DNA from: Deltaproteobacteria bacterium RIFCSPHIGHO2_01_FULL_43_49
Lineage (GTDB): Bacteria; UBA10199; SPLOWO2-01-44-7
Assembly: GCA_001798075.1 (NCBI GenBank)
Contig: MGRG01000005.1
Location: forward strand, 193,148-257,147
DNA length: 64,000 nucleotides
Direction of reading: 5' to 3'
Positions 1 through 64,000 of the stretch are shown here, piece by piece. The notes under the pieces are model-generated. The model was not told where the DNA came from. It made no database searches and was given only the letters and a program-made list of their open reading frames with translations. The position numbers were made by a program, and so were the translations under genes. How positions within the stretch are numbered: the first letter of the stretch is position 1; every line of letters starts with the position of its first letter.

Positions 1-414
1 GACGCCGACAGTGCCCCACCGGAAAGATAAAGAGCCTTAAACCCAACCTGTTTGGCTTGCATCCCAACCAACGGATTAAAAACCCCCGGCAGAACGAGCG
101 GCTTTTTCTTCAATAATTTCCAGAACGTTTGCGAATGCGACATAGATACATGACATATAGTAACAGGCACTATGTGTCAAAAACTTACAGTTCGGAGTGC
201 CCCTGCGAAAAACGCATTAGTACAATGATTGGAGCGAAGGGGTGACATAACATCGTAAGTTGAAAATGACGGGTGGTCGGCGAGACTGGTAGCCCGATCT
301 TTCGGGAGGGCGTGCAGCGAGCCGAGCAGGCCCTGTCATTTTCAACGAATATCAATAGAACCCCGAAGCTCCACTCCATTTTATTCAAGCATTTTTCGCA
401 AAGGTCGGAGAAGG

Positions 415-2028
415 CTACATGCGTTTTGGGATTTTTGTGTTTTGGGTTTTTGTGATCAATGTCCAATAGGTTTGGAACGGTTTTCCGTAGCCTTTCCATG
501 GATCAAAAAAGAGATGCCTAATGTCTGTTTTGGTTAGGTGCCCATCCAGAAGTCCGTAGTAGAGGTGATCGCCCAACATATAGCCAAGCCCGTGAGTAAC
601 GGTGAAAAACAGATCGGGCCTTTTTTGAAAAACATCCATATCACTAATGCCTTCCCCTCTTCGCTCCAACTTTTTGCACTGGTAGATCAACAACGCCGTC
701 TCGTATTCCAGATGTCTTTTGGAAACAGGAGCTACACTTTGGAAATAGCTGATCAGTTTATGATAATCCTTTTCATGATAACATTTTCTTTTGTGATTAA
801 TGATTTTAGATCCAAAAAACCCTAGGGCCTCATGTAACGTGTTGGCATAGAAAGCGTCAAAAGGATCCCTCGGTTTCTCTTCTCCGGAGCAAATGTGTTT
901 GATAAAGTGTGCTGCTTCTTCGGCGGCATGGTTTAGTGAAAGGTTAGATAGATAAACAAACTTCAGTTTGGGAATATAATAACTTTGGCTATGAATAATT
1001 TGATGTTTGATGTTTTGAATTTCTTCTGGCTTGAATCGCTTGCTTTCTTTAACCAATCTTAAAAAGGAAAGGTCGCCGGAGGTAAAAACCTCCACCTTCT
1101 CTTTTTCTCTCCCCAAATCAATTTTTAAAAAATTGCTGATACGATCGGCAATCTCTAAAAAACTATGTTTCGCATCATCATAATCAATTTCTCCTTCTTC
1201 ATGTTCCAGCCAATTAAGATAAGAGCGCTGGCACATAACGGGGGACGTTTGCATCCTGCAAAAACTTTTCGAATCAATTTGAACCACTTCGACTTGGTGC
1301 TCTAGCCCCTGACTTGCCAGTTTCCAGTAAATCGATTCGCTGTTTTGATACAAAATCAACTCTTTTTTGATCAGCCCCAATTCTTTAAGAGCGCGCTGCA
1401 CTTCTTTTGGAAGGTGGGGTGGAGCTATGTGCAAATCACCGATAAAAACAAAGATTTTTTTACCCGGATTCTGCTTGATCAATTTCGCCAGCAATTTAGC
1501 CGAGGCATAATCTCTAGAGCGAATGTTGGAGCCCTTTGGAGCCGCATCAATGCCAAAGACCTGCAGGTCATGATATTTCGCAAAATCAAAGATCGGTTTG
1601 AAATTTTCCCAGAGATCAAAGACCCAATGTTTTTTTAACCCCACCTTTTTCAAAAATGTATCTTCCGAGGCCCTCCCTTTTAGGAAGGCATCCAGGGCAT
1701 TCTGATTTTTGTGATGAAGGAGCTCCAAACCCAAGATGAAATTTTTGTTTTTTTTGACGACCCCCTTTAAAATTCTTAAAAGAGAGCGCTGGGACTGGTT
1801 GCAGGTATGATAATCCCCGACATAAATAATATCGGAGGTTAAGACGGCCTGCATCATTTCTTCGATCGACGCTACTTTTTGGTAGGAACTGACAGATCGT
1901 CTGTAGTTTTTTTCGTAGCGGTCAAAATCAGGTTCTTTAACGAGAATGGATTCATTGATAAGCCGTTGATTGCGCCGAAAAAGGGTTTTTTGAATATTAA
2001 GAAGCTCTTCTCGGGGACTTAAAACCAT
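415..2028 (-). CDS. ChaN/Tiki-like (haem-binding/erythromycin-esterase superfamily) domain protein with about 250-aa C-terminal extension of unknown function
   Basis: The N-terminal half carries GDYH, FGIDAAP and FIGDLHI motifs typical of the ChaN/TraB/Tiki fold. No signal peptide is present. The C-terminal half has no recognisable motifs. Confidence 0.45.
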   Translation of the reverse strand: MVLSPREELLNIQKTLFRRNQRLINESILVKEPDFDRYEKNYRRSVSSYQKVASIEEMMQAVLTSDIIYVGDYHTCNQSQRSLLRILKGVVKKNKNFILGLELLHHKNQNALDAFLKGRASEDTFLKKVGLKKHWVFDLWENFKPIFDFAKYHDLQVFGIDAAPKGSNIRSRDYASAKLLAKLIKQNPGKKIFVFIGDLHIAPPHLPKEVQRALKELGLIKKELILYQNSESIYWKLASQGLEHQVEVVQIDSKSFCRMQTSPVMCQRSYLNWLEHEEGEIDYDDAKHSFLEIADRISNFLKIDLGREKEKVEVFTSGDLSFLRLVKESKRFKPEEIQNIKHQIIHSQSYYIPKLKFVYLSNLSLNHAAEEAAHFIKHICSGEEKPRDPFDAFYANTLHEALGFFGSKIINHKRKCYHEKDYHKLISYFQSVAPVSKRHLEYETALLIYQCKKLERRGEGISDMDVFQKRPDLFFTVTHGLGYMLGDHLYYGLLDGHLTKTDIRHLFFDPWKGYGKPFQTYWTLITKTQNTKIPKRM

Positions 2029-2098
2029 AAGAGGGGCATTCTACATAAATTTCTCCCCACGACAATCATATCTGTTAGGCGATATCTAGAGGAGGGGG

Positions 2099-2587
2099 CT
2101 AAAAGCGATAGGCAACCTGGCCTATTGTTTGAAAATCCCACGTTGAGCTGGAGCCAGCCAAAACATGTAAAGATACATTGGGGCCAATGTAGATTCGGGG
2201 GGTTAACTCGTAAAAAAAGCCGAGTTCCGGAAGCATCAAATCAAACCAACCTTGGCCGCGTGAGTTAACAAGGGCGCCCATACCGGCTCCAGCGTAAGGG
2301 GTAAATTTAGGCCATTTTTTGAGATCGAAGTGATAACGAGCAAAGGGAACAAAGCTAAAGGAAGCCGGGCCCCTCAATAACGTATCGGCATTCAATCCAA
2401 AAGAGATCCTATCGTTCCAAAAATATTCACCGGTGAAGTCCAAATCGAAGCGAACAGGACTGCGCCAACCCATTCCAGCACCAGCGCTGAGCAAAAACTC
2501 CCCATCCCTTGTTTGGGCTTTTAATTCGGAAAAAGAAGAGAGGATCAAAGGCAAAAGAAGACAAAGTTTTAATATTTTTCGCGTCAT
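2099..2587 (-). CDS. small outer-membrane beta-barrel protein (OmpW/OmpA-like beta-barrel family)
   Basis: N-terminal signal peptide MTRKILKLCLLLPLILSSF. Alternating aromatic/Gly-rich beta-strand pattern. C-terminal aromatic residue (YRF). Directly downstream of metE on the same strand. Confidence 0.55.
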   Translation of the reverse strand: MTRKILKLCLLLPLILSSFSELKAQTRDGEFLLSAGAGMGWRSPVRFDLDFTGEYFWNDRISFGLNADTLLRGPASFSFVPFARYHFDLKKWPKFTPYAGAGMGALVNSRGQGWFDLMLPELGFFYELTPRIYIGPNVSLHVLAGSSSTWDFQTIGQVAYRF

Positions 2588-2603
2588 GACCCCCCGCTAT
2601 TTT

Positions 2604-4871
2604 TTATAGCGTTTTACGCACTTCTTTCACCGCTTCTACCATATTTTTCAATGCTGGTGTTACTTCTTTGTACCCTCTTGTTTTTAATCCGCAATCGGGA
2701 TTAATCCAAAGCTGATTTAATGGGACATGTTTTACCAGAAATTGGATCTGTTTTTCAAACTCTTCTTTTGTTGGAACCTTTTCGCTGTGAACATCATAGA
2801 CCCCCGGCCCCATTCCGTTTTGATAATGCATTTCGGCAAGTCCCTTAGCAAGTTTGCCTAAGCTTCTGGAATCTTCGATACTCAAAGAATCGGCGTCGAG
2901 AGCTTGGATCGATTCCAAAATATCGGAGAACTCAGAGTAGCACATATGGGTGTGAATTTGCGTTGTGTTGTTAACACCGCTCGAAGAGAGTTTAAAAGAG
3001 TCAACCGCCCATTTGAGATAATCGGCCCAATCTGATTTCCTCAAAGGTAAACCCTCTCGCAATGCCGGTTCATCGATTTGAATAACTTTTATGCCTGCTT
3101 TTTCCAAATCCGAAACTTCGTCTCGGAGTGCCACACCAATTTGCATGGCTGAAGTGCTCTTGGAGACATCAGCACGTGGAAAAGACCAGTTTACGATGGT
3201 TACAGGGCCGGTTAGCATTCCCTTCATCGGTTTTTTGGTAAAACTTTGAGCAATTTGGGCTTCTTTGACTGTCATCGGCTCTGGTCTGGAGATATCACCA
3301 TAGATCATTGGAGGTCTGATGCAACGGGTTCCATACGATTGAACCCAACCATTTTTGGTGAATTGAAAACCTTTGAGGCGTTCTGCAAAATACTCCACCA
3401 TGTCGGTCCGCTCTGGCTCGCCATGAACCAAGACATCGAGTCCAATTTCTTCTTGGAGTTTTACAACGCGCCCAATTTCTTCACGAATGAACTGCTCATA
3501 TTGAGATTGAGTCAACTCTCCTTTTTTCCATTTGGCTCTGGCTTGTCGGATCTCCTCGGTTTGCGGGAAACTCCCAATGGTTGTTGTGGGCAAAGCGGGA
3601 AGCCCCAAGTCTTTTTGTTGAACGACGTATCTATCTTTAAAGGAAAGCCCGCGTTTGAAATCTGCTGGTTTTAAGTTTTTCAAGCGTTCTTGGACTCCTT
3701 TATCGAGGGCAAAAGAGACGAATTCTTTATCGGTCCAGACGGCATCGTCCGCCTTCAATTCGGATTCAATGGCTTTTGCACCTAAATTGGCACACTTTGT
3801 GAGAATGCTAATTTCTTTTAGCCTTTCACTGGCAAAGGTCAGTCTCTTTTTCAAAACGGTTGGAATATGATCTTCTGTTTCCAATGAGACGGGGAGGTGT
3901 AGGAGGGAACAGCTGGGGTGGATCCATGCCTTGGAAAGATCCAACCACTTGCCCACCCCTTCTAAAGTCGTTGTCACCTCTCTTAAATGTGATCTCCAAA
4001 TGTTTCTTCCGTCAATCAAGCCTAGACCGATCCATTTTTCGGAAGGAACCCCCTTTTCTTTGAGGGCATTTAAGTTTTTCTTGCCGCGCACTAGATCAAG
4101 TCCCACCCCATCGACAGGGAGAGCAGTCAGCTGTGAGTAAATGTTGGCAACATCTCCAAAATAGGTTTGCAACATTATTTTTAAACTTTTCTTTTGGGAA
4201 GTGAGGGTCTCATAAGTTTTCTTTAACCAGCCCAATTCTTCTGTTGTAACATCCCCACACAAAGCCGGCTCATCGATTTGGAGCCACTGGCAGTTTGTTT
4301 GCGCTAATTCAGAAACGATTTTTTGGTAAACTCCAGCTAATTGCTGCAAGTTTTGATCAAAACTTTTATTATTTTTGGCCCGTGAGAGCTTCAAAAATGT
4401 AAAAGGTCCGATCAAAACAGGTCTAAAATTCTTGTTTGGAAATTTTGTAGTGGCCCATTGATAAAATAATGTCAGGCGATTTTCTTTGAGTGTAAAACCC
4501 TCTTCGATTTCTGGAACAATATAATGATAGTTGGTATCAAACCATTTTTTCATCTCACAAGCGGTGACGTCTTGAGTCCCTCTTGCCATGGCGTAATAGC
4601 GATTCCACCCTGAAAGATTTTGGAAACGCTTTGGCACCACCCCTAGCATCAGGGCCGTCTCGAGCATCAGATCATAAGCGCTGAAATCACCCAGAGGAAT
4701 AAAGTCGAGCCCCGCCTCAATTTGGGTGGCAAGATTATCCATGTGAATTTTTTCTAGGTCTTTGTGAAGTTGGTCTGCCGTGATTCCACCCTTCCAAAAA
4801 GACTCAATGATGCGTTTATACTCCCGATTTTTGCCGATCCTGGGAAAACCTAAATTAGTGCTGAGCGCCAT
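2604..4871 (-). CDS. metE: cobalamin-independent methionine synthase (5-methyltetrahydropteroyltriglutamate--homocysteine methyltransferase)
   Basis: 755 aa with a canonical MetE N-terminus (LGFPRIGKNREYKRIIESFWKG) and two-domain length. Duplicated UroD-like halves. Confidence 0.95.
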   Translation of the reverse strand: MALSTNLGFPRIGKNREYKRIIESFWKGGITADQLHKDLEKIHMDNLATQIEAGLDFIPLGDFSAYDLMLETALMLGVVPKRFQNLSGWNRYYAMARGTQDVTACEMKKWFDTNYHYIVPEIEEGFTLKENRLTLFYQWATTKFPNKNFRPVLIGPFTFLKLSRAKNNKSFDQNLQQLAGVYQKIVSELAQTNCQWLQIDEPALCGDVTTEELGWLKKTYETLTSQKKSLKIMLQTYFGDVANIYSQLTALPVDGVGLDLVRGKKNLNALKEKGVPSEKWIGLGLIDGRNIWRSHLREVTTTLEGVGKWLDLSKAWIHPSCSLLHLPVSLETEDHIPTVLKKRLTFASERLKEISILTKCANLGAKAIESELKADDAVWTDKEFVSFALDKGVQERLKNLKPADFKRGLSFKDRYVVQQKDLGLPALPTTTIGSFPQTEEIRQARAKWKKGELTQSQYEQFIREEIGRVVKLQEEIGLDVLVHGEPERTDMVEYFAERLKGFQFTKNGWVQSYGTRCIRPPMIYGDISRPEPMTVKEAQIAQSFTKKPMKGMLTGPVTIVNWSFPRADVSKSTSAMQIGVALRDEVSDLEKAGIKVIQIDEPALREGLPLRKSDWADYLKWAVDSFKLSSSGVNNTTQIHTHMCYSEFSDILESIQALDADSLSIEDSRSLGKLAKGLAEMHYQNGMGPGVYDVHSEKVPTKEEFEKQIQFLVKHVPLNQLWINPDCGLKTRGYKEVTPALKNMVEAVKEVRKTL

Positions 4872-5000
4872 ATAAAATACCCCTTTCTTATTTGGAGTTC
4901 ACTGAGTTAACAAATGAGTCTTAAGTGTCAAGAAGAACTACAGAGAGGGCTAGAAAATTGTTTACAAACCCTCACAGGGGTTATAAAGACCGTCGTATCG

Positions 5001-6029
5001 ATGAAAGCGGTTCAAATCCACCAACATGGTGGTCCGGAAGTTCTGAAATATGAAGAGGTAGCTGACCCCATCTGCGGCAGCGGGGATGTCTTGGTTCAAC
5101 TCAAAGCCGCTTCAATCAATCATCTTGATTTGTGGGTACGCCAAGGAATTCCCGGTTGGAAAGTAAGCCTTCCTTTGACCCCCGGTTGTGACGGGGCTGG
5201 GGTTGTGGCCGGCAAGGGGGAGTTGATCAAAGATTTGAATGTCGGCGATAAAGTTTTGGTCATTCCCAATGTGAGCTGTGGCAACTGCGAATATTGTGTG
5301 AATGGAGATGATAATCTTTGTCCTGAATATGGAATCGTGGGAGAAACCTGCAATGGTTGTGATGCCGAAATGATTGCCCTTCCACGACGCAATATCATCC
5401 CCATCCCAAAAGGGCTGACTTATGAAGAAGCAGCTGCCATTCCACTTGTTTTCATGACTGCCTGGCACATGTTGGTTACCAAAGCACAAGTCAAACCGGA
5501 GCAGTTCGTTTTAGTTTTAGCGGCAGGTTCTGGTGTCGGCTCGGCTGCGATTCAAATCGCAAAACTTCATGGTGCAAAAGTGATTGCCACTGCAGGAAAC
5601 GATGCCAAACTAGAAAAAGCGAAGGGATTGGGTGCCGATTTTCTCATCAATCATTATAAAGAGCCCATTTCGGAGATGGTCAAACAATACACCGAAAATC
5701 GTGGTGTCGATGTTGTGGTAGAACATGTCGGCAAAGCAACATGGGAAGAAAGTTTAAAAAGTCTCGCAAAAGGCGGAAAAATCGTAACGTGTGGGGCGAC
5801 AACCGGATCAGAGGTTAGCATCAATTTAAATTACATTTTTTATAAACACCAGCAGATTATCGGCTCGACGATGTCGACGCGAGGTGAATTATTTGAGATT
5901 TTAAATTTTGTTCGTCAGAAAAAACTCAAACCGGTTATCGATAAAGAATTTATGCTCAAAGAAGTGGCCGATGCCCATCGCTATGTCGCCGAAGGCAAGC
6001 AATTCGGAAAAGTAATCCTCACCATTTAG
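5001..6029 (+). CDS. zinc-dependent medium-chain dehydrogenase/reductase (alcohol dehydrogenase/quinone oxidoreductase family)
   Basis: The MKAVQIHQHGGPEVL start is typical of MDR enzymes. Structural-zinc Cys cluster CGNCEYCVNGDDNLC. Rossmann motif AGSGVGSAAIQ. The ORF track extends to 4914 but the upstream part is probably not translated. Confidence 0.85.
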   Translation: MKAVQIHQHGGPEVLKYEEVADPICGSGDVLVQLKAASINHLDLWVRQGIPGWKVSLPLTPGCDGAGVVAGKGELIKDLNVGDKVLVIPNVSCGNCEYCVNGDDNLCPEYGIVGETCNGCDAEMIALPRRNIIPIPKGLTYEEAAAIPLVFMTAWHMLVTKAQVKPEQFVLVLAAGSGVGSAAIQIAKLHGAKVIATAGNDAKLEKAKGLGADFLINHYKEPISEMVKQYTENRGVDVVVEHVGKATWEESLKSLAKGGKIVTCGATTGSEVSINLNYIFYKHQQIIGSTMSTRGELFEILNFVRQKKLKPVIDKEFMLKEVADAHRYVAEGKQFGKVILTI

Positions 6030-6032
6030 TTT

Positions 6033-7259
6033 ATGGGAGCACCCATCAAAAAACGCAAAAGTTTTCCAGTCAAGATCGGTAGAGTGACTATGGGAGGAGG
6101 CCAACCTGTTGTCATCCAATCGATGACCAACACCGACACCGCTGATATTGAAAAATCGGTACAGCAGACGATGGAACTCTCTGATGCCGGCTCCGAACTG
6201 GTGCGACTCACTGTCAATGTCGATGCGGCCGCCCAGGCCATTCCTCACATTAAAGAAAAAATTCTGGCGAAGGGTTATACCACTCCCATCATTGGGGATT
6301 TTCATTATAATGGCCATACACTTCTCACTAAATATCCTGAGTGCGCTGAGGCTCTCGATAAATATCGAATCAATCCTGGCAATGTCGGTTTTGGAGAGAC
6401 CCACGACAAAAATTTCAAACAGATGATTGAAGTCGCATTGAAACACAACAAGCCGGTTCGAATTGGTGTCAACTGGGGCTCACTCGATCAAACCATTTTA
6501 AATCGAATGATGGATGAAAATGGGCGTTCGGCCAATCCCAAATCAGCAGAGGAGGTAACCATCGATGCGATGGTGGAGTCAGCCTTATCTTCTGCGGCAA
6601 TGGCCCGTGAATATGGAATGAGGCCGGAAAAAATCGTCATCAGTGTAAAGATGAGTCATGTGCAAGATGTGATCAAGGCTTATACGATACTAGCCTCAAA
6701 GTGTGAGTATGCACTGCACGTTGGTTTAACAGAAGCGGGCATGGGGCTCAAGGGAGCCGTTTCTTCGACGGCGGCTTTGGCCAATTTGCTTCAGCAAGGA
6801 ATTGGTGACACCATTCGAGTTTCTCTGACCCCGGCACCCGGTGGTGCACGTACAGAGGAAGTTTTAATCTGTCAGCATATTTTGCAATCACTTGGGATGC
6901 GCCAATTTCAACCCTCCGTTACAGCGTGCCCTGGTTGTGGTCGGACAACCAACACTCTTTTTCAAGAAATGTCTCAAGATATGGAAAATTTTTTCCGCGA
7001 AAAACTCCCCGAATGGCAGAAAAAAGGCTACATTGGAGTTGAGTCTCTAAAAATCGCCGTGATGGGTTGCATTGTGAATGGCCCCGGAGAATCAAAAGTT
7101 GCTGATATCGGTATTAGTCTTCCCGGCACCGGTGAAAACCCAAAAGCCCCTGTCTTTGTGGATGGCAAAAAAGTCACCACCCTCGAAGGCCCCCAAATGA
7201 TGACTCATTTCAAAAAGTTAGTCGAAGATTACGTTAACCAGAAATTTGGTTCCCACTAG
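6033..7259 (+). CDS. ispG: 4-hydroxy-3-methylbut-2-en-1-yl diphosphate synthase (flavodoxin)
   Basis: VKIGRVTMGGGQPVVIQSMTNTDT. TIM-barrel plus 4Fe-4S domain with Cys residues CPGCGRT ... CIVNGPGE. Confidence 0.95.
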   Translation: MGAPIKKRKSFPVKIGRVTMGGGQPVVIQSMTNTDTADIEKSVQQTMELSDAGSELVRLTVNVDAAAQAIPHIKEKILAKGYTTPIIGDFHYNGHTLLTKYPECAEALDKYRINPGNVGFGETHDKNFKQMIEVALKHNKPVRIGVNWGSLDQTILNRMMDENGRSANPKSAEEVTIDAMVESALSSAAMAREYGMRPEKIVISVKMSHVQDVIKAYTILASKCEYALHVGLTEAGMGLKGAVSSTAALANLLQQGIGDTIRVSLTPAPGGARTEEVLICQHILQSLGMRQFQPSVTACPGCGRTTNTLFQEMSQDMENFFREKLPEWQKKGYIGVESLKIAVMGCIVNGPGESKVADIGISLPGTGENPKAPVFVDGKKVTTLEGPQMMTHFKKLVEDYVNQKFGSH

Positions 7260-7297
7260 CAACTTTTTTTGAAATCTACCGAAGCATTTCATAGAGT

Positions 7298-8341
7298 ATG
7301 AGAGTCATTATCTTTGGTTTAACATCAGATCAAAGTTTCATTTTAGCGCAAGCTGCACATAACCTCTCCACTTTTCCATTGGGTTCTTTGATGGAAAAAG
7401 GAGCAGATGCTGGCTTGGGCTTTATTCTCGGTCCTCTCGCATACGCCGAAATTCCCAGAATGGATGAAGGCTATTTGTTAAATGCAGGAAAAGAGCTTGC
7501 TGCCTTAGTCAGAGGCGAGCCGAGTTTACAAAAAGCCATTTTAAAGAGAGACGAGTTGGTCGCCAGCATTAATGACATAGCTCTTTTGCCAGATTCAGCA
7601 CAACTCGAGCAAGGAATGGTTGAGCATGCCTGGATGAAAAACCCAGAAGGGAGAGCCCTTTATCTTCATGAACATCCAGAAGAGGGAACAGATTTTGATG
7701 TAAAAAAACTCGTGGAATATACAAAACGAGCAGAGAAAAAAGGGGAAAGTAGTGAGCTATTTATGCAGGCCCTTTATTTCATTGGGATCAGGCATCCCGA
7801 TCCAGATAGAAAGCAGTTTGCACAAGTTGAGTTTGCATCTGTCCAGGCAGCGCGCAGACAAGCCCTTTTTGAAATGGGTTCTCTAAAATTAGATCTCAAA
7901 GAACTTTGGACAAGATTAAATGAAGTTGTCGCTAGGAGAGAAGTTGATTTGGCCTTCGACATTATTCGTTTGATATGGGCCAAAAATTGTGGAGAAAATG
8001 TACGTGAAAAACTATCTCATCACGTATCTCCCATGATACGTGGAGCCTATATCATGGTTGTGATGCAATCTGATAATAACAAGACAAGCCTAGAAGAACT
8101 GTGGAAAAAACAAGAACCGCTTATCGATAGAGATCTCAAAAATTCCAGTGGTGACATTCGATGTGATGCCCTTTCCGAATTGACAGCATTTGCAGCGCTT
8201 GGTTTGCGAGCGGCTTGGTTAAAGTTAGGCGCGTTGGCCAAAAACCCTGATGACCCGTTAGTCCAAGAAGAATCAATAGGGGCGTTAGAGTTATTGCGGC
8301 AACGGGCAGCACTTAGAGCTGAAAGAGCCAACGTAGCCTGA
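7298..8341 (+). CDS. hypothetical protein, member A of a paralogous family (shares N-terminal roughly 110 aa with 14297..15016)
   Basis: ORF with consistent codon usage. By-eye alignment to the 14297 ORF: NLSTFPLGSLMEKGADAGLGFILGPLAYAEI versus NLLAVDLSTLVADGNEAGLAFALAPAADVYG. No known domain recognised. Confidence 0.6.
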   Translation: MRVIIFGLTSDQSFILAQAAHNLSTFPLGSLMEKGADAGLGFILGPLAYAEIPRMDEGYLLNAGKELAALVRGEPSLQKAILKRDELVASINDIALLPDSAQLEQGMVEHAWMKNPEGRALYLHEHPEEGTDFDVKKLVEYTKRAEKKGESSELFMQALYFIGIRHPDPDRKQFAQVEFASVQAARRQALFEMGSLKLDLKELWTRLNEVVARREVDLAFDIIRLIWAKNCGENVREKLSHHVSPMIRGAYIMVVMQSDNNKTSLEELWKKQEPLIDRDLKNSSGDIRCDALSELTAFAALGLRAAWLKLGALAKNPDDPLVQEESIGALELLRQRAALRAERANVA

Positions 8342-8342
8342 A

Positions 8343-9104
8343 TTACCTTCCCTTAAACTCTGGTTTTCTTTTTTCGAGGAAGGCTCTCATTCCTTCTTTT
8401 TGATCTTGGGTGTCGAAGAGTTCGAAGCAGAGGCGGCGCTCTTCTTTAAGGCCTTGAGCTAATGGAAGTTCAAAAGATTTTAGAATAGCTTGTTTGGCGT
8501 GTGCAACTGCAATAGATCCTTTTTCAGAAATTTTTAAGGCCAACTTTTTGGCTTCGTTTAGATATTCAGCCGCCGGTGTTACTTTGCCAACAAGGCCTGC
8601 TTCAAAGGCTTCTTTGGCGGAGTAAATATTTCCTGTCAAAATCCACTCCATCGCCTTCGATTTTCCAATGAGGTGGGTCAGTCTTTGTGTCCCTCCGGCC
8701 CCCGGAATAATTCCTACATTGATTTCTGGCTGACCAAATTTGGCTGTTTCGGAGGCCACAATCATGTCGCACATCATGGCCAACTCACAGCCTCCACCAA
8801 GACAAAAACCGGAAACGGCCGCAATGATCGGCTTTTTAACATTAGAAATTCTGTCCCATATGGCCAAAGGGTCTTTGGCCAAAAGCTCTTTTGCAGTATG
8901 TGAAACCATCCACTTGAGGTCAGCCCCTGCTGCAAAGGCCTTGTCACTGCCAGTCAAAACAATGCAGCGAATTTTTTCATCGCGATCCAATTCCTCCAGG
9001 GCTGAGACCAATTCCTTCATCAACTCTGGACTTAAGGCATTCAGGGCCTCAGGTCGGTTGAGTTGGACAACAGCAATGGGCTCTTCACGATGTACAAGAA
9101 TCAT
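8343..9104 (-). CDS. enoyl-CoA hydratase/isomerase (crotonase family)
   Basis: LNRPEALNALS ... LTGSDKAFAAGADLKWM. Crotonase-fold oxyanion-hole motifs. Confidence 0.9.
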   Translation of the reverse strand: MILVHREEPIAVVQLNRPEALNALSPELMKELVSALEELDRDEKIRCIVLTGSDKAFAAGADLKWMVSHTAKELLAKDPLAIWDRISNVKKPIIAAVSGFCLGGGCELAMMCDMIVASETAKFGQPEINVGIIPGAGGTQRLTHLIGKSKAMEWILTGNIYSAKEAFEAGLVGKVTPAAEYLNEAKKLALKISEKGSIAVAHAKQAILKSFELPLAQGLKEERRLCFELFDTQDQKEGMRAFLEKRKPEFKGR

Positions 9105-9162
9105 GTCACCTACTTAACAAAAGCCATTGAGATTATCAATTTGACAATTACTTAATTTTTAG

Positions 9163-9248
9163 ATGATGGGTGGCCCGCAGTGTTTCTGTGGGGTTTAGTT
9201 AGGGGCCCCCACAGAAATACGGAGGGGCAGGACCCGTCATCTAAAAAT
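9163..9248. repeat. copy 1 of an 85-bp imperfect palindromic extragenic repeat family (orientation A)
   Basis: gggtggcccgcagtgtttctgtggggtttagttaggggcccccacagaaatacggaggggcaggacccgtcatc. Reverse complement of the copies at 12974 and 29320. Confidence 0.85.
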
Positions 9249-9251
9249 TAT

Positions 9252-9896
9252 ATGAAACCACGTTTTGTACGCATTGCTCGTGAGTTTATTCATCACCTCC
9301 CTTATTCCGCCGTGGGAGTTGCAGCGAGTTTAGGTATTCTTTTAGGTCTAGAAAAAATGGGTTGGGATAAAAACCCCGTTTTTTCTTTTCATGTCACCCA
9401 TCCCACACATATTTTTTTAAGCGCTATTGTGACCACCGCCATGTTTTGGAAGTATGAGCGCAAATTACTCAAGGCGGTATTCATTGGTTTTGTAGGAGTC
9501 ATTCCCATTTGTTCCATCAGCGATGTTTTCATGCCTTACTTGGGCGGATTACTTTTAAAAACACCCGTTCAGTTTCATCTCTGCGCGATTCAAGAACCTT
9601 GGCTTGTTTATCCCGCCTGTTTTTTGGGAATTTTGGGCGGACTTACCCTTTTGAAGTGGATCGAGAAGTTAACTGAATTTTGTCATCTAGCGCACGTCAT
9701 GGTGAGCTCACTAGCCTCTATATTGTATCTGATCTCCTTCGATATTTCTTTGTGGCATGTTTCTATGTTAGCCATCTTTGGAATTACTCTTTTGTCTGTT
9801 TGGATTCCTTGTTGTTTGAGTGATATCGCTTTTCCCTTAGCACTTGTCGAAGAGGGTCATGCACCTTGTTGCGGTCATCACCCCCATTCCTTCTAA
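9252..9896 (+). CDS. hypothetical integral membrane protein
   Basis: Multiple hydrophobic helices. The ORF-track start at 9180 lies inside the palindromic repeat, so the start was moved to the first ATG downstream (MKPRFVRIAREF). Confidence 0.5.
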   Translation: MKPRFVRIAREFIHHLPYSAVGVAASLGILLGLEKMGWDKNPVFSFHVTHPTHIFLSAIVTTAMFWKYERKLLKAVFIGFVGVIPICSISDVFMPYLGGLLLKTPVQFHLCAIQEPWLVYPACFLGILGGLTLLKWIEKLTEFCHLAHVMVSSLASILYLISFDISLWHVSMLAIFGITLLSVWIPCCLSDIAFPLALVEEGHAPCCGHHPHSF

Positions 9897-10795
9897 CGCT
9901 CCAGTGGGCCTTTCAATAACACTTCGTAATTGTGAGGAATAAGACTAAAAGAAAAGCCGTGCCAGTTGCTTTCATCAAAAAGTGGTTTGCAGGACTCTTC
10001 CCATTCCCTACTATTTTTGTGGACGAAATCTCCTTGCGGATTTCTGCAAAAATGCTGCTGTTCTGAAGCGATACGCGTAGCCACGGTTTCCTCTTTTCTT
10101 AAATATATATAGCCCTTTGACTCAATGGTAGCTTGAAGATTTAGCTGAGTCATTTGGGAAGGAAGAATATTTACAGGGCCTTCGATGAGTGATACCGAAA
10201 TTTTTGTTCGCTGTTTTTCAACGTCCTGCAAAATTTCTATATAGCCCCTTAAAGCACTTTCCGAGATGAATTCCATCTTCGTTTTATAATACAATTTCCC
10301 TTCAACCGCCATGTCTTCAAATTTTATGGAGTAATCTTTAAACCGGATGTTACTTGCCTCTGGTCCTGGAAGGTTTCCGGTTTTTTTCGAATTCCAGTCT
10401 ACTTCTGCAATTCTTTTCAACCCCCCCTCGTTTGTTATGTTCCAAATAGTCGCCGTTCGATCGTAGTAGGAATTTTGGCCTGTTCCATATTGGAGGTGAG
10501 CGAAATCAATCGATACTTTATAAATTGCTCCATCTCTTCCGGCGATTTTTCTCTCGAAAGGATATTGTATGGCTAAGTTGGAGGAGTCTTGAGGATAAAA
10601 ATCAAGAAATTTCAAGACAAAGTCTTGCCGCTTGGTGGGCACTTCAAGAAGGTTTGTTAAAAATTGAGTCAACTCTTGAGGGTTTTTTGTTTTTAGAGAT
10701 GTACTTTCCGATTGTGATTGGGAGGAATTGATAAAAAGGGATAAAAAAAGGAGGGCTAGCCCTCCTCTCCACAACATCGCTATTTTTGAACTCAC
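9893..10795 (-). CDS. hypothetical secreted protein
   Basis: Signal peptide MLWRGGLALLFLSLFINSSQS. No recognisable domain. Confidence 0.5.
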   Translation of the reverse strand: MSSKIAMLWRGGLALLFLSLFINSSQSQSESTSLKTKNPQELTQFLTNLLEVPTKRQDFVLKFLDFYPQDSSNLAIQYPFERKIAGRDGAIYKVSIDFAHLQYGTGQNSYYDRTATIWNITNEGGLKRIAEVDWNSKKTGNLPGPEASNIRFKDYSIKFEDMAVEGKLYYKTKMEFISESALRGYIEILQDVEKQRTKISVSLIEGPVNILPSQMTQLNLQATIESKGYIYLRKEETVATRIASEQQHFCRNPQGDFVHKNSREWEESCKPLFDESNWHGFSFSLIPHNYEVLLKGPLER

Positions 10796-10819
10796 AAGCT
10801 AATTATAACGAGGAAAAGC

Positions 10820-11731
10820 TTGGCAAAGAATGGGTTAAATAATACCTTTTATATTTCAATGAGTTGGGATAGGGATCGAGTGGCGGGTCTTGGGAACACC
10901 CACGACATTATGAGTGAAATAAAGAAACATTTAATTACACTTTCGAGCGATTTTGGGTCGGGAAACATCGGCTGTGGGGCGATGGAGGCGATAATTTTTG
11001 AAATCTGTCCTGAGGCCAAAGTCGTTCATTTGTGCCACACGATTAGAGGTTTTGACATCAAAGAAGGGGCCAGAATGTTGGAAGGTGTAGCGAAGCTGCC
11101 GATTGGTTTTCATGTGGGAGTTGTTGATCCAGGTGTTGGAACAAAACGAAAAGGAATTGCAATTCAAACCAAACGAGGTGATTTTTTGATCGGTCCCGAT
11201 AATGGTTTGTTAAGACCGGCTGCAGAATTTTTGGGTGGGATCATAAAAGCTTGGGAACTGTCTAACGATCAGTTTCATCGCAAACCGGTCTCTCCCATTT
11301 TTCACGGAAGAGATATTTTCGCACCGGTTGCCGCCTATCTTGCAAAAGGAATTTCGCCCGACGAATTAGGACCAAAAATAAATAGTGATGGACTCATTGC
11401 TGCCCCCTACCATGAAGCACTTTGGAATGGTGATCAAATTGAGGCCGAAGTGATCCATATTAATGGAAATGGCTCTGTTTTTTTGAATATCAAAGCAGAA
11501 GAATTTACAAAAAGGGCAAAACAAGGGGATAAAATAGCTTTTCACTTACCGCCAGGTACCAGGTACCACACGGTAAATTTTCAGAGGACTTTTGGGGAGG
11601 TGGCAAAAGGCGAACCAGTCATATTGAAAGACGATTTTGGCAGAATTGAACTCGCTATCAACCAAGACAATTTTGCTTTGACTTTTGATATCAAACGAGG
11701 GCAGAAATTGATTTTGAAAAAGGAGAAATAA
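10820..11731 (+). CDS. S-adenosyl-L-methionine hydroxide adenosyltransferase family protein (DUF62; fluorinase/chlorinase-like fold)
   Basis: SDFGSGNIGCGAMEA ... HVGVVDPGVGTKRKGIAIQTKRGDFLIGPDNGLL ... IHINGNGSVFLNIKAEEF. The true start is probably the internal MSEIKK near 10910. Confidence 0.8.
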   Translation: MAKNGLNNTFYISMSWDRDRVAGLGNTHDIMSEIKKHLITLSSDFGSGNIGCGAMEAIIFEICPEAKVVHLCHTIRGFDIKEGARMLEGVAKLPIGFHVGVVDPGVGTKRKGIAIQTKRGDFLIGPDNGLLRPAAEFLGGIIKAWELSNDQFHRKPVSPIFHGRDIFAPVAAYLAKGISPDELGPKINSDGLIAAPYHEALWNGDQIEAEVIHINGNGSVFLNIKAEEFTKRAKQGDKIAFHLPPGTRYHTVNFQRTFGEVAKGEPVILKDDFGRIELAINQDNFALTFDIKRGQKLILKKEK

Positions 11732-11964
11732 TGAGCAACATCAAATGTCTTCGTTGCGGTGCTGAAGCTACCCCACCCGATTTTGTTCCCTACAGCGGTC
11801 CTTTGAAAGAGGCCATTGTGAAACAAGTTTGCGGCCAATGCTGGGAAGAGTGGAAAAAAATGAGTGTGATGGTAGTCAATGAATATAAACTGACACCCTT
11901 TTTGCCCCAACATCGCGAAATTTTAGAACAACAGATGAAGGAATTTTTAAACCTCCAACTGTGA
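11731..11964 (+). CDS. yggX: Fe(II)-trafficking/oxidative damage protection protein YggX family
   Basis: 77 aa. IKCLRCGAEATPPDFVPYSGPLKEAIVKQVCGQCWEEWKKMSVMVVNEYKL...REILEQQMKEFL matches the YggX pattern (C..E...F.PYPG.LG..I...VS..AW..W...TM.INE.KL). The start overlaps the upstream stop (TAATG). Confidence 0.75.
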   Translation: MSNIKCLRCGAEATPPDFVPYSGPLKEAIVKQVCGQCWEEWKKMSVMVVNEYKLTPFLPQHREILEQQMKEFLNLQL

Positions 11965-12977
11965 GACCCAATCTAAATCTTCTCAAAAATGTTTTGAGTT
12001 TGCCCACGGCTCCTTTTCATGAACAAGCCGTTATCCATTTTATCAAAAGCTTTTGTGCCAAATTAGGTGTGGTCTGCAAGCAAGATCGTTTTGGCAATCT
12101 CAAAGCCATTTACAAAAGGGGGAAACAAAAACCGATTGCCTTTACAGCTCACATGGATCACCCAGGCTTTGAAGTGTTGCAGACTAATCGGTTAGGGGCA
12201 AAAGTTCGTTTGCTAGGAGGTGTTCCAGACAAATATTTTCTTAAAGCGCGGGTTGTTCTTGTTGACCAAGATGGTTTAACTAAAGGTCGTGTTTTAAAAA
12301 TTCTAAATAAAAAGAAAAGAGAGTTTTGGGTTCAAACAAAAAGACCTGTTCGAAAAAAAACCTTTGGCTATCTTGACTTGCCCGCTTTCCAGCTTCGCAA
12401 AGGAATGATCCACACCAAAGCAGCCGATAATCTGATGAGTGTCGCCATTCTTTTGAATCTCCTGGAAAAGCTTGTTCGGAAAAAAGCCAGGGCAAATGTC
12501 GTCTGCCTTTTCACGCGGGCTGAAGAAGTCGGTTTCATTGGGGCCTCAAAGGCAATTCAGAATCGGTTTTTGCCGCGAAATATCCCGATTGTTGTTTTGG
12601 AAACAAGTTCCGCCAAGGCTGGAAAAGTCGAGATTGGCAGTGGGCCCGTGCTTAGAGTAGGCGATCGCTTTTCCAGTTTTTCTTGGGAGATGGACTTGTG
12701 TTTAAGATTAGTAGCGCAAGAATTAAAATCAAAAGAAAAAAGTTTTGAGTATCAAAGGGGGCTTTTAGCCGGTGGGCGCTGCGAAGCAAGTCTTTATGTT
12801 GTCAAAAAATATCTTGTGGGAGGGCTGGCCCTTCCTTTGGGTAACTATCATAATGTCGGTGCCAAAAGTTATGCCACAGAATATGTGAGTCTAAAGGATT
12901 ATCAAAATTTGCTGAAGTGGTTGATCTTTCTGTCGGCCAATTTTCCAAAGACTTTAAAGAGGTTAATAAAAAAGTAG
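11961..12977 (+). CDS. M42 family metallopeptidase (glutamyl aminopeptidase/FrvX-like)
   Basis: AHMDHPGFEV active-site region and overall M42 layout. 4-bp overlap with yggX. Confidence 0.7.
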   Translation: MRPNLNLLKNVLSLPTAPFHEQAVIHFIKSFCAKLGVVCKQDRFGNLKAIYKRGKQKPIAFTAHMDHPGFEVLQTNRLGAKVRLLGGVPDKYFLKARVVLVDQDGLTKGRVLKILNKKKREFWVQTKRPVRKKTFGYLDLPAFQLRKGMIHTKAADNLMSVAILLNLLEKLVRKKARANVVCLFTRAEEVGFIGASKAIQNRFLPRNIPIVVLETSSAKAGKVEIGSGPVLRVGDRFSSFSWEMDLCLRLVAQELKSKEKSFEYQRGLLAGGRCEASLYVVKKYLVGGLALPLGNYHNVGAKSYATEYVSLKDYQNLLKWLIFLSANFPKTLKRLIKK

Positions 12978-13056
12978 CGGGTCCTGTCCCTCCGTGTTTC
13001 TGTGGGGGCCCCTAACTAAACCCCACAGCAAACACTCCGGGCCACCCGCTAGTTTT
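12974..13056. repeat. copy 2 of the 85-bp palindromic repeat family (orientation B)
   Basis: agcgggtcctgtccctccgtgtttctgtgggggcccctaactaaaccccacagcaaacactccgggccacccgct. Sits between convergent genes. Confidence 0.85.
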
Positions 13057-13067
13057 TTACTCATTTA

Positions 13068-14201
13068 TTAAAAAACGTAACCAAGTGATAAGCGATAGCT
13101 GGAGCTGGTTTCCCTGTTGTTTCTGTTTTCTCCTTGTGCCTCGAACCCAACAGAATAAGCCCCCAGAAATTCAAATTGGACTCCGCCACCACCAATGTGT
13201 GCCTTGTAATTCACAAAGGGGTTTCCGATTCGGCCTGCCTCAAAACCTCTTTGGGCATAAGAATAAAAACCATAAATGGATAGAAATTCTGTCGGCACCA
13301 CTTTGAGTTCGGCAAATCCTCCATGAAAATTTCTGGAGGTTGTCCCCACCATTAAATTTTGAAATTCGTAACCCCCACCAATCCGCAGGAATTCCATCGG
13401 TTCAAAAAATAGGGCCGGACGAAGCGTGTGCGTATTGGCGCGGGTGAAGTCTTGAAACCGGTAGTGAAATTCCGGCGTCACCTTCCAAATAGTATGAGCA
13501 ATGCCCACTTCGTAATTTTGTCTCGGAAGAATATCAACTTCCGGGGCAAACCCCAAACTCAAATCAAAACGCGTTTTTTCTTTCAGATAATAATGACCAA
13601 AGAGTCTTGTATCAAAACCATCTCTGCCGAAGCGCTGGATATAGGCACTATAAAGTCCCAAGCCATATGTCTTTTCTCTTTCGATTCGGATTTGTTGAAA
13701 CTCACCTTGAGTCTGCGACGAGTAAGAAGGATTTTCAGTGATATAACCACCTTCAATCACAATTCGTGATTTTCTCTCAAGTTGTGGTTGGACCGCTTCA
13801 CTCTCTTCGTTGCCAGGTTCTATTTTTTCAGCTTTATCAAAAAAATCTCTAGCCTTTTTTTGTTTGCCCATGGCCAGATAGGCCTTGCCTGTTCCCACTA
13901 GTGCCGGAACATTTTTAGAATCGAGCTCCAAGACTTTTTCATAAGTTTTAACCGCCTCTTCATAATTGCCTTGCCAATATTGGACTTGGGCCAGACCTGA
14001 GAGGGCCCCCAAGTTTTCGGGATCATGGTGTAAAACCCCCTCATAGAGGCTTTGTGCCCCCTCGTAGTCTCCTGCCTCCTCTTTTTCCTGGGCTTGGCTC
14101 ATTATCCTTTCCGAATCGCCTTTAGGAGAAGTGAAGCCATTGGAAAAAGGTAGGAGGCAAAAGCCAAAAACCATTATGAAAACAAGGAGTAATACACGCA
14201 T
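13068..14201 (-). CDS. TPR-repeat plus C-terminal outer-membrane beta-barrel protein (YaiO/PgaA/BcsC-like architecture)
   Basis: Signal peptide MRVLLLVFIMVFGFCLL. Three to four TPR units (YEGAQSLYEGVL ... YEEAVKTYEKVLELD ... GKAYLAMG). C-terminal alternating beta-strand region ending SLGYVF. Start set at the ATG at 14201, which is preceded by GGAGGAGG. Confidence 0.6.
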   Translation of the reverse strand: MRVLLLVFIMVFGFCLLPFSNGFTSPKGDSERIMSQAQEKEEAGDYEGAQSLYEGVLHHDPENLGALSGLAQVQYWQGNYEEAVKTYEKVLELDSKNVPALVGTGKAYLAMGKQKKARDFFDKAEKIEPGNEESEAVQPQLERKSRIVIEGGYITENPSYSSQTQGEFQQIRIEREKTYGLGLYSAYIQRFGRDGFDTRLFGHYYLKEKTRFDLSLGFAPEVDILPRQNYEVGIAHTIWKVTPEFHYRFQDFTRANTHTLRPALFFEPMEFLRIGGGYEFQNLMVGTTSRNFHGGFAELKVVPTEFLSIYGFYSYAQRGFEAGRIGNPFVNYKAHIGGGGVQFEFLGAYSVGFEAQGENRNNRETSSSYRLSLGYVF

Positions 14202-14296
14202 TTCATTTCCTCCTCCAGGGTTTAACCATATTTTGTTGCGAAAATCACGCAACTTTTTTCTAATTTGCTCGATAAAACCTAGGGAGCATAAAATCA

Positions 14297-15016
14297 ATGA
14301 ATAGCGGAGGACTAGTAACCATTTTTCAACTAGCTGTTCCACAACAGTTAGCCCTTTTAGAGACGGCAACGAATTTGCTTGCAGTCGATTTGAGTACCCT
14401 TGTTGCGGATGGGAATGAGGCCGGTTTGGCCTTCGCGCTGGCTCCTGCCGCAGATGTTTATGGAGAGGATCATTTACTGAGTAGGGCTAGAGAGATTGCA
14501 GGTTTAGCAAAAACAGATCCTGGCGAGGCAGCTGCAAGCAAACAAAGACTTGTAAGAGAGTTTGTCTCGTTGGTTGAGCAGTCTTCAGCTCCCAACCCCC
14601 CTCCACATCAGCTGATATATCTAAAAAGGGTTTTAGGTTTGATGGAGACGACAACAAGGGTTGTGCGTATGGGTATCGATGTTGCGAACGCCATCGCTTT
14701 AAACAATCAGTTGGAAAATGTTTTTCGGACTTTGCAGGAAAGGGGAATCCCCGTCGACATTTTCATTATCGACAGGGACCGCGAGGTAACGGTAAGAAGT
14801 AAATTAATTCACATTGAGGGAGATCCTTCAGGCACTCAAAGACGGATGATCGTGGAAGCCAAAGTAATTAAGGGGAGCATGGAAGGAGAACGCGATTCCT
14901 ATTCGGTAATTTTTTCCGACAGGACACACCCGTTACCTATGGAGCTTAGTAAAGATGTGGAACTCGGTAATCTTAGCTTTAACATCACCTTATTCATTGA
15001 TGGACTACTACTATAA
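14297..15016 (+). CDS. hypothetical protein, member B of a paralogous family (N-terminal module shared with 7298..8341)
   Basis: See 7298..8341. The C-terminal region differs. Confidence 0.55.
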   Translation: MNSGGLVTIFQLAVPQQLALLETATNLLAVDLSTLVADGNEAGLAFALAPAADVYGEDHLLSRAREIAGLAKTDPGEAAASKQRLVREFVSLVEQSSAPNPPPHQLIYLKRVLGLMETTTRVVRMGIDVANAIALNNQLENVFRTLQERGIPVDIFIIDRDREVTVRSKLIHIEGDPSGTQRRMIVEAKVIKGSMEGERDSYSVIFSDRTHPLPMELSKDVELGNLSFNITLFIDGLLL

Positions 15017-15028
15017 AAAGGAGATTTC

Positions 15029-15496
15029 TTGAGACGATATTTTTGCTGTTTGGTTTTGGTCCTGTTGGGATTTGTCAAAACACTGTCCGCGGATTCAGGT
15101 ATGGATCATGCCTTGACGACAACGGTTGCCAGAAAAACTTTGCAAGAGGTGATGATGGCGATTGCCAAAGATATCGAGGAGCTTCAAGGAGATTTTCCAC
15201 AATTAAAAAAATGGAATGATGCCGAAATTTCTCCCGAAGGAATTTATTACCAATATCATTACACAGCTGGGCGATATCCTTTTGCCGAAGAAGAGTTTGG
15301 AAAGAACGGATGCCATCTTGCCATCGATACAAAAGATCAGCTACAGGCATCAGCCTCTCCTCAAATCCTTGGCGAATTAAAACTGGGGATTTATTTGAAG
15401 TTTAAGGCCGTTGGGAAAGATGCGGAAGAGTTAAAAAGACTTATTCAAGAAATCGTTGCTAAACGTTTTGAAATGATCAGGAACCTAAACTCTTAG
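15029..15496 (+). CDS. hypothetical secreted protein
   Basis: Signal peptide MRRYFCCLVLVLLGFVKTLSA. No domain recognised. Confidence 0.5.
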   Translation: MRRYFCCLVLVLLGFVKTLSADSGMDHALTTTVARKTLQEVMMAIAKDIEELQGDFPQLKKWNDAEISPEGIYYQYHYTAGRYPFAEEEFGKNGCHLAIDTKDQLQASASPQILGELKLGIYLKFKAVGKDAEELKRLIQEIVAKRFEMIRNLNS

Positions 15497-15543
15497 GTAA
15501 GCTTCAAAGTTGCTATTTATCCAAAATTTGGTATCAAACCCAA

Positions 15544-15927
15544 ATGGCAGATCCTCTTATCCAAAAAGCCCTAGAGGCCAGAAAGAATGCCTATTCGCCT
15601 TATTCCAAATTTGCCGTGGGGGCGGCTTTGGAGGCCCAAGATGGAACAGTCTTCACTGGCTGCAATGTTGAAAATGCCTCCTATGGTTTGACAATCTGTG
15701 CGGAGAGGGTGGCATTGGCCAAAGCCATTTCTCAAGGGGTCACGAAATTTAAAAGGCTGGCAGTCGTTGCCGACTATCCAGAGCCGGTTCCGCCGTGTGG
15801 CATGTGTCGCCAAGCTTTGTTTGAGTTTGCGCCAGAGCTTGAATTGATTCTGGCCAATACCAAAGGGGAATCAGAAAAAACGATACTCTCCAAACTTCTT
15901 CCAAATGCCTTTCAACTGAAACGCTAG
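15544..15927 (+). CDS. cdd: cytidine deaminase
   Basis: CAERVAL ... PCGMCRQ zinc-binding motifs. 127 aa (tetrameric type). Confidence 0.92.
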   Translation: MADPLIQKALEARKNAYSPYSKFAVGAALEAQDGTVFTGCNVENASYGLTICAERVALAKAISQGVTKFKRLAVVADYPEPVPPCGMCRQALFEFAPELELILANTKGESEKTILSKLLPNAFQLKR

Positions 15928-15943
15928 GTTATTTTTTGCTCCA

Positions 15944-17116
15944 CTAGTATAAAAGGTAGGGCTTACGTTGTCTTACAAAAGAGGAAGAAGGTTCTGCCAC
16001 CCATTCTAAAAGTTCTCTCAAAGGAAGATGCTTTTCCAGTGCCTGGCGCACGGTTGCATCACCTGTTAATAAATCGATTGCCGGAATGTCTTCTATAAAT
16101 TCATAGGGCTCCAGTCTCCATTGGAAGCCTTTATCGTGATAGAGGGTGTACAAAGCCCATATCAAAGCAATACCGGTAACATAAGGCTTGAAAATTTCCC
16201 GATCCGTAACTTTCAGGCGAACACCAAAACATTTTTGACCTACCCATTTTTGGAGTGTCGGCGTGAATTCAACAGGCTCAAACTGAACTCCGGGCAGGCG
16301 AAATTCACTTAAGGATTCTAGACATTCTGCTGGTTTAACAAATGGAGCCCCCGTAATTTCAAATGGGATGTCTGTTCCTCTTCCCTCTGAGATGTTTGTC
16401 CCTTCCAGTAAACAAGTCCCCGGATACAATAGCGCTTGCAAAGGCGAGCGCATGTTTGGAGAGGGGTTGGTCCATTTCAAACCGGTTTGATCCCAAAACC
16501 ATTCGCGCTGCCAACCTTCCATTGGCATCACTGTCAGATCACAATTCAAATCTTCCGTGTCATTGATCATGCGGGCCATTTCGCCAATTGTCATCCCGTG
16601 CCGCACCGGCATTGGGTAGAGCCCCACAAAAGAAGTGTAGCCTTCTTTGTTGCTCTCCCCCTCAACAGAAAGACCATTAATTGGATTGGGCCTGTCACAA
16701 ACAATCACCTCTTTTTTATATTTAGCACAAGCTTCCATGCACATGGTGGTCGTCCAAATATAGGTGTAGTAGCGAGCTCCAACATCTTGCAAATCAATCA
16801 CCAAGCAGTCGATATTTTTAAGCATCTCTTCGGTTGGTTTCAGTTCCTTTTCGGAATGGCCATAAAGACTGTAAAGAGGCAACCCCGTTGGTTTGTGGGT
16901 GCCAGAGTGGACCGGCTCCATGTCTTGAGCTGAAGTAGTAATGCCGTGTTCGGGTCCAAAAAGGGTTGTGACTTTCCAATCTTTTGAGTCAACAAGTAAG
17001 TCCAGGATATGTTGGCCCTTTGAATTGACACTGGCTTGATGGCCCAAAATGCCAACTCTTTTTCCCTTCAATTTGTCTTTGAAATCTCTAGTTAAAATGT
17101 CGAGCCCAAGTAGCAT
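15944..17116 (-). CDS. DUF1343 family protein (exo-beta-N-acetylmuramidase NamZ-like)
   Basis: GLDILTRDF..LKGKRVGILGHQASV ... LFGPEHG matches the DUF1343 N-terminus. Confidence 0.75.
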   Translation of the reverse strand: MLLGLDILTRDFKDKLKGKRVGILGHQASVNSKGQHILDLLVDSKDWKVTTLFGPEHGITTSAQDMEPVHSGTHKPTGLPLYSLYGHSEKELKPTEEMLKNIDCLVIDLQDVGARYYTYIWTTTMCMEACAKYKKEVIVCDRPNPINGLSVEGESNKEGYTSFVGLYPMPVRHGMTIGEMARMINDTEDLNCDLTVMPMEGWQREWFWDQTGLKWTNPSPNMRSPLQALLYPGTCLLEGTNISEGRGTDIPFEITGAPFVKPAECLESLSEFRLPGVQFEPVEFTPTLQKWVGQKCFGVRLKVTDREIFKPYVTGIALIWALYTLYHDKGFQWRLEPYEFIEDIPAIDLLTGDATVRQALEKHLPLRELLEWVAEPSSSFVRQRKPYLLY

Positions 17117-17174
17117 GGCGGGATGCGCATATCATAACTTGCCTGGTTGTCAAAGTGTGCTATGGAAACCCGCC

Positions 17175-17588
17175 ATGCATATTTCTCGCAAACAACATTT
17201 TATTGACGCCGCCCTTTTGTGGACGATCACAGGTTCTGCGCTCGGTTTTTTTGGGATGAAGTGGGTTGTATTGGGGTTTCCTCAAAAATGGGCTCTTATA
17301 TGGATTGGTGTTTGTATTGCAGTCGGTTTTCTTAAAGGACATTTTGCCATTGCCCGTTCTGCAGATCGCGCCATTCAAAGAATTCAGAATTTTCCGGAGC
17401 GCACCCCCTTCTTCAAAGTCTTTGGCAAAGGACAGTGGATTTTGGTAACAGCGATGATGGGGTTGGGAATGATTTTGCGCGTTTTGCATGTTGATAAAAG
17501 CTACCGCGGAATTGTTTTAAGTATTGTGGGTGTTGCTTTGCTATGGGCCTCTCGGGAATTTTGGAAAGCAGCATGCAAGCAATCCTGA
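17175..17588 (+). CDS. hypothetical small membrane protein
   Basis: Three to four hydrophobic helices. Start uncertain (the ORF-track start at 17049 overlaps the upstream gene). Confidence 0.4.
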   Translation: MHISRKQHFIDAALLWTITGSALGFFGMKWVVLGFPQKWALIWIGVCIAVGFLKGHFAIARSADRAIQRIQNFPERTPFFKVFGKGQWILVTAMMGLGMILRVLHVDKSYRGIVLSIVGVALLWASREFWKAACKQS

Positions 17589-17959
17589 CAGAAAAAGCAC
17601 CCAAACCGATTGGTCCTTACTCTCAAGCAATTCTTGCCAACGGCTTTCTTTTTTTATCGGGCCAAATTCCAATCGACCCTAAAACAAATGCGGTTTCCCT
17701 TTTTGATGGAGATGTTGGAAAGCAAACGGAACTTGTTTTAAAAAATATTCAAGCCATTCTCGATTCGCAAAAACTTTCTTTAGCCTCGGTTGTTAAAACG
17801 TCCATTTTTTTGAAAGATTTATCTCAATTTAATAAGGTCAACGAAATCTACGCCAAATTTTTTGGGCCTCACAAACCTGCCCGCACAACGGTTGAAGTTT
17901 CAAACCTTCCAAAAGGTGCGGCGATAGAAATCGAAGCAATCGCTATTGCTGTTGTTTAG
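17573..17959 (+). CDS. ridA: RidA family reactive-intermediate deaminase (YjgF/TdcF)
   Basis: APKPIGPYSQAI..NGFLFLSGQIP ... ARTTVEVSNLPKGAAIEIEAIA. Canonical RidA. Confidence 0.88.
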   Translation: MQAILTEKAPKPIGPYSQAILANGFLFLSGQIPIDPKTNAVSLFDGDVGKQTELVLKNIQAILDSQKLSLASVVKTSIFLKDLSQFNKVNEIYAKFFGPHKPARTTVEVSNLPKGAAIEIEAIAIAVV

Positions 17960-19131
17960 ACAAGTTCGGGTAAAACCTTCTCAAAAAAATCTTTATAGGA
18001 AAGAGCACATTCTCCCTTTGAAAACACTTGTCGAGTTTGCCCAGTGTAAACTAAAAATTTATCTACTTTCTTGTGGGCGACACTTTCAAAAGAACGAAGC
18101 CCTTTCATGTCAACCTCTTGCGCATTTTTTGAGAGCTTACATTCAATAGCAATGAGTTTTTCCCCAATGTCTAAGATAAAATCAACTTCGACACCCGTGT
18201 CTGTGCGGTAGGCGCTAAATTTCCACTCTTTCTTTTCAGAGTGAATAAAATGAATGCATTCAAGGCAGACCCATTGTTCAAAGAGTTTGCCTGTTTCAAT
18301 AGGGCTTAGTTTTTGCTTGTGTAGCCCCAAAATGGCATTCCTCACCCCCATATCAAAAAAAACAAAGCGATCGCGTTGACTCACACGTCTTTTACTGGAA
18401 GTTGGCCTAAAGGGGGGAATTCTAAAAACGATTAATGTTTCCTCAAGGATAGTGTAGAATCTTCGGATTGTCTCTTTGGGGATTTCGCTATCGTTTGCTA
18501 TTTTGCTGTAATTGACCCACTCGCCACTGCTTTGCGCAGCTAAATCAAGAAAACGGGCATACGCCCCGATGTTTTTGGCAATGGCTTCACTTTGAATTTC
18601 CTCTCTCAAATAAGTATTGGCATAACTAGAAAGGGTTTCGGCCCCTTCTTCCTCATCTAGATAGACTCCAGGGAGTGAGCCAGTTTGCAACGCTTTTTCT
18701 AAGTTAAAGAGAGAGCCTAGTTCCCAGAAAGAAAGTGGATCTAAATACTCTAGCAAAATCCGTCCGGGAAGAAGATTGGCTCCACCCCGTTTTAATTTGC
18801 GTGCACTGGAACCAGTCAAAATAAATCGGTGTGGAGAGCCAACATCTAGATGAGCTTGAAGAGTATTCAATAGCGAAGGGATTCTCTGAATTTCATCGAA
18901 GACAATTAAGGAGGGTTTGTCGATTGCCGCTAGTTCCCTTTTTATTTTCCCCGGATCTTTTGAATAAGAGAGATAGAGTTCTTCATCGGCCAAATTAATA
19001 ATGAGGTTTGGATTTAGGGATTGGGCGAGTGTTGATTTTCCAACTTGGCGTGGACCAAGCAAGAGTATGTTTTTATTAGATTTTTTTAGTGAGTCGGTTA
19101 TTTTGCGAACTATCATATAGGTCATATACAT
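17956..19131 (-). CDS. AAA family ATPase with C-terminal DUF4143-like domain
   Basis: Walker A GPRQVGKST. About 390 aa with the AAA_14 plus DUF4143 layout. Confidence 0.65.
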   Translation of the reverse strand: MYMTYMIVRKITDSLKKSNKNILLLGPRQVGKSTLAQSLNPNLIINLADEELYLSYSKDPGKIKRELAAIDKPSLIVFDEIQRIPSLLNTLQAHLDVGSPHRFILTGSSARKLKRGGANLLPGRILLEYLDPLSFWELGSLFNLEKALQTGSLPGVYLDEEEGAETLSSYANTYLREEIQSEAIAKNIGAYARFLDLAAQSSGEWVNYSKIANDSEIPKETIRRFYTILEETLIVFRIPPFRPTSSKRRVSQRDRFVFFDMGVRNAILGLHKQKLSPIETGKLFEQWVCLECIHFIHSEKKEWKFSAYRTDTGVEVDFILDIGEKLIAIECKLSKNAQEVDMKGLRSFESVAHKKVDKFLVYTGQTRQVFSKGECALSYKDFFEKVLPELV

Positions 19132-19199
19132 TGAAAATGACCTAAGCGCAAGTCAAAATGGGAGCAACTTTTCTCAAAATTTGCCGATAACTATAAGGA

Positions 19200-20426
19200 A
19201 TGGCGCCTATAGCGAATATATTGGGTATTGGTACTGCACAAGCCTCTTTAGCCCAAATGGAGGCCAGTCTTGTCATCTCTCAAGATGAGACAGGGGTTGA
19301 AAATCCACCAGCTAATGCAGACCAATTTGTAATAGCAGATGAGCCCCTTATTTCTCCAAAAATTCATTCTAACTCGTCTCCTGAATCACTTGCGGCTTTC
19401 GGGATGTTTGGTCTTTCACCTCTATCACTAGCGATTTGTGCGGGCGGTTTGTTAATGGCAAAATTAATGCGCCGACCCCTCTCGCAACTCCTTATCACTA
19501 CGCTTGGGACAACTTGGGCAGCAACGACTATGGTTGAAGGAAATTGGCCTCTTGCCATTGAGCTCTATCTTAGCGGGTGTGCAACGTTAAGAATGATCAA
19601 ACATTTCAATATACACCCCTCTACTCAAAAACCAATAGATGCCAGAAGTTTTCGGGACTATTTTGATGTTTCAAAATTACCTCGGCTTCGTGATAAGTAT
19701 GGTCGCGATGAATGTTATACAAAAGCAGTAGACGCACTCGAAAAAATTTTAATGGACAATCCTAAACTGCAGCAGTTTTTTGATTTCGATCCGCGCCACC
19801 AAAGTTTGTTGGATGAAATGGGTTGGGTAAGAATTGCAGACGACTATATAGGAAAAATTTCAACGGCAACAGGTTCAGCAAAAGGCATTTTTGTTCCCAT
19901 GGATGAAACGTTATATACGGGTGGTGTTGTTGAATTTGGTGTCCATGAATTAGCACACGTTCTTCATTTTACTGCTATTAGAAAGAAAGTGTCATTCAAT
20001 GATCTTCAGAGGGTTAAAGAATACTTTGATACTCATGATGTCCATCAACGCATTGCCCCTTTTTTAGATACGGTGAGACAACATTTAGTGAAGAGTGATT
20101 CGGGATCTCCAATTCCACATGAAGTAAGAAATGCAGCAGCAATATTAATCTTCCAAATTGGCAAAGGAGAATTTGGAGGTCACCATGAAAGTGTCCCCAC
20201 ATTTTTACAAACAAAACTCAGTTTTTTTGCAAGAAGCCTAAAATTCAGGCCTTGGATGTTTATAAATCAATTAATCGCCTGGTTCCTCATGCCGATGGCT
20301 TGGATTGGTGGAATTCATCGCGACACTCAGTTTTTGAATCCTCTCTTTGCTTATGACAATCCATTTATTCTTAGGCGCGTTCTTAAATTAGGTCCAATTG
20401 ATTCACTTCTGGGAAGCGAAGGTTAA
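19200..20426 (+). CDS. hypothetical protein with HEXXH zinc-metallopeptidase-like motif
   Basis: GVVEFGVHELAHVLHF. Hydrophobic segments near residues 60-90. Weak N-terminal resemblance to the 7298/14297/29459 family (GIGTAQASLAQ versus GLTSDQSFILAQ). Confidence 0.5.
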   Translation: MAPIANILGIGTAQASLAQMEASLVISQDETGVENPPANADQFVIADEPLISPKIHSNSSPESLAAFGMFGLSPLSLAICAGGLLMAKLMRRPLSQLLITTLGTTWAATTMVEGNWPLAIELYLSGCATLRMIKHFNIHPSTQKPIDARSFRDYFDVSKLPRLRDKYGRDECYTKAVDALEKILMDNPKLQQFFDFDPRHQSLLDEMGWVRIADDYIGKISTATGSAKGIFVPMDETLYTGGVVEFGVHELAHVLHFTAIRKKVSFNDLQRVKEYFDTHDVHQRIAPFLDTVRQHLVKSDSGSPIPHEVRNAAAILIFQIGKGEFGGHHESVPTFLQTKLSFFARSLKFRPWMFINQLIAWFLMPMAWIGGIHRDTQFLNPLFAYDNPFILRRVLKLGPIDSLLGSEG

Positions 20427-20792
20427 TCAGGAAAGCGATTCTTGTTGCCAACCATGACAAAGGGCATTGAGCCAGGCAAGTTTTCCCTGAGATGCTTTTG
20501 AAATAGGAGAGTTTGATTTTTGAAGAAGGCTTTGAAAAAAAGGCTCGACGATTTCTTCTCGTTCCTCTTTGGTGGTCGCCGCCATCAATTTGACAAAAAG
20601 GTCTCCAACCAATTTGCCATCCCCAATGTGAGGGGACAGAATTGCAGCACGAAAAGTAGCCAACCTTGTATTTAAATCTCCTTTTTCAAAAACTTTTTGC
20701 AAGAGATGGGTGGCTTCTTTAGGCCTGAAAGTGGCAACCTTTTGAAGACCATAAAGATAAGCATGCGTTTTTCCGTTCAATACATTTAACAT
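20427..20792 (-). CDS. hypothetical protein
   Basis: ORF only. Translationally coupled (7-nt overlap) to 20786..21268. Confidence 0.4.
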   Translation of the reverse strand: MLNVLNGKTHAYLYGLQKVATFRPKEATHLLQKVFEKGDLNTRLATFRAAILSPHIGDGKLVGDLFVKLMAATTKEEREEIVEPFFQSLLQKSNSPISKASQGKLAWLNALCHGWQQESLS

Positions 20793-21268
20793 AGGCTATC
20801 TAATGCCGGCAAAATAGCGCCAATATCTCCACAAGCAATTTGAACCAAACGAAACCAGGGCTCACTTAGTTTATTTGTTGAAGTGTTCAAAGCATCTTTA
20901 AGCATCTGTTGAACAACCAATGGTTGCAGCTCACTTAAAGTTACCAATCTTGGCAAATCGTTATCAAAGAAATATCGAATGACATTATCTGGAGCGGTAG
21001 AAAGTCTTTCAATTTTGGCAATCAGTTGGGTTGTCTCTTCTTTGACATGGCGCCTTGTCAATAATGTTTGCACCCATCGGATCGGCCTCCACGTCGGCTC
21101 CGCTAATTTTACCGATTGTTCTTCTTGTGGTGGGATATATTCATCTATTGCGATACCTGGATCGGTGACTTCATCGTTGTCATTGCGAGGCTGTAAGGCC
21201 GAAGCAATCTCCCGTGTGATCGTAGATTGCTTCGCTTCGCTCGCAATGACAAATTTAAACCAGCTCAT
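20786..21268 (-). CDS. hypothetical protein
   Basis: ORF only. 4-bp overlap with queF upstream. Confidence 0.4.
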
Positions 21269-21639
21269 CGTTCAATATCCCTCGATTTTTCTCCATGCGT
21301 TGCGGTAACCGTTGTTGTAATTCCGCCTCTCACACTAAAAACTGCTTGAATTTCCATCCAGCTCGGCTCCACCACATAAACCAGATCATTTAAAATTTGG
21401 TTCGCCACTTTTTCGTGAAAAGCCCCTTCATTGCGAAAAGACCAGAGGTAATTTTTGAGTGCTTTGAGTTCAAAACACATTTTGGCCGGCACATATCGAA
21501 TATGGATAGTTGCAAAATCGGGCTGTCCCGTTCTGGGACAAAGACAGGTAAATTCCGGGCATTCACAGTGAACGACGTAATTTCTTTCCGGATAAGGGTT
21601 TGGAAAAACCTCTATATTTTTTGATGGTTCGCTTGACAC
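21265..21639 (-). CDS. queF: NADPH-dependent 7-cyano-7-deazaguanine reductase (YkvM type)
   Basis: [29 protein letters not shown] ... the FRN.G motif. The ORF-track start at 21675 is a TTG. The GTG at 21639 is preceded by AAGAGGGGAG and is more plausible. Confidence 0.88.
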
Positions 21640-21700
21640 TGCTCCCCTCTTATCAAATTGATTTGGGCACCGCAACCGATTTTAAATCGCCGATTAGGAG

Positions 21701-21736
21701 TTGTTCTTCCCAGTGGCGAACCACTGGGAAGAACAA
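21701..21736. other. perfect 16-bp stem-loop with 4-nt loop (UUCG on the queF-sense strand)
   Basis: ttgttcttcccagtgg cgaa ccactgggaagaacaa. Sits in the divergent region between queF and the exonuclease gene. Confidence 0.7.
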
Positions 21737-21808
21737 TGCACCATACTATCGCGGCGTTTGCCAACAGCCACCGGCTGTTGTTTTCCGCCTTGATTTCCCT
21801 CGTTTTGG

Positions 21809-22417
21809 TTGATAAGCAGCTCTTCTATGTCTGGCCAAAACATTATTGTTTTAGACCTAGAAACCAAAAGGACCTTTGAAGATGTTGGTGGAAGGGAAAA
21901 CTTGGGCGAATTGGGGGTTTCTTTGGTGGGGGTTTATTCTTATCTTCATGGCGACTATCAAGCTTTTTGGGAAGATGATTTTCCAAAACTCTTGAGTCTG
22001 CTCGTTAGCAAACCGTTGGTAGTTGGCTTCAATCAGAAACGTTTTGATCTGCCTGTTTTGCAGCCTTATTTTAAAAATTTTGATCTCAAAAGTTTACCAA
22101 TACTCGATATTTTGGATGAGTTGACCAAAACTTTGGGCCACCGAGTCAGTTTGGATAGTGTGGCGCAGGCAACACTGGGGACTAGAAAAAGTGGCCATGG
22201 TTTGGATGCGATTCGCTACTGGAACCGAAAGGAACTCGATAAATTAAAAAAATATTGTTTGGATGATGTACGCATTACAAAAGAGGTTTATGAATATGGG
22301 GCCAAGCATGGTGAACTTATATTTATGGATAAATTCAGCACCTCAAAATTAAAAGCGCCGGTTTCTTGGAAGTTGCAAACTAACGAAAAGGAAGATAAAC
22401 AGTATTCTCTTTTTTAA
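21809..22417 (+). CDS. DEDDy-type 3'-5' exonuclease domain protein
   Basis: IIVLDLETK (Exo I), FNQKRFDLPVL (Exo II-like), and the Y-x3-D motif YCLDD near the C-terminus. Confidence 0.55.
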   Translation: MISSSSMSGQNIIVLDLETKRTFEDVGGRENLGELGVSLVGVYSYLHGDYQAFWEDDFPKLLSLLVSKPLVVGFNQKRFDLPVLQPYFKNFDLKSLPILDILDELTKTLGHRVSLDSVAQATLGTRKSGHGLDAIRYWNRKELDKLKKYCLDDVRITKEVYEYGAKHGELIFMDKFSTSKLKAPVSWKLQTNEKEDKQYSLF

Positions 22418-22420
22418 ATT

Positions 22421-23332
22421 ATGACGGATGATTTTATCATTATTGGTGGTGGGCCCGCTGGATGTTCGGCTGCCCTTTTTGCGGCTCGTGTGAAAAGAAA
22501 AGTGGTCATGATCCACAAAGGAACAACCCCTCTTATTCATTCTTTCAATTGGTTGCTCCCTGGTTTTCCGAATGGATTGGGTCCCGCCGAGTGGCTTAAA
22601 AACATGCGTTCCCAAATTGAAACTTCCGGATTTACCTTTGTGGAAGAAGAGGTTACCCAAGCAGCGCTTGGGGCCAGTGTGAAACAAATTATCACCAGCT
22701 CTGGAAAGGTTTGGGAAGGCCCCGCCATCATTTTGGCAACCGGTTGTTATGACCGAACCGGCTTTATAGAAGGAGAGGCAAAATTTGTCGGTCACGGCGT
22801 TTTTTACAACGCCTATCAAGATGCCTCTTTGTGTGATGGTCAGAGTGTGGTTGTGGAAGGAAAGAATGATCAGGCAATTAGAGAAGCCCTTTATCTTTCT
22901 CGTTTTGCCAGCAAAATCTATTTTATTGTTCCTGCCATGAAATTAGAAGCGGATGAAAAATTGATTGGCGCTCTTCGGGCCAATCCCAATGTTAATCTTC
23001 TCTTGAGTGCCAGCATTAAAAAAATCGAAGGGGAAAATCAACTGGAAGGGGTAACTGTGTTGAGCGCTGGTGAAGAAAAAAAGATTGAGGCAAAAGCGGT
23101 CTTCCTTTTTGCCCGCCAGAGCAAACCAAAATATGATTTTCTCAAGGGAACTATTGAAATTTCTGAAGAAGGTTGTGTTTTGGTGGATGATCAAATGATG
23201 ACTTCAATTCCTGGTGTTTTTGCCTGTGGGGATATGCTCTCCGGTGCGCCACAACTCCAGTTTGTATCCGCCGCGCAAGGTTTAGTTGCCGCCATGAATG
23301 CCGATCGATATCTTTCCAATCCTAATCTGTGA
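22421..23332 (+). CDS. NAD(P)/FAD-dependent oxidoreductase (thioredoxin-reductase-like fold)
   Basis: N-terminal FAD motif IIGGGPAGCSAA. Second dinucleotide-binding region. GVFACGDM near the C-terminus. Confidence 0.75.
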   Translation: MTDDFIIIGGGPAGCSAALFAARVKRKVVMIHKGTTPLIHSFNWLLPGFPNGLGPAEWLKNMRSQIETSGFTFVEEEVTQAALGASVKQIITSSGKVWEGPAIILATGCYDRTGFIEGEAKFVGHGVFYNAYQDASLCDGQSVVVEGKNDQAIREALYLSRFASKIYFIVPAMKLEADEKLIGALRANPNVNLLLSASIKKIEGENQLEGVTVLSAGEEKKIEAKAVFLFARQSKPKYDFLKGTIEISEEGCVLVDDQMMTSIPGVFACGDMLSGAPQLQFVSAAQGLVAAMNADRYLSNPNL

Positions 23333-23946
23333 CCCCACGGGCCCTCATTTTTGATTTTGACGGCGTGTTGGTTGATTTAGAACCCTTGCACATGAAAGCC
23401 TGGCAAGAAGTTTTAAAACCGATTGATCTTACTTTTTCGGACAAAGACTATGAAGAGCGTTATTTGGGACTCAATGACAGAGATTTTTTAGCCCTCCGTT
23501 TTAAAGAGGCGGGCAAAAAACTTAGTCAGACCCTTTGCAATGAATTGATCCAAAAAAAAGAACACAAAACAACAAAGTTTTTTTCAAAAGAGATACCACT
23601 CATTGATGGGGTTCAAGATTTTTTGAAAAAAGTTTCTCAAAAATATCCGTTAGCTATTGTTACGGGTGGGCTTTCTAATGAAGTCTATTTTGTTTTGGAT
23701 CATTTAAAATGGAGACCTTTGTTTAAAATTATTATTACTTCTGGCGATGTTCAAAAGGGCAAACCCGACCCCGAAGGATTTTTGAAGGCGTACGAAAAAT
23801 TAAAAAATCTTTGTGAGTGGAACCCCCCTTTGCAAAAATCAGAATGCCTTATTTTTGAAGACTCTCAGTATGGCATGGAAGCTGCCAAGAGAGCGGGCAT
23901 CCCATTTGTGCAAGTTCGCGGGAGTCTTAGAGGTTTTGATTATTGA
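23329..23946 (+). CDS. HAD-IA family hydrolase (beta-phosphoglucomutase-like phosphatase)
   Basis: LIFDFDGVLVD motif I. K..DP motif. EDS.YG motif IV. Confidence 0.85.
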   Translation: MTPRALIFDFDGVLVDLEPLHMKAWQEVLKPIDLTFSDKDYEERYLGLNDRDFLALRFKEAGKKLSQTLCNELIQKKEHKTTKFFSKEIPLIDGVQDFLKKVSQKYPLAIVTGGLSNEVYFVLDHLKWRPLFKIIITSGDVQKGKPDPEGFLKAYEKLKNLCEWNPPLQKSECLIFEDSQYGMEAAKRAGIPFVQVRGSLRGFDY

Positions 23947-25790
23947 ATGACTTTTAAAAGTTCCAGGACCGCCTCATATTTTCCAAACGGCGGGAAGATA
24001 TAAACTCCTTTGACCCCAGTCATGTCATGGGCTTCTTTGAGGGCTTCTTGGGCGACTTTAAGACCGATTTCCCGCTGGGCCTCTTTTGTAGCGGCCTTTT
24101 TCAATTGATCCATAACGGAGTTGGGGACTTGCATCCCTGGCACTTCATTATGCAAAAACTCTGCGTTTTTGAGGCTGGCTAGAGGCAAGATGCCAACAAA
24201 AAATGGAATTTTTAAAAAAGAACGAGACTTGGCTAAAAATTTATCGAGGAGTTTCGATTCATAAACCGGTTGTGAAAAAATAAACTCGGCTCCCGCTTCG
24301 ATTTTTTTGCGTAGTCTTTCCACTTCTATATCCATATCAATCGCTCCAGGGTTGCAACCACATCCAATAACAAGCGAAGTAGCTTCACCGATCGGGCGAT
24401 TCGCAAAATCCAAACCATGATTCAAATTGTTGATGAAATGGATGAGTCCAATGGCATCGACATCAAAGACAGCCGTCGCATCGGGATATTCCCCCATTTT
24501 TGGAGGGTCTCCCGTAATGACCAAAATATTTTTAAGGCCAACCGCATTGGCACCAATCAGATCCATTTGCATCCCGAGCAAGTTACGATCGCGGCAGCAA
24601 TAATGAATCACGGTTTCCATCCCTAGCTGTTGTTTGATGAGAACCGACATTGCTATGGGGCTCATGCGGGCCATGGCCCTGGGACCATCTGCGATGTTGA
24701 TCACATCAACCCCATGCTCTTTTAAGAATTTAGCCCCTTCGATTGCCCTGCTGGCATCCAGACCTTTGGGAGGATCAATCTCTACGCTCACGGCAAACTT
24801 TTTTCCAAGAATGGCACCAAAAGCACTTCTTTTTTCAACCGGCATCGGAGTTATTTTTTTAATTTCTTCCGTGGGGGTTAAAGTGATAATGGATTCAATT
24901 CGTTTGGTCGGTCTTAGCGTTTTTAAGTAGCGCTTCATCTCTTTGATCATCTCGGGAGTTGTTCCGCAGCAGCCACCAACCAGATGGGCACCCGCTTGAA
25001 CAAGCCGCCTTGCGAACTCCGCCATGTATTCTGGTGTGGCCAAATAAAGAAGCCGATTTTGTTTGACCTGAGGAAGCCCCGCGTTTGGAAAAGCCGATAA
25101 TGGTTTTGTGGCAACCGGAGTCATCAGCTTAATCGCCTCCAAAACACCGACTGGGCCGGTACAACAATTCACACCGACGACATCAGCCCCCCATCCACAC
25201 ATCAAGCGACATGCCTCGGCCGGTTGAATGCCTTTGAAACCTTCTTCTCCTTCATATTTCAGCGTGACTTGTGTGACGATAGGAAGATTTTTTTTAACCG
25301 ATCTCGCCGCTTCATAGGCTAATTTTAATTCATCAAGATTCAGGAAAGTTTCCAAGATAATCAAATCCACCCCTCCTTCGACTAGACCTTGAATCTGTTC
25401 TGCAAAAATAGCTTTGATGTCATTATCTCCCAAAACACTAGCCTGTTTGAATGTCCAAGAAACGGGCCCCACCGCACCCGCAATATAGGCCTGTCCCTTA
25501 GCGGCATCTTTGGCGATTTTTGCACCGGCTCGGTTGATCTCTTTAACTTTATTTTCAAATCCAAAAGCGGCCAATGCCGGGCGGTTGGCGGTAAAGGTGT
25601 TGGTTTCCAAAACCTGGGCACCGGCATTGAGATAATCGAGATGAATATCGCGGATTAAAGTCGGGCTAGATAAATTAAGTTCATCATAGTTGCGGTTCAA
25701 AAAGATGCCCCGGCCATAGATCTCGGTCCCCATTGCCCCGTCGCCCAAGACACCTTCTTCCGACAGCTTTTCCAGAAACGGCTTGTCCAT
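23940..25790 (-). CDS. bifunctional homocysteine S-methyltransferase / 5,10-methylenetetrahydrofolate reductase
   Basis: The N-terminal roughly 290 aa is an S-methyltransferase (Hcy-binding) domain (GAMGTEI ... NTFTANR ... GGCCGT). The C-terminal roughly 290 aa is MTHFR-like. Confidence 0.85.
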   Translation of the reverse strand: MDKPFLEKLSEEGVLGDGAMGTEIYGRGIFLNRNYDELNLSSPTLIRDIHLDYLNAGAQVLETNTFTANRPALAAFGFENKVKEINRAGAKIAKDAAKGQAYIAGAVGPVSWTFKQASVLGDNDIKAIFAEQIQGLVEGGVDLIILETFLNLDELKLAYEAARSVKKNLPIVTQVTLKYEGEEGFKGIQPAEACRLMCGWGADVVGVNCCTGPVGVLEAIKLMTPVATKPLSAFPNAGLPQVKQNRLLYLATPEYMAEFARRLVQAGAHLVGGCCGTTPEMIKEMKRYLKTLRPTKRIESIITLTPTEEIKKITPMPVEKRSAFGAILGKKFAVSVEIDPPKGLDASRAIEGAKFLKEHGVDVINIADGPRAMARMSPIAMSVLIKQQLGMETVIHYCCRDRNLLGMQMDLIGANAVGLKNILVITGDPPKMGEYPDATAVFDVDAIGLIHFINNLNHGLDFANRPIGEATSLVIGCGCNPGAIDMDIEVERLRKKIEAGAEFIFSQPVYESKLLDKFLAKSRSFLKIPFFVGILPLASLKNAEFLHNEVPGMQVPNSVMDQLKKAATKEAQREIGLKVAQEALKEAHDMTGVKGVYIFPPFGKYEAVLELLKVIQ

Positions 25791-25810
25791 ATTTAATAAT
25801 CTGATGAAAA

Positions 25811-25895
25811 AGTAGCGGGTGCCCCGGAGTGTTTGTTGTGGGGTTTAGTTAGGGGCCCCCGCAAAAACACGAAGGGGCAGGCCCTGCCACTTTTT
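25811..25895. repeat. copy 3 of the 85-bp palindromic repeat family (orientation A)
   Basis: agcgggtgccccggagtgtttgttgtggggtttagttaggggcccccgcaaaaacacgaaggggcaggccctgccac. Confidence 0.85.
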
Positions 25896-25951
25896 TATCG
25901 ACTCCTCAAAGAGGGTTAGTGGAAAGAAAACCTCAAGGCAAGGGGTTTTAT

Positions 25952-26593
25952 TTATACCCCTCTCACTCCAAAAAAATAATCTTTGCCTTGAGCTGCGGCG
26001 GCCAAATAGGGATTGGTTTTTTTCTGATGGCCCAGGGTATCCGTTGGTTTGGGGCCATAGTCATGGCCAGGATAGACAATAATATCATCTGGCATTTGGG
26101 TTAGCCTTTTTAGTGTCTCAAACATTTTTTCTGGGCTGGAACCTGGAAGATCGACCCTTCCACAGCCATCCACAAATAAAACATCCCCTGTGATCAGATG
26201 ATTTTCAACGAGATAACAAATCATTCCTGGTGTATGGCCTGGCATATGAAGGCACTTTACAGAAAGATTCCCGACTTTGATGATTTCATCGGTCGCAACA
26301 GCCTTGACTGACACTCCCATTTCTTCAATCGCACTGATCTCAAATCCATGAACATAGACTGGAACCTTTAGTTTTTGATAAGCTGTCTCCAATTCTTGAA
26401 TGTGATCAAAATGGGTGTGGGTGAGTAGAATTTTTTCAATCTGCCAGGCTTCTTTTGTTGCAACGGCCATGACTTTTTCAGACTCAAATCCAGGATCGAC
26501 ATACGCCGCCTTTTTGGTGCCGGTGTCCACAATCAGATACGAAAAGTTCGCCATCGGACCCACTGCGATTTGTTTGATCAATACCGGTTGCAT
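25952..26593 (-). CDS. MBL-fold metallo-hydrolase (hydroxyacylglutathione-hydrolase-like)
   Basis: THTHFDH motif. Downstream Asp/His ligands (GHTPG, GDVLF). Confidence 0.85.
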   Translation of the reverse strand: MQPVLIKQIAVGPMANFSYLIVDTGTKKAAYVDPGFESEKVMAVATKEAWQIEKILLTHTHFDHIQELETAYQKLKVPVYVHGFEISAIEEMGVSVKAVATDEIIKVGNLSVKCLHMPGHTPGMICYLVENHLITGDVLFVDGCGRVDLPGSSPEKMFETLKRLTQMPDDIIVYPGHDYGPKPTDTLGHQKKTNPYLAAAAQGKDYFFGVRGV

Positions 26594-26665
26594 TTGATAA
26601 TCCGTTTATGCTAGGAAGCGCCCACTTGTAAAGTACCGTGTGGTACCAGGTACCTGGTGGTAACA

Positions 26666-27139
26666 ATGATCAAAGCTCCAATGACCCCTGAGGGGCATAA
26701 AAAGTTGCAAGAAAAGCTGAAACATTTGAAGGCCGTCGAACGCCCAAAAGTCATACATGCCATTGAAATAGCCAGGGGCCATGGCGACCTTTCTGAAAAT
26801 GCAGAATACGATGCCGCCAAAGAAGCCCAAGCTCACTTGAGCCGAGAAATCGCAGAGACTGAAGATAGGCTTTCAAGAGCCGAAGTGATTGATCCCTCCA
26901 AGCTCAATCATGAGAAAATATCGTTTGGAGCCACTGTGACTATAGAAGAGACAGAAAGTGGCACAAAGGTGACCTATCAGATTGTTGGCGCCCATGAATC
27001 GGATGTTAAATTGGGTAAAATCTCTATCGAATCACCCATCGCGAAGGCCTTAATTGGCAAACAAGCGGGTGATGCCACGCAGGTCCACACCCCAAAAGGG
27101 GTCAGAGAATACGAAGTTCTTATCATAGAATACAAATAA
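26666..27139 (+). CDS. greA: transcription elongation factor GreA
   Basis: MIKAPMTPEGHKKLQEKLKHLKAVERPKVI. C-terminal FKBP-like domain. The ORF-track start is a GTG at 26657, but the ATG at 26666 matches the canonical GreA N-terminus. Confidence 0.95.
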   Translation: MIKAPMTPEGHKKLQEKLKHLKAVERPKVIHAIEIARGHGDLSENAEYDAAKEAQAHLSREIAETEDRLSRAEVIDPSKLNHEKISFGATVTIEETESGTKVTYQIVGAHESDVKLGKISIESPIAKALIGKQAGDATQVHTPKGVREYEVLIIEYK

Positions 27140-27141
27140 TC

Positions 27142-27162
27142 TTTGACAGCAAGATTGTCAAA
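27142..27162. other. 7-bp stem hairpin directly downstream of greA, weak or non-canonical terminator candidate
   Basis: tttgaca gcaagat tgtcaaa, followed by an A-run rather than a T-run on the + strand. Confidence 0.3.
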
Positions 27163-27304
27163 AAAATGACGTTTACCCACCAAAAGAGGTATTTCCTTAC
27201 CCGCCTGTAGCTAAGCGCCGGATAACGCCCATCAACAAGTCCTAGAAATCACTCTAAATTTTCGAAATCCCGAGAAAATTCCAATTGGCATACCGCTTGC
27301 TCCT

Positions 27305-27805
27305 TTGAGGGGGGAGGTTTCCAAAATGGGGTTTTTAAAGGCTTTTACAATTATTACTTTATGGATTCTCCTCTCCTTTTTTTGGGTCAGTATGGGTCAG
27401 TCTAAAGAGATGGAATGTAAAAATTATGGAGAAGTGGAGAGCTGGCTTGGACCCCATGTGGTGTTGCGTGATTGGTACCAATTCTATGTTGCAAGACATG
27501 CCTGCCTGCCACAACAGGAAGCAGAATTTTTCAAGGCCCTCGCAAGTAGCGAGACTTTATCAACTAAACTCAATCAAGCCAAAGTAACCTTCGACCAGTT
27601 TTACATCCCGATTGCAAATTTGATTGATATCGATTGGAAAAAAGTCAAAGAAGTCAAAGCTCAAAATATTCAGAGTGATCTGACATTGATTGATATCAGC
27701 CTCAAAAAAACACTCTCTAAAATGTCAACATTGGATCAAGATTATTTCCGCGCCGTTGTTCTTTTGGACTTACCCAGCGAGTTTGCTTTCATCTATCCTG
27801 AATAG
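27305..27805 (+). CDS. hypothetical exported protein
   Basis: Internal start MGFLKAFTIITLWILLSFFWVSMG looks like a signal or anchor sequence. No domain recognised. Confidence 0.45.
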   Translation: MRGEVSKMGFLKAFTIITLWILLSFFWVSMGQSKEMECKNYGEVESWLGPHVVLRDWYQFYVARHACLPQQEAEFFKALASSETLSTKLNQAKVTFDQFYIPIANLIDIDWKKVKEVKAQNIQSDLTLIDISLKKTLSKMSTLDQDYFRAVVLLDLPSEFAFIYPE

Positions 27806-27846
27806 ACTTGTCTTAAAATCTAAACAATCCTATATAGCCTCCTCCT

Positions 27847-29304
27847 ATGAATTGGCGTGCCCTTGCAAAACTTTTAGGAATCTTTTCTTGCGCCGTTGGT
27901 TTTTTAATTGGTTTATCCGCGCTCGTTTCTTTGCTTTTTCATGAAAGAGAGGCCCTTTGGCTTGCCCTTTCCGCACTCATTCCTCTTATTGGTGGCTTGG
28001 GGTTGATGCAGCTTTCTTGGGAAACGGATGTGGAAAATTTGTCCCACCGTGAGGCCACTCTTCTCATTGCCTTGTCGTGGCTGGTGGCTATTCTGTGGGG
28101 CGCCTTTCCTTACTATTTAACACGAGCCTTTGGCGATTATTCACCCCTTTCTTTTTTGAATTGTCTTTTTGAAGCAACCTCTGGATTCACGGCAACCGCC
28201 GCTTCCGTTTTGATTCCACACATTGCCTTGGAAAATCTCTCTCGCGGTCTTATTTTTTGGCGCTCCATGAGCCAATGGTTAGGGGGTTTAGGGATTATTC
28301 TAATTGCTTTGTTGTATTTGCCGTTGATTCGCGCCGGTGGGATGGAACTTTTTCAAACCAGCTCCATTGTGAGAGAAAGACTGCGCACCAAAGTAGGAGA
28401 GACATCCCGAACAGTTTTGCTCATCTATTTGAGTTTTACACTGTTGGAAGTGATTGTATTGAAGTTAGGTGGGATGGGGTTATTTGACGCCCTCTGCCAC
28501 AGTTTTTCAACCATTTCTTCTGGCGGTTTTTCCACACAGACATCCAACATTGGTGGATATAACAGCTTGTTCATCGAAATGACCCTCATTATTTTTATGA
28601 TTTTAGGCACAACCAACTTCGCCCTTCATTATTCCTTTCTCCAAAAAGATTGGCTGGCCTATTGGAAGAGCTTTGAGTTGCGGCTTTATCTGGGGGTATT
28701 GTTAGTAGCAATTTTGGCTGTTGGAATTAACCTTAAGGCAAACGGGGTCTCCAATCATTGGAGAGAGGCTATTTTTAATACCGTTTCGATTGGATCGACA
28801 ACCGGTTTTTGGAATGCGGATGTCAGTTTGTGGCCTTCTTTTTCGAGGGCGATTTTGTTGATCTTGATGTTTGTTGGTGGGACCGTTGGTTCTACCTCGG
28901 GCTCGATCAAGTGTTTTCGCATGGGGCTACTCATCAAATATGCCTATCGTGAAATTTTTAGAATCATTCACCCCGCAGGGTTTACCCCCGTGAAATTGGA
29001 AGGAAGAGTCGTGGATAGAGAGATCTTAGAGGGAGTGGCCGCTTTCTTTTTTCTCTATATGATCATCTTTACCGCAGGTTCCTTGATTATGCAGGCCTTA
29101 GGGTTCGAAATGATGGTGGCCGCCTCCAGTGTTGCGGCGGCCCTAGGGGGCGTGGGGCCCGGGTTTCATGAATTGGGGGCGATGGGGGGCTATTATAATG
29201 TGCCGGTTTTGGGAAAGATTACGCTGATGTGTTGTATGATCTTGGGGCGTGTCGAAATTTTCCCTATCCTCGTTGTAATCTCTAGGGAATTTTGGAGAAA
29301 ATAG
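27847..29304 (+). CDS. trkH: TrkH/KtrB family potassium transporter
   Basis: 485 aa. Repeated M1-P-M2 units with selectivity-filter-like GFxxTG/GGxxxG segments (TSGFTATA, SSGGFSTQ, STTGFWN, GGTVGSTSGS). Confidence 0.9.
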   Translation: MNWRALAKLLGIFSCAVGFLIGLSALVSLLFHEREALWLALSALIPLIGGLGLMQLSWETDVENLSHREATLLIALSWLVAILWGAFPYYLTRAFGDYSPLSFLNCLFEATSGFTATAASVLIPHIALENLSRGLIFWRSMSQWLGGLGIILIALLYLPLIRAGGMELFQTSSIVRERLRTKVGETSRTVLLIYLSFTLLEVIVLKLGGMGLFDALCHSFSTISSGGFSTQTSNIGGYNSLFIEMTLIIFMILGTTNFALHYSFLQKDWLAYWKSFELRLYLGVLLVAILAVGINLKANGVSNHWREAIFNTVSIGSTTGFWNADVSLWPSFSRAILLILMFVGGTVGSTSGSIKCFRMGLLIKYAYREIFRIIHPAGFTPVKLEGRVVDREILEGVAAFFFLYMIIFTAGSLIMQALGFEMMVAASSVAAALGGVGPGFHELGAMGGYYNVPVLGKITLMCCMILGRVEIFPILVVISREFWRK

Positions 29305-29319
29305 GTGGATTGGCGAAAA

Positions 29320-29405
29320 ATTAGCGGGTCCTGTTCCTCCGTGTTTCTGTGGGGGCCCCTAACCAAACCCCACAGCAAACACTCCGGACCACCCGCTAAT
29401 TTTTT
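29320..29405. repeat. copy 4 of the 85-bp palindromic repeat family (orientation B)
   Basis: agcgggtcctgttcctccgtgtttctgtgggggcccctaaccaaaccccacagcaaacactccggaccacccgct. Confidence 0.85.
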
Positions 29406-29458
29406 GAGCCCCAAATTTTTAGGCAACTTTTTTGGGAAACAACCGATGACTACCTTGT

Positions 29459-30544
29459 ATGATTTCTATTGCAAATGTGGCGATTAGCCGGGCCGCTTTT
29501 CAACTGGCTGATCCCGCCTTTCTGGATCTAAGCCTTTCCCAAGTAGAGCGCGTTCTTGCGCCCGTCACCCCTTTTTCTGGGGTGTATGAAGGGAGAGCAG
29601 ATCTGCTGGAAGCTTTAGAAAAGGGGAGGTCCGAAGAAGTAGCACTTTCCAGAGCAGCGCTCTTAAAAAAATTAGTTGGGGATACCCCGGGTGTTTCTAA
29701 ATTATTTGCAGACCCACAAGATCTCTTTAGAAATGTGAGAGAGGTTTTAGGTCTACAGAAAGATTTCAAATCAGCCCTTCTCCCAGACCCAGAACTAATT
29801 ACAAAAGAACAAAAACTGACTGATCACAATAACAGAAAAGAAGTTTATATCGTTAAGGATTTGGCAGACCTAGGAATTTTGGGGCTTTCAACATGGAAAT
29901 ATGTTGTTGTGGAGCTAGCCGATGGGACACAAGAGATTCGGATCGGATCATACAAAGGTTTGCATGTGGAAATGATGTTGGACGATGAAAAAATTGTTGG
30001 GGCAGGGTATATTGAAAATAAAGAGGGTATTATTGAACTGGATGGCTCAAGCACTTTCCTGTCCACTTATCCTGATAGAGTAGAGAATTCTCACCGTCCA
30101 ATAGCAGAAGAAAGCGGTTTGAAGGCAGTGAGGAAGGCCTTTCGAAAAATTTTGGGTAAAGATTTTAATTTGATGGTTCGAGGATTACCAAACGAGCCGG
30201 AATCTCTTAGTATTGAGAGTTCTGAAATCCTTTTTCAAAGAACCAACGGTGCAAAAAAGAGATATCTCCTCATTGTCACTATCGATGGGGAGCCCAAATT
30301 CCGTCTTGTTGATGAAGGGAATGAAGATGGGATAGAAACGATGGATCCTGGCGATGCGGCTGTCGATATAGGAGAGGTTTATCAATCTAGAACAGCAGAT
30401 GGAAAGCCGGTCTATGTTTTAACGGGAACTCAGTCTGGCTTAACAGACTCTTTATTGTTTCTCAAAAAGCTTCTTGGGAATGCTGCCATCGTTGCTAGCT
30501 TGGGCGAGTGGATGTTGCATCCTCAAAACCCCGCTCTTCAGTAA
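29459..30544 (+). CDS. hypothetical protein (N-terminus weakly resembles the 19200 ORF: M..IAN....A..LA.....L..SQ.E)
   Basis: ORF only. No known motif. Confidence 0.45.
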   Translation: MISIANVAISRAAFQLADPAFLDLSLSQVERVLAPVTPFSGVYEGRADLLEALEKGRSEEVALSRAALLKKLVGDTPGVSKLFADPQDLFRNVREVLGLQKDFKSALLPDPELITKEQKLTDHNNRKEVYIVKDLADLGILGLSTWKYVVVELADGTQEIRIGSYKGLHVEMMLDDEKIVGAGYIENKEGIIELDGSSTFLSTYPDRVENSHRPIAEESGLKAVRKAFRKILGKDFNLMVRGLPNEPESLSIESSEILFQRTNGAKKRYLLIVTIDGEPKFRLVDEGNEDGIETMDPGDAAVDIGEVYQSRTADGKPVYVLTGTQSGLTDSLLFLKKLLGNAAIVASLGEWMLHPQNPALQ

Positions 30545-30645
30545 TTGACTTAGCTTGGTACCTGGTCGCGGCTCGCGGCTATTTATTTCATCATTTCAAT
30601 TAATTATGCTGGTACCTGGTCGCGGGGTGTGGCAAAAACCGTTTT

Positions 30646-32778
30646 ATGATCTCCCAACAATTTAAGCTCTCCATTGAGGGGATGCATTGTGCCAGTTGTG
30701 TAGCTACGATCGAAAAAGGTCTGCGCAAAATCCCCGGCGTCCTTTCGGCCTCTGTCAATTTGGGTCTTGAACAGGCAGTTGTCAGTGCTCAAGAAGATAA
30801 AGTCAAACCAGAACAGCTCATCCAAACCATCCAAACGTTAGGTTATAAGGCAAAACCTTTTGAACCCGCTAAAGACGGCAGCGATCCTTATAAAAAAGAA
30901 TGTCGTGATTGGCTCTGGCGCTTGTTGCTTGCCCTTCCTTTCACGCTGATTCTCATGATCTTTACGGGAAAATATTTTTGGTTGGATGTTGCTTTTGGCG
31001 GCATCGTTTATTTTGTCGCCGGCTTTCCTTTTTTGAAGGGGATGATTGTTTCTTTATGGCGCAGGCATCCCGACATGAATGCCTTGATTGGTATTGGGGC
31101 GACTGCCGCATATCTTTACGGCTATTTTGAAACGACCGCCACACTCCTTAGTTTCTTGATCTTGGGGCGTTTTTTGGAAGCCAAGGCTAAGAGGGCAACC
31201 AGTCAATCCTTGCGCGCCCTTTTTCAATCCATTCCTCAGATTGCTCATAGAAAAGTGAAAGATGGTTTTGAGGATCTTTCCCCTGAAAGTTTGGGGGTGG
31301 GAGATATTATTTTAATAAAACCTGGAGAAAAAGTTCCGGCGGATGGAGAGATTATCGATGGAGTCAGCAGCTTTGACGAAAGCTTGATTACCGGTGAGTC
31401 CTTCCCCGTTTACAAAAGAATTGGGGAAAAAGTTTTTGCAGGGATACACAATCAGGATGGTGCAGTGACGGTGAGGGTGAGCAAAAATTCCGGTGAAACC
31501 TATCTGGCTCAGATTGCAACTTTGGTGGAAAGCGCTTTGGCCAACAAAGCACCCATCGAAAGACTTGCTGACAAAATTTCAGGGATCTTTGTCCCCATTG
31601 TTCTCTTGATCGCCTTTGTCACTTTTTGGTTTTGGTGGAATTTAGGTCCAGAACCTAAGCTTGCGAATGCCCTGGAATTTGCCGTGGCGGTTTTGATTAT
31701 CGCTTGTCCTTGTGCTTTGGGGTTGGCTACTCCAACCGCAGTGATCGCCGGAGTGGGCAAAGGCGCAAAACATGGAATTTTGATCAAAGGTGGGGATGTT
31801 TTAGAAAAGGTGCGCGACTTGCACACCATTGTGCTCGACAAGACCGGAACACTCACAGAAGGAAGGCCTCGTGTTAAAGAGGTGATAGCCCTCTCTGGCA
31901 ACAAAGAGGAGGTGTTAAAGCTTGCAGCCCAGGTCGAAATTTATTCAGAGCATCTTTTGGCGCATGCCATTATAAGAGAGGCCCGCATTAAAGGATTGCA
32001 TTTGGCCCCTCTTCAGAACTTCAAGAATTTTCCTGGCCTTGGGACAAAGGCTCATTTCGGCGACAATGAAGTGTTGGTGGGGTCCCCCGTTCTTTTCGCA
32101 GAGAATGGTATTACAATTTCTCCCCTTGCAGAACTTGCAGAGGAAAAAAGGGAGTTGGGATTCAATGTTATTTTTGTGGCTTTAAATCAAAAACTCCTGG
32201 GTGCGATTGTGTTGGAAGACGAAATCAAAGAAAATTCCATGAAAGTCATTCAAAAACTCAAAGAGATGGAGTTCAATGTCTGGATGATTACAGGAGATCA
32301 AAAGGCAGCGGCAGAACTGGTGGCTCAAACCCTAGGCATTTCCAAGGTTCTCTCTTCAATGAAGCCCGATGAAAAGGCTTCAGCCATTGCTGAGCTTAAA
32401 AAAGAGGGGTTAGGCATTGCCTTTGTGGGGGATGGGATTAATGATGCCCCGGCATTGGCCGCAGCCGATGTGGGGATTGCCTTTGCAACAGGGAGTGACA
32501 TTACCAAAGCAGCCTCGGATATCACACTGGTCCACGGTGATCCTTTAGCCATTGTTGAGGCGATAAAACTCGCCAAAAAAACCTACGCTGCGATTCAACA
32601 AAACCTATGGCTTTCTTTTATTTATAACGTACTGGCTATCCCCATTGCGGCCGGTGTTTTGTATTCCTCTTTTAAACTTCGTCTCACACCCGAAATTGCC
32701 GCCATCGCAATGAGTTTGAGCTCGATTTCCGTGGTGTTAAATAGCCTGAGGCTCAAATGGACTCGGGTGGGGTCATGA
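30646..32778 (+). CDS. copA: copper-translocating P1B-type ATPase
   Basis: N-terminal HMA domain GMHCASC. CPC transmembrane metal site. DKTGTLT phosphorylation motif. GDGINDAP. Confidence 0.95.
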   Translation: MISQQFKLSIEGMHCASCVATIEKGLRKIPGVLSASVNLGLEQAVVSAQEDKVKPEQLIQTIQTLGYKAKPFEPAKDGSDPYKKECRDWLWRLLLALPFTLILMIFTGKYFWLDVAFGGIVYFVAGFPFLKGMIVSLWRRHPDMNALIGIGATAAYLYGYFETTATLLSFLILGRFLEAKAKRATSQSLRALFQSIPQIAHRKVKDGFEDLSPESLGVGDIILIKPGEKVPADGEIIDGVSSFDESLITGESFPVYKRIGEKVFAGIHNQDGAVTVRVSKNSGETYLAQIATLVESALANKAPIERLADKISGIFVPIVLLIAFVTFWFWWNLGPEPKLANALEFAVAVLIIACPCALGLATPTAVIAGVGKGAKHGILIKGGDVLEKVRDLHTIVLDKTGTLTEGRPRVKEVIALSGNKEEVLKLAAQVEIYSEHLLAHAIIREARIKGLHLAPLQNFKNFPGLGTKAHFGDNEVLVGSPVLFAENGITISPLAELAEEKRELGFNVIFVALNQKLLGAIVLEDEIKENSMKVIQKLKEMEFNVWMITGDQKAAAELVAQTLGISKVLSSMKPDEKASAIAELKKEGLGIAFVGDGINDAPALAAADVGIAFATGSDITKAASDITLVHGDPLAIVEAIKLAKKTYAAIQQNLWLSFIYNVLAIPIAAGVLYSSFKLRLTPEIAAIAMSLSSISVVLNSLRLKWTRVGS

Positions 32779-33654
32779 TAAAAAGCTACCGATCAAGGTT
32801 TTATAGACTTGTCCTTTAGACACTTTTATAATGGTGTCGCTCTTTGGCCAGACTTTTGAGGTCTCCAGGAGCTGTAAGGTCTGAAACCCGAGTCTCACAG
32901 GCAACCTCACAACCGCTTTCAATCGAAGTGCAAACCAGGGAAAATAACTGCAATATCTTTCATATTCTTTGAGATAGTTTTTGGCCAACTCGAAAAGGAC
33001 TGAAATGGGGACCTCTTTTGGAATATACGAGCGACCTCTTTTTAGATCCTGAGGGATATCTCTTAGGATGTTGACGAGCTGCAGACCCTTCCCAATTTTT
33101 TCGCCAATGAACTCGCTTTCCTTCCCAAAATTGTTGGAAAAACTAAAGTGGGACTTCATCATTTTTGTCCAAAACTTTCCCACACAACCGGCGACAAAGT
33201 AAATATATTGATCGAGTTCTTCTAGCGTTTGGGTAGGTTTCCCTTCAAGGTCTTTTTGCATCCCTTGAGTCAATTCCAGAACAAGTTCTTGGATAAGCAA
33301 CCAATCCTTGGGCTCAAGTCTTGAGAGGGCCTCCATTAACGCGGGCAACCCTTCAATAAGGGCCTTTTCAGAAGAAGAGCCCCCGGAAGGTTTTGATACA
33401 GAAGAGACAATACTTTGGGGGAATCCATCTGTGGGTCTTGCAAACATTTCTTGGTAAGCATCCAATAATTTAAGACGTTCTGATTTGGGAATTAGCTCCG
33501 TGTCAGCAATCGTATCGGCTGCTTTGCAGGCTAGAAAAGCCAGCCCCATTTGTAGGCGAATTTTTCTTGGGAGCAAAATAAGACTCAAATAAAAGGACCG
33601 CGAGGTCCCTTTCAGAATTTTTTTGAGATTAGAATTTTGGTAGACCCAGCGCAT
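32773..33654 (-). CDS. squalene/phytoene synthase family protein (HpnC-like hydroxysqualene synthase candidate)
   Basis: trans-isoprenyl diphosphate synthase head-to-head fold. Tandem with a second paralog, as in hpnCD pairs. Confidence 0.65.
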   Translation of the reverse strand: MRWVYQNSNLKKILKGTSRSFYLSLILLPRKIRLQMGLAFLACKAADTIADTELIPKSERLKLLDAYQEMFARPTDGFPQSIVSSVSKPSGGSSSEKALIEGLPALMEALSRLEPKDWLLIQELVLELTQGMQKDLEGKPTQTLEELDQYIYFVAGCVGKFWTKMMKSHFSFSNNFGKESEFIGEKIGKGLQLVNILRDIPQDLKRGRSYIPKEVPISVLFELAKNYLKEYERYCSYFPWFALRLKAVVRLPVRLGFQTLQLLETSKVWPKSDTIIKVSKGQVYKTLIGSFLS

Positions 33655-34492
33655 AGAGAATTTCTTTCAGGGCAATTTTTAGTTTTTCGCCAAAGCCCAA
33701 TGAAACCTTTTCCTTGAAAACAGCCAAGGGATTTCTGCTTATTTTACTGAGTAAGGCTTCATAGGTTTTTCCCATCAAAAAGGCGGCGATCATTTGGCGC
33801 CTTAATTTTCCAGGTCTTGGAAAGGCCTTCCAAGCAGCTTTATAAAAATTTCTAGCTCGTTCCATTTCAAAATAAAGAAGATCATAAAGATTTAAATTAT
33901 CTTTGGCATTTCCAGACAAATCTTGGAGGGTCACGCTGAATTTTTTGAGATCTTCTTGGGGGAGATAAATCCTTTCCCGGCCCAGATCGGTAACAATATC
34001 TCTTAAAATATTGGTCAGTTGAAGGGCTTTGCCTAAGGTAATGGCCCCTTCTTTTAGTTCCGGCGTTAGTGGAACACCAAAAATATGGAGACAGACAAGT
34101 CCCACGCAAGAAGCCACTTTATAGCAATAGACTTCCAATTCTTGGAAAGTAGCGTAGTTTTTTTTGGTTAAATCCATCTCGCAACCGGCAATAATTTCTT
34201 CGAGATATTGTTTGGGGATTTTGTAATCGCGAACAACTTGGCTTAGGGCTTTCGAAATCAGGTGCTTGGGGTGTCCTTCGTAGATTTGTAAAACTTCTTG
34301 TCTCCAAAATCTCAATTTTTCTTTGGCCTGCTCAAAGCTAACCGCCTTATCGACACTATCATCAACTTCTCGGCAAAAGGCATAGAAGACCTCTAGCGCG
34401 AGGCGTTTTTTCCTCCCCAAAAGATAGAAGGTATAAACAAAATTGGAGCCACTTTTCTTGCAAACTTGGTGACAAAGTTTTTGTGGATTCAT
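33629..34492 (-). CDS. squalene/phytoene synthase family protein (HpnD-like presqualene diphosphate synthase candidate)
   Basis: FYAFCREVDDSVD Asp-rich motif. Second Asp-rich region near the middle. About 287 aa. Confidence 0.7.
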   Translation of the reverse strand: MNPQKLCHQVCKKSGSNFVYTFYLLGRKKRLALEVFYAFCREVDDSVDKAVSFEQAKEKLRFWRQEVLQIYEGHPKHLISKALSQVVRDYKIPKQYLEEIIAGCEMDLTKKNYATFQELEVYCYKVASCVGLVCLHIFGVPLTPELKEGAITLGKALQLTNILRDIVTDLGRERIYLPQEDLKKFSVTLQDLSGNAKDNLNLYDLLYFEMERARNFYKAAWKAFPRPGKLRRQMIAAFLMGKTYEALLSKISRNPLAVFKEKVSLGFGEKLKIALKEILYALGLPKF

Positions 34493-35655
34493 CCTTTGCT
34501 ATAAGTCAATTCGTAGGTTTTGACTTCTTCTACACCCTTTTTAACAAGAGAGTCTATTTCTAAACGAAGCTCAACTCTATCTAACCCTTCTTTGGTCGAG
34601 CGGGTTTTAGGGTGCTTGGGTAACATCAAACTACAGCAATCTTCATGTGGTTTTATGGAGATGTCAAAGGTTCCAATCTTGCGGGCCTGTTCAATAATTT
34701 CTAGCTTATCCATTCCGATAAGGGGTCTAAAAACAGGTAAATTTGAGACGCTCTCAATTGCACTGAGGTTGGATAAAGTTTGAGAGGCTACTTGCGAAAG
34801 GGCTTCGCCTGTAACCAAAGCTTGGCAACCATTTTTAATTGCCAGATTCTCAGCAATCCGAAGCATCATTCTGCGATAAAGAAGAACCCGGTAATCTTCA
34901 GGTGCTTTAGACACAATTTGTCTCTGAATCTCCCCAAAAGGGACGCAGAGCAGGCTTCCTCCATCCTGATAGTTAGCCAGCATTTCTGCAAGTTCAAGCG
35001 CTTTGTCCTCCGATTGCGCTGAGGCAAAAGGAGCAGAGTGAAAATGAATGAATAAGGCCTCGCAACCCCTTTTCATCATTCGCCAAGCCGCTACAGGGGA
35101 ATCAATGCCCCCTGACAAGAGGACTGCAACCTTTCCAGAAACCCCCACCGGAAGTCCACCCAAGCCAGGAATTTTCTCAAAACTGTAAAAGATGTGATTT
35201 TGGAAGAGTTCAATATGAACGGTTGTTTCTGGCTGATCTAGATTGACTCTTGCATTTGTTTTGAGCTGGATGAAGCGACCAATCTCCTCATTGACGTACT
35301 GAGAACCAACCGGAAAATTTTTTTCTGCTCTTTTTGCTCGCACTGCGAACGTAGAAAATTTTTGTGTGATGAGGCTGCGATCCAAATTTTCTTTGAGATT
35401 CTCAAGAGAGGCCTCTGCTCTCTCGCACGGCATAAAGTTTGCCAGCCCAAAAATTTTGGAGAGCTTGTTTTGCACGACTTGCGCATTTGGGGTGACAGCA
35501 AACTCCATCCAAAAACGACCTGGAAGTTTGTGAAGCGTGAGGGGTGCAATTTCTCTGCACCTAAGCGCCACCCTCCTTTGCAAAGCATTTTCAAAGAAGG
35601 ATCGATTTTTATTTTTAAGCGCAATTTCTCCGTAGTGCAAAATGTAGTGTTGCAT
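34489..35655 (-). CDS. thiI: tRNA 4-thiouridine(8) synthase
   Basis: THUMP-like N-terminus. PP-loop LLSGGIDSPVAA. Confidence 0.9.
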   Translation of the reverse strand: MQHYILHYGEIALKNKNRSFFENALQRRVALRCREIAPLTLHKLPGRFWMEFAVTPNAQVVQNKLSKIFGLANFMPCERAEASLENLKENLDRSLITQKFSTFAVRAKRAEKNFPVGSQYVNEEIGRFIQLKTNARVNLDQPETTVHIELFQNHIFYSFEKIPGLGGLPVGVSGKVAVLLSGGIDSPVAAWRMMKRGCEALFIHFHSAPFASAQSEDKALELAEMLANYQDGGSLLCVPFGEIQRQIVSKAPEDYRVLLYRRMMLRIAENLAIKNGCQALVTGEALSQVASQTLSNLSAIESVSNLPVFRPLIGMDKLEIIEQARKIGTFDISIKPHEDCCSLMLPKHPKTRSTKEGLDRVELRLEIDSLVKKGVEEVKTYELTYSKG

Positions 35656-35757
35656 GATCTAACTTACTTAATTGACTTGAATTTTTTACAAAGGCAAGGT
35701 CTTGTAACAAGGAAATTGAGAAAAAAGTTGACAAATGGGTCGAAAAATCGTTTGACA

Positions 35758-35815
35758 CCGCAACATATTGTGGTTTAACATTGAGCCATACACAATATGT
35801 TGTGGATAAAGAGGG
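35758..35815 (+). promoter_or_regulatory. two putative NrdR boxes upstream of nrdJ
   Basis: Box 2 acacaatatgttgtgg (35800-35815) matches the NrdR consensus acaCwAtATaTwGtgt at 14 of 16 positions. Box 1 ccgcaacatattgtgg (35758-35773) matches at 11 of 16. Centres are about 42 bp apart, four helical turns. Confidence 0.55.
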
Positions 35816-35870
35816 ACCGGAAGGGGATATTTCTCGTTAAGTTATTGAAATAACTAAAAAATTAGGATTA

Positions 35871-38800
35871 ATGACTTATCAACAAGGGGGCTTCGTGTCT
35901 GAAAAACTTAAAAAACGTGAAAAGGTGATCGTAAAACAAGAGATATCACCGGTTCTTCACTCTGTGCCGAAAGGATTGACTCTGAATCGTCTTTTTGCAA
36001 AAGAGGGGAGCGACCCCCTAGATCAAGCTCGTTATGCGAAACGCTCCTCCTTTATCAATAATACCGATGGCTCTGTTGTTTTTAAAATGGAAGATTGTGA
36101 AGTGTCAGAGAGTTGGACGCAACTAGCAACCGATATCTTAGTATCCAAATATTTTAGAAAAAGAGGGGTTGAAGGAGAAGGGCGTGAAACCTCCATTAAG
36201 CAAGTTGTCAACCGAATTGCCAAATCAATTCGAAAGGGGGGGGAAGAGCTGGGAAGTTATTTTGCAACCCCTCAAGATGCCCAAAATTTTGAAGATGAGT
36301 TGAAGTTTTTGTTAGTTCATCAGTATGGAGCTTTTAATTCACCCGTCTGGTTTAATGTGGGACTTTATCATGCTTACGGGATTGAGGGGTCGGGGGGAAA
36401 TTGGCGTTGGGATCCTGCAAGCGATTCGATCGTAGAAACAGAAACAGCCTACAAAAATCCACAGGCTTCAGCCTGTTTTATCCAATCGGTTTCTGATGAT
36501 TTGATGTCTATCTTTGATTTAGCCAAAGCTGAGGCAAAACTTTTCAAATATGGAAGCGGGACAGGGACTAATTTTTCAAGCCTCAGAGGCCGTCAGGAAA
36601 AACTCTCTGGGGGTGGAACATCCTCTGGGTTGATGTCTTTTTTGGAGGTTTTGGACAGAGGAGCTGGGGCCACCAAATCTGGGGGGACAACCAGAAGGGC
36701 AGCCAAAATGGTATGCCTCGATATGGATCATCCTGAAATTGGTGACTTTGTTGAGTGGAAGGTCAGAGAAGAAAGAAAGGCGCAGGCCCTTATTGCCTCT
36801 GGTTTGGATGCGGATTTCAATGGAGAGGCCTATAAAACGGTTTCTGGACAGAATTCCAACAACTCGGTTCGTATCCCCGATGAGTTTATGTATGCCTACT
36901 TGAACGACGGGGATTGGAAGACAAAGTTTAGAACCACCGGTGAGGTTTGCGAAACCTTTAAAGCCAGAGATTTGATGAAAAAGATCGCCTCTGCGGCGTG
37001 GCGCTGTGCCGATCCGGGTGTGCAGTTTGATACTAATACAAATAAATGGCATACTTGTAAAAGTTCAGGAAGAATCAATGCTTCGAATCCCTGCGGAGAG
37101 TATAATTTTTTAGATGACAGCGCCTGCAATTTGGCAAGTCTCAACTTGACGAAATTTTATAATGAAGAGACGCGAACCTTCGACATTGAAAAATTTAGAC
37201 ATGCCTGCAAGATTTTTATTACCGCCCAAGAAATTTTGGTCGATTTTTGTTCCTATCCAACCAAGACCGTTGCTAAAAATAGCCACGATTATCGACCTTT
37301 GGGTCTGGGCTACGCAAATTTAGGGACACTCTTAATGGTTATGGGGCTTTCCTACGACTCGGACGCAGCCAGAAGCATTTGTGCTGCCATTACCGCCGTG
37401 ATGACAGGTCGTAGCTATTTGATCTCCGCAGAGATTGCCTCTCACAAAGGAGCTTTTCCAGGTTTTGCAAAGAATAGAGAACCGATGTTGGAGGTAATGA
37501 GCATGCATAGAGATGCAGCTCTCACCATCGACAAAGAAAAATGCCCTAATTATTTGCGCGAGGCTGCAATAGAAGATTGGAACCGCTGCCTCGAAGCGGG
37601 AGAAAAACATGGCTATCGTAATGCCCAAGCAACGGTCTTAGCTCCAACTGGAACGATTGGTTTGTTGATGGATTGCGACACCACTGGAATCGAACCCGAT
37701 TTTGCCCTCGTCAAATTTAAAAAACTGGCAGGAGGTGGCTATTTTAAAATCGTTAACCAAAGTCTTCCAAAAGCATTGAGGAGTTTGGGTTATACGGAGA
37801 GCCAAATCACCGATATTGTGACTTATATTGTAGGGACTGCTTCTCTGATAGGGGCCCCTCACATTAATTCAGAAAGTTTAAGGGCCAAAGATTTCACCCA
37901 GGAAGAACTTGCTAAAGTAGAAAAGACACTCCCCAGTGTCTTTGATCTCCCCAATGCCTTTACCGTTCATATTTTGGGAAAAGAGACACTGGCACGATTT
38001 GGGCTCACCGAAGAACAATACACAAAGCCCAATTTTAATATGTTGAAAGCCCTAGGTTTTAGTCCTGTGCAGATAGAAGAGGCCTCTTTAGTCATTTGTG
38101 GGAGAATGACAGTGGAGGGGGCCCCTCATTTGAAAGAAGAGCATCTTCCCGTTTTTGATTGTGCTAACAAATGTGGAAAATCAGGAAAGCGTTTCTTGGC
38201 CCCCATGTCCCATGTGAAGATGATGGCAGCTGCACAGCCTTTTATCAGCGGAGCCATTTCGAAGACAATCAATATTCCCAATGAAGCCACTATTGAAGAT
38301 ATAGAAAATCTTTATGTGGAAACCTGGCGTTTGGGATTGAAAGCCGTTGCCCTCTATCGTGATGGTTGCAAAATGTCTCAGCCGCTCAATGCGATGAGCG
38401 ATTCCCAGGCCAAGAAACAGACTGAAGCAGAAAAGAGTGCCCCGGCACCACAGCAGGTTGTTTTAAAACGACGCAGGCTTTCGAAGAAGCGTCGTGGGTT
38501 TACATTGGAAGCAAGAGTAGGGGGTCAGAAAGTTTATTTAAGAACGGGTGAATACAACGAAGGGGGCCTGGGGGAAATCTTTGTCGACATGCACAAGGAG
38601 GGGGCTGCGTTTAGAAGCATGATGAACTGTTTTGCCATCGCTGTCTCTTTGGGACTCCAATATGGGGTTCCCCTCGAAGAATATGTCGACTGCTTTACCT
38701 TTACCCGGTTTGAACCGCATGGAGTAGTCGATCATCCCAACATCAAGATGGCAACCTCTGTAATCGATTTTATCTTTAGAGTTTTGGGGATGGAATATTT

Positions 38801-39098
38801 AGGAAGGACCGATTTTGTCCAGGTCAAGCCCTCCAAAGATGAAGATGTCGTTTTAGAGCTGGAGAGTAAGAACAGAGAACAGAAGTCAGAGAACAGAAAA
38901 CAGAAAACAGATGGCAATGTAGTGCCCTTAAGTATTCGAACCTCGAACCTCGAACCTCGAACCTCGAACAGCCCCAACGAACATCTATCCACTATGATGG
39001 GGGATGCCCCTTTTTGCGATTCTTGCGGTCATGTAACAGTGCGGAACGGATCTTGTTACCGCTGCCTGAACTGCGGCAATTCAATGGGGTGTAGTTAA
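35871..39098 (+). CDS. nrdJ: adenosylcobalamin-dependent (class II) ribonucleoside-diphosphate reductase
   Basis: 1075 aa. Active-site NPCGEY. C-terminal zinc ribbon [13 protein letters not shown]. Contains a low-complexity K/E/N/Q-rich insert and an RTSNLEP tandem repeat near residue 1020. Confidence 0.9.
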
Positions 39099-40039
39099 AG
39101 TTTCAAGCGGCGGCGGAGATCGCTGAGTTCTCGTTGGATGCGAACATCAGAGGCTTCTTCTTTCTTGAGTTGGTTCAAACGCTTTTCTTCAATCTCTGGC
39201 CACAATCCTTTTTCTTTTAATGCTTTTGAGAGTAGTTCTGCCTCAGAGTGGGAAAGAGTTGTAGTATGGAGCACATGTTCTTCAAACGCCTCCCAAGCAA
39301 TCGGACAATATTGTTTCACAAAATGGGCCATGGCTTCGGCAAAAACACGGATTTCTTTTTGGGCATGGGCATCTAGGCGCAGGCTTAGGAAATGCAAGAG
39401 GTTATGAAGATCAATTTTCCAATACCATTCGGTATAAATAGATAGGGGAAGATTGGCTCTAGCCACTTCTCTGGCAACCCCCACCTTCAGGTAGTGTTGG
39501 TATTCCTCGTAGAGTCTTTTTTGGTCTTCCTGAAACGATTTTTGGATCTCTTTGGCCTCAGGGATTGCAACCGCTTCTTCTTCTGAAGAACCTTGCCTGT
39601 TCGTTACCGATTGTTTGCGTAAATCTTCAGTTTCTGGAATCCAGAAAACATCTTCCATGATGGAATAACGCCCACTCATTTCGTTGACGTTAGCAGTGCG
39701 GTGTCTGATCCACTGGCGAGCGACAAAAATAGGCATTTTGCAGTGAAACTTGAATTCCACCATTTCAAAAGGGGTAGTATGGCGGTGTTGCATCAGATAA
39801 AAAATCAAAGCGCGGTCGGCACGAACCGATTTTGTCCCTTTGCCGTAGGAAACGCGGGCTGACTGAACGATGGAGGAATCGTCTCCCATCACCTCCACAA
39901 GGCGGACAAAACCTTTATCAAGGCAAGGAATATAGTTGGGGTCTGATTTGATGTCGTAGTCTTCCTTGGGATTTACTTGTGTGATTTCGCCCATAGAGTT
40001 TGCTTGACCTCTTCTGGAACATCCCTTAGAAATATGCAT
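39095..40039 (-). CDS. thyX: FAD-dependent thymidylate synthase
   Basis: ThyX signature [14 protein letters not shown]. The probable true start is the ATG at 39994 (MGEITQ). Confidence 0.9.
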
Positions 40040-40047
40040 TCCGTCAA

Positions 40048-40662
40048 ATGGAAATTTCCCAACGTAAACCTTGGCTAGAAAGAACGATCACTCTGTTGCT
40101 GATTGCCTATTTCATCTTTGGTTATCTTCCCATCGCAAGCTGGAATGAATCTAGGGGTTTTTATCATATCCTTGGATTTTCCTGGGAAGAAAAGATCCCT
40201 TTTATAACCCCCTTTATCTTGGGCTACAGCCTCGTTTATGGAAGTGTATTTTTTATTTATTGGGTCATTCCCAATTGGGTTGTTTTCAAAAAGATGGCGT
40301 GGGGATTTTTTTGGGTTACAACCATTCATTATGTTTTTTTCGTTCTTTATCCGGTCAAGATGGTTTGGAGACCAGAAATTGTTGAAGCAAAAGACCTATT
40401 TGAATGGATTGCTAAATTTATTTTTTCACTCGACAACACCTATAATTGTTTTCCTTCACTCCATGTTGCCTACCCCACACTCGCCACCACCCTTGCCTGG
40501 AAGTTTGTTCCCAAGATGCGATATTGGTTTGCGGCCATGGCCCTCATTACCGCTATTTCAGTCGTGTTGGTGAAACAGCACTATATTGTGGATGCCATCG
40601 GAGGGATGGTTGTTTCCATTCTGATTGGTTTGGTGCTGATAAGAACAAGCTCAAATGGTTAG
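40048..40662 (+). CDS. PAP2-superfamily-like integral membrane protein
   Basis: Five to six TM helices. PSLH and KQHYIVDAIGG resemble the PAP2 motifs 2 and 3. The assignment is tentative. Confidence 0.45.
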   Translation: MEISQRKPWLERTITLLLIAYFIFGYLPIASWNESRGFYHILGFSWEEKIPFITPFILGYSLVYGSVFFIYWVIPNWVVFKKMAWGFFWVTTIHYVFFVLYPVKMVWRPEIVEAKDLFEWIAKFIFSLDNTYNCFPSLHVAYPTLATTLAWKFVPKMRYWFAAMALITAISVVLVKQHYIVDAIGGMVVSILIGLVLIRTSSNG

Positions 40663-40689
40663 CGATAGGCTAACCCCCTGACACTTTTC

Positions 40690-40859
40690 GTTCCCAAGCA
40701 GGCGTGGCGGAAGGCTAACCCAAGGGACGTTATCAAAATGGGGGTGATCCCCCATTTTGCACTCTCTCTCGCCCCGCCAATTATTCAGAACCCCCATAAT
40801 GTGTGGCGGGGCTGCGAGAAGCCGCTTGGGTTAGCCTTCCGCCACGCCTGCTTGGGAAC
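40690..40859. repeat. 34-bp perfect inverted repeat pair flanking a 102-bp internally palindromic core (MITE-like or structured-RNA candidate)
   Basis: gttcccaagcaggcgtggcggaaggctaacccaa at 40690-40723. Its exact reverse complement is at 40826-40859. The core contains aaaatgggggtgatcccccatttt and gccccgcca...tggcggggc. Confidence 0.8.
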
Positions 40860-41066
40860 GGACAAGACTAGACTGGTGAAAAAGTCGCGCGAGGGATGCG
40901 TTTTGAGAAAAGCGTCTCGGAGCCCATTTTCACAAACGGGAAATAAAGATAAAATGGGCGAGAGTCGAGCGGCGATTTTGGGTCGTCCAAAAATCGACCA
41001 CGTCTTTTCGAAAAACCATCCCGGAAGCGACTTTTTCATCATATCCAAAAAATATCAGAGGGCTGG

Positions 41067-41642
41067 CTATCGATAGGGGATTTTTTGAACAGGTGGTGGC
41101 TCGGAATAAGGGATATGAATAGTTTTCTTTGTTTTTTGCGTCGGAATAGTTTTAGTCTCACTTTTTGGATAAACATCGTAGGTATCAGAGGAAACTTGTG
41201 TGGTTCCAAAAATTTGGTTGGACAACAATGTATCCCTTGACACGGCTTTTTTAACCTCTCCCTGGTCCTTGTTTTTAGTTTTTTTGGATGGGAGCTCTCC
41301 CAGTTCGTAGGTTCCCTCACCTTTTTGTTTTTTCTCTTCTTCAAAAGAGTCATAGATCACTTTGATTTCCATTTCTCCAGCCTTGCCCGTTTTTTTAAGA
41401 GGGGCCTGTTTCGTTGTGGTTGTGGAAGGTAATGCAGGAGGGGGTGGTTTGGCATAGGGTTCTCCTGTGAGTGGTTGCACGACAGGAGTCCCTACCGGTT
41501 GGACCACTTGACCAATCCCTGTTGTCAACGTTGTGTTGGGATCATTTCCGAGAAGTGCTTTGCGAGTATCATCGTTTGCCTGCGCATACACTTTTTGGCT
41601 GAGGCAACAAGCAATTAGAATTGACAAGACGCAGCATTTCAT
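41067..41642 (-). CDS. hypothetical secreted Pro/Lys/Thr-rich protein
   Basis: Signal peptide MKCCVLSILIACCLSQKVYAQA. Low-complexity PPPP/TTTT/KK-rich body. Confidence 0.5.
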   Translation of the reverse strand: MKCCVLSILIACCLSQKVYAQANDDTRKALLGNDPNTTLTTGIGQVVQPVGTPVVQPLTGEPYAKPPPPALPSTTTTKQAPLKKTGKAGEMEIKVIYDSFEEEKKQKGEGTYELGELPSKKTKNKDQGEVKKAVSRDTLLSNQIFGTTQVSSDTYDVYPKSETKTIPTQKTKKTIHIPYSEPPPVQKIPYR

Positions 41643-41731
41643 ACACTTCAGTATATCAGGTGCCAGGTACCTTTTGCAACAATTTCAACTAGAGTTTTGC
41701 ATTGCACGAAAAAGGTACCTGGCACCTTTAT

Positions 41732-42154
41732 ATGAAAAAGGTTCTTTTTATTTGTCTTGGTAACGCCTGCCGTTCTCAAATTGCAGAAGCCTTTGCTAAG
41801 GTTTATGGGGAGGGGTTCATTGAGGCTTATAGTGCAGGGGTTAAGCCGGCCGGTTTTGTCCATGACAAGACAATTGCTGTAATGGATGAAGTGGAAATTG
41901 ACTTGCGCGGGGCTGCTTCCAAACCGATTGATCCTGTCTTATTGTCTCAGGTTGATTGGCTTGTCACTTTGTCTGAAGAAGCCAAGCCCATATTTCCTGC
42001 CACTTCAAATCATGCCCGTAAACTCCATTGGTCGATTGATGACCCCGTTTCTGTTTTTGGCAAGGAAGAAAGAATCTTTCAGGCATTTCGGATGACTCGC
42101 GATGAAATAGAAAGAAGGGTAAAAACCCTAATGGATCAAATTAAGCAGTCCTAG
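41732..42154 (+). CDS. low-molecular-weight protein-tyrosine phosphatase / ArsC family protein
   Basis: P-loop CLGNACRSQIAEAF. It lacks the Cys82/Cys89 pair of thioredoxin-coupled ArsC, so it may be the phosphatase partner of the adjacent BY-kinase. Confidence 0.75.
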   Translation: MKKVLFICLGNACRSQIAEAFAKVYGEGFIEAYSAGVKPAGFVHDKTIAVMDEVEIDLRGAASKPIDPVLLSQVDWLVTLSEEAKPIFPATSNHARKLHWSIDDPVSVFGKEERIFQAFRMTRDEIERRVKTLMDQIKQS

Positions 42155-44135
42155 AGAAAATTTTCTCCCACCAACTTTTCCCTTGTGATTTTTTTCTATG
42201 CCGTTCTCGAACTAATTGTTCGTCGGGCCCATAGTATTCTTTATAGTAGTAGTAAGTGGGGGCCATCTTCATCTCTGCGGCCTTGATGTTATTGAGGACA
42301 ACACCCAAAACATTGGCTCCAGTGCTCGCCATCTGTACCTTGGCGCGCTTCAAGGCCCCTCTGGCAGTTCTTCCCACTTGATAGACAAGGATAACGCCAT
42401 CTACTTGCGGGCCCAAAACTGAAGCATCGGAGACGGGTAAAACAGGGGGGGTGTCAATGATCACGAAATCAAAATTTTGTCGCAGCTCCGTTAAAAGGGT
42501 TCTCATCTTATCAAGGGATAAAAGTTCTGCGGGGTTGGGTGGGAGTCTGCCCGAGGTCAAAAGATAAAAATTATCAATTCCCATGGTTTGGAGAATTCTA
42601 TCGGGCGGAAGTTCGCCAACGAGCAGATCTGTTGTTTTGCGAATAACATCTGACCAGGGGATATCTTTGGTGAGTATCTCGACTAAGCCCGGTTCTTTGT
42701 TCACCCCCAAGATTCTACTCACGGTTTCCCTTCTTAAATCCCCTGAGACAAGACAGGTCTTTTGGCCATTTTGGGCCAAAGTGAGGCTTAAGTTAAGAGC
42801 GGTGAGTGATTTACCCTCTCTGGCCCCTGCGCTGGTGATTTCCAAAATTTGTCCCTTCTTTTGGGCTACCGCAAAATTGACGTTTGTTCTTAGGGTTTTA
42901 TAGGCCTCCAAAGACGAAAATTGATGCTCCTCGCCACTGAGCATAATCAGTTTTCTAACCTCTTCGATGGCCGTTATGTCACTTCCTCCAGACCGCTGAA
43001 AAGCCTTGAAGGGTAAAAATTTCAGCCAATTCCTCCACTCCCATTTTTTTTCAGGAGGGGTGAAGTGGACCATTTCTGGGATAACTCCAAGAATTGGCAC
43101 TTGGAGGAAATCCTCAACCTCTTCGATTGTGGAAATAGAGGTGTCGACATTTTCTTTAACGAAAGCCAACAAAATTCCCAGGATCAGAGAAATGACAGCG
43201 CCAATCGTGACATTTTTTTGAAGATCAGGAGCAATGGGGGAGTCGGGGGGGCTGGCAACATCTAGAATAGTTATTCCAGAAACAGTTTGGGCTTCGGCAA
43301 TTTTGGCATCTTCATATTTTTGCTTGAGACCTCCATAGATAGAGTTCAAGGATTGTAATTCCCCTGTTAACTTATTGAATTGCATTTCCAGTTCAGGAAA
43401 TTTTGCCAACCTTACTTTTAGATTTTCAATTTGTCCCCTTAACTCAGTGACTTCTGGATGTCTGTCGGTATATTTTTCTAGGAGATTGCTAAGTTTGATC
43501 TCCATGTCGACCACTTGTGACTGAAAGGTTCCTAGTGAAGCCCCAATGGGATTTTTTTCCTTAAACTCTCTAACTTCTACTTCTTTCAGGCGCAATTTTT
43601 CCTCGTTTTCCTTTAGTAAATCCCATACATATTCCCGAACCTGTTTTGCTTGTTCATTATGATCTTTGAGACTCCATATTTGATAACCTTTGGCTACGGC
43701 ATTAACAATCATGGCGGCCTGTTTGGAATCGTTGGTTGTCACTGAGATATCGAGGATGTTTGTATTTCCTCTTTTAGAAGGGATAACTCCTTGAAAGGGT
43801 TCGATAATAGCTCCGACCTCCTTTTCGGTCATACCTTCTTTTATGAGTCCAAGAGCAGATGCGGCCTCGTGAGCAACACCACTTGTGCTAATAACTTCCA
43901 TTTGAGCTTCAAAAAAATCAGTTCCCTCCCATACATCAAATGTCGGGTCCGTCGTTCCTGCTGTTCTTGGTTTGTCCACTTTTACCGAGGCAGCGGCTTT
44001 ATAAGTGGGAGGAATGCGTGAGGTATGGATCCAAATGGCCGCTGTAATGATGAAAAATGTTCCTAAAACAATGACTTTACGCCTTTTGACAATACGCCAA
44101 TAATCGCCAAGATCTAATTCATACGTTTTGGGCAT
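42141..44135 (-). CDS. polysaccharide co-polymerase / BY-kinase (Wzc/GumC-like chain-length determinant with C-terminal tyrosine autokinase ATPase)
   Basis: N-terminal TM helix. Long periplasmic coiled-coil domain. Second TM helix. C-terminal Walker A SAGAREGKS, DTPP Walker B, and a terminal Tyr-rich tail (YYYYKEYY). Confidence 0.85.
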   Translation of the reverse strand: MPKTYELDLGDYWRIVKRRKVIVLGTFFIITAAIWIHTSRIPPTYKAAASVKVDKPRTAGTTDPTFDVWEGTDFFEAQMEVISTSGVAHEAASALGLIKEGMTEKEVGAIIEPFQGVIPSKRGNTNILDISVTTNDSKQAAMIVNAVAKGYQIWSLKDHNEQAKQVREYVWDLLKENEEKLRLKEVEVREFKEKNPIGASLGTFQSQVVDMEIKLSNLLEKYTDRHPEVTELRGQIENLKVRLAKFPELEMQFNKLTGELQSLNSIYGGLKQKYEDAKIAEAQTVSGITILDVASPPDSPIAPDLQKNVTIGAVISLILGILLAFVKENVDTSISTIEEVEDFLQVPILGVIPEMVHFTPPEKKWEWRNWLKFLPFKAFQRSGGSDITAIEEVRKLIMLSGEEHQFSSLEAYKTLRTNVNFAVAQKKGQILEITSAGAREGKSLTALNLSLTLAQNGQKTCLVSGDLRRETVSRILGVNKEPGLVEILTKDIPWSDVIRKTTDLLVGELPPDRILQTMGIDNFYLLTSGRLPPNPAELLSLDKMRTLLTELRQNFDFVIIDTPPVLPVSDASVLGPQVDGVILVYQVGRTARGALKRAKVQMASTGANVLGVVLNNIKAAEMKMAPTYYYYKEYYGPDEQLVRERHRKKSQGKSWWEKIFSRTA

Positions 44136-44189
44136 AATTACCGATTTATCATGGATTTAGCTATTTGTATAGAGGATCTTGAATAAAAT

Positions 44190-45233
44190 CTACCTAACCA
44201 AATCTTTAACATCCCTATAAACAGAAGTTCCTAGGAGGGTATTTGATAAAAGAGGGGTGATGCGAGAGATGGCAATATTGAGATTGGCAATAAATAGTCT
44301 TGGAACGTAGACGATGTCACTAGAAGCAAGGGCTATATTTTGACTCAGGTCCCCTTTTAAAATTCTTGCAAGGTTGAGGCGGTAGATTTCTGGTTGTTGC
44401 AATCCTCCACGGATAAGAATTGTTCCCTTTTTAACGGCATCATTGGTAAAACCTCCGGCCAAAGCAATGAGATCAATAATGTTCGATCCTCCGGGAGGGG
44501 AATAAACACCGGGAGATTTTACCTCACCCAATAGAATTACTTTCATTCCGGCGAATTTTTGGATGGCAACGGATACTTGTGGATTTCTGATAAAATTGCT
44601 CAAAGAACTTGTCAGTCTTTCGTCAATCTCCATTAATGTCAAACCAGCCGCAGAAATTTCGCCTACAAACGGATAAGAAATGGAACCATCGGGACGGACA
44701 ATGACAATTTTATCTAAATCAACATTCCTCCAAACAGAGATTTCTAAAACGTCTCCGACTCCAACGCGATAAGGCTGTGGCTTTGCTAGTGGGGTCTCCT
44801 CTGCCATGGCGGGGTATTCCTCTTGCGCGGGGGGATAAACGGTTTCTTCTTCAACCGGCGCTTCTTTTTTCTCTTTCGCTGCTAACTTTTTTGCCTCCCT
44901 TTGCTTAACTTTTTCCTCTTTGAGTCGTTCTTTTTCTTCTTTTTCCTTATCCCGCTGGGCTTGAGACTCTTGCTTAATGGCTGTTTTTGCCATATTGCTG
45001 TAACATTTTTTTAAATAGACATCGGCTTGTTTATAATTAGCATTCAGCTCAATGACTTTTTGAAAAAGTATCTTGGCACTTTCATAATCCTCTTTGGAGT
45101 AAAAGGTCTTTGCCTGGCTGTAGCAATCTTCCATGGTTTCTTGTGTGCAAAGGGAATCACCCGATTGGGCTAAAAGATCGCTGGTGCTAACCACGAAGAA
45201 GAGGAAACTTAAAACTAGAGCGCTATTTCGCAT
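44190..45233 (-). CDS. Wza-like polysaccharide export protein with N-terminal Cys-containing module and K/E-rich coiled coil
   Basis: Signal peptide. Poly_export/SLBB region PQPYRVGVGDVLEISVWRN...VRPDGSISYPFVGEISAAGLTLMEI. Confidence 0.7.
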   Translation of the reverse strand: MRNSALVLSFLFFVVSTSDLLAQSGDSLCTQETMEDCYSQAKTFYSKEDYESAKILFQKVIELNANYKQADVYLKKCYSNMAKTAIKQESQAQRDKEKEEKERLKEEKVKQREAKKLAAKEKKEAPVEEETVYPPAQEEYPAMAEETPLAKPQPYRVGVGDVLEISVWRNVDLDKIVIVRPDGSISYPFVGEISAAGLTLMEIDERLTSSLSNFIRNPQVSVAIQKFAGMKVILLGEVKSPGVYSPPGGSNIIDLIALAGGFTNDAVKKGTILIRGGLQQPEIYRLNLARILKGDLSQNIALASSDIVYVPRLFIANLNIAISRITPLLSNTLLGTSVYRDVKDLVR

Positions 45234-45236
45234 TTT

Positions 45237-46520
45237 CTATTTGCTAGATGTTAGGTGTGTAGATTGTTGAGGTCTCACAACAACTTTGGGTTCTTTAATG
45301 TAATTTTTAAGTTGTTCCGTCAACTCTTGGGTCAGCGCATTAACGGTCAAGCCGGTTGCCTTTATTTTGCCAATCAAAGGGTAGGTTATGGTGCCATCTG
45401 GCTGGACGGTAACACTCTTGTCTAAATCCGGAACTTTAGAGACAGAAACATATAAAGTATCCCCTTGCATAATAGCGCGGGTTTTTTCTTGCGCTGACTC
45501 CATTGCCGGAGGGTATTTTTCAATCAGCTTGGTAGAGGCTTTCTTGGGAGAAGCCATCACCGTTTTAGGAGCAGGGGAAGTTTGGATTGGGCTAAAATCT
45601 TGTTTACCATAGAGGAGTTCTTTGCGTCTTTTTTCTTCAATCTCTCGTTGTTTTAACTTTTCCCTTTCAAGGGCTAGAAGTATTTCTTGCTTTCTTTTTT
45701 CCTCTATTTCCCTTTGCTTTTGTTCTTCTTTCATCAAAGGGGCTAGCAACTCCTGCCTTCTTTTCATCTCCAATTCCCTTTGCTTTTGCTCCTCTTTTTC
45801 CAAAGCAAGGAGGGCCTCTCGTCTCTTTTGCATCTCAGCTTCTCTTTGTTGTTCTTCTAGCCCTTTGAGCTCTATTAAAATTTCCTGGCGTCTTTTAGCT
45901 TCTTGCTGAATTTTTTCTTCCTCTTGTCTTGATTTTTCGAGGAGCTCTTGTTGTTGTTTTTTGGCTTCTTCCTGAAGCCTTTTTTGCTGTTCTCTCATTT
46001 CGGCCATCAGTTCTTGTTTTTGCCTTCTAGCCTCGGCATCGATTTGTCTTTGCTCTTCTCTTCGTTTCGCCAGAATTTCTTGTTCCCAGTCTCTGGGCTC
46101 CCATTTAGAAACAGTACTCAATACTTGAGCTGGGTCAGGGATCTTTTTAGTCTCCAATTGTATTTGTCGCTCTTCTTTTTGTGCTTGTTTTTGGGCCGCC
46201 AATTTCTCTTCAATAATTAGCTTGGCGATTTCGGTATGACATTTCGTAAGGTATACCGAAGCCTTCTTGTAGTTGACGTCAATAGTAATGACTTTTCCAA
46301 AAAGGGATTTTGCACCCTCAAAATCTTTATTGTTAAAAAGATTAACCCCTTCTTCATAGCACTCTGAAAGACTCTCTTTGGTGCAAGAGAGCTCCTCTTG
46401 CTCGAGAGCGAAAACCAAGGGTGAAAAAAACAAGGAAAGCAACAAGGAAACACCAGCTAATGCGACTTTTTGCCTCCCCATAGGTGGCACAAACCTACTA
46501 AATATGGATTTAAGTGTCAA
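45237..46520 (-). CDS. Wza-like polysaccharide export protein, tandem paralog with extended 22-aa K/E/Q/R repeats
   Basis: The N-terminal module is homologous to the neighbour (LSCTKESLSECYEEG...AKSLFGKVITIDVNYKKASVYLTKC). C-terminal IMQGDTLYVSVSKVPDLDKSVTVQPDGTITYPLIGKIKATGLT. Confidence 0.65.
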   Translation of the reverse strand: MTLKSIFSRFVPPMGRQKVALAGVSLLLSLFFSPLVFALEQEELSCTKESLSECYEEGVNLFNNKDFEGAKSLFGKVITIDVNYKKASVYLTKCHTEIAKLIIEEKLAAQKQAQKEERQIQLETKKIPDPAQVLSTVSKWEPRDWEQEILAKRREEQRQIDAEARRQKQELMAEMREQQKRLQEEAKKQQQELLEKSRQEEEKIQQEAKRRQEILIELKGLEEQQREAEMQKRREALLALEKEEQKQRELEMKRRQELLAPLMKEEQKQREIEEKRKQEILLALEREKLKQREIEEKRRKELLYGKQDFSPIQTSPAPKTVMASPKKASTKLIEKYPPAMESAQEKTRAIMQGDTLYVSVSKVPDLDKSVTVQPDGTITYPLIGKIKATGLTVNALTQELTEQLKNYIKEPKVVVRPQQSTHLTSSK

Positions 46521-46578
46521 TTTTTACTTTATCTTTAAAAACGTTTACAGAATGTCTTAAATTGTTTAGAATTCAACC

Positions 46579-47388
46579 ATGTACCTTAACTATTGGCGTT
46601 TGAAGGAAAGGCCTTTCGAGACGGCTCCGGAAACGAAGTTCTTTTTTTCCTCCCACAATCATGAAGAGGCCCTTCAGAGACTTTTGTTTTCCTGTCATGA
46701 GCATCGTGGCTGTATGGTTTTAACTGGGGAATATGGATGTGGTAAGACACTTTTGAGCCGGGTTTTAATCCGCGAACTGGCTAGAGATGTTCGTTGCCAA
46801 ATTGCCCTCATTATCAATCCTCGCCTTGCCCCCAAGGAATTTTTGGAGATGATTTGGTTTGAGCTGGGAGGCTCAAAGGAAAAAAGCGGGATGGACAAAG
46901 TCCTTCTCCTCGAACATATCAAACAACTTCTGGAAGGCAATGCAAAGGCGGGCCGAGAAACAACCCTTATTATTGATGAAGCTCAGGCCATTGAGAATGA
47001 AGAGGTCTTAGAAGAAATTCGACTCCTTATGAATATTCAAGATGGCGAGGAGTTATTGCTGAATATGATTTTTATCGGCCAGCCCGAACTCAAAGAAAGG
47101 ATATTAAAACTAAAGCAGCTTGCCCAGAGAATACAAATGTGGTTTCACCTCCCCCCACTTACTCCAGAAGAGACCCATCACTACATCCAATACCGTTTAA
47201 CGATTTCGGGTGGCCATTCTGAGATTTTTACGTCGGAGGCCTGCCAAAAAGTTCATGCCCTGGCAGGCGGAATTCCCAGGCTCATCAATAATATATGTAA
47301 TATGGCCTTGTGGATTGGCGAAAAAAATCAATTACAAAAAATTAATCCAGAAACGGTTGAAATGGCCTTTCAAACACTGAAAGGGTAA
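46579..47388 (+). CDS. ExeA/GspA-like AAA ATPase (PEP-CTERM-locus type secretion ATPase family)
   Basis: RPFETAPETKFFFSSHNHEEALQRLLF ... Walker A GEYGCGKT ... Walker B LIIDEAQ. Confidence 0.7.
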   Translation: MYLNYWRLKERPFETAPETKFFFSSHNHEEALQRLLFSCHEHRGCMVLTGEYGCGKTLLSRVLIRELARDVRCQIALIINPRLAPKEFLEMIWFELGGSKEKSGMDKVLLLEHIKQLLEGNAKAGRETTLIIDEAQAIENEEVLEEIRLLMNIQDGEELLLNMIFIGQPELKERILKLKQLAQRIQMWFHLPPLTPEETHHYIQYRLTISGGHSEIFTSEACQKVHALAGGIPRLINNICNMALWIGEKNQLQKINPETVEMAFQTLKG

Positions 47389-47399
47389 ATAGGGCAAAG

Positions 47400-48260
47400 A
47401 TGAAGCGATTTTCATCCATCACCTTTCAAATGCTTTTCTTTTTGGCCCTTGGTGTTTTAACAGTGGGAGGCCTCTTTTTTTCTAGTCTTTCTTATAACAT
47501 TCAAGCCAGGGGGCTTTTGGGGAACGTTGAAAAAGATACGGAGTTTCTTAATCAAGTTAAAGAAATTCGCTACCATTTCAGTTTTGCAAGAAAAGAGGAG
47601 AAAAACTGGATTTTATTTAGGAATCCCAGTTACCTTGCATCGAGGAAGAAATCTCTTACGAGAGGAGAGAGCCTATTAGTAGATATTAAAAAACAGATGG
47701 CCACTCCGGAACTCGACGAATTGTTAGAATCTCTTGAGAGCCATCTGTTACACTACACGGCACTGGGTGAAGAATTGATGAGTGCCGATACGATAAAAAA
47801 AGTCGATCATTTTACAAAAAAGGCAAAGACAATCGATGAGGGGGTGACAGAGCAGATTTCTGAAATCACGGGGTTTCTATTGAAACGAGTCGATGAAAGT
47901 CAAAAAATAGCAACAGGAGCGTTTCAAACCTATTTTGTTTGGTCTCTTGTTTCTGTTTTTTCTGGGTTGGCTTTGTTCGTGGGTGCAGGGCTCCTTTGGA
48001 CTTATCGTTTGAAGGTGCGTTTGAAAAAACTCCTCAGGGCTACACGTAAAATGGCGATTGGAGACTATTCCCCACAATTGGAGACCCTCTATTCCGATGA
48101 GCTAGGTGTTTTGGCCGCCAATTTTAATGAAATGGCTGCAAAAATCGCCGAGCGTGAGGAAAAAATTAACCAGATCACCCAGGAGCTCATTCAGGCGAAT
48201 AATTTGCTTAAGAAAAGCGCAACCCCTATCCATCAGATTCCGAAATCTACAATTCGGTAA
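47400..48260 (+). CDS. membrane protein with HAMP-like domain and coiled coils
   Basis: Signal anchor. Periplasmic helical region. TM helix YFVWSLVSVFSGLALFVGAGLLW, then a HAMP-like segment RATRKMAIGDYSP...DELGVLAANFNEMA. No kinase domain. Confidence 0.5.
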   Translation: MKRFSSITFQMLFFLALGVLTVGGLFFSSLSYNIQARGLLGNVEKDTEFLNQVKEIRYHFSFARKEEKNWILFRNPSYLASRKKSLTRGESLLVDIKKQMATPELDELLESLESHLLHYTALGEELMSADTIKKVDHFTKKAKTIDEGVTEQISEITGFLLKRVDESQKIATGAFQTYFVWSLVSVFSGLALFVGAGLLWTYRLKVRLKKLLRATRKMAIGDYSPQLETLYSDELGVLAANFNEMAAKIAEREEKINQITQELIQANNLLKKSATPIHQIPKSTIR

Positions 48261-48262
48261 TC

Positions 48263-49873
48263 TTGGACTCGCTCTTCCAACCTTCCTACTACCTCATTGA
48301 CCCTCTAAGAAAAAAATCCTATAGGTTGAACATGGACAAGAGATGGCGCTCCACAACGCCCTGTAAAGTTAGCCTTATTCGCCCCCCTTCTATTGTTTCC
48401 CGCTATGCCATAGTGGCTCCTCTAGCTGTGCCGTTAGGGGTAGCATATCTTGCCTCTAGCTTGCGAGAGGCGGGTCATCGGGTTCAACTCATTGATGGAG
48501 TTGGGCTTAATACCAAGGAACCAAGACCTTGGAGTGATACTACGATTTATCGAGGTCTTTCCTTCGAAGAGATAGCAACACTCGTTGACCCTCAAACCAA
48601 TGTGATTGGGGTGTCTTGCATGTTTTCTAGCGACTGGCCGTTTGTGCGAGAGATGATTGAAACAATCCACCATAAGCATCCAGAAATCCCTATTGTACTG
48701 GGTGGTGAACATGTCACGGCTATTCCCGAGATCTGCCTAAACAGTTGCCCTTACGTCTCAGCATGTGTCGTTGGAGAGGGTGAGGAAACTTTTTTAGAAT
48801 TTTTAGAACATTTCAGTGAAAAGAAACCTTTAAACTCAGTAGCTGGACTGGTGTTTCGTAATGCAGAGCAGCACATCGTACATACTACTCCAAGAAACCG
48901 CATCCGTAATATTGACGATATTCCTTGGCCGGCATGGGATTTAGTACCGATGGAAAACTATCTTTCTCAACACCTCAGCGCAGGTACTCGCCATGGAAGA
49001 TCGATCGGCATGTTGGCCTCACGTGGTTGCCCTTACCAATGTACCTTCTGCTCCAACCTTAATATGTGGACTCCACGTTGGTTCGCTCGCGATCCCGAGA
49101 AAGTCATTGACGAAATCGAACACTATGTTCGTTGCTACCAAGTCGAAAATGTAGAATTTTTCGATCTCACGGCGATCATTAAAAGAGAATGGATATTATC
49201 ATTCTGCAATGGCCTAAAACGCCGTGGAATCAAAATCGTATGGCAGTTTCCTGTCGGCACTCGTTCGGAAGCGGTGGATAGGGAAGTTGCTAGGGCAATG
49301 ATATCGAGTGGCTGTCTTATAATGGGTTATGCACCGGAGAGTGGTTCGCCCGATACTCTCAAACAAATCAAAAAAATGGTTCATCTGCCCAGGCTCAAAC
49401 AATCTATGAGGGAGTGCCATGAAGCAGGACTAAACATGAAAGCGAATATGATGCTTGGTTTTCCAAGCGAAACACATCGCAACGTATGGGAAACTTTAAA
49501 ATTCCTTTTGGCTATGAGCTGGATAGGCGTTCATGACATATCGTTTTTCCCATTTGCGCCTTATCCTGGTTCACCTCTTTTCGAGGAATTGCGAAAAAAA
49601 GATAAACTTCCAGATATTTTCTCGGATCAATGGTTTTTCTCTCTTGCCTTCAGTAAGCTGGTGGGCTTTAAATGCTACTCTGAACACTATGGCAAAGGAA
49701 TGCTGCGCCTTTATCAAGCTTTAGGTTATATGATTTTTTATGGAACAGCATTTCTTTTTAGACCTGTGCGAATCTTGAGGATGATCAAAAATTTGGTCAC
49801 AGATAGTCATCAATCTCGTAGTGAAACCGTCCTCCTCTACTTTTTTCGCCGCCTGGCACACAAACCGGGCTAA
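48263..49873 (+). CDS. B12-binding domain radical SAM protein (class B)
   Basis: N-terminal Rossmann-like cobalamin-binding region. Radical SAM cluster motif CPYQCTFCSN. The true start is probably the internal MDKRW near 48332. Confidence 0.8.
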   Translation: MDSLFQPSYYLIDPLRKKSYRLNMDKRWRSTTPCKVSLIRPPSIVSRYAIVAPLAVPLGVAYLASSLREAGHRVQLIDGVGLNTKEPRPWSDTTIYRGLSFEEIATLVDPQTNVIGVSCMFSSDWPFVREMIETIHHKHPEIPIVLGGEHVTAIPEICLNSCPYVSACVVGEGEETFLEFLEHFSEKKPLNSVAGLVFRNAEQHIVHTTPRNRIRNIDDIPWPAWDLVPMENYLSQHLSAGTRHGRSIGMLASRGCPYQCTFCSNLNMWTPRWFARDPEKVIDEIEHYVRCYQVENVEFFDLTAIIKREWILSFCNGLKRRGIKIVWQFPVGTRSEAVDREVARAMISSGCLIMGYAPESGSPDTLKQIKKMVHLPRLKQSMRECHEAGLNMKANMMLGFPSETHRNVWETLKFLLAMSWIGVHDISFFPFAPYPGSPLFEELRKKDKLPDIFSDQWFFSLAFSKLVGFKCYSEHYGKGMLRLYQALGYMIFYGTAFLFRPVRILRMIKNLVTDSHQSRSETVLLYFFRRLAHKPG

Positions 49874-49892
49874 TGAATTTCACGGTAACTCA

Positions 49893-51320
49893 TTAATCTA
49901 CAATTCTGTAATTTTGCACCCGACTTTCCAATCCTTCCCAAATCGCTTCTACCGCCAAACCGTCAGTCAACCCATTGGCAATAAACCGCCCCATATCTAC
50001 GCAATGGTCGCTATTATTGTAATTGTAAAAACCGATCCGCCCGGTGGAAATAAAATTACTATTTTTTTTCAACTCCCTGTAGAGGGAACTCGTAATCTCT
50101 TTATAATGCAGATCATAACGAGGATAAAATTTTGGAAAACGTTTTACAAAAGAAAAAAGGACATCCCCTTTATCTATTAAGCCACATCGCTCTAAACCAT
50201 TTATGCAAAGGTGAGATAATTCTGTGTCGCTCCTATTCCATAACTCACCGCCATATTCTCCCGTAAAGTCACAGCAAAGGAGAGTTTTGTCTTGTGGTAT
50301 CATATCGATGCTCATATTCTTTTGTTCAAAAACCCTCCCAAATAAAAATTCCCTTCCTGGAAAAAAGATCCAATGGTCCTTCGTCACCTGTTTTTTCATA
50401 AGACCGATATAAACCAAAAACACGGCTCGGTATTGAAGTCTTTTAGACAATGCCAATAATTCTCCTGTTGTCTTATCCTTCTCATGACTCATTAGTTCCA
50501 AAGCAACATCAAAGGGAAGAGTGGAAATTAAATAATCAACTGGTAAAGTTATAGTGCCGCTGGGCCGATTGATAGTTACTTCCTTGATTCTATTCTTTTC
50601 TAAATAAATCTTCAGTGGCGTGGCCTGAGTAAAAATCTGTCCTCCATGCTTTGTTATTTCTTCTCCCATTCTAAGCGGGATGCGACCGAATCCCATTTTG
50701 GGATAATAAAAATAAGTCGCGTCGGTAAGGACGTTTTCTTTTTTTAGGCGCACAATTCTTGTCATTAGCTCAAGTACATTTTGACTGGGTATCCTAGCCT
50801 TTGCAATATCTGCCGACAATGTCTCGGGCGATCCCCATGTTTTTTCAGCTAAAGGCCTAAAAACTAAATCATAGATAGTACGGCCAAAATGGTGGAGGCA
50901 ATATTCTTCAAAAGAAAGACTGTTCTTTTGACGAGAGGCCGTGTTTTTTAGAAGGATTTTCAGAAAATCAAGCCCACAGTGAAAAATATTTCTGAACCTC
51001 ATTTGCAAAGCGAGTTCTGAAAATTGAAGAGGGTAGTTTAAATATTTTCCAAAGAGATAAATACGATTTTTTTTTTCGTGTGTTAATAATTCATTTCCCA
51101 TCAATGTTTTAATTTCATCCAGAACTCCGGGAAGGGTAGAAAAACACTTGTGGGGACCGTAGTCCAATAACATATCCTCATGGGAAAAAGTGCCACACAT
51201 CCCCCCCAAAACGGACTCCTTCTCAATAACCGTCACATCAAACCGGCCGGTACGGGAAAGCATCCATCCTGCCGAAAGTCCCCCGACTCCCCCCCCAAAA
51301 ATAACGACCTTCTTTTTCAT
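49893..51320 (-). CDS. FAD-dependent oxidoreductase (amine-oxidase/protoporphyrinogen-oxidase-like fold)
   Basis: VVIFGGGVGGLSAGWML ... VTVIEKESVLGG dinucleotide-binding motif. Confidence 0.7.
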   Translation of the reverse strand: MKKKVVIFGGGVGGLSAGWMLSRTGRFDVTVIEKESVLGGMCGTFSHEDMLLDYGPHKCFSTLPGVLDEIKTLMGNELLTHEKKNRIYLFGKYLNYPLQFSELALQMRFRNIFHCGLDFLKILLKNTASRQKNSLSFEEYCLHHFGRTIYDLVFRPLAEKTWGSPETLSADIAKARIPSQNVLELMTRIVRLKKENVLTDATYFYYPKMGFGRIPLRMGEEITKHGGQIFTQATPLKIYLEKNRIKEVTINRPSGTITLPVDYLISTLPFDVALELMSHEKDKTTGELLALSKRLQYRAVFLVYIGLMKKQVTKDHWIFFPGREFLFGRVFEQKNMSIDMIPQDKTLLCCDFTGEYGGELWNRSDTELSHLCINGLERCGLIDKGDVLFSFVKRFPKFYPRYDLHYKEITSSLYRELKKNSNFISTGRIGFYNYNNSDHCVDMGRFIANGLTDGLAVEAIWEGLESRVQNYRIVD

Positions 51321-51323
51321 CCC

Positions 51324-52253
51324 TTATCTCTTCCAAGCAATGACAAGTGTTTGACCTATCCAGTAAGGAACTTGCACGCTTTGTAACCTCAATTTTTGGA
51401 CAAGTTTTTTACCAAGGTGGCCCATTTTTGGAAAATAAGCCTGCATGCGACGAAAAATATATTCAACTTCTAATGTTTGGAAATGAGGTTTGAATGCAAC
51501 AATTTTGAAGCCACAGTGCTTTAGTAAATTTGTGATGGAAGTTTTTGTAAAGTAATAAAGATGAACGGAGAGTAGAAAGACCCATTTTCTACCCATAAAC
51601 TTTGAAATCCAGCTGCCAACGTCGGGATAATTGACGATAAGCAATCCCCCCGGGCGTAAAATGCGATGACATTCCTCCAAAACTTTTCTGGGTGATGGAG
51701 TGTGTTCCAAAACATCCCAAAGAGTAATAATATCAAAAGTTGCATCCTCACAATTCAAGCTTTGGATTTCTCCAGCATGAATGGGAATTCCATATTGTTT
51801 TTGTCCCCATTCACAAAGCCATCGGTTTGGTTCACAACCCACCACATCCCACCCTCTTTTTTTGGCAACATACAAAAAGGAGCCTCCGGCTGCGCCAACA
51901 TCCAAAATTTTTCCCTTGTCCGATTTTTTCCAGAACCTCTCCACAATATTGAGACAACGCTCAAAGGTTCTTTCCCTTGCTTTTGCTTGGGAAACAAAAG
52001 TGGTGTCATTGCCACTGGCGTATCCCTCTAGAATCAGTGAGGCATTCAAACGAGGATTCACATAGGTCAGACCACACTGGGTACACCGAACAACTTGATC
52101 AATAAGGATTTCATCTCCAGAGCTTCTGAATTTTTCTTCGATATCGGTGTATCGTTGTTTTTCATAACAGGCGGGGTAAATAATTATATAGTTATCGCTT
52201 TCACACAGATCACATTTTATCTGTTCTAAGGGAAGATTCGTAGAAACAGTCAT
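51324..52253 (-). CDS. class I SAM-dependent methyltransferase with N-terminal Cys4 zinc ribbon
   Basis: CDLCES...CTQCGL zinc ribbon. ILDVGAAGGSF motif I. Confidence 0.75.
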   Translation of the reverse strand: MTVSTNLPLEQIKCDLCESDNYIIIYPACYEKQRYTDIEEKFRSSGDEILIDQVVRCTQCGLTYVNPRLNASLILEGYASGNDTTFVSQAKARERTFERCLNIVERFWKKSDKGKILDVGAAGGSFLYVAKKRGWDVVGCEPNRWLCEWGQKQYGIPIHAGEIQSLNCEDATFDIITLWDVLEHTPSPRKVLEECHRILRPGGLLIVNYPDVGSWISKFMGRKWVFLLSVHLYYFTKTSITNLLKHCGFKIVAFKPHFQTLEVEYIFRRMQAYFPKMGHLGKKLVQKLRLQSVQVPYWIGQTLVIAWKR

Positions 52254-53134
52254 TTTCTTTTTAGGAGGATATGCAGCTCTCGGAAGCGGGTATTGACAGA
52301 ACTCAAAACCATCCCAATTCCGAACATGAAAAAGGAGAGCAGGAGTAAGGCTACGGCAAGAATGGTCCCGAAAGTATTAGCAATCTTGAGATAGCATCCG
52401 ATACTTAAGAAGGCCATTAGCAGAGCAACAGCCGAAAAAATACGTAAGGGATGATGATCCCGAAGCAAAACAGCAATGGTGAGCAAGATGCGGTATCCAT
52501 CATAGAAAGTGTGTAGTTTCGAGTGACTACCGCGGGGGCGTTCTTTGTACCCAATGGGGATCTCTTTGATGGTCATTCTTTGCTCGATGGCTTGCAAGGT
52601 GAGTTCTGTCTCGATTTGGAAGCCGGTAGTAATTAATGGGATGTGCCTGACAAAATTTTTGCTAAAGACCCTATAACCTGACAAGATATCCTTGAATTTT
52701 GTTCTGAAGCAAAAATTGAGAAAGCCTGTAAGCAAGTGGTTGCCAAATCGGTGTAGCCAACGCATTCCATTGCCTCCAGGAGTTTCCAATCTTGTTCCAA
52801 CAACCATATCGGCTTCACCTTTTTGAATACAATCTACCATAGGATGGACGCTTTTCACGGGATAAGTGTCATCCCCATCCACTAGGACAATGATGTCTGA
52901 CTGAACGTGAGCAAAGATGGCCTGGACAACACTTCCTTTTCCTTTGCGATTTACTCGAACAACGGTCGCATTTTTGCTTTTTGCAATGGAGGCTGTCCTG
53001 TCGGTTGAGTTATTGTCAAAGACAATCATTTCGGCTTGTGGCAACTCTTTGCGAAAATCGTCAATGACTTTACCAATGGTTGACTCTTCATTAAAACAAG
53101 GGATGACTACGCAGATTGTCGGTTCTTTATCCAA
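52250..53134 (-). CDS. GT2 polyprenyl-phosphate glycosyltransferase (GtrB/ArnC/DPM1-like, two C-terminal TM helices)
   Basis: ICVVIPCFNEE, DNNSTD and VLVDGDD motifs. Two C-terminal TM segments. The ORF track runs to 53278, overlapping the upstream gene by 142 bp. The TTG at 53134 is preceded by GGAGAA and is the likely start. Confidence 0.8.
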   Translation of the reverse strand: MDKEPTICVVIPCFNEESTIGKVIDDFRKELPQAEMIVFDNNSTDRTASIAKSKNATVVRVNRKGKGSVVQAIFAHVQSDIIVLVDGDDTYPVKSVHPMVDCIQKGEADMVVGTRLETPGGNGMRWLHRFGNHLLTGFLNFCFRTKFKDILSGYRVFSKNFVRHIPLITTGFQIETELTLQAIEQRMTIKEIPIGYKERPRGSHSKLHTFYDGYRILLTIAVLLRDHHPLRIFSAVALLMAFLSIGCYLKIANTFGTILAVALLLLSFFMFGIGMVLSSVNTRFRELHILLKRK

Positions 53135-53136
53135 TG

Positions 53137-54600
53137 TCAGATTCTCCTTGCTTTCAAAATGAGCCCCCAAGTTTTCAAGGCGCGGTAAGGGGTCATCTCC
53201 ATTTTTGTCTCGAAGCGCAGCTTCAGAAAATTCATTATTTGCCTTAATATTTTTTGTGGATGGTAAAGGAGTTTCCATAAGAGAAAGCGACGATATAATC
53301 GAAAGCGAAATTTCGCCAATTTTTTATAGTCTCTTCTCCAAGAAGGGGAGAAAGTCAATTCCGAATAGTTTTTAAACCCGGAAAATTCGTTATAGATTTT
53401 AGAGCCAGGTACGGGGGTAATGATAAATTGGGCTATTTCATCAATACCAGCCTTTGTTAGGAGGCGCGCCAAATTTATTGTCTGTTTTCTGTCTTCATCA
53501 TCTTCCCCCGGGAATCCCAAAACAAAACAGGCCTGGGAGAAAATTCCAAAATGATTCATTGCCTTCACAAGCTGTGTAGCATGTCCAATATTAAATGGTT
53601 TTTGGATCTTTTGCATAATTTTGGGCGAGCCCGATTCGGGCGAAATGGAAATGTAACGGCATCCTGCTTTGGCCATCCATTCAATTGTTTTTTCACTTTT
53701 GATCGATTCCACTTTTGTGCCGGCGGCAATTTTCCAAATAATTTTTAGTTTTTTCTCCACGATTTTTTGGCACAAAGTCTGGATGCGTTCATCATTAATA
53801 GTGGGATTAACATCTTCAATGTGAAATTCACTAACTCCCAGGGTTTTTTGAAACCATTCCATCTCGGCAACAACATTTTCCGCCGATCTGGCGCGCCATT
53901 TCTGATTATTAGTTTCAGGAATAACGCAAAACCGACAAGGATAGGGACATCCTCTGGAGGTTAGCAAAGGAAGATAGCGTTTTGTTTCAAAGGGCCCATG
54001 TGCATAACGCAAATTCCAGTAGTTTTGGAGTGGAAAGAGATCCCAAGCAGGGAAGGGGAGTTTGTCTAAGTCTTCAATTTGTTTGTCATTTTCAAGAAGG
54101 GTATGCAATTCTTCAGAAGAACCATTTTTTTCCAGAGCCCCAACAAATTTTAAGCCCTTTTCTTCAACTTCTCCCGTCAAAACATAGTCGACGCCGACTG
54201 AATAAAAATCTTTTTGGACCGCTTTGAGTGAATAAGCGGTTACAGCCTGAGTGTTTTCAAAAACAATAATGGGAATTTTTGGAAAACTTTGTTTTAATCT
54301 CTTTGCAATTTCAATAGTTGAATAATGGCTGGCAAGGTTGATGGCATAGAGAAAAAACGCTTTTGTTTGAGGCGCGATTTTATCAACAACATCTTGGGTT
54401 GTTAATCCCCGAATCACAAAGCCATTTTCGAAACGACTTTTTTGTGGTGCCTCTCCAAAAGCATCGATGATCCCAAACTTTATTTTGTTTTGTCTCAAGA
54501 CAGCAGCGAAATAAGCCAACCCGATTGGCATATAAACGATACCTGTTGTAAAGGGGTCTGATTTCTGAACAATCAAATTAGGATTGATGAGGGTATACAT
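53137..54600 (-). CDS. B12-binding domain radical SAM protein (class B), paralog of 48263..49873
   Basis: N-terminal B12-binding-like domain. Radical SAM cluster motif SRGCPYPCRFCVIP. Confidence 0.8.
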   Translation of the reverse strand: MYTLINPNLIVQKSDPFTTGIVYMPIGLAYFAAVLRQNKIKFGIIDAFGEAPQKSRFENGFVIRGLTTQDVVDKIAPQTKAFFLYAINLASHYSTIEIAKRLKQSFPKIPIIVFENTQAVTAYSLKAVQKDFYSVGVDYVLTGEVEEKGLKFVGALEKNGSSEELHTLLENDKQIEDLDKLPFPAWDLFPLQNYWNLRYAHGPFETKRYLPLLTSRGCPYPCRFCVIPETNNQKWRARSAENVVAEMEWFQKTLGVSEFHIEDVNPTINDERIQTLCQKIVEKKLKIIWKIAAGTKVESIKSEKTIEWMAKAGCRYISISPESGSPKIMQKIQKPFNIGHATQLVKAMNHFGIFSQACFVLGFPGEDDEDRKQTINLARLLTKAGIDEIAQFIITPVPGSKIYNEFSGFKNYSELTFSPSWRRDYKKLAKFRFRLYRRFLLWKLLYHPQKILRQIMNFLKLRFETKMEMTPYRALKTWGLILKARRI

Positions 54601-54602
54601 GG

Positions 54603-55787
54603 TTAGCTATTTGATTCCTTGTCTCTAAGATAGGAATACCGCTCTTTGGTTAGAAGTTTTGCCCCTGGGAATTTTTGTATTTTGTGCATGATATTATGCA
54701 ATGATACATCATTGAGAGGGCAGGTATTGCAAATGTTCAAATCACACCGATTTGTTTTTAGTTTTACACGAAAAGTTTGATAACCCTTCCCATTCCAGAC
54801 TTCTTCAAACGATTTTTCCTGGAGGTTTCCAAGCTTCATTTGGTAATCGTAATAGAGACAACAGGGATTGACTCGTCCATCCCAGGAAACAGCCACAACA
54901 TAGTAGGGAAAATAACAGGGCCCTTTTCCATCGAGGGAATTCTTTAGGTCCTCAGAAATGGTTGTCAGATTCCTAACGACCTCTGTCATTTTATATTGTG
55001 CAGCCAGCCCAATTGCTTGACTCAGAATTTCTTGAATCAGGGGTGAGTTTTTCAGAATTCTAGACTGTTGTTGTTCGATGTCGTAACCGTAACCCCTCGC
55101 AAAAGTTGGAATAATTTTCAATTTTTCATGGCAGAATTGAACCATCAACGGCACTTCATGGATATTGTCTTGAGTGATCGTGAAATTAATCGTAATAACT
55201 ATTTTTGATTTTTCTTGTTCGGTAATCTTTTTAAATTCTTGAATCCCTTCAATGGTTTTTTGAAATTTGGCCCCGACCCTTATTTTTTCAAAATTTTCCG
55301 GGGTTGGGCTATCTATGGAAAACCATATCTGATCTAGTCCGGTCTTGATGATTTCACGGGAAAGTTTGCTATTGAGCATGGTTGCATTAGAAGAGATGCG
55401 GGCGGTAATTTTTCTTTTCTTACAATACCTTACCATTTCCAGTATTTGTGGATTCAAAAAAGGTTCGCCAAATCCGACAAATGCGACGAAAATAGGATCA
55501 ATACCGCCACAGATTTTTTTGAAAAACTCAAATTTCATATGTCTTAAATCGCGGGTAATCGATTCGGTGCGAGGGCACATTGTGCATTTTAAATTACAAA
55601 CACCTGTTGGCTCTATATGAAGGAAGAGGGGATTTTTTGCCCTTTTTGTTCCACGATACATGGCAAAGCCCGTTTCAAACATCCTTTTGACATTCCGAGG
55701 GCTTAATTTCAAAACTTGCAACGCCACCTGAAAATGTTGGGATGACTCTTGCAGTTTTTTGATGAGTAAATGTTTAGTGTCAAACAT
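54603..55787 (-). CDS. radical SAM protein with C-terminal SPASM/twitch-like Cys cluster
   Basis: GVCNLKCTMCPR CxxxCxxC motif. The C-terminal region has additional Cys residues (CYFPYY...CCLYYD...CNTCPLN). Confidence 0.78.
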   Translation of the reverse strand: MFDTKHLLIKKLQESSQHFQVALQVLKLSPRNVKRMFETGFAMYRGTKRAKNPLFLHIEPTGVCNLKCTMCPRTESITRDLRHMKFEFFKKICGGIDPIFVAFVGFGEPFLNPQILEMVRYCKKRKITARISSNATMLNSKLSREIIKTGLDQIWFSIDSPTPENFEKIRVGAKFQKTIEGIQEFKKITEQEKSKIVITINFTITQDNIHEVPLMVQFCHEKLKIIPTFARGYGYDIEQQQSRILKNSPLIQEILSQAIGLAAQYKMTEVVRNLTTISEDLKNSLDGKGPCYFPYYVVAVSWDGRVNPCCLYYDYQMKLGNLQEKSFEEVWNGKGYQTFRVKLKTNRCDLNICNTCPLNDVSLHNIMHKIQKFPGAKLLTKERYSYLRDKESNS

Positions 55788-55789
55788 GA

Positions 55790-56431
55790 CTACGATATTC
55801 TTTTAGCTAAAACACCTAGTTCTGAAATGACAGATGTTCTAGCAATAATTTGAAAGTTGTGTTGATTCAACACTGTCTCTAATTCTTGCAATGACCATGG
55901 CACCTCAGGGACTTCGTCTAGTAAATGAAAATAGCTGAAAATGCCTTCATTCAGGATGCGATACCACGCATTGCGAATAGGGACTAAAATAAGCAAGTAT
56001 CCTTGATCGCTTACAAGATTGCAGTGGATATCAATGATTTTTTGCCGCGTACTTCCGATAAAGTGTTCAATAAGTCCCCCAGAATGGACAAGATCAAATT
56101 TTTTATTAAGACTATCTAATTCAAAAACGTCGTTTTCTAGAATCTGAAAGGATTTTTGAAAATTTTTAAAGGACTTTTTACTTAAGTCCAACGCTGTTTT
56201 GTTATTGTCTACAATGATAATTTGCGCATCGTATTTTTCACCAAGAAAGCGGCTCATAACAGCAGTGCCAGCGCCCAATTCACAAAAATGGGAAGCTTTT
56301 CTAAAAGTAATGCCTCTTAGTAATCTTTCATAAGCACCTTTGACTAAACGGGACCTAAGAGATTCGATTAAAGGTTTGTTTACAAAGTTTTTGAAATAGC
56401 CATCCCAATTTACAGGCAGTTTTTCATTCAT
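55790..56431 (-). CDS. class I SAM-dependent methyltransferase
   Basis: FCELGAGTAVMS motif I and IIIVDNN motif II. Confidence 0.7.
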   Translation of the reverse strand: MNEKLPVNWDGYFKNFVNKPLIESLRSRLVKGAYERLLRGITFRKASHFCELGAGTAVMSRFLGEKYDAQIIIVDNNKTALDLSKKSFKNFQKSFQILENDVFELDSLNKKFDLVHSGGLIEHFIGSTRQKIIDIHCNLVSDQGYLLILVPIRNAWYRILNEGIFSYFHLLDEVPEVPWSLQELETVLNQHNFQIIARTSVISELGVLAKRIS

Positions 56432-56603
56432 GAGTAATATTGTTGAATTGTTTGTTGATAGAGTTTCTTTAATAACCTATTTTGAAATAGTGGCTTGGGC
56501 TAAATGGCATACGACTGATTTCTAAGTTCCGGACTTTTTTGGTAGAGGGAAAACATCGGTGCATCATAATGAAGGCCGGCAATGCGGATGATTCTAAAGC
56601 TTC

Positions 56604-57755
56604 TCACTGTGGAGGTGGTGGGAGATAAAATGTCGCGCCGAATTTTGCAAGACGATGGTGTATTTTCTGCGCCAAGGGAAATGGCTGCGCAATCAACACA
56701 TGGCTATTTTCGGGAAGATCCGATGGTGTGTAAACAGGGCGGTTCATAAAGGTTTTGTTGATGCGGCCGAGATCTTCATCTACAAAAAAATCAACTTTGT
56801 CTTCTAATTCACAAGCGAGCCAGGTGGCAGCAATACCCGTTCCGAATACTCCAAGGGGACCCTTCACTGGAAGTCTTGAAAAATGGTCAAAAGTGGCTTC
56901 AAGCCATTTAATGGCTTGAGTCACTGAGTCTAAGGAGAGAGGTTCCTTTTTGGGGGTGACCGTTTTTTTATGAGCTTTTCTCTTGCATGCGACAACCGAT
57001 ATTTTTTTAGGAATCCAATGGGTTGCTATGGTTATTATCTCATATTGCTCCGGGATGATTTCTTTTATTGTAGAAGGGGTGAAGTGTGTACAATGATCGG
57101 CAACGAGCAGGTCAAATGGGTCTTCCAAATAGTTGGGGAATTCCAGGATTAATAATCCATTGGATTCAAGTTTATCCGAAAGTTTCATCAAAAAATCTTT
57201 GGGATTAGGGATGTGTTCCAACACTTCAATAATCGTAATAAGATCGAATGTGCCCGCAATTTCGAAGGGAGGGCATGTGTGAAACGCCTTAACACCATTG
57301 ATTTTTTCCACATGTGAGCGAGTTATGTCATTCAACTCTGTGCCGGTGAGAGACCATTGGGGGGCAAATTGATTAAATGTATGGAGCCAACTGCCATTTC
57401 CACAACCGATATCAAGTAAGTTCCCCATTTTTGGAAAGTGGAGTTGAGATTCCAGACATTGTAAAAGACGCTTGGAACGGGGTAGCACCATTCCAGAGGC
57501 GCTGTCGAAGACGAGAGGCTCCTTGCCGTTGTTTTGATAATTGATCTGATAGACTTTGTAAATCTCATCGACCTCCTGCTGCCAAATTTCATCAATGATT
57601 TTTTGTACACAATGACATGTTGGGCATATCGCCAATCTCCCACCTTTACGCCAAGGTCTGCAATCTGAGGTGATGCAGTGTCGGGCCTCATAGCCCGCTA
57701 TCGTTGTGAGTCTTTCATGACCACAAAGGTGACAACAAATGCCGTCTTGGTTCAT
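56604..57755 (-). CDS. SAM-dependent methyltransferase with N-terminal zinc-binding domain (NDP-hexose C-methyltransferase-like architecture)
   Basis: N-terminal CCHLCG...CPTCHC zinc-binding domain. LLDIGCGNGSW motif I. A C-terminal extra domain, as in TylC3/EryBIII-type C-methyltransferases. Confidence 0.6.
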   Translation of the reverse strand: MNQDGICCHLCGHERLTTIAGYEARHCITSDCRPWRKGGRLAICPTCHCVQKIIDEIWQQEVDEIYKVYQINYQNNGKEPLVFDSASGMVLPRSKRLLQCLESQLHFPKMGNLLDIGCGNGSWLHTFNQFAPQWSLTGTELNDITRSHVEKINGVKAFHTCPPFEIAGTFDLITIIEVLEHIPNPKDFLMKLSDKLESNGLLILEFPNYLEDPFDLLVADHCTHFTPSTIKEIIPEQYEIITIATHWIPKKISVVACKRKAHKKTVTPKKEPLSLDSVTQAIKWLEATFDHFSRLPVKGPLGVFGTGIAATWLACELEDKVDFFVDEDLGRINKTFMNRPVYTPSDLPENSHVLIAQPFPLAQKIHHRLAKFGATFYLPPPPQ

Positions 57756-57758
57756 TTT

Positions 57759-58859
57759 TTAAATTTTTTCCGATTCCAGGACTGTTTGTATAATAAATTC
57801 GATTTGGCTTTCTGCAAGTTCTGGATACATGGGTAAACTCACTACTTGATTGGCTGCCCTTTCCGTTATCGGCAGTGATCCATAAGGAATTTGCTGATTG
57901 CTGCAAGCAGGCTGTCGATGCAAAGGGATTGGGTAGTGAATTCCCGTAACAATTCCTTGTTCCTTTAATTTCGCTTGTAGAGTTGTTCGATTGGAATGAC
58001 GAATAACAAAAAGATGCCAGACCGATTCTGTTTGAAGGCTGGTTTTAGGAAGAACAATATCGCTTTCCTTTAAAGCCTCCAGATAACAAGAGGCAAGGTG
58101 GCGTCGTTTGGCGTTCCATGAATCGAGATATTTGAGTTTCACACGAAGGATTGATGCTTGCAGTTCATCAAGCCTGCTATTTATGCCAAGAGTTTTGTGA
58201 GTGTATTTTTCTTGCCGACCGTGGTTGGCAAGCATTCTAACCTTTTGGATGAGACTTTCATTTTGGCTTATAACAGCCCCTCCATCACCAAAAGCCCCCA
58301 GATTTTTTCCAGGATAAAAACTGAAACAGGCTGCATCACCAAAACTGCCGACTCTTTTTTGTTTCCAGCGAGCTCCATGGGCCTGTGCAGCATCCTCGAT
58401 AACCTTTAATTGATATTTTTTGGCAATGTTTACGATGGCATCCATGTCACAAGGCTGGCCATACAGATGAACTGGGATAATGGCCCGAGTGGCTTTCGTG
58501 ATGGCTTTTTCAACCAGGGCTGGATTCATCAGCATGGTATCTTCACAAATATCGACAAAAACCGGTTTTGCGCCGACAGAGGCAATAGCCTCAATTGTGG
58601 CAATAAATGTGTTGGCCACGGTGATGACTTCATCGCCGGCTCCAATTCCTAAGGCCCTTAGGGTAAGGTGAAGCGCATCCGTTCCATTACCAACCCCCAC
58701 GCAGGCTTTTATTTCACAGTAGCTGGAAAATTCTTTTTCAAAACAGTCTACTTCTTTGCCTTGGATAAAAGTTCCCCCTTCCAAAACGTTGCGTATGGCG
58801 GCATCTATCTCTCCTTGGATTGTTTTATACTGGGCTTTAAGATCAATGAGTGGAATCAT
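57759..58859 (-). CDS. DegT/DnrJ/EryC1/StrS family PLP-dependent sugar aminotransferase (ArnB/WbpE-like)
   Basis: [11 protein letters not shown] start. [18 protein letters not shown], where the Lys in PGKNLG is the PLP-binding residue. Confidence 0.9.
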
Positions 58860-60768
58860 TTCTTTTGTAAAAATCAAAATATGAAAATTGATGATGTAGC
58901 GTGTAATGGGGTTTCAAATTTCGAACCAGTTTTTCCGGTTTTGGGAAGAAGGAGTTTTCCAGACCATAAGGATATAATGATCGATTAATCACAACCCACT
59001 CAATGCGCTTTTCATCGATTTCCTTGGCGAAGGCGTCCAGGTTTTTATCCAGCGGTGCTTCATGAAAGTTGCTTTGCATAGTGGGAAAGGGTTTATCTGC
59101 CAAAAAGAAGGGGAGTGCCAGATCAGGATATCCAGCAATGGTATCTTGTTTTGGCAATTTTTTGAGTTCATTTACTACCTCCACAAAAGGTCTATTCCAT
59201 TCATGAGTGTATCCTCGCCATCTTTCCAAATCCACTTTGATGCTGAATTGGGGATTAATGATCCAACGTTCGTGGATTCCGACGAATGCCACGACAACGA
59301 TGAAGAGACCACCACTGAGAAGCCCAGCAATTTTTTGATGATATGGCCGGGGTTCTTTATCGTTCGTTAACAAAGTGATGAAAGTGGAACCAAAAATTAT
59401 ACAAGATGTAATAAAAATACCAGATGTATAAAGAGTTGAGGGATAAGGGAACATGAGAGCTGAGATGGTCGACGTAAAAATCAATGTTGCTGCCATTGTC
59501 ATCACAGCAGGTTCTTTGGATTTGGTTCTTAGAAAAAACCAAGAGGTCAGGAGTCCTATTGGCAACCAAATAATAGCAAACCATTGCCAATGGTAATTAG
59601 TAGCATCGGAAAACCATAAAAGGTAGTTGGCAACTCTCCATTCCAAAACCGCTTTAGGTCCATACAAAACACACCCTGTTAAAACTATTGATAGAAATAG
59701 TAACAATCCCCAAGTTAAAATGTATAAACCATTTGACCGGTATTGCGCCTTTTTCAAAAAAATACTCACACCGAAAGTGCCAAAAATCCCAAACCATAAA
59801 GTTATATCTTGCAAGGTGATGTCAGGTATCGGCGCTATCCAATGATCTATGGTTTTTGGCATTCGAATAAAAGTTTCGTGAATTATTTGTAAAAGATTAA
59901 CTCCCTTAAACAAGTACCAGAGGCAGAGTGGTGCCAACCCAATGATTATAGAAAACACAAGAATTGCTAAATGACGGACAAAATCACCAACACCCCTCAC
60001 GTTGTTTGATGCGAATCGTTCTTTTCCCGGGAACAATGCAAAGAGCAAAATGAGCATTGTCGATAAAACCCATGGGATGAGAAGCCAATAATTTTGAGTT
60101 GGAAAAGAAAGATGGCTGTTTAGTCTCAGAGGGATAAAGGCAAGAAGGAGGATCAATCCTGGGAGCGTAAAAAATATTCGATGCCATCTCTTTACATTAG
60201 AGAAAACACAAAATTGAAGGGAAATTATTTGGACCAGAGCCACAACAGAAAAAACTCCAGTCTGTTTGAAATTAAAACAAAAACCTGCAAGAAACCCTGC
60301 AAGCATTAAAAATAGCATCTTCCTTGTTTTTATCCATTCAAGCATGCCACCAAGACAACCGATCATTAGAATTTGTGTGACAGTTCCTGGTCCTGAAAAC
60401 CAAAGGACAAGGCCGGACATCCAAAAGGAACTCAGGGCCACTGTAGCAGATAGAAAAGGGTTGACAAAGCGTGAACATATAAAAAACACGACGCAGGCAA
60501 GCAATACAAAAAGAAAAAACGTCAGAGCGTGGTAGATGCTGCCATGGAGTCCAAATAACTTGAAAAGAAAGGCTAGAAAGACAGAATAACCACCCATATA
60601 TCCCAAGTGGTTATCGACGTTAGGAATTTGTCCTAGATAAGTTCTCCAAGCGTCAACAATCATAACTCCATCATTCCAATTGTCGACCAATTTCCCCATT
60701 CTTCCAAAACCAACTAGTCCCACGAGAACAATGAGAACAAAAAAAATAAGAAATTTTTTTAAAGACAT
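58843..60768 (-). CDS. large polytopic membrane protein, GT-C-like glycosyltransferase candidate (ArnT/PMT/GtrC-like)
   Basis: About 12 TM helices. Acidic first extracytoplasmic loop (DNWNDG, VDAW). About 130-aa soluble C-terminal domain. Confidence 0.4.
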
Positions 60769-61343
60769 TTGGCAGGATTTCCGGCGACGGTTGTTTTCGG
60801 ATCCACATTTTTTGTAACGACAGCACCAGCACCCACAATTGCAGAAGCTCCAACAATGACACCGGGCAGAATCGTTGCATTGGCTCCAATCACGGCATTT
60901 TTATCAATCACCACGCCCTTGAGATTTTGTTTAGTCATAGGGGTGTTTGGATATTTTGCATTCGTCAAAACAACGTTGGGGCCTATCCAGCATCCATCCT
61001 CCAAAATACAATATTCGGGAATGAAGGCCTGTGTGTGGACCCGAACTCCGTTGCCAATGGTGACATGGTGCTCCACAACCGATAAAGTTCCAATACTTAC
61101 ATTATCACCTATTTGGTTGCCCTCTCGGATATTAGTTTTGTTACCCGTTTTGAAATTTTTTCCAATGATGTTTCCGGCGTAGATGACTGTGTGGGATCGA
61201 ATAACTGCGTTGTCTCCTATTATTGTTTCATAGTTTTTCGGATCTTGACCAACCGGTGGAATGCCAATGATGCAAAAATCCTCAACAATACAGTTTTTAC
61301 CGAGCTTCGTATTCGGATAAATGATGGCGTTGGAACTAATCAT
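60759..61343 (-). CDS. hexapeptide-repeat sugar N-acyltransferase (left-handed beta-helix; WbpD/PglD-like)
   Basis: Consecutive [LIV]-G-x-x-x-x hexads (IGDNAVI, IGKNF, IGDNVSIG, IGNGVRV, IGPNVVL, IGANATI). Confidence 0.8.
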   Translation of the reverse strand: MISSNAIIYPNTKLGKNCIVEDFCIIGIPPVGQDPKNYETIIGDNAVIRSHTVIYAGNIIGKNFKTGNKTNIREGNQIGDNVSIGTLSVVEHHVTIGNGVRVHTQAFIPEYCILEDGCWIGPNVVLTNAKYPNTPMTKQNLKGVVIDKNAVIGANATILPGVIVGASAIVGAGAVVTKNVDPKTTVAGNPAKCL

Positions 61344-61352
61344 CCTCGTCTC

Positions 61353-62198
61353 TTATCTATCCTTGGACAAAGGGACTTGAGCCTTTACTACCATGTAAAA
61401 TCCCAGCCGCCCCTCCAGTTTTTTGTCGATAAGTCTTAGAACAGTTTTAAATCGTGACATCCTTTTCAAACACTCTGGTATTCTTGTAAAGCCAGTTTGG
61501 TAACAATCAATTTCTATATCTTTAAACCTACCGAACATTTTTTTTGCTTCACGTTTAGAAAAACTCTTAAGCACAGGACACTTAAATAACTCGAATAGCG
61601 ATGTCCCATGTTCTGGATTTTCAGCATTTGGATCAATTTTGAGAATCTTATGGGATAAATTCAACAAGGCATCAGCCCCTAGTATTTTTGAAAGCTGTCG
61701 TATTAAAAAAATGACTGTCTGTTGCAGTGCATATTTTCTATAAAGCATCACAATGGCCTTCCCTCCTGGTCTTAAAACTCTATAAATCTCACTGACCGCT
61801 TTCTGGGGATGAGGAGTATGATGTAAAACCCCATACGAATAGGCTATATCAAAAACATTATTCCCAAACGGAAATTTTTCACCATCCCCCTGAATTAATC
61901 TTGCTCTTTCTAAAATACCTGTTTCATCAAGCCCAATTTTTGCTTGCCTCAACGATTCCCCCGATAAATCAATTGCTGTTACTTCTCCACCTTTAATTGC
62001 TATAAGGGTTGTATCCAATCCTGGGCCACAACCTATTTCAACCACCTGTTTATTTTCAAAATCTTCTCCATTTATCAAATCAAAGATATGTGGCTCCCTT
62101 TCATACCTCCATGTCATCTTCAACCTATGGGAAGTCCACCTGCCACCCATTGGATGGGTATCCCAAAATTTTCTTACCTCCGCTTTAATGTTATCCAT
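61353..62198 (-). CDS. class I SAM-dependent methyltransferase
   Basis: VVEIGCGPGLD motif I. AIDLS motif II. Confidence 0.75.
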   Translation of the reverse strand: MDNIKAEVRKFWDTHPMGGRWTSHRLKMTWRYEREPHIFDLINGEDFENKQVVEIGCGPGLDTTLIAIKGGEVTAIDLSGESLRQAKIGLDETGILERARLIQGDGEKFPFGNNVFDIAYSYGVLHHTPHPQKAVSEIYRVLRPGGKAIVMLYRKYALQQTVIFLIRQLSKILGADALLNLSHKILKIDPNAENPEHGTSLFELFKCPVLKSFSKREAKKMFGRFKDIEIDCYQTGFTRIPECLKRMSRFKTVLRLIDKKLEGRLGFYMVVKAQVPLSKDR

Positions 62199-62221
62199 AA
62201 AAGGTCACAGGTAAAGTGCAA

Positions 62222-63259
62222 TCAAATATTTTTGATACATTGTGATTTTAACGCTTTCTGTCCCGCCTCCAAAACAGCCACCACATCTCTTGCGTGTTTT
62301 GGGCCTGTCAGTGGCTCCGAGCCATTTAGGATACAACCTAAAAAATGATCCACTTCAACTTTTAAGGGTTCTTCAGAAGAGATTTTTGGAAACCAAACAT
62401 CGCCTTTGCGTTGTAGAAATTGGAAGTTGGCAAAATTATCATAGTCCATTTGTTCACCAACTCGCGGAATTCGATCAATTCCCTTGTCTAAAATCGTAAT
62501 TTTGTTTTCGCTAATGTCATCATAGATTGCCATTTTCTTCTCACCCACCACCGTCATTTTTCGCACTCTATCCGGATCCAGCCAGCTCACATGAATATTG
62601 GCTATGACTTTGTTTTCCCACACCAGATGGGCAAAGACGACATCTTCAATGCCTCGTTGAATATAATCCATTCCATGAGCCCTTACCTCAGAGGGAAGTT
62701 TTCCATCCATCAAATAAAGCAAGATGCTTACATCGTGGGGAGCAAGATTGAACCAGGCGTTGATATCACTGCGCAGTTGGCCCAAGTTGAGACGCTGGCT
62801 ATAAATATAATAAATATGTCCCAACTCACCTTCAACAATTAATTTTTTCAAGTAGCGCACGGCGGGATGATATAAAAACGTATGTCCCACCATTAAAACG
62901 CGCCCTCTTTTCTGAAAGCTCGTTGATAGCTCCTCTGTTTGTTGCACTGTCATGGCAAGTGGTTTTTCCACCAAAACATGCTTGCCGGCCTCAAGTGCTA
63001 TTTTGGCGAGTTCAAAATGTGTAGCAGCCGGTGTGGCGATCACAATGGCATCAATTTCTTTGTCATCGAGGACCTTTTTAAAATCGGGTGTTGCCTTGCT
63101 TAGAGGGAAGTGCGTTTCTACATAAGCTCTTCTTTCAGCGTTGGTTTCCACAACCCACTTAACATGGCAGTTGGGGTGAGCGGTAAAATTGCGCAGCAAG
63201 TTCGGCCCCCAATAACCGCATCCTATTTGCGCAACGTTAATTTTTTTTTGATTGGTCAT
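62222..63259 (-). CDS. Gfo/Idh/MocA family NAD(P)-dependent oxidoreductase (NDP-sugar dehydrogenase WbpB-like)
   Basis: VAQIGCGYWG Rossmann motif. EKPLA motif. Confidence 0.85.
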   Translation of the reverse strand: MTNQKKINVAQIGCGYWGPNLLRNFTAHPNCHVKWVVETNAERRAYVETHFPLSKATPDFKKVLDDKEIDAIVIATPAATHFELAKIALEAGKHVLVEKPLAMTVQQTEELSTSFQKRGRVLMVGHTFLYHPAVRYLKKLIVEGELGHIYYIYSQRLNLGQLRSDINAWFNLAPHDVSILLYLMDGKLPSEVRAHGMDYIQRGIEDVVFAHLVWENKVIANIHVSWLDPDRVRKMTVVGEKKMAIYDDISENKITILDKGIDRIPRVGEQMDYDNFANFQFLQRKGDVWFPKISSEEPLKVEVDHFLGCILNGSEPLTGPKHARDVVAVLEAGQKALKSQCIKNI

Positions 63260-64000
63260 GCCTTCGAATGGGTTTGAAGTGTCATTGGGCGCTCATGGAT
63301 GTGACCTTTTTCATCGTACTGATGACCGACTGTGTTAAAACGCTCTCCACACATTACAGCGCATCTTTCTAGCTTTCCATGTGCCACCGTTTTCAAACGC
63401 CAAGATTGCTCAATCAAATTAAAAAAAGTCTCTTCGACAATTGTTTTTAACGGACGCTTTTTTGCATTGATGGAGTCCATCCCACCGTTTTTGTCGATCA
63501 TTGCTAATAACTGTTTGGAAGAAGGGGTATCTTCCACTTGAATACCATACAGCCGGTCGTGAAGCCAGCCACAAGGAAATACTAAACCTTCTGCTGAGAC
63601 GTAAAGTTCCGACTTTCGTTTGGCATTACAGGTGATGTGTGTCTGATCCAGATACTTCGAAAAAGACCCGTACTTTTTTACAACATTCTCATATAAGGAT
63701 AGGCTTTGATTCTGATATTGTGGTTGTTCCGGTTTTTCCAAAAAATATTCAATTTCACCATTTTTATTGAGCACGGGTTGCTTGTCCAACATTTTATGGT
63801 TCTTATCAAAAAAACGCCCTGTCCTTTTAGCTGTGAAATTTGAAAACCCCATTTCTTTGGAGAATTGCCTAGCGCTTTCCACTTGGTGTTCGTTGTGCTT
63901 AAAAACAATAAAATCCCAGTTAGCTCGCCCACCCTCTCCAATAAATATTTTGGCGTTCTCAATAATTTTTTTGAAGCTCGTATTTCTTCGATAAATGGCG
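63256..64000 (-). CDS. hypothetical Cys-containing protein, 5' end beyond the window (partial)
   Basis: The reading frame stays open upstream of the ORF-track GTG start (63882) all the way to the window edge (...GEGGRANWDFIVFKHNEHQVESARQF...). The C-terminal region has scattered Cys residues (CNAKRK...FPCGW...CAVMCG). First gene of the minus-strand glycan operon as seen here. Confidence 0.45.
   Translation of the reverse strand, partial: AIYRRNTSFKKIIENAKIFIGEGGRANWDFIVFKHNEHQVESARQFSKEMGFSNFTAKRTGRFFDKNHKMLDKQPVLNKNGEIEYFLEKPEQPQYQNQSLSLYENVVKKYGSFSKYLDQTHITCNAKRKSELYVSAEGLVFPCGWLHDRLYGIQVEDTPSSKQLLAMIDKNGGMDSINAKKRPLKTIVEETFFNLIEQSWRLKTVAHGKLERCAVMCGERFNTVGHQYDEKGHIHERPMTLQTHSKA

What the first reader, a model, noticed from the sequence alone, without database searches (positions are those of the whole stretch)
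7298..15016. Paralogous hypothetical proteins sharing an N-terminal module with divergent C-termini (possible effector or cargo family)
ORFs 7298..8341 (347 aa) and 14297..15016 (239 aa) align by eye over their first roughly 110 residues. Examples: VIIFGLTSDQSFILAQAAHNLSTFPLGSLMEKGADAGLGFILGPLAYAEI versus VTIFQLAVPQQLALLETATNLLAVDLSTLVADGNEAGLAFALAPAADVYGED, then GYLLNAGKELAALVRGEP versus DHLLSRAREIAGLAKTDP. They diverge afterwards. ORF 19200..20426 (408 aa, HEXXH motif HELAHVLHF) and ORF 29459..30544 (361 aa) show weaker resemblance in their first roughly 30 residues (GIGTAQASLAQ versus GLTSDQSFILAQ; MAPIANILGI versus MISIANVAIS). None has a signal peptide or recognisable domain. A conserved N-terminal leader on otherwise unrelated bodies is the pattern seen in secretion-system substrates, compartment-targeted cargo and polymorphic toxins.
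Basis: seen in the sequence. Interest (0 to 1): 0.7.

Follow-up and report, generated by a model that had tools for sequence, protein, structure and literature searches.

The report
Two paralogues, four co-regulated orphan genes
Two of the four orphan proteins really share a ~100-residue N-terminal domain on unrelated bodies, while all four genes are linked only by a conserved flagellar-sigma-type (sigma-28-like) promoter just upstream, so they look like members of one lineage-specific regulon whose function is still unknown.

Summary
The window comes from a Rifle-aquifer MAG, "Deltaproteobacteria bacterium RIFCSPLOWO2_01_44_7".

**Protein similarity**
- ORF A (7298..8341) and ORF B (14297..15016) are significantly similar at the N-terminus: BLASTP 36% over 73 aa, E 2e-8, and 0 of 5000 shuffles reach the score.
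- ORFs C (19200) and D (29459) show no significant protein similarity to A, to B or to each other.

**Shared promoter (new)**
- All four genes carry the same upstream DNA motif, GCAACTTTT[T/C]T-N8-(G/A/C)(C/T)CGA(T/A)(A/G)(A/C). It ends 9-21 nt before the ATG.
- The window has 4 matches against 0.06 expected, and no other strong site lies in 83 kb of this contig.
- Across relatives the consensus is GCAACTTTTTT-N8-GCCGATAA. That is the sigma-28 (FliA/WhiG) -10 box at the sigma-28 spacing.
- The motif is conserved upstream of the A-like and B-like genes of other organisms. It is enriched in related groundwater MAGs, where it precedes mostly unannotated, non-flagellar genes.

**The N-domain in relatives**
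- It occurs alone as a 110-aa protein next to ispG.
- It is also fused to a ResIII/DEAD helicase in a protein of at least 1095 aa.
- No Pfam, NCBIfam, PADLOC or PDB match was found.

**Verdict:** this is a real new domain family with swapped C-termini, sitting inside a sigma-28-like regulon. A role in secretion or compartment cargo is untested and has no contextual support. Interest is moderate.

The parts
7259..7285 (+). Promoter-like site of gene A: GCAACTTTTTT (7259-7269), 8-nt spacer, ACCGAAGC (7278-7285). It lies 12 nt before the ATG, and its first base is the last base of the ispG stop codon.
   Evidence: The same arrangement (ispG stop, GCAACTTTTTTT-gagatta-GCCGATAT, 11 nt, ATG) occurs in the orthologous locus L007.
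7298..8341 (+). Gene A, 347 aa. Residues 1 to about 100 (7298-7597) are the shared helical N-domain. Residues about 101-347 are a helical body with no relative found.
14249..14275 (+). Promoter-like site of gene B: GCAACTTTTTT, 8-nt spacer, CTCGATAA (14268-14275). It lies 21 nt before the ATG, with a GGGAG Shine-Dalgarno-like element in between.
   Evidence: The B-like gene in L008/L124 has GCAACTTTTTT-ggggtttt-GCCGAAGA, also 21 nt before its ATG.
14297..15016 (+). Gene B, 239 aa. Residues 1 to about 107 (14297-14617) are the shared N-domain. Residues about 108-239 are a predicted alpha/beta body with no relative found.
19164..19190 (+). Promoter-like site of gene C: GCAACTTTTCT, 8-nt spacer, GCCGATAA (19183-19190). 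It lies 9 nt before the ATG, with no Shine-Dalgarno at a usable distance.
19200..20426 (+). Gene C, 408 aa, co-regulated but not homologous to A or B. It has one TM-like segment (residues 63-90) and an HExxH motif (HELAHVLH). Its homologue in MAG nzgw603 also sits behind the motif.
29423..29449 (+). Promoter-like site of gene D: GCAACTTTTTT, 8-nt spacer, ACCGATGA (29442-29449). It lies 9 nt before the ATG, with no Shine-Dalgarno.
29459..30544 (+). Gene D, 361 aa, co-regulated but not homologous to A, B or C. No domain was found.

Best explanation
**Shown**
- A and B are real, lineage-restricted paralogues. They share an all-helical N-terminal domain of about 100 residues joined to unrelated C-terminal bodies.
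- The same domain occurs alone, and also fused to an SF2 (ResIII/DEAD) helicase, in related uncultivated bacteria.
- C and D are unrelated proteins.
- A, B, C and D are single-gene units scattered among housekeeping genes. Each sits directly behind the same conserved DNA element, GCAACTTTTTT-N8-GCCGATAA. In A, C and D it lies so close to the ATG that the mRNA would be nearly leaderless. B has about 14 nt of leader with a Shine-Dalgarno-like element.

**Inferred**
- The element is a promoter read by a sigma-28-family (FliA/SigD/WhiG-type) alternative sigma factor.
- The four genes therefore belong to one regulon of mostly lineage-specific, non-flagellar proteins that is switched on together. 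Comparable cases are the FliA-driven attack-phase programme of Bdellovibrio and the sigma-28 or WhiG late and developmental programmes of Chlamydia and Streptomyces.

**Guess**
- The shared N-domain is a common docking or targeting domain. It would bring different C-terminal activities to the same partner or place during that phase.
For: **Domain**
- A against B: E 2e-8, z about 12.
- An exhaustive profile search of 1.84 billion representatives finds only two credible further members, P0003 and P0005.
- P0003 is a complete 110-aa ORF directly after ispG, as A is.
- The L124 protein carries the module (42% identity to B residues 5-107, E 4e-13), followed by ResIII/DEAD at residues 268-463.
- Coding signal is present in both halves of A and B.

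**Promoter**
- The window has 4 matches to GCAACTTTTYT-N9-YCGAW against 0.06 expected. All lie 36-48 nt upstream of the four ATGs on the coding strand.
- A position-weight-matrix (PWM) scan of 83 kb of the same contig gives only these four sites, at 30-35 bits, with the next best at 12.7.
- The motif is conserved in front of the A-like and B-like genes of other organisms, and in front of the homologue of C.
- In the genome-collection scan, 65 of 115 sites fall in groundwater 'Deltaproteobacteria', Myxococcales and Bdellovibrio-type MAGs.
  - There, 44 of 65 sites read GCCGATA, against 6 of 50 in other taxa.
  - There, 37 of 65 sites have an ORF of at least 80 aa starting within 35 nt, against 12 of 50 elsewhere.
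- The base after the searched pattern, which the search did not constrain, is A in 51 of 67 sites. This completes GCCGATAA.

**Sigma class**
- The E. coli sigma-28 consensus is TAAAGTTT-n11-GCCGATAA (PMC2859248).
- The WhiG2 consensus is T(A/C)AA-N16-GCCGATAA (PMC12871210).
- The Bdellovibrio attack-phase consensus is TTAAG-N16-CCGATA, assigned to FliA, and covers many uncharacterised non-flagellar genes (PMC3627812).
- This motif reads GCAACTTT-N11-GCCGATAA.

**Regulon content in relatives**
- 13 of 20 motif-proximal proteins have no Pfam match. The rest are TPR, HEAT, PP2C, PilZ, trypsin-like and RtcB.
- No flagellar or chemotaxis genes turned up in about 1 Mb of motif-bearing loci.
Against: - No sigma factor gene, transcription start or expression data could be examined, so the sigma assignment rests on sequence resemblance alone.
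- The -35 half (GCAAC) differs from TAAAG. It carries the 'AAC' hallmark of ECF promoters, and AAC-N16-CGA also fits ECF geometry.
- The rest of this MAG could not be read. It did not appear in the truncated scan, so regulon size and the presence of fliA or flagella in this organism are unknown.
- The taxon grouping behind the enrichment figures (65 of 115, 44/65 against 6/50, 37/65 against 12/50) was assigned by hand from the record titles after seeing the hits. It includes some MAGs titled Nitrospira, Pseudomonadota or simply 'bacterium'.
- The docking-domain role is conjecture. AlphaFold single-sequence models were poor (pLDDT 43), and no partner is known.
- The 82-aa 'stand-alone' P0005 is probably an assembly artefact. 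L008 is 100% identical to L124 for 1088 nt and then diverges into an A-rich tail.
Confidence: 0.55

Rival explanations
1. The motif is the promoter of an ECF (group 4) sigma factor rather than a sigma-28-family factor. A-D would then form a small stress or envelope regulon.
For: - The -35 half GCAAC carries the AAC core typical of ECF promoters (established knowledge).
- The geometry AAC-N16-CGA fits the ECF spacing.
- The Bdellovibrio paper notes that RpoE-like sigmas also act in the attack phase.
Against: - The -10 consensus is the full sigma-28 octamer GCCGATAA, including a position the search did not constrain. It is not the CGT-type ECF -10.
- The spacing equals that of E. coli sigma-28.
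- Site density is high: 4 sites in 22 kb here, and at least 10 strict sites in one related MAG from a truncated scan. That is large for a typical ECF regulon.
- No sigma/anti-sigma gene pair lies next to any site examined.
Confidence: 0.2
2. A and B (and perhaps C and D) are substrates of a secretion system such as a flagellar-type or injectisome T3SS. The N-terminal module would act as a secretion or chaperone-binding domain carrying variable effector bodies.
For: - None of A-D has a Sec signal peptide, and A, B and D have no hydrophobic segment reaching the TM threshold.
- The domain is N-terminal and the C-termini are swapped.
- Sigma-28 regulons elsewhere include exported late flagellar substrates (established knowledge).
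- Proteins behind the motif in relatives include enzymes with long N-terminal extensions and no signal peptide: trypsin-like, HExxH proteins, PP2C, RtcB.
- The first 20 residues of regulon proteins are mildly depleted in charged residues.
Against: - No secretion-system gene lies in 83 kb of the contig.
- There is no common N-terminal motif across 35 regulon proteins, and some of them carry ordinary signal peptides.
- The module is a helical region of about 100 residues rather than a short unstructured signal.
- A helicase of at least 1095 aa is an unusual cargo.
- The charge-depletion comparison lacks a proper control.
Confidence: 0.15
3. A and B are polymorphic toxins, or cargo of a protein compartment (encapsulin or BMC), with the N-module as trafficking domain.
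For: Only the architecture supports this: a conserved N-terminus with variable C-terminus.
Against: - No toxin, immunity, Rhs/PAAR/LXG, shell or encapsulin family was detected in A-D, their neighbours or the window.
- A is followed by a convergent enoyl-CoA hydratase gene.
- B is followed by a signal-peptide protein with its own Shine-Dalgarno, not by an immunity-like partner.
- Known compartment targeting peptides are short (established knowledge).
Confidence: 0.03
4. The N-domain is itself regulatory. It would be a FlgM- or RsiG-like anti-sigma or second-messenger-binding module that ties the proteins to the sigma factor that transcribes them.
For: - Small helical proteins expressed from sigma-28 promoters are typical of FlgM (established knowledge).
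- The domain can stand alone at 110 aa.
- PilZ (c-di-GMP-binding) proteins sit behind the motif in two related MAGs.
Against: - There is no FlgM or other Pfam match, even at E = 1.
- The RsiG-type ExxxSxxRxxxQxxxD motif is not visible in the alignment (by eye).
- Fusion to a helicase is not expected for an anti-sigma factor.
Confidence: 0.05

Closest known systems
FliA (sigma-28) attack-phase regulon of Bdellovibrio bacteriovorus (Karunker et al. 2013, PMC3627812)
   Same: - A sigma-28-type box (CCGATA) with a -35 element 15-16 nt upstream.
- It drives many dispersed, mostly uncharacterised, non-flagellar genes, including proteases.
- Some motif hits lie in MAGs named Bdellovibrio or Pseudobdellovibrionaceae.
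   Different: - The -35 reads GCAAC(TTTTTT), not TTAAG.
- No flagellar genes were seen behind the motif.
- No transcription start or expression data exist for this organism, and its lifestyle is unknown.
- The window encodes an ordinary free-living metabolism.
Canonical sigma-28 / SigD / WhiG promoters (E. coli TAAAGTTT-n11-GCCGATAA; Streptomyces WhiG2 T(A/C)AA-N16-GCCGATAA)
   Same: - The -10 octamer is identical in the consensus.
- The spacing to the -35 block is identical to E. coli.
- The TTT following the -35 core is shared.
- WhiG and chlamydial sigma-28 show that the family can control non-flagellar developmental genes.
   Different: The first two and the fifth positions of the -35 block differ (GCAAC against TAAAG). 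The T-run is longer. The promoter sits unusually close to the start codon, giving near-leaderless transcripts.
Modular N-terminal-domain families such as LXG/WXG100 (type VII secretion), or effector families with a shared N-terminal chaperone-binding or translocation domain
   Same: A helical N-terminal domain of about 100 residues that occurs both alone and fused to unrelated C-terminal bodies.
   Different: There is no sequence match to any such family. No WxG or LxG motif is present, no cognate secretion genes lie nearby, and one C-terminal body is a large SF2 helicase rather than a toxin.

Membership tests
Sigma-28 (FliA/SigD/WhiG)-type promoter | -10 element GCCGATAA with an invariant central CGA | tested here: met
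   - Window sites read ACCGAAGC, CTCGATAA, GCCGATAA and ACCGATGA, and CGA is invariant.
- The consensus of 67 sites is GCCGATAA, with the last A unconstrained by the search.
- Reference consensus.
Sigma-28 (FliA/SigD/WhiG)-type promoter | -35 element TAAA / T(A/C)AA(GTTT) | tested here: inconclusive
   GCAACTTT matches TAAAGTTT at 5 of 8 positions. GCAA matches T(A/C)AA at 3 of 4. The first base is G, not T.
Sigma-28 (FliA/SigD/WhiG)-type promoter | Spacing of 11 nt between the 8-mer blocks (TAAA-N15-GCCGATAA) | tested here: met
   GCAACTTT-N11-GCCGATAA holds in all four window sites and in L007, L008 and L124.
Sigma-28 (FliA/SigD/WhiG)-type promoter | A sigma-28-family sigma factor encoded in the genome, and transcription dependent on it | not testable with these tools
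   Only 83 kb of the MAG could be read, and it holds no sigma gene.
Sigma-28 (FliA/SigD/WhiG)-type promoter | Controls flagellar or chemotaxis late genes (classical regulon) | tested here: not met
None appear among 20 motif-proximal proteins scanned in Pfam. This feature is not obligatory for the family, as WhiG and chlamydial sigma-28 show.
ECF sigma promoter | -35 with an AAC core and -10 with a CGT core, 16-17 nt apart | tested here: inconclusive
   The AAC core is present and the spacing is AAC-N16-CGA. However, the -10 is CGA inside a full GCCGATAA octamer, not CGT(C/A).
Polymorphic toxin / effector-immunity modules | A known trafficking domain, a C-terminal toxin domain and an adjacent immunity gene | tested here: not met
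   A and B have no Pfam, NCBIfam or PADLOC family. Their downstream neighbours are a convergent enoyl-CoA hydratase and a signal-peptide protein.
Any curated protein family (Pfam-A, NCBIfam, PADLOC, PDB sequences) | A significant profile match of the N-domain or of the full proteins | tested here: not met
   There are zero families at E <= 0.01. At E <= 1 there is one chance-level hit, RHG29_45_N at 0.029, in 1 of 4 members.

The most novel reading that the evidence does not exclude
The GCAACTTTTTT-N8-GCCGATAA element marks a large, non-flagellar sigma-28-family regulon in an uncultivated groundwater 'deltaproteobacterial' lineage. The regulon would consist of near-leaderless, lineage-specific genes and would mark a Bdellovibrio-like phase switch, such as an attack or dispersal form. 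The A/B N-domain would be a previously unknown delivery or targeting domain that loads different enzymes (helicase, unknown bodies) into that phase-specific machinery.
Probability: 0.15. Interest if true: 0.7.

Novelty: new variant of a known kind. Interest (0 to 1): 0.4.

Why it matters
- It turns four anonymous orphan genes into a testable unit: a co-regulated set with a defined promoter that can be searched genome-wide.
- If the sigma-28 assignment holds, these uncultivated groundwater lineages would join Bdellovibrio, Chlamydia and Streptomyces as cases where the 'flagellar' sigma family was recruited to run a non-flagellar programme. The motif would then serve as a handle for listing that programme's genes directly from MAGs.
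- The N-domain is a new domain of unknown function with clear domain shuffling. Its forms are stand-alone, plus a helical body, plus an alpha/beta body, and plus an SF2 helicase. That makes it a reasonable target for structure and partner studies.
- On present evidence this is a modest, lineage-restricted finding, not a new kind of system.

Tried and rejected
- **Homologue searches.** Word-indexed searches with full-length A and B returned only the proteins themselves. The profile version returned only P0003 and P0005.
- **Structure.** AlphaFold2 single-sequence models of A and B were poor (pLDDT 43), so no fold search was run because it would be meaningless.
- **P0004.** This 1028-aa hit with 4 stretches in the exhaustive search is a repetitive beta-rich protein. 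I treat it as spurious because repeats add up the score.
- **Terminator reading of GCAAC+T-run.** Only B has a complementary upstream arm (GTTGCG-7-CGCAAC, 14235-14253). Terminator-like hits are at chance level (17 against 18.4 expected). The fixed-distance GCCGATAA box and the position before ORF starts argue for a promoter.
- **Sigma-70-like hit before A.** The match at 7269-7297 is at chance level (19 against 21.9 expected) and would start transcription inside the ORF.
- **Shared N-terminal signal.** A search across 35 motif-proximal proteins found none beyond A/B and one paralogue pair.
- **Module in other frames or ORFs.** tblastn of the window and a profile search of 8775 ORFs from all loci found nothing.
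- **Sigma or flagellar genes in fetched loci.** Only an rpoD next to dnaG was found.
- Two reference papers were not held.
- **Taxonomy.** GTDB placement of the MAG could not be established.

Full report
**Source and context**

The exact proteins of the window occur on NCBI GCA_001798285.1 contig MGRS01000022.1. The same proteins are found on Rifle-aquifer metagenome scaffolds of 258-321 kb. One source names the organism "Deltaproteobacteria bacterium RIFCSPLOWO2_01_44_7". G+C is flat at about 0.40-0.47 across the window.

The genes around the finding are ordinary chromosomal genes. They include metE, an alcohol dehydrogenase, ispG, enoyl-CoA hydratase, a SAM hydrolase-like gene, an M42 peptidase, a TPR protein, cytidine deaminase, NamZ, QueF, thioredoxin-reductase-like, MTHFR, GreA, TrkH, a copper ATPase, squalene/phytoene synthases, ThiI, ribonucleotide reductase and ThyX. 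From about 41 kb onward there is a polysaccharide export and biosynthesis cluster.

Together with 10-kb extensions on both sides (L010, L123), 83 kb of the contig could be read. It holds no secretion-system, flagellar, compartment-shell or sigma-factor gene.

**Step 1: the observation**

The four ORFs exist as described.

- **A and B.** A (7298..8341, 347 aa) and B (14297..15016, 239 aa) are significantly similar at the N-terminus.
  - BLASTP gives 36% identity over 73 residues, 40 bits, E = 2e-8 with composition adjustment.
  - The Smith-Waterman score is 98 against 29-34 ± 5 for shuffles, and none of 2000 or 5000 shuffles reaches it.
- **C and D.** C (19200..20426) and D (29459..30544) are not significantly similar to A, to B or to each other.
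  - BLASTP E-values are 0.5 or worse.
  - A profile of the module does not find them.
  - Their first 40 residues are not among the best-scoring pairs in a set of 35 N-termini.
- **Coding status.** Codon-usage scoring with a model trained on Pfam-supported genes of the window is positive only in the annotated frame. This holds for the N- and C-terminal halves of A and B and for C and D, at the level of the ispG control. All four are therefore real genes.

**Step 2a: what links the four genes**

While reading the DNA upstream of A and B, I saw the same 11-mer, GCAACTTTTTT. A search of the window gave three exact copies and one copy with a single mismatch in front of A, B, D and C respectively. 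Aligned on the motif, the four upstream regions read as follows.

| Gene | -35 block | Spacer | -10 block | nt to ATG |
|---|---|---|---|---|
| A | GCAACTTTTTT | tgaaatct | ACCGAAGC | 12 |
| B | GCAACTTTTTT | ctaatttg | CTCGATAA | 21 |
| C | GCAACTTTTCT | caaaattt | GCCGATAA | 9 |
| D | GCAACTTTTTT | gggaaaca | ACCGATGA | 9 |

- The composite pattern has 4 matches in the window against 0.06 expected from shuffles.
- A position-weight-matrix (PWM) scan of the window and both 10-kb extensions finds only these four sites, at 30-35 bits. The next best site scores 12.7.
- All four sites are on the + strand, within 22 kb.

**Step 2b: conservation elsewhere**

An exhaustive profile search with the A/B N-terminus against 1.84 billion representative proteins returned A, B and three others.

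- **P0003** is 110 aa and A-like.
- **P0005** is 82 aa and B-like.
- **A repetitive 1028-aa beta-rich protein** was also returned. I regard it as spurious.

P0003 lies on a 1-kb contig (L007). The layout there is the 3' end of ispG, its stop codon, GCAACTTTTTTT-gagatta-GCCGATAT, 11 nt, the ATG, a complete 110-aa ORF, and then an RHH gene with its own Shine-Dalgarno. This is the same synteny and the same promoter as A, but the protein consists of the module alone.

P0005 lies on a 1.2-kb Rifle contig (L008) behind GCAACTTTTTT-ggggtttt-GCCGAAGA and 21 nt. A metagenome scan then found L124, part of a 474-kb contig. L124 is 100% identical to L008 for 1088 nt, after which L008 diverges into an A-rich tail. 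In L124 the ORF continues for at least 1095 codons to the end of the locus.

- The module is 42% identical to B residues 5-107, E = 4e-13.
- It is followed by a ResIII/DEAD-box helicase core at residues 268-463.

The 82-aa P0005 is therefore probably an assembly artefact or a truncated variant, and the real architecture is module plus SF2 helicase.

The module is thus known in four contexts: alone, with a helical body (A), with an alpha/beta body (B), and with a helicase. It spans about 100 residues. Even the poor single-sequence models predict four to five helices for it. It has no match in Pfam, NCBIfam, PADLOC or PDB sequences.

**Step 2c: the motif in other genomes**

I assigned the lineage grouping below by hand from the record titles, after seeing the hits. 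A few MAGs in the related group are titled Nitrospira, Pseudomonadota or simply 'bacterium'.

- 65 of 115 sites lie in groundwater 'Deltaproteobacteria bacterium' MAGs, or in Myxococcales, Bradymonadaceae, Polyangia or Bdellovibrio-type MAGs. Contributors include nzgw604 with 10 loci, E14_metabat.bin.232 with 9, several NC_groundwater, RIFCSP and CG MAGs.
- In that group 44 of 65 sites read GCCGATA out of the eight variants allowed. In other taxa the figure is 6 of 50.
- In that group 37 of 65 sites have an ORF of at least 80 aa starting within 35 nt. In other taxa the figure is 12 of 50.
- A column count over 67 sites shows that the next base, which the search did not constrain, is A in 51 of 67. 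This completes GCCGATAA. There is also an A-rich tract 5-10 nt upstream of the -35 block.
- C has a homologue (25% identity over 255 aa, E = 2e-16, HExxH conserved) in MAG nzgw603, again directly behind the motif.
- Of 20 motif-proximal proteins from these MAGs scanned against Pfam, 13 have no family. The others are TPR, HEAT, PP2C phosphatase, PilZ, a trypsin-like protease with a long N-terminal extension, and RtcB. Some others carry ordinary signal peptides.
- tblastn with FliA, flagellin, FlgG, MotA, CheW and an MCP signalling domain found only an rpoD next to dnaG in about 1 Mb of these loci.

**Step 3: mechanism**

The element has the anatomy of a bipartite promoter. It has two conserved blocks at a fixed distance, faces the gene and lies immediately upstream of the start codon. 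It is conserved in orthologous positions across species while the spacer and flanks vary.

- **Sigma class.** The -10 block equals the sigma-28 consensus, and the spacing equals that of E. coli.
  - E. coli: TAAAGTTT-n11-GCCGATAA (PMC2859248).
  - This motif: GCAACTTT-N11-GCCGATAA.
  - Streptomyces WhiG2: T(A/C)AA-N16-GCCGATAA (PMC12871210).
  - Bdellovibrio attack-phase promoters: TTAAG-N16-CCGATA, ascribed to FliA, covering 'many uncharacterized proteins' (PMC3627812).
  
  I therefore infer a sigma-28-family sigma factor. This step is an inference.
- **Leader length.** If transcription starts 6-8 nt after the -10 block, as at sigma-28 promoters (established knowledge), the leaders are about 5 nt for A and 2-3 nt for C and D. 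That is effectively leaderless, and no Shine-Dalgarno lies at a usable distance. B has about 14 nt of leader containing GGGAG. The neighbouring ORF 15029 has a normal AAGGAG Shine-Dalgarno, so the organism does use them.
- **Regulon.** The four genes are thus most likely members of one regulon of lineage-specific proteins that is switched on together. Its content in relatives is not flagellar. This resembles the repurposed sigma-28 systems of Bdellovibrio, Chlamydia and Streptomyces.
- **Role of the N-domain.** What it does is not shown. It is always N-terminal, can stand alone, and is joined to three unrelated bodies. My best guess is a common docking or targeting domain.

**Rivals**

- **ECF sigma factor.** This is the main alternative for the promoter. 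The GCAAC half contains the ECF 'AAC' core, and AAC-N16-CGA fits ECF geometry. The complete GCCGATAA octamer and the high site density argue against it.
It remains possible. Arguments for it:
  - none of A-D has a signal peptide;
  - enzymes with N-terminal extensions sit in the regulon;
  - there is mild charge depletion in the first 20 residues.
  
  Arguments against it:
  - there is no apparatus in 83 kb;
  - regulon proteins share no N-terminal motif;
  - one 'cargo' is a helicase of at least 1095 aa.
- **Polymorphic toxin or compartment cargo.** No toxin, immunity or shell genes are present.
- **FlgM/RsiG-like regulatory role for the domain.** This is conceivable but has no sequence support.
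- **Terminator reading of GCAAC+T-run.** Rejected, because only B has a complementary arm and such hits are at chance level.

**Step 4: comparison with known systems**

The promoter meets the -10 and spacing criteria of sigma-28-type promoters. It only partly meets the -35 criterion. The presence of the sigma factor could not be tested. The classical flagellar regulon content was looked for and not found.

The proteins belong to no curated family. The architecture resembles families with a shared helical N-domain and swapped C-termini, such as LXG/WXG100 or effector families, but no defining feature of those families is met.

**Step 5: novelty and value**

- The A/B module is a new, very narrowly distributed domain of unknown function with clear domain shuffling.
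- The promoter is a variant of a known class.
- A dispersed, non-flagellar sigma-28-like regulon of orphan genes in uncultivated groundwater lineages is a useful, testable lead, but it rests on sequence inference.
- I rate the finding as a new variant of a known kind, with an interest score of 0.4.

Noticed in passing
window 7259-29449 (+ strand): The four promoter-like sites all lie on the + strand within 22 kb. None is found in the other ~60 kb of the contig that could be read. Pairs of sites within one 8-kb block or in adjacent blocks also occur in related MAGs (L051, L088, L121, L028/L086, L084/L118). Regulon genes seem loosely clustered.
   Followed up: partly
window 19200-20426; L040 136-1430: Protein C has one TM-like segment (residues 63-90) and an HExxH motif (VHELAHVLH). 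The motif is conserved as VHECSHALH in its homologue from MAG nzgw603. C may be a membrane-anchored metallopeptidase-like protein, but no Pfam family matches.
   Followed up: partly
window 14235-14259: A hairpin, GTTGCG-aaaatca-CGCAAC, followed by TTTTTT overlaps the -35 block of B's promoter. It looks like an intrinsic terminator on the + strand, although no + strand gene ends there. It is absent at the other three sites.
   Followed up: partly
window 15029-15496: A small ORF of 155 aa lies 12 nt after B. It has a clear signal peptide and a strong Shine-Dalgarno (AAGGAG), matches no family and has no promoter motif of its own. It may be co-transcribed with B.
   Followed up: no
L008 1089-1227 versus L124 3186 onward: The short Rifle contig L008 is identical to L124 for 1088 nt. 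It then switches to an A-rich, lysine-coding tail, which truncates the module protein to 82 aa. This is probably a chimeric contig end, so database protein P0005 is likely not a real full-length product.
   Followed up: yes
L053, L061, L064, L106 (MAG named Nannocystis exedens): Four contigs carry the identical site, including the spacer (GCAACTTTTTTCTTCGGTGGCCGATG), mostly at contig ends. This looks like a repeated element rather than independent promoters.
   Followed up: no
L088 2223 and 4023 (- strand; MAG named Nitrospira sp. Bin_29_2_1): Two tandem paralogues of 586 and 574 aa carry signal peptides and aspartate/cysteine-rich repeats. Each sits behind its own copy of the motif. This shows that the regulon also includes Sec-exported proteins.
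   Followed up: no
L037 5043 and L091 2409: Small PilZ-domain proteins, 35% identical to each other, sit behind the motif in two different MAGs. This hints at a c-di-GMP link to the regulon.
   Followed up: no
window 8341-8343: Gene A and the convergent enoyl-CoA hydratase gene end one base apart, leaving no room for a terminator between them.
   Followed up: no
window ~41000-64000 and L010: A large polysaccharide cluster (Wzz/Wza-type export, glycosyltransferases) also holds several radical-SAM/SPASM and methyltransferase genes. It is unrelated to the finding.
   Followed up: no

Follow-up and report, generated by a model that had tools for sequence, protein, structure and literature searches.

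A dispersed, hairpin-forming intergenic repeat with a conserved core, covarying arms and concentric nesting in an uncultured aquifer bacterium

The window analysed here (the whole stretch of DNA, 64,000 nucleotides) carries a palindromic sequence in four places, which raises the question of what kind of element it is and how it came to be dispersed. The original prediction placed the copies at 9163-9248, 12974-13056, 25811-25895 and 29320-29405, and all four were present, two on the + strand (12974-13056 and 29320-29405) and two on the - strand (9163-9248 and 25811-25895). A 25-nt apex motif, GTGGGGGCCCCTAACTAAACCCCAC, occurred four times at no more than one mismatch (0.00 expected from 100 shuffles). 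When a covariance model derived from 43 copies was run over the full 64 kb with filters off, exactly four copies were returned at 92-109 bits, the next best score being 19 bits. Each copy folds on either strand into the long imperfect hairpin that had been proposed (dG -43 to -53 kcal/mol, z -4.2 to -8.5), and the hairpin ends lie beyond the limits first given. The flanking sequence ascribed to the family, agcgggt...acccgct, was found in copies 2 and 4, while copy 1 (gacgggt...acccatc) and copy 3 (ggcaggg...acccgct) departed from it.

Every copy contains a 69-nt core (GGGTCCTG…GGCCACCC) within a hairpin unit of about 97 nt that consists of this core and two outer arms. In this 69-nt centre (GGGTCCTGTCCCTCCGTGTTTYYGTGGGGGCCCCTAACTAAACCCCACRRCAAACACTCCGGGCCACCC) the sequence is conserved and the internal loops are fixed, and there is a single bulge and an apical loop of 13 nt. 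Copy 1 (9153..9250, - strand; core 9168-9235; arms TTTTTAGATGAC / ATCATCTAAAAA) has T's upstream and A's downstream, and therefore no U-tract follows its hairpin on either strand. The other three copies belong to class A, with arms of the form A5...T5: copy 2 (12969..13057, + strand; core 12979-13047; arms AAAAAGTAGC / GCTAGTTTTTT), copy 3 (25807..25895, - strand; core 25817-25885; arms AAAAAGTGGC / GCTACTTTTTC) and copy 4 (29316..29404, + strand; core 29326-29394; arms AAAAATTAGC / GCTAATTTTTT). In these three, the hairpin (-43 to -53 kcal/mol) is followed by T5-6 on both strands. The terminator form, a stable GC-containing hairpin directly preceding a U-tract at the 3' end of a gene, is present in copies 2-4 and other class A members and missing from copy 1 and from classes B and C.

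All four copies are intergenic, in the contexts originally described. Copy 1 lies in the divergent region between an enoyl-CoA hydratase gene (-) and a 214-aa ORF (+), and copy 2 between convergent genes. Copy 3 lies downstream of an MBL hydrolase gene and upstream of a homocysteine S-methyltransferase/MTHFR fusion gene, and copy 4 is located 3' of trkH, beginning 12 nt past the stop codon, both in the sense orientation.

Conservation is distributed unevenly along the hairpin. Pairwise identity between copies was 93% in the core (apical loop 97%, internal loops 94%, core stems 91%), a value partly inflated by ascertainment, since an exact 23-nt apex motif served to retrieve the loci. In the outer arms it was 42%, yet Watson-Crick pairing of the arms within a copy reached 80%. 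Paired cells amounted to 92.6% (82.4% in shuffles, 41-56% with partners slid) and double-change cells to 173 (58 in shuffles), with covariation at 10 of 14 outer pairs and at three inner pairs; these tallies count copies, not independent events. Cells with G.T numbered 52 (33 of them at a single pair) versus 33 with A.C, which does not identify the functional strand. The five bases 5' of the core varied over 44 copies (GTAGC, GTAGT, TTAGC, GTGGC, GTAAC, ATGAC, GCGAC, TAAAC, CTTCG and others), and the core itself occurred as the subtypes CT-AG, TT-AA and TC-GA. The arm variants GTAGT, ATGAC and GTGGT were each seen at several loci and were connected through compensated transitions; because identical arm variants recur at different loci, the arms appear to travel with the core.

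The high genome-wide copy number suggested by the four copies was supported, as further copies exist beyond the window. A fifth is located on the same scaffold, 6 kb past the window's left edge; exact core matches numbered 37, on 30 metagenome loci; and a profile search of the window and related metagenome contigs gave 44 non-redundant copies at unrelated loci on at least 11 contigs. The genes adjoining copies are housekeeping genes (dxr, rseP, tsaB, groES). An exact scan with the core 23-mer gave no matches in 185,579 GTDB species genomes, and the exact core motif had none in IMG/VR. Using blastn with a full copy, no match was found among plasmids or phages, or (word size 11) in 5,426 complete E. 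coli genomes. Rfam gave no matches at the gathering score across the 64-kb window, and in E-value mode around the copies the best match over a copy was Plastid-psbJ-1 (22.5 bits versus a gathering score of 62; E=3.9). The expectation that the family is undescribed was thus borne out in Rfam, E. coli, plasmids, phages, GTDB representatives and IMG/VR, and no match to a known REP, BOX or ERIC family was obtained. The TrkH of the window was matched at 100%, which assigned the window to a Rifle-aquifer MAG, Deltaproteobacteria bacterium RIFCSPLOWO2_12_FULL_44_12. Among the GTDB species representatives there is no close genome for the lineage of this uncultured aquifer bacterium; a genome scan with MetE reached at most 48% identity, in several phyla, and was uninformative as to placement. 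Two syntenic relatives, found via TrkH homologues (about 73% TrkH identity), had no copy in 33 kb. The MBL/MTHFR-fusion junction measures 161 nt with copy 3 versus 0 nt in relative L112 and 31 nt in relative L114; insertion is inferred here from spacer length only, since the relatives (about 73% amino-acid identity) are too diverged for intergenic DNA to be aligned, and no precise empty site was found among syntenic relatives, the nearest of which stand at this identity. In L114 the 3' end of trkH is occupied by a bidirectional terminator of the ordinary type.

Copies of the repeat also sit concentrically inside other palindromic repeats. The combinations seen in alignment A2 were L1>core, L1>L2>core, L1>L2>L3>core and L1>L2>other cargo (outermost shell first), and each composite folds as a single concentric hairpin. 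The nested units all begin with GGGnYYT and finish with ..ACCC, and their position is always the dyad centre. A related nested palindrome at 204..400 of the window, with no strand assigned, has the same outer shells as enclose the core at other loci, namely L1 (TGCGAAAAACG..TTGGAGCGAAGGGG / CCCCGAAGCTCCA..CATTTTTCGCA) and L2 (GTTGAAAATGACGGG / CCTGTCATTTTCAAC, 259-346). Its innermost cargo (274-331) is a different sequence of about 58 nt that has only the core's termini in common with the family (left GGGCCTGC.., right ..GACCACCC, read on the - strand). Internal-deletion derivatives were found at L019 7449-7503, L010 3049-3119 and L016 1145-1215. Target-site duplications were found neither at the core boundary, except for CTTCG in one composite lineage, nor at the class A outer boundary (GGTGAAAAAGTAG..CTACTTTTTCACC). 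Core-less shells and terminators of class A form were likewise absent from the window and loci (about 0.3 Mb); one apparent hit, at L016 814/862, was rejected as coding sequence.

REP sequences are imperfect palindromes of 20-60 nt in which a GTAG tetranucleotide on the 5' side of the stem foot is highly conserved (PMC3333891), REPINs consist of two conserved REPs, inverted, around a less conserved spacer (PMC3116915), and REPINs and REP-BIME elements are mobilised by RAYT (TnpA_REP) Y1 transposases (PMC3116915, PMC3333891). The original label 'REP/MITE-like' is apt as a likeness; it fails for the REP/REPIN hallmarks of GTAG and a conserved doublet, and for the duplication and conserved terminal inverted repeats of a MITE. 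The new family and REPINs are both intergenic, lineage-specific and present in tens to hundreds of copies, and both, as single-stranded DNA or RNA, form a hairpin about 100 nt long. As in REPINs, mismatches in the stem persist and base changes between copies preserve complementarity; neither has a target-site duplication, both form higher-order clusters and deletion derivatives, and some class A arms even read GTAG...CTAC. However, GTAG is found in a minority of the arms among the 44 copies, the conserved unit measures 69 nt (about 97 nt with arms) against 20-60 nt for a REP, and the half-elements are not convincing REP palindromes. In REPINs the conserved part is formed by the inverted REP 20-40-mers and the apex spacer is variable, whereas in the new family the apex is most and the outer arms are least conserved, the rank of the apex being subject to the ascertainment noted above.

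The ERIC/IRU sequences of Enterobacteria are 127-bp imperfect palindromes; for them, as for the new family, no transposase is known. Like them, the new family is an imperfect palindrome roughly 100 bp long that lies between genes, often where the DNA is transcribed, and length variants produced by internal deletions and insertions at fixed internal sites occur in both. The two differ in host phylum and share no sequence similarity (5,426 E. coli genomes), and multi-layer concentric nesting is more elaborate in the new family. The Correia/NEMIS MITEs of Neisseria are similarly small, non-coding, palindromic and dispersed, and can likewise give terminators or processing sites to adjoining genes. 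The terminal inverted repeats of MITEs are conserved in sequence and match a parent IS, and the elements make a target-site duplication (TA in Correia elements), whereas the arms of the new family vary (42% identity between copies) and no duplication was found; nor did the window or loci contain an IS bearing its ends. For dyad-centred nesting, the sole precedent encountered comes from REP-targeting insertion sequences such as IS1397 (PMC1525189), ISPpu9 (PMC12288879) and the wider IS110 family, in which mobile DNA is also placed in pre-existing palindromic repeats. These are full-length, transposase-encoding elements of 1-2 kb, whereas the units inserted here are non-coding hairpins of 69 to about 200 nt.

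Taken together, the family is probably a lineage-specific, non-autonomous, hairpin-forming interspersed selfish repeat of the REPIN/ERIC/MITE kind, while belonging strictly to none of the three. It is undescribed as a family, but its kind is familiar among bacterial repeats, and nesting is its main notable trait. The multiplying unit would be the entire hairpin of about 97 nt, with the 69-nt centre as the part presumably recognised by the element-copying enzyme. The outer stem of 10-14 bp would require base-pairing only, and would therefore drift through compensated changes into arm sub-lineages. The lack of a target-site duplication points to a hairpin or single-strand-DNA mechanism acting in trans (IS200/IS605 or RAYT Y1-like) and away from a cut-and-paste DDE transposase. 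No autonomous partner and no transposase was found near copies or in the window (20 neighbouring ORFs scanned; about 0.3 Mb of the lineage), nor was a RAYT gene, which in REP/REPIN systems is single-copy and has the repeats on its flanks, found in the 20 copy-adjacent ORFs, the window or the Pfam-annotated genes of L001, L115 and L116, the sampled DNA representing less than 10% of the genome. Landing sites would comprise intergenic DNA, often flush with stop codons, and also the dyad centres of other palindromic repeats, where insertion would build concentric composites, subsequently shortened by deletions across the hairpin. The A5...T5 sub-class (window copies 2-4) has, as a by-product, the form of a bidirectional intrinsic terminator.

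The gap in divergence between core and arms would fit about as well with insertion of the core only into older hairpins, or with host selection. If only the 69-nt core (GGGT...ACCC) were mobile and inserted at the apex of pre-existing hairpins (terminator-like palindromes or palindromic repeats), the arms would be target DNA, which agrees with arms that share 42% identity between copies (core 93%) and are still complementary within a copy. The always dyad-centred nesting, the constant unit ends GGGnYYT / ..ACCC, the different cargo carried by the same shells in the window (204-400 and 40874-41041) and the core subtypes that cut across shell classes all agree with it as well, and IS1397-type elements targeting REP provide a precedent (PMC1525189). 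The core of class B is bordered, inside the palindrome TTGGAG..CTCCAA, by the 5-bp direct repeat CTTCG, as a loop duplication would give, but this repeat is limited to one composite lineage and the other classes have no direct repeat. No empty shell was seen in the approximately 0.3 Mb examined, the window has no core-less A5-stem-T5 hairpins and its terminator-like sites occur at chance frequency, and identical arm variants are found at different loci; we regard mobility of the core only as unlikely. The family might also spread along one of two related routes that have not been described for bacterial miniature elements: structure-directed insertion of the 69-nt core at the apex of other DNA hairpins, or filling in of a hairpin intermediate with a 5' extension, which would give the core new, perfectly complementary outer arms. 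Either seems rather improbable; if true, the composites would be concentric 'growth-ring' palindromes, the arms would preserve earlier targets or flanks, and the element could serve to probe hairpin extrusion in vivo.

Copies could also be primarily host cis-elements, bidirectional Rho-independent terminators or mRNA 3'-end stabilisers under RNA-structure selection, whose repetition is incidental. On both strands, class A copies have a long stable hairpin together with an A-tract and a tract of T5-6, and they lie 0-20 nt past stop codons; the fifth copy, outside the window, separates a stop codon from the groES promoter/CIRCE element. The sole window copy in a divergent promoter region (copy 1) has no T-tracts, and the trkH 3' end of L114 carries an ordinary terminator. 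Sense orientation prevails among class A copies in co-directional contexts (8:2, or 9:2 with this extra copy), but the bias is not significant (class A p=0.11; 16:10 overall, p=0.33), and, going by crude ORF calls, about one third of class A copies lie in divergent regions beside the 5' end of a gene. Classes B and C, like copy 1, have no T-tract, and many copies fill gaps of 10-20 nt in conserved operons such as dxr-rseP-tsaB, in which strong termination would do harm. A conserved 69-nt core with fixed loops is unnecessary for a terminator, and nesting and deletion derivatives are repeat behaviour; a primary host function is considered quite unlikely. Transcription of the core from one strand, as a structured RNA that is either a multi-copy non-coding gene or a cis-regulatory element, would account for the strong covariation of the hairpin, for loops more conserved than stems and for a conserved T.G wobble (pair 25-79) tolerated on the + strand only. 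It is nonetheless very improbable, given the lack of an Rfam match, the presence of copies in both orientations relative to neighbouring genes with no conserved promoter, A.C mismatches almost as frequent as G.T, nearly equal folding of both strands, and copies within nested palindromes and as deletion derivatives. Integron attC sites, CRISPR repeats and tRNA-derived elements were dropped as candidates on the anatomy: neither arrays nor R-box ends are present, and tRNA and Rfam matches are lacking.

The conserved apex, structure-only arms, lack of target-site duplication and concentric nesting make the selfish repeat favoured here a clean natural dataset on how hairpin repeats are recognised and copied, and the family could aid in finding the responsible enzyme when a complete genome is scanned. 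Transcript 3' ends are probably shaped by the repeat, and metagenome assemblies can be broken or confused by it. The family also creates spurious ORFs and ORF extensions; the two pointed out originally, a start at 9180 and an ORF at 29193..29426 (-), both exist as mechanical ORFs, and the ATG at 9252 is likely the true start of the ORF downstream of copy 1. At least one gene is provided with its stop codon by the repeat, the TAG (12975-12977) of ORF 11961..12977 falling within the left arm of copy 2.

The four hairpin repeats of the original prediction (copies 1 to 4) were present at all of the positions proposed, two in each orientation: copy 1 (9153-9250, minus strand) separates two divergently transcribed genes, with copy 2 (12969-13057, plus) lying between convergent genes, copy 3 (25807-25895, minus) between the genes for an MBL-fold hydrolase and a bifunctional homocysteine S-methyltransferase/MTHFR, and copy 4 (29316-29404, plus) starting 12 nt past the trkH stop codon. 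The 25-nt apex motif GTGGGGGCCCCTAACTAAACCCCAC occurred four times at no more than one mismatch, two on each strand, against 0.00 occurrences expected from 100 dinucleotide-preserving shuffles. Scanning the 64 kb, filters off, with a covariance model built from 43 copies returned exactly these four (92-109 bits; next best match 19 bits) and no fifth copy inside the window. The long imperfect hairpin proposed for each copy was borne out by folding, with either strand giving -43 to -53 kcal/mol (z -4.2 to -8.5 relative to shuffles), and all four proved to be intergenic. The two spurious ORFs ascribed to copies, a GTG start at 9180 and ORF 29193..29426 (minus strand), were recovered as mechanical ORFs. 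The TAG stop codon (12975-12977) of an M42-like peptidase ORF (11961..12977) falls within the left arm of copy 2, so that the end of this reading frame, its final residues and stop codon, is set by the repeat.

The window comes from a Rifle-aquifer metagenome-assembled genome, given the scaffold record and the 100% identity of its TrkH protein to an NCBI protein of "Deltaproteobacteria bacterium RIFCSPLOWO2_12_FULL_44_12". A 23-mer from the core (the conserved centre of the repeat) had no matches in one genome per species from 185,579 GTDB species or in IMG/VR, a full copy searched with blastn matched no plasmid, no phage and none of 5,426 E. coli genomes, and searching Rfam yielded no hit at gathering score anywhere in the window and no credible one in E-value mode, in keeping with the claim that the family had not been described. 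The further copies expected elsewhere were found in JGI metagenome contigs (nine long, 70-474 kb, and two short), which carry 37 matches to the core 23-mer at 30 loci and are similar to the window solely within the repeat; a profile search gave 46 copies, of which 44 were non-redundant. On the long contigs the exact motif occurred about once per 18-100 kb, from which a genome-wide copy number of the order of 100 is extrapolated, as high as had been anticipated. When the window's own scaffold was extended by 10 kb to each side, a fifth copy was found (L115 17748-17843) between the stop codon of a DUF507 gene and the groES promoter/CIRCE element. That this is a dispersed repeat, expanded in this lineage, is settled; the finding is real, and the earlier reading was correct in outline. 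The repeat is an undescribed family among the already known bacterial interspersed palindromic repeats, unusual in that its apex is conserved, its arms covary and its copies nest concentrically.

Read from an alignment of all copies, the repeat consists of a 69-nt core, GGGTCCTGTCCCTCCGTGTTTYYGTGGGGGCCCCTAACTAAACCCCACRRCAAACACTCCGGGCCACCC, and arms that form the outer stem on either side. Mean pairwise identity within the core is 93% (13-nt apical loop 97%, internal loops, CCT/C and CTCC/TCC, and bulged C 94%, core stems 91%), conservation of the apex being inflated by the use of the exact apex motif to retrieve loci; the arms, taken as 10 bp to either side, are 42% identical between copies and 80% Watson-Crick complementary within a copy. 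On a structure specified from the minimum-free-energy fold, 92.6% of cells were paired, relative to 82.4% after shuffling and 41-56% with partners slid, and 173 cells held double (compensatory) changes relative to 58 after shuffling (the one comparison made for this count), cells here being copies and not independent events. Covariation was seen at 10 of 14 outer pairs and at the inner pairs 38-66 and 39-65 (U-A/C-G) and 37-68.

The arms fall into class A, (G)GTGAAAAAGTAGY-core-RCTACTTTTTCAC(C), which includes copies 2-4, class B, TTGGAGCTTCG-core-CTTCGCTCCAA, and class C, TGGAGTGGC-core-ACCACTCCA; in copy 1, TTTTTAGATGAC-core-ATCATCTAAAAA, the A and T runs have changed places. Judged from the sequences, arms travel with the core, since the same variant is found at different loci (GTAGT, ATGAC and GTGGT at several loci each) and a chain of compensated transitions links one variant to the next (GTAGC/GCTAC to GTAGT/ACTAC to GTGGT/ACCAC to GTGGC/GCCAC); intermediates without compensation were also seen. 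In one metagenome locus (L026 9858-9953) the class-B left arm has CAAAC facing CTTTG instead of the CTTCG facing CTTCG that is normal for this class, and these three simultaneous changes toward complementarity look like templated correction within the hairpin, not stepwise mutation. No target-site duplication was found at the outer class-A boundary, nor at the core boundary except for CTTCG in the class-B lineage. Upstream of one copy (L007 1590-1645, minus strand), the real arm CGACGGGG is preceded by two motifs in tandem that partly resemble a left arm, GTGACGGGTCAGAAAA and TGATGGGTCAGAAAG.

The core also lies concentrically inside other palindromic repeats. Alignment of these composites gave three shells, L1 (CTTCTCCGACCTTTGCGAAAAACG...GGAGCTTCGGGG / ACCCCTTCGCTCCAATCATT...CGTTTTTCGCAGGGG), L2 (GTTGAAAATGACGGG / CCGTCATTTTCAAC) and L3 (TGGAGTGGCGGGT / ACCCACCACTCCACC, homologous to the inner part of L1). 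The nesting orders were L1>core, L1>L2>core, L1>L2>L3>core and a one-sided hybrid (L014); each nested unit starts with GGGnYYT and ends with ..ACCC, and a 251-nt composite folds as a single concentric hairpin. At window positions 204-400, L1 and L2 surround a different cargo of ~58 nt (274-331), which shares only the termini of the core and is absent from every fetched locus, and at 40874-41041 arms of 42 nt, 71% complementary and class-A-like at their ends (TGGTGAAAAAGTCGC / GCGACTTTTTCATCA), surround yet another. Internal-deletion derivatives of the core were found at L019 7449-7503 (exactly the inner hairpin missing), L010 3049-3119 (asymmetric deletion) and L016 1145-1215 (nearly empty, arms mismatched).

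By crude ORF calls, every copy is intergenic, with about 26 between co-directional, 11 between divergent and 3 between convergent genes, and many take up almost all of the spacer, leaving 0-20 nt to either side, in housekeeping clusters, for example dxr-rseP-tsaB. Relative to transcription, 16 copies were sense and 10 antisense (p=0.33), the figures for class A being 8 and 2 (p=0.11; 9 and 2 with the fifth copy). No transposase adjoins any examined copy or occurs in the window. Two syntenic relatives at about 73% TrkH identity (GCA_023265595.1 and GCA_030648035.1) have no copy in 33 kb; their MBL/MTHFR-fusion junction measures 0 or 31 nt, compared with 161 nt in the window, and the latter relative has an ordinary bidirectional terminator past trkH. 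Consensus intrinsic-terminator motifs were near chance frequency in two 20-kb scans (26 versus 24 and 38 versus 26 expected), an indication that canonical terminators are uncommon in the organism.

The repeat is probably a non-autonomous selfish hairpin element that multiplies as a ~97-nt unit, arms included. Its sequence-conserved, asymmetric centre would be the probable recognition determinant, and the outer stem would need only to pair and would thus evolve through compensated changes. The lack of target-site duplications and of sequence-fixed terminal repeats, together with the conserved stem irregularities, points by analogy to copying through a single-stranded hairpin in the manner of IS200/IS605 and RAYT enzymes, whose binding and cleavage depend on the stem mismatch (PMC3333891). 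The nesting suggests that other hairpins may be favoured landing sites, and the mini derivatives would be deletions across hairpins. Structure-directed insertion at the apex, or acquisition of arms by fill-in, seems distinctly improbable.

Mobility of the 69-nt core alone, targeting hairpin apices, would account for the gap in divergence between core and arms, for the shared shells and for the class-B CTTCG repeat, but is unlikely: the ~0.3 Mb examined contained no empty shells, and the same arms turn up at more than one locus. The form and position of class A fit a primary role as terminators or mRNA stabilisers, whereas those of classes B and C and copy 1 do not, many copies sit in divergent regions or tight operon junctions, and terminator-like motifs are generally at chance level in the window; such a role is quite unlikely, terminator activity as a side effect being plausible for copies 2-4. 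That the core is a structured ncRNA gene is very unlikely, given its occurrence in both orientations, the lack of a promoter and of a strand signal, and its repeat-like decay.

In its way of working the repeat is closest to REPINs (PMC3116915), from which it differs in lacking a conserved GTAG and in having conserved and variable parts the other way round. The sole precedent found for insertion inside palindromic repeats is that of REP-targeting IS elements, which however are coding elements of 1-2 kb (PMC1525189, PMC12288879). Classical MITEs are likewise small, non-coding, palindromic and dispersed, but the present repeat has neither target-site duplications nor conserved terminal inverted repeats. 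ERIC elements are imperfect palindromes of about 100 bp with insertions and deletions at fixed sites, and no enzyme is known for them; the present repeat is alike in all three respects but has no sequence similarity to them (blastn, 5,426 E. coli genomes).

Several other features were observed. A 361-aa ORF between trkH and a P-type ATPase gene (29459-30544), with no Pfam or NCBIfam match, is lineage-specific, since in GCA_023265595.1 the ATPase gene lies directly 3' of trkH with a gap of 5 nt. A weak Rfam match to poplar-1 sRNA inside the greA ORF (26836-26965; 24 bits versus a gathering score of 110, E=0.018) was taken as chance. Immediately downstream of the fifth copy, upstream of groES, lies a CIRCE-like operator, TTAGCACTC-N9-GAGTGCTAA (L115 17655-17690; scaffold_17, some 6 kb to the left of the window). 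Adjoining 40874-41041 in the same intergenic region is a palindrome (40689-40860) with perfectly complementary 36-nt arms, 100 nt apart, that have no match in the fetched loci; a perfect inverted repeat, AGGTGCCAGGTACCTTTT / AAAAGGTACCTGGCACCT, 34 nt apart, occupies 41658-41727, and a 16-bp perfect hairpin, TTGTTCTTCCCAGTGG-CGAA-CCACTGGGAAGAACAA (21701-21736), lies about 70 nt upstream of ORF 21809..22417. A second long imperfect palindromic repeat of ~260 nt, GGGGYGCTCCGAACTAT...GGGCAGGAG..GGGGTG...CACCCC..CTCCTGCCC, was found at L028 866-1120 and L030 3882-4137 and also in L004, L011, L013 and L026; at six loci or more it directly adjoins copies of class B/C, forming a ~415-nt composite with 80-92% identity between loci.

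What the first reader, a model, noticed from the sequence alone, without database searches (positions are those of the whole stretch)
19200..21268. HEXXH-motif hypothetical protein packed tail-to-tail against two translationally coupled unknown genes next to a DUF4143 ATPase
ORF 19200..20426 carries GVVEFGVHELAHVLHF, a zincin-type HExxH motif, plus hydrophobic segments. There is no signal peptide and no fit to a known peptidase family layout. Its stop codon directly abuts (zero spacer) the stop codon of 20427..20792. That gene is coupled by a 7-nt overlap to 20786..21268. The DUF4143 AAA ATPase (17956..19131) lies immediately upstream on the opposite strand. This is a cluster of four uncharacterised genes inserted between ridA and queF, and could be a small accessory module such as a defence or effector-immunity set.
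Basis: partly seen in the sequence, partly recalled or inferred. Interest (0 to 1): 0.55.

Follow-up and report, generated by a model that had tools for sequence, protein, structure and literature searches.

The report
Orphan zinc-protease-like gene in variable slot
The four genes are not one module: two belong to a conserved queF operon, one is a common stand-alone candidate defence ATPase, and the HExxH gene belongs to a rare, unannotated family that looks like a thermolysin-type zinc protease and has no conserved partner genes.

Summary
All stated coordinates, overlaps and the HELAH motif are correct. The "four-gene inserted module" reading is not supported.

In seven related loci, ORF3 (20786-21268) and ORF2 (20427-20792) always lie directly downstream of queF, overlapping it or within 3 nt. 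In three loci they are fused into one protein. They are syntenic backbone genes.

Only the stretch between ORF2 and ridA varies between relatives. It is empty in one, and holds HEPN/MNT, AbiEii plus queC, or unknown genes in others. Here it holds two unrelated genes:
- **DUF4143/AAA_14 ATPase:** matches the single-gene defence candidate PDC-S01 (E=1e-61).
- **HExxH ORF:** belongs to a family of only 29 clusters among 1.84 billion proteins.

Across 28 family members (about 19% identity) the invariant residues are H249, E250, H253 and E330. E330 sits in an "EA[IV][AG][ST]" helix. H256 and Y385 are near-invariant. This is a gluzincin signature.

No Pfam, NCBIfam or PADLOC model reaches threshold. 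A confident AF2 model (pLDDT 83) has no Foldseek neighbour in PDB or BFVD. Nine independent homologue contexts share no partner gene.

The most likely function is a stand-alone, fast-evolving Zn-metallopeptidase of unknown substrate. Interest is modest.

The parts
19200..20426 (+). HExxH ORF (408 aa). Member of a rare, unannotated gluzincin-like family. Residues 1-70 are predicted disordered and 70-408 form a compact, mostly helical domain.
   Evidence: ORF. Homologues: 5 by word-indexed search and 29 clusters by exhaustive hmmsearch of 1.84e9 proteins. AF2 with the 28-sequence alignment: pLDDT 83.4, pTM 0.79. No Pfam, NCBIfam or PADLOC family.
19944..19967 (+). Active-site helix motif H249-E250-L-A-H253-V-L-H256 (family consensus HE[LM]xHALH).
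   Evidence: Translation. H249, E250 and H253 are invariant in 28/28 and H256 in 26/28. The motif lies in helix 244-263, directly after the beta-hairpin 230-232/237-239.
20184..20210 (+). Putative third-ligand 'glutamate helix': H-E330-S-V-P-T-F-L-Q (family consensus hEA[IV][AG][ST]xFD).
   Evidence: Translation. E330 is invariant in 28/28. It lies in helix 326-338.
20349..20426 (+). Conserved C-terminal tail AY385DNPFILRRVLKLGPIDSLLGSEG (family consensus GYxN...GLxDSLL). Y385 is a candidate transition-state residue.
   Evidence: Translation. Y385 in 26/28 and N387 in 24/28. The tail is almost invariant among close homologues. Confident helix 388-404.
17956..19131 (-). AAA_14 + DUF4143 ATPase with a PD-(D/E)xK-like C-terminal region. 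Matches the single-gene defence candidate PDC-S01. It is independent cargo, transcribed divergently from the HExxH gene.
   Evidence: Pfam AAA_14 1.2e-22, DUF4143 1.2e-30, weak Mrr_cat. PADLOC PDC-S01 1.4e-61. Description of PDC-S01 in PMC12988326.
19132..19199 (.). 68-bp divergent intergenic region between the ATPase and the HExxH gene.
   Evidence: Coordinates. One weak sigma-70-like match at 19131-19159(+), 9/12; promoter-like matches across the scanned region (17400-21900) are no more frequent than in shuffles.
20427..20792 (-). ORF2 (121 aa). This is the C-terminal half of a lineage-specific helical protein of the queF operon. It is not part of the insert.
   Evidence: 17 homologues at 60-100% identity. 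Always follows ORF3 and queF. Fused to ORF3 in L006, L015 and L016.
20786..21268 (-). ORF3 (160 aa). This is the N-terminal half of the same unit. Its ATG overlaps the queF stop codon (ATGA).
   Evidence: 10 homologues. The same queF overlap or abutment is seen in L005, L006, L007, L015 and L016.
21179..21250 (-). 72-nt palindromic repeat element (GTCATTGCGAG...CTCGCAATGAC) lying in frame within the first ~30 codons of ORF3, just after the queF stop.
   Evidence: Sequence. RNA fold -39.9 kcal/mol, z=-5.2. Arms located. The same element sits at the same place in L007. Further copies occur elsewhere in L006.
21265..21675 (-). queF (preQ1 synthase), first gene of the queF-ORF3-ORF2 operon.
   Evidence: Pfam QueF 9.8e-34. 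TIGR03139 2.9e-49.
17543..17959 (+). ridA, the other conserved border of the variable slot.
   Evidence: Pfam Ribonuc_L-PSP 3.3e-40 and TIGR00004. Orthologues in L006 and L009.

Best explanation
The region is a composite of three independent things.

(1) queF-ORF3-ORF2 is a conserved, translationally coupled operon of this uncultivated groundwater 'Deltaproteobacteria' lineage. ORF3 and ORF2 are two halves of one helical protein.

(2) The stretch between ORF2 and ridA is a flexible slot whose content differs between relatives. In this genome it holds two unrelated, divergently transcribed single-gene cargoes.

(3) One cargo is a PDC-S01-type AAA_14/DUF4143 ATPase-nuclease candidate defence gene. 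The other, the HExxH ORF, belongs to a rare, previously undescribed, fast-evolving family.

The conservation pattern of the HExxH family is that of a gluzincin zinc metallopeptidase:
- Zn2+ would be held by H249, H253 and E330, the last sitting on a downstream 'EA[IV][AG][ST]' helix.
- E250 would act as general base.
- Y385 and/or H256 would help stabilise the transition state.
- Moderately hydrophobic helices (74-135 and 347-369) pack into or flank the catalytic domain.

Shown here: the synteny, the family's rarity, the conserved residues, the confident model, and the lack of any conserved partner gene. Inferred: metal binding, peptidase activity and stand-alone action. The substrate is unknown.
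For: Synteny:
- The backbone metH-HAD-TrxR-exo | queF-ORF3-ORF2 | slot | ridA-TM-namZ-cdd is conserved at 50-83% amino-acid identity in relatives.
- Slot content is nothing in L009, HEPN plus nucleotidyltransferase in L007/L008, queC plus a 176-aa protein plus AbiEii in L005, a 517-aa unknown in L006, and a sigma70_r4 protein in L015.
- ORF3 and ORF2 are fused in L006, L015 and L016.

HExxH family:
- Only 29 clusters were found in 1.84e9 representative proteins.
- The invariant residues are H249, E250, H253 and E330. L255, H256 and Y385 are near-invariant, at 19% mean column identity.
- The motif sits on helix 244-263 right after a beta-hairpin, and E330 sits on helix 326-338, in a model with pLDDT 83.4 and pTM 0.79.
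- The only sub-threshold sequence echoes are zincins: IrrE/M78, CLCA_X, M3, flagellinolysin and SprT.
- HELTHA plus NEAISD is the thermolysin (M4) pattern. That comparison comes from my memory and was not tested here.

Independence of the HExxH gene:
- Nine other homologue loci have no ORF2, ORF3 or DUF4143 neighbour and no shared partner.
- PDC-S01 is described as a single-gene candidate.

Fast evolution: between syntenic loci L001, L002 and L003, purB is 85-90% identical while the adjacent HExxH protein is 45-61% identical.
Against: - There is no experimental or structural-neighbour support. Foldseek against PDB (best E=0.6, TM about 0.1) and BFVD (best E=0.19) found nothing, not even a zincin core.
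- I could not read model coordinates, so the proximity of H249, H253 and E330 is unverified.
- The model has only a two-stranded hairpin where zincins usually have a sheet of three or more strands.
- HExxH motifs also serve non-peptidase metal enzymes.
- The 77-residue His-to-Glu spacing is long for thermolysin-like enzymes.
- Island-type neighbours in several loci leave open a role in a conflict system with a non-adjacent partner.
Confidence: 0.6

Rival explanations
1. One reading: the four genes (DUF4143 ATPase, HExxH, ORF2, ORF3) form one accessory defence or effector-immunity module inserted between ridA and queF.
For: The genes are physically contiguous with zero or overlapping spacers. 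Three of them have no annotation. The ATPase matches a defence candidate.
Against: ORF3 and ORF2 are present and coupled to queF in all seven related loci, without the HExxH gene or DUF4143. HExxH homologues never have these neighbours. Tail-to-tail overlaps are the norm in this genome.
Confidence: 0.03
2. The HExxH protein and the DUF4143 ATPase form a two-gene system, for example an ATPase-nuclease sensor plus a protease effector, sharing the 68-bp divergent control region.
For: They are adjacent and divergently transcribed. Together they exactly fill the variable slot. GC content is the same as the flanks.
Against: None of nine other HExxH-family loci has a DUF4143 or AAA_14 gene nearby. 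PDC-S01 is catalogued as a single-gene candidate with about 39,000 occurrences, against 29 clusters for the HExxH family.
Confidence: 0.07
3. The HExxH protein is a conflict-system protein in its own right, such as a stand-alone defence or abortive-infection protease, or a secreted or injected toxin, rather than a housekeeping or regulatory peptidase.
For: It lies in a slot that elsewhere holds HEPN/MNT and AbiEii. Homologues sit next to Phd/PIN plus a tyrosine recombinase (L010), an rve transposase (L011), and a serine recombinase with Fic/HipA/HIRAN genes (L012). It diverges much faster than neighbouring purB. It has a disordered, variable N-terminus.
Against: There is no PADLOC hit for any of 28 members and no phage or plasmid relatives. 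There is no conserved immunity-like neighbour. In L001-L003 it sits stably upstream of the purB operon. There is no recognisable secretion signal.
Confidence: 0.2
4. The conserved HExxH/E site binds metal for non-proteolytic chemistry, such as another hydrolase or an Fe/2OG-type HExxH hydroxylase, or for a purely structural role.
For: There is no match to any peptidase model at threshold and no zincin structural neighbour by Foldseek. The fold is almost all-alpha.
Against: The H-E-x-x-H plus downstream E plus Y pattern, and the local beta-hairpin-helix echo of IrrE/M78, are typical of gluzincins. No NCBIfam HExxH-hydroxylase model hits any of the 28 members at E<=1.
Confidence: 0.12

Closest known systems
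Thermolysin-type gluzincins (MEROPS clan MA(E), e.g. family M4)
   Same: There is an invariant HExxH on a helix and an invariant downstream Glu in a small-residue helix. The family consensus is HE[LM]tHAl... and hEA[IV][AG][ST], which resembles thermolysin's HELTHAV and NEAISD as I recall them. A conserved Tyr lies further downstream.
   Different: The His-to-Glu spacing is 77 residues, against about 20 in thermolysin. There is no Pfam Peptidase_M4 or other MA-clan hit at threshold in any of 28 members. The model is almost all-alpha with only a beta-hairpin. Foldseek finds no PDB neighbour.
ImmA/IrrE metallopeptidases (Pfam Peptidase_M78; PDB 3dte, 8slm)
   Same: This is the best, though sub-threshold, sequence echo. 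The stretch 'G-a-Y-x-p...strand...aHEl-HaL' covers the hairpin and the active-site helix. Pfam M78 matches 2 of 28 members at E=0.26.
   Different: E-values of about 0.3-0.7 are not significant. No adjacent HTH repressor substrate gene is conserved. The protein is much larger and has hydrophobic N-terminal helices.
CLCA_X family (NCBIfam NF041907)
   Same: A weak local match around the HExxH region occurs in 4 of 28 members, the best at E=3.9e-4 and 19.9 bits.
   Different: The curated cut-off is 260 bits. Only about 65 of 250 profile positions align. The window protein itself does not match.
Membrane-embedded gluzincins M48/M56 (HtpX, Ste24, BlaR1)
   Same: There is a long HExxH-to-Glu spacing (about 75-80 residues in HtpX and Ste24, from memory), with hydrophobic helices on both sides of the catalytic region.
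   Different: No Pfam M48 or M56 hit. The hydrophobic segments are marginal and not conserved as transmembrane helices. The helices between the motif and the Glu are amphipathic rather than transmembrane.
PDC-S01 (PADLOC candidate defence gene). This applies to the neighbouring DUF4143 ATPase only.
   Same: Full-length HMM match at 1.4e-61. It has an AAA_14 + DUF4143 architecture with a PD-(D/E)xK-like C-terminus, as described in PMC12988326.
   Different: Nothing notable. It is an ordinary member of a very common family, and antiviral activity of the family is not yet validated.

Membership tests
Gluzincin metallopeptidases (clan MA(E)) | HExxH motif conserved on a helix (two His ligands plus a catalytic Glu) | tested here: met
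   H249, E250 and H253 are invariant in 28/28 homologues and lie in predicted helix 244-263.
Gluzincin metallopeptidases (clan MA(E)) | Third zinc ligand is a Glu on a downstream helix | tested here: inconclusive
   E330 is invariant in 28/28 and lies in helix 326-338 within an EA[IV][AG][ST] motif. Its spatial proximity to H249 and H253 could not be checked because no coordinates were accessible.
Gluzincin metallopeptidases (clan MA(E)) | Zincin fold (mixed beta-sheet plus backing and active-site helices) recognisable by structure comparison | tested here: not met
Gluzincin metallopeptidases (clan MA(E)) | Zn-dependent peptide-bond hydrolysis | not testable with these tools
   This requires biochemistry.
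Any Pfam or NCBIfam peptidase family (M4, M48, M56, M78, M3, SprT, CLCA_X and others) | Profile score at or above the curated cut-off | tested here: not met
   In Pfam, the best zincin-family hits are Astacin at 0.032 (one member) and M78 at 0.26 (two members), among 28 members. In NCBIfam, the best hit is CLCA_X at 19.9 bits against a cut-off of 260. The window protein has none.
Known anti-phage defence systems (PADLOC-DB v2), tested for the HExxH protein, ORF2 and ORF3 | HMM match to a catalogued defence protein | tested here: not met
   No hits for the three window proteins. There were no meaningful hits for the 28 HExxH family members, with E>=0.007 to unrelated models in single members.
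Multi-gene accessory module (the four genes as a unit) | Co-occurrence and linkage of the genes in other genomes | tested here: not met
   ORF3 and ORF2 are linked to queF without the HExxH gene or DUF4143 in seven loci. HExxH homologues in nine loci lack the other three genes.
Toxin/effector-immunity pair | A conserved small partner gene adjacent to the enzyme | tested here: not met
   All-vs-all BLASTP of ORFs flanking the HExxH gene in six other loci (L001-L004, L010, L011) found no shared neighbour family apart from the syntenic purB and HNH-like genes of L001-L003. The gene tables of L012 and L013 show no ORF2, ORF3 or DUF4143 neighbour.
PDC-S01 (for gene 17956-19131) | Match to PDC-S01 HMMs, with an AAA_14 + DUF4143 (PD-(D/E)xK-like) architecture | tested here: met
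   PADLOC PDLC04790 at 1.4e-61 and PDLC04789 at 1.5e-52. Pfam AAA_14 and DUF4143 above cut-offs, with weak Mrr_cat.
PDC-S01 (for gene 17956-19131) | Antiviral activity | not testable with these tools
   Validation is reported as pending for most PDCs (PMC12988326).

The most novel reading that the evidence does not exclude
The HExxH family is a structurally novel, stand-alone protease. It would combine a gluzincin-like metal site with an otherwise unmatched, mostly helical scaffold carrying hydrophobic helices. It would act as a conflict-system effector, such as a defence or abortive-infection protease or a toxin, travelling between flexible genomic islands of an uncultivated groundwater lineage without any dedicated partner gene.
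Probability: 0.15. Interest if true: 0.6.

Novelty: new variant of a known kind. Interest (0 to 1): 0.3.

Why it matters
If the HExxH family is confirmed, it would add a new family to the gluzincin clan, and possibly a new fold context. It has an unusual scaffold and a very narrow, environment-restricted distribution. It would also be one more gene type found in the flexible, defence-rich islands of poorly known bacteria.

Practically, the analysis removes a false four-gene "module" and separates the region into three parts:
- an ordinary PDC-S01 gene;
- a lineage-specific queF-coupled protein pair;
- an orphan putative protease.

The queF-ORF3-ORF2 linkage is tight or overlapping in every locus, the two ORFs are fused in three, and queC or queG lies nearby in two. 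This is a small testable lead for an unknown accessory factor of 7-deazaguanine/queuosine metabolism.

Tried and rejected
Searches that found nothing:
- Pfam, NCBIfam and PADLOC scans of the three unknown proteins gave nothing. Scans of all 28 HExxH family members gave only sub-threshold zincin echoes.
- Profile searches of PDB sequences were not significant. A3 gave IrrE at E about 0.7. The ORF2 and ORF3 profiles gave only noise.
- The first AF2 run with 5 sequences was unusable at pLDDT 48.5. The second, with 28 sequences, was good.
- Foldseek against PDB and BFVD found no neighbour.
- A genome-contig scan for the HExxH family failed with A3 because no conserved stretch was usable, and found no relative with A1.
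- tblastn against phages and plasmids gave no match.
- tblastn of window proteins against homologue loci showed no linkage.
- There are no HExxH paralogues and no queC or purB in the window.

Ideas considered and rejected:
- Insertion scars: no meaningful flanking repeats and no GC anomaly.
- Rfam: no riboswitch or RNA family in 17000-22500.
- Promoter and terminator scans were no better than shuffles.
- S2P-like LDG Asp ligand in the C-terminal tail: D401 is not conserved.
- Transmembrane protease: hydrophobicity is marginal and not conserved.
Full report
**1. Observation**

All four ORFs exist at the stated coordinates. They are HExxH 19200-20426(+) at 408 aa, ORF2 20427-20792(-) at 121 aa, ORF3 20786-21268(-) at 160 aa, and the ATPase 17956-19131(-) at 391 aa.

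HELAHVLH is encoded at 19944-19967. The + strand TAA at 20424-20426 is followed immediately by the complement of the ORF2 TGA, so the spacer is zero. ORF2 and ORF3 overlap by 7 nt.

The ATPase is AAA_14 + DUF4143. ridA and queF flank the set.

The packing is not special in this genome. ridA/DUF4143 overlap by 4 nt, HAD/metH overlap by 7 nt, and cdd/namZ are 16 nt apart.

**2. The four genes are not one unit**

Homologues of ORF2 (17 proteins) and ORF3 (10 proteins) come from the same contigs. Their loci show a conserved backbone (tblastn):

exo(RNase_H_2) | queF -> ORF3 -> ORF2 | variable slot | ridA - small TM protein - namZ - cdd

- **Coupling to queF:** in the loci where the junction is on the contig, ORF3 overlaps queF's 3' end by 4-20 nt (window, L005, L006, L007, L008, L016) or starts 3 nt after its stop (L015).
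- **Fusions:** ORF3 and ORF2 are fused into a single protein in L006 (274 aa), L015 (264 aa) and L016 (184 aa). They are therefore two halves of one functional unit.
- **Other que genes nearby:** queC lies convergently right after ORF2 in L005. queG lies about 1.3 kb away in L016.
- **No family assignment:** neither half has a Pfam or PDB-sequence relative.

The slot between ORF2 and ridA differs in each relative:

| Locus | Slot content |
|---|---|
| L009 | empty; ORF2 and ridA overlap by 9 nt |
| L007/L008 | HEPN + nucleotidyltransferase |
| L005 | queC + 176-aa protein + AbiEii |
| L006 | 517-aa and 49-aa unknowns |
| L015 | sigma70_r4 protein |
| window | HExxH gene + DUF4143 ATPase |

Only the HExxH gene and the ATPase are "inserted". 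GC content does not differ from the flanks, and no flanking repeats mark an insertion.

**3. The ATPase**

It matches PADLOC PDC-S01 at 1.4e-61. PDC-S01 is a very common single-gene candidate defence family, described as an ATPase fused to a PD-(D/E)xK domain. Its activity is still unvalidated (PMC12988326). This gene is an ordinary member.

**4. The HExxH protein**

- **Rarity:** the word-indexed search found the identical MAG protein ('Deltaproteobacteria bacterium RIFCSPLOWO2_12_FULL_44_12') plus four homologues at 41-46% identity. An exhaustive profile search of 1.84 billion representatives found only 29 proteins. The named sources are uncultivated 'Deltaproteobacteria', 'Pseudomonadota' or 'bacterium K02' MAGs, and one contig is labelled as a groundwater metagenome.
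- **Conserved residues:** in a 28-sequence alignment with 19% mean column identity, the only invariant residues are H249, E250, H253 and E330. L255, H256 and Y385 are near-invariant.
- **Consensus motifs:** HE[LM]xHALH, hEA[IV][AG][ST]xFD, and a C-terminal GYxN...GLxDSLL.
- **Structure model:** with this alignment AF2 gives a confident model with pLDDT 83.4 and pTM 0.79. Residues 70-408 are mostly above 87. It shows a disordered N-terminal 70 residues, then three moderately hydrophobic helices (74-135), then a helical region. A beta-hairpin (230-232/237-239) leads into the HExxH helix (244-263). E330 is on helix 326-338, and a hydrophobic helix (347-369) and the conserved C-terminal helix follow.
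- **Interpretation:** HExxH plus a downstream Glu on a small-residue helix plus a conserved Tyr is the gluzincin signature. I recall thermolysin's HELTHAV and NEAISD as very similar motifs, but that is a lead from memory, not a test.

Membership in any described family fails:
- No Pfam or NCBIfam model reaches threshold in any member. The best zincin echoes are Pfam Astacin at E=0.032 in one member, M78 at E=0.26 in two members, and CLCA_X at 19.9 bits against a 260-bit cut-off.
- The PDB sequence profile search gives IrrE at E about 0.7, over the hairpin plus HExxH only.
- Foldseek finds no neighbour in PDB or BFVD.
- The hydrophobic segments are marginal and not conserved as transmembrane helices.

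**5. Context of HExxH homologues**

| Locus | Neighbours |
|---|---|
| L001, L002, L003 | mutually syntenic; purB operon downstream in all three, HNH/DUF222-like gene upstream in L001 and L002 |
| L004 | divergent from a Macro-domain gene |
| L010 | follows Phd/PIN and a tyrosine recombinase |
| L011 | 1 kb from an rve transposase |
| L012 | borders a serine-recombinase island with Fic, HipA and HIRAN genes |
| L013 | among unknowns, upstream of ZnuA/ABC-3 |

No neighbour family recurs apart from the L001-L003 synteny. None of these loci has DUF4143, ORF2 or ORF3.

Between L001, L002 and L003, purB is 85-90% identical while the adjacent HExxH protein is 45-61% identical. The protein therefore diverges quickly outside its motifs. 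There are no phage or plasmid relatives and no PADLOC hits.

**6. Explanation**

The best-supported reading is a stand-alone, fast-evolving, lineage-restricted putative Zn-metallopeptidase. It sits by historical accident next to a PDC-S01 gene in a flexible slot, and it abuts the end of the queF-ORF3-ORF2 operon only because this genome packs convergent genes without spacers.

The proposed mechanism is inferred. H249, H253 and E330 would bind Zn, E250 would activate water, and Y385 and/or H256 would assist. The substrate is unknown.

A conflict-system role is possible, given the island contexts and the rapid divergence, but it is unproven. A two-gene system with DUF4143 is unlikely. The four-gene module is effectively refuted.

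**7. Novelty and score**

This is a new sequence family, apparently without a close structural neighbour, within a well-known mechanistic class. That makes it a new variant of a known kind. New putative zincin families in metagenomic lineages are not surprising to specialists, so interest is about 0.3.

The queF-coupled ORF3/ORF2 pair and the in-frame palindromic element at its 5' end are secondary leads.

Noticed in passing
window 21179-21250 (- strand); also L007 8018-8089 and L006 near 6880 and 16716: A 72-nt palindromic element (GTCATTGCGAG...CTCGCAATGAC; RNA fold -39.9 kcal/mol, z=-5.2) lies just after the queF stop and is read in frame as codons ~7-30 of ORF3 ('VIASEAKQS...[10 protein letters not shown]'). 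The same element is at the same place in L007, and similar N-termini occur in P0029 and P0031. It is absent from other ORF3 homologues, and further copies occur elsewhere in L006. It is therefore a dispersed repeat that has landed inside a coding 5' end, or it acts as an inter-cistronic hairpin.
   Followed up: partly
window 20427-21675; L005, L006, L007, L008, L015, L016: ORF3 and ORF2 are always immediately downstream of queF, overlapping it or within 3 nt. They are split in most genomes but fused in three. queC (L005) or queG (L016) lies nearby. One homologue (P0032) carries an N-terminal TPR domain. They may be an unknown accessory factor of queuosine/7-deazaguanine metabolism.
   Followed up: partly
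window 21701-21736: A perfect 16-nt inverted repeat (TTGTTCTTCCCAGTGG / CCACTGGGAAGAACAA, 4-nt loop) lies in the queF/exonuclease divergent intergenic region. There is no Rfam match. It could be an operator or a 5' hairpin for queF.
   Followed up: no
window 22417-22421, compared with L005, L006 and L007: Relatives carry a VitK2_biosynth (futalosine-pathway type) gene between the RNase_H_2-like exonuclease and the TrxR-like gene. In the window these two genes are only 3 nt apart and that gene is absent.
   Followed up: no
L005 3906-7145: One relative has a multihaem cytochrome plus an MtrB/PioB-type porin gene pair between the exonuclease gene and queF. This is a second variable point in the same syntenic block.
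   Followed up: no
L010 11201-13474: Directly downstream of the HExxH homologue in L010 is a 757-aa predicted lipoprotein (a lipobox-like LAAC in its N-terminus) with its own, unrelated HEMAH motif and no Pfam family.
   Followed up: no
L013 7225-12847: In this distant family member the HExxH gene's start overlaps the end of an upstream 259-aa unknown gene. Two unknowns and a ZnuA/ABC-3 metal-uptake pair follow. This is a single case, but it is suggestive for a zinc enzyme.
   Followed up: no
window 17956-17959, 20424-20429, 23940-23946: Convergent gene pairs in this genome routinely overlap or abut at their stop codons (ridA/DUF4143, HExxH/ORF2, HAD/metH). This leaves no room for intrinsic terminators between them.
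   Followed up: partly
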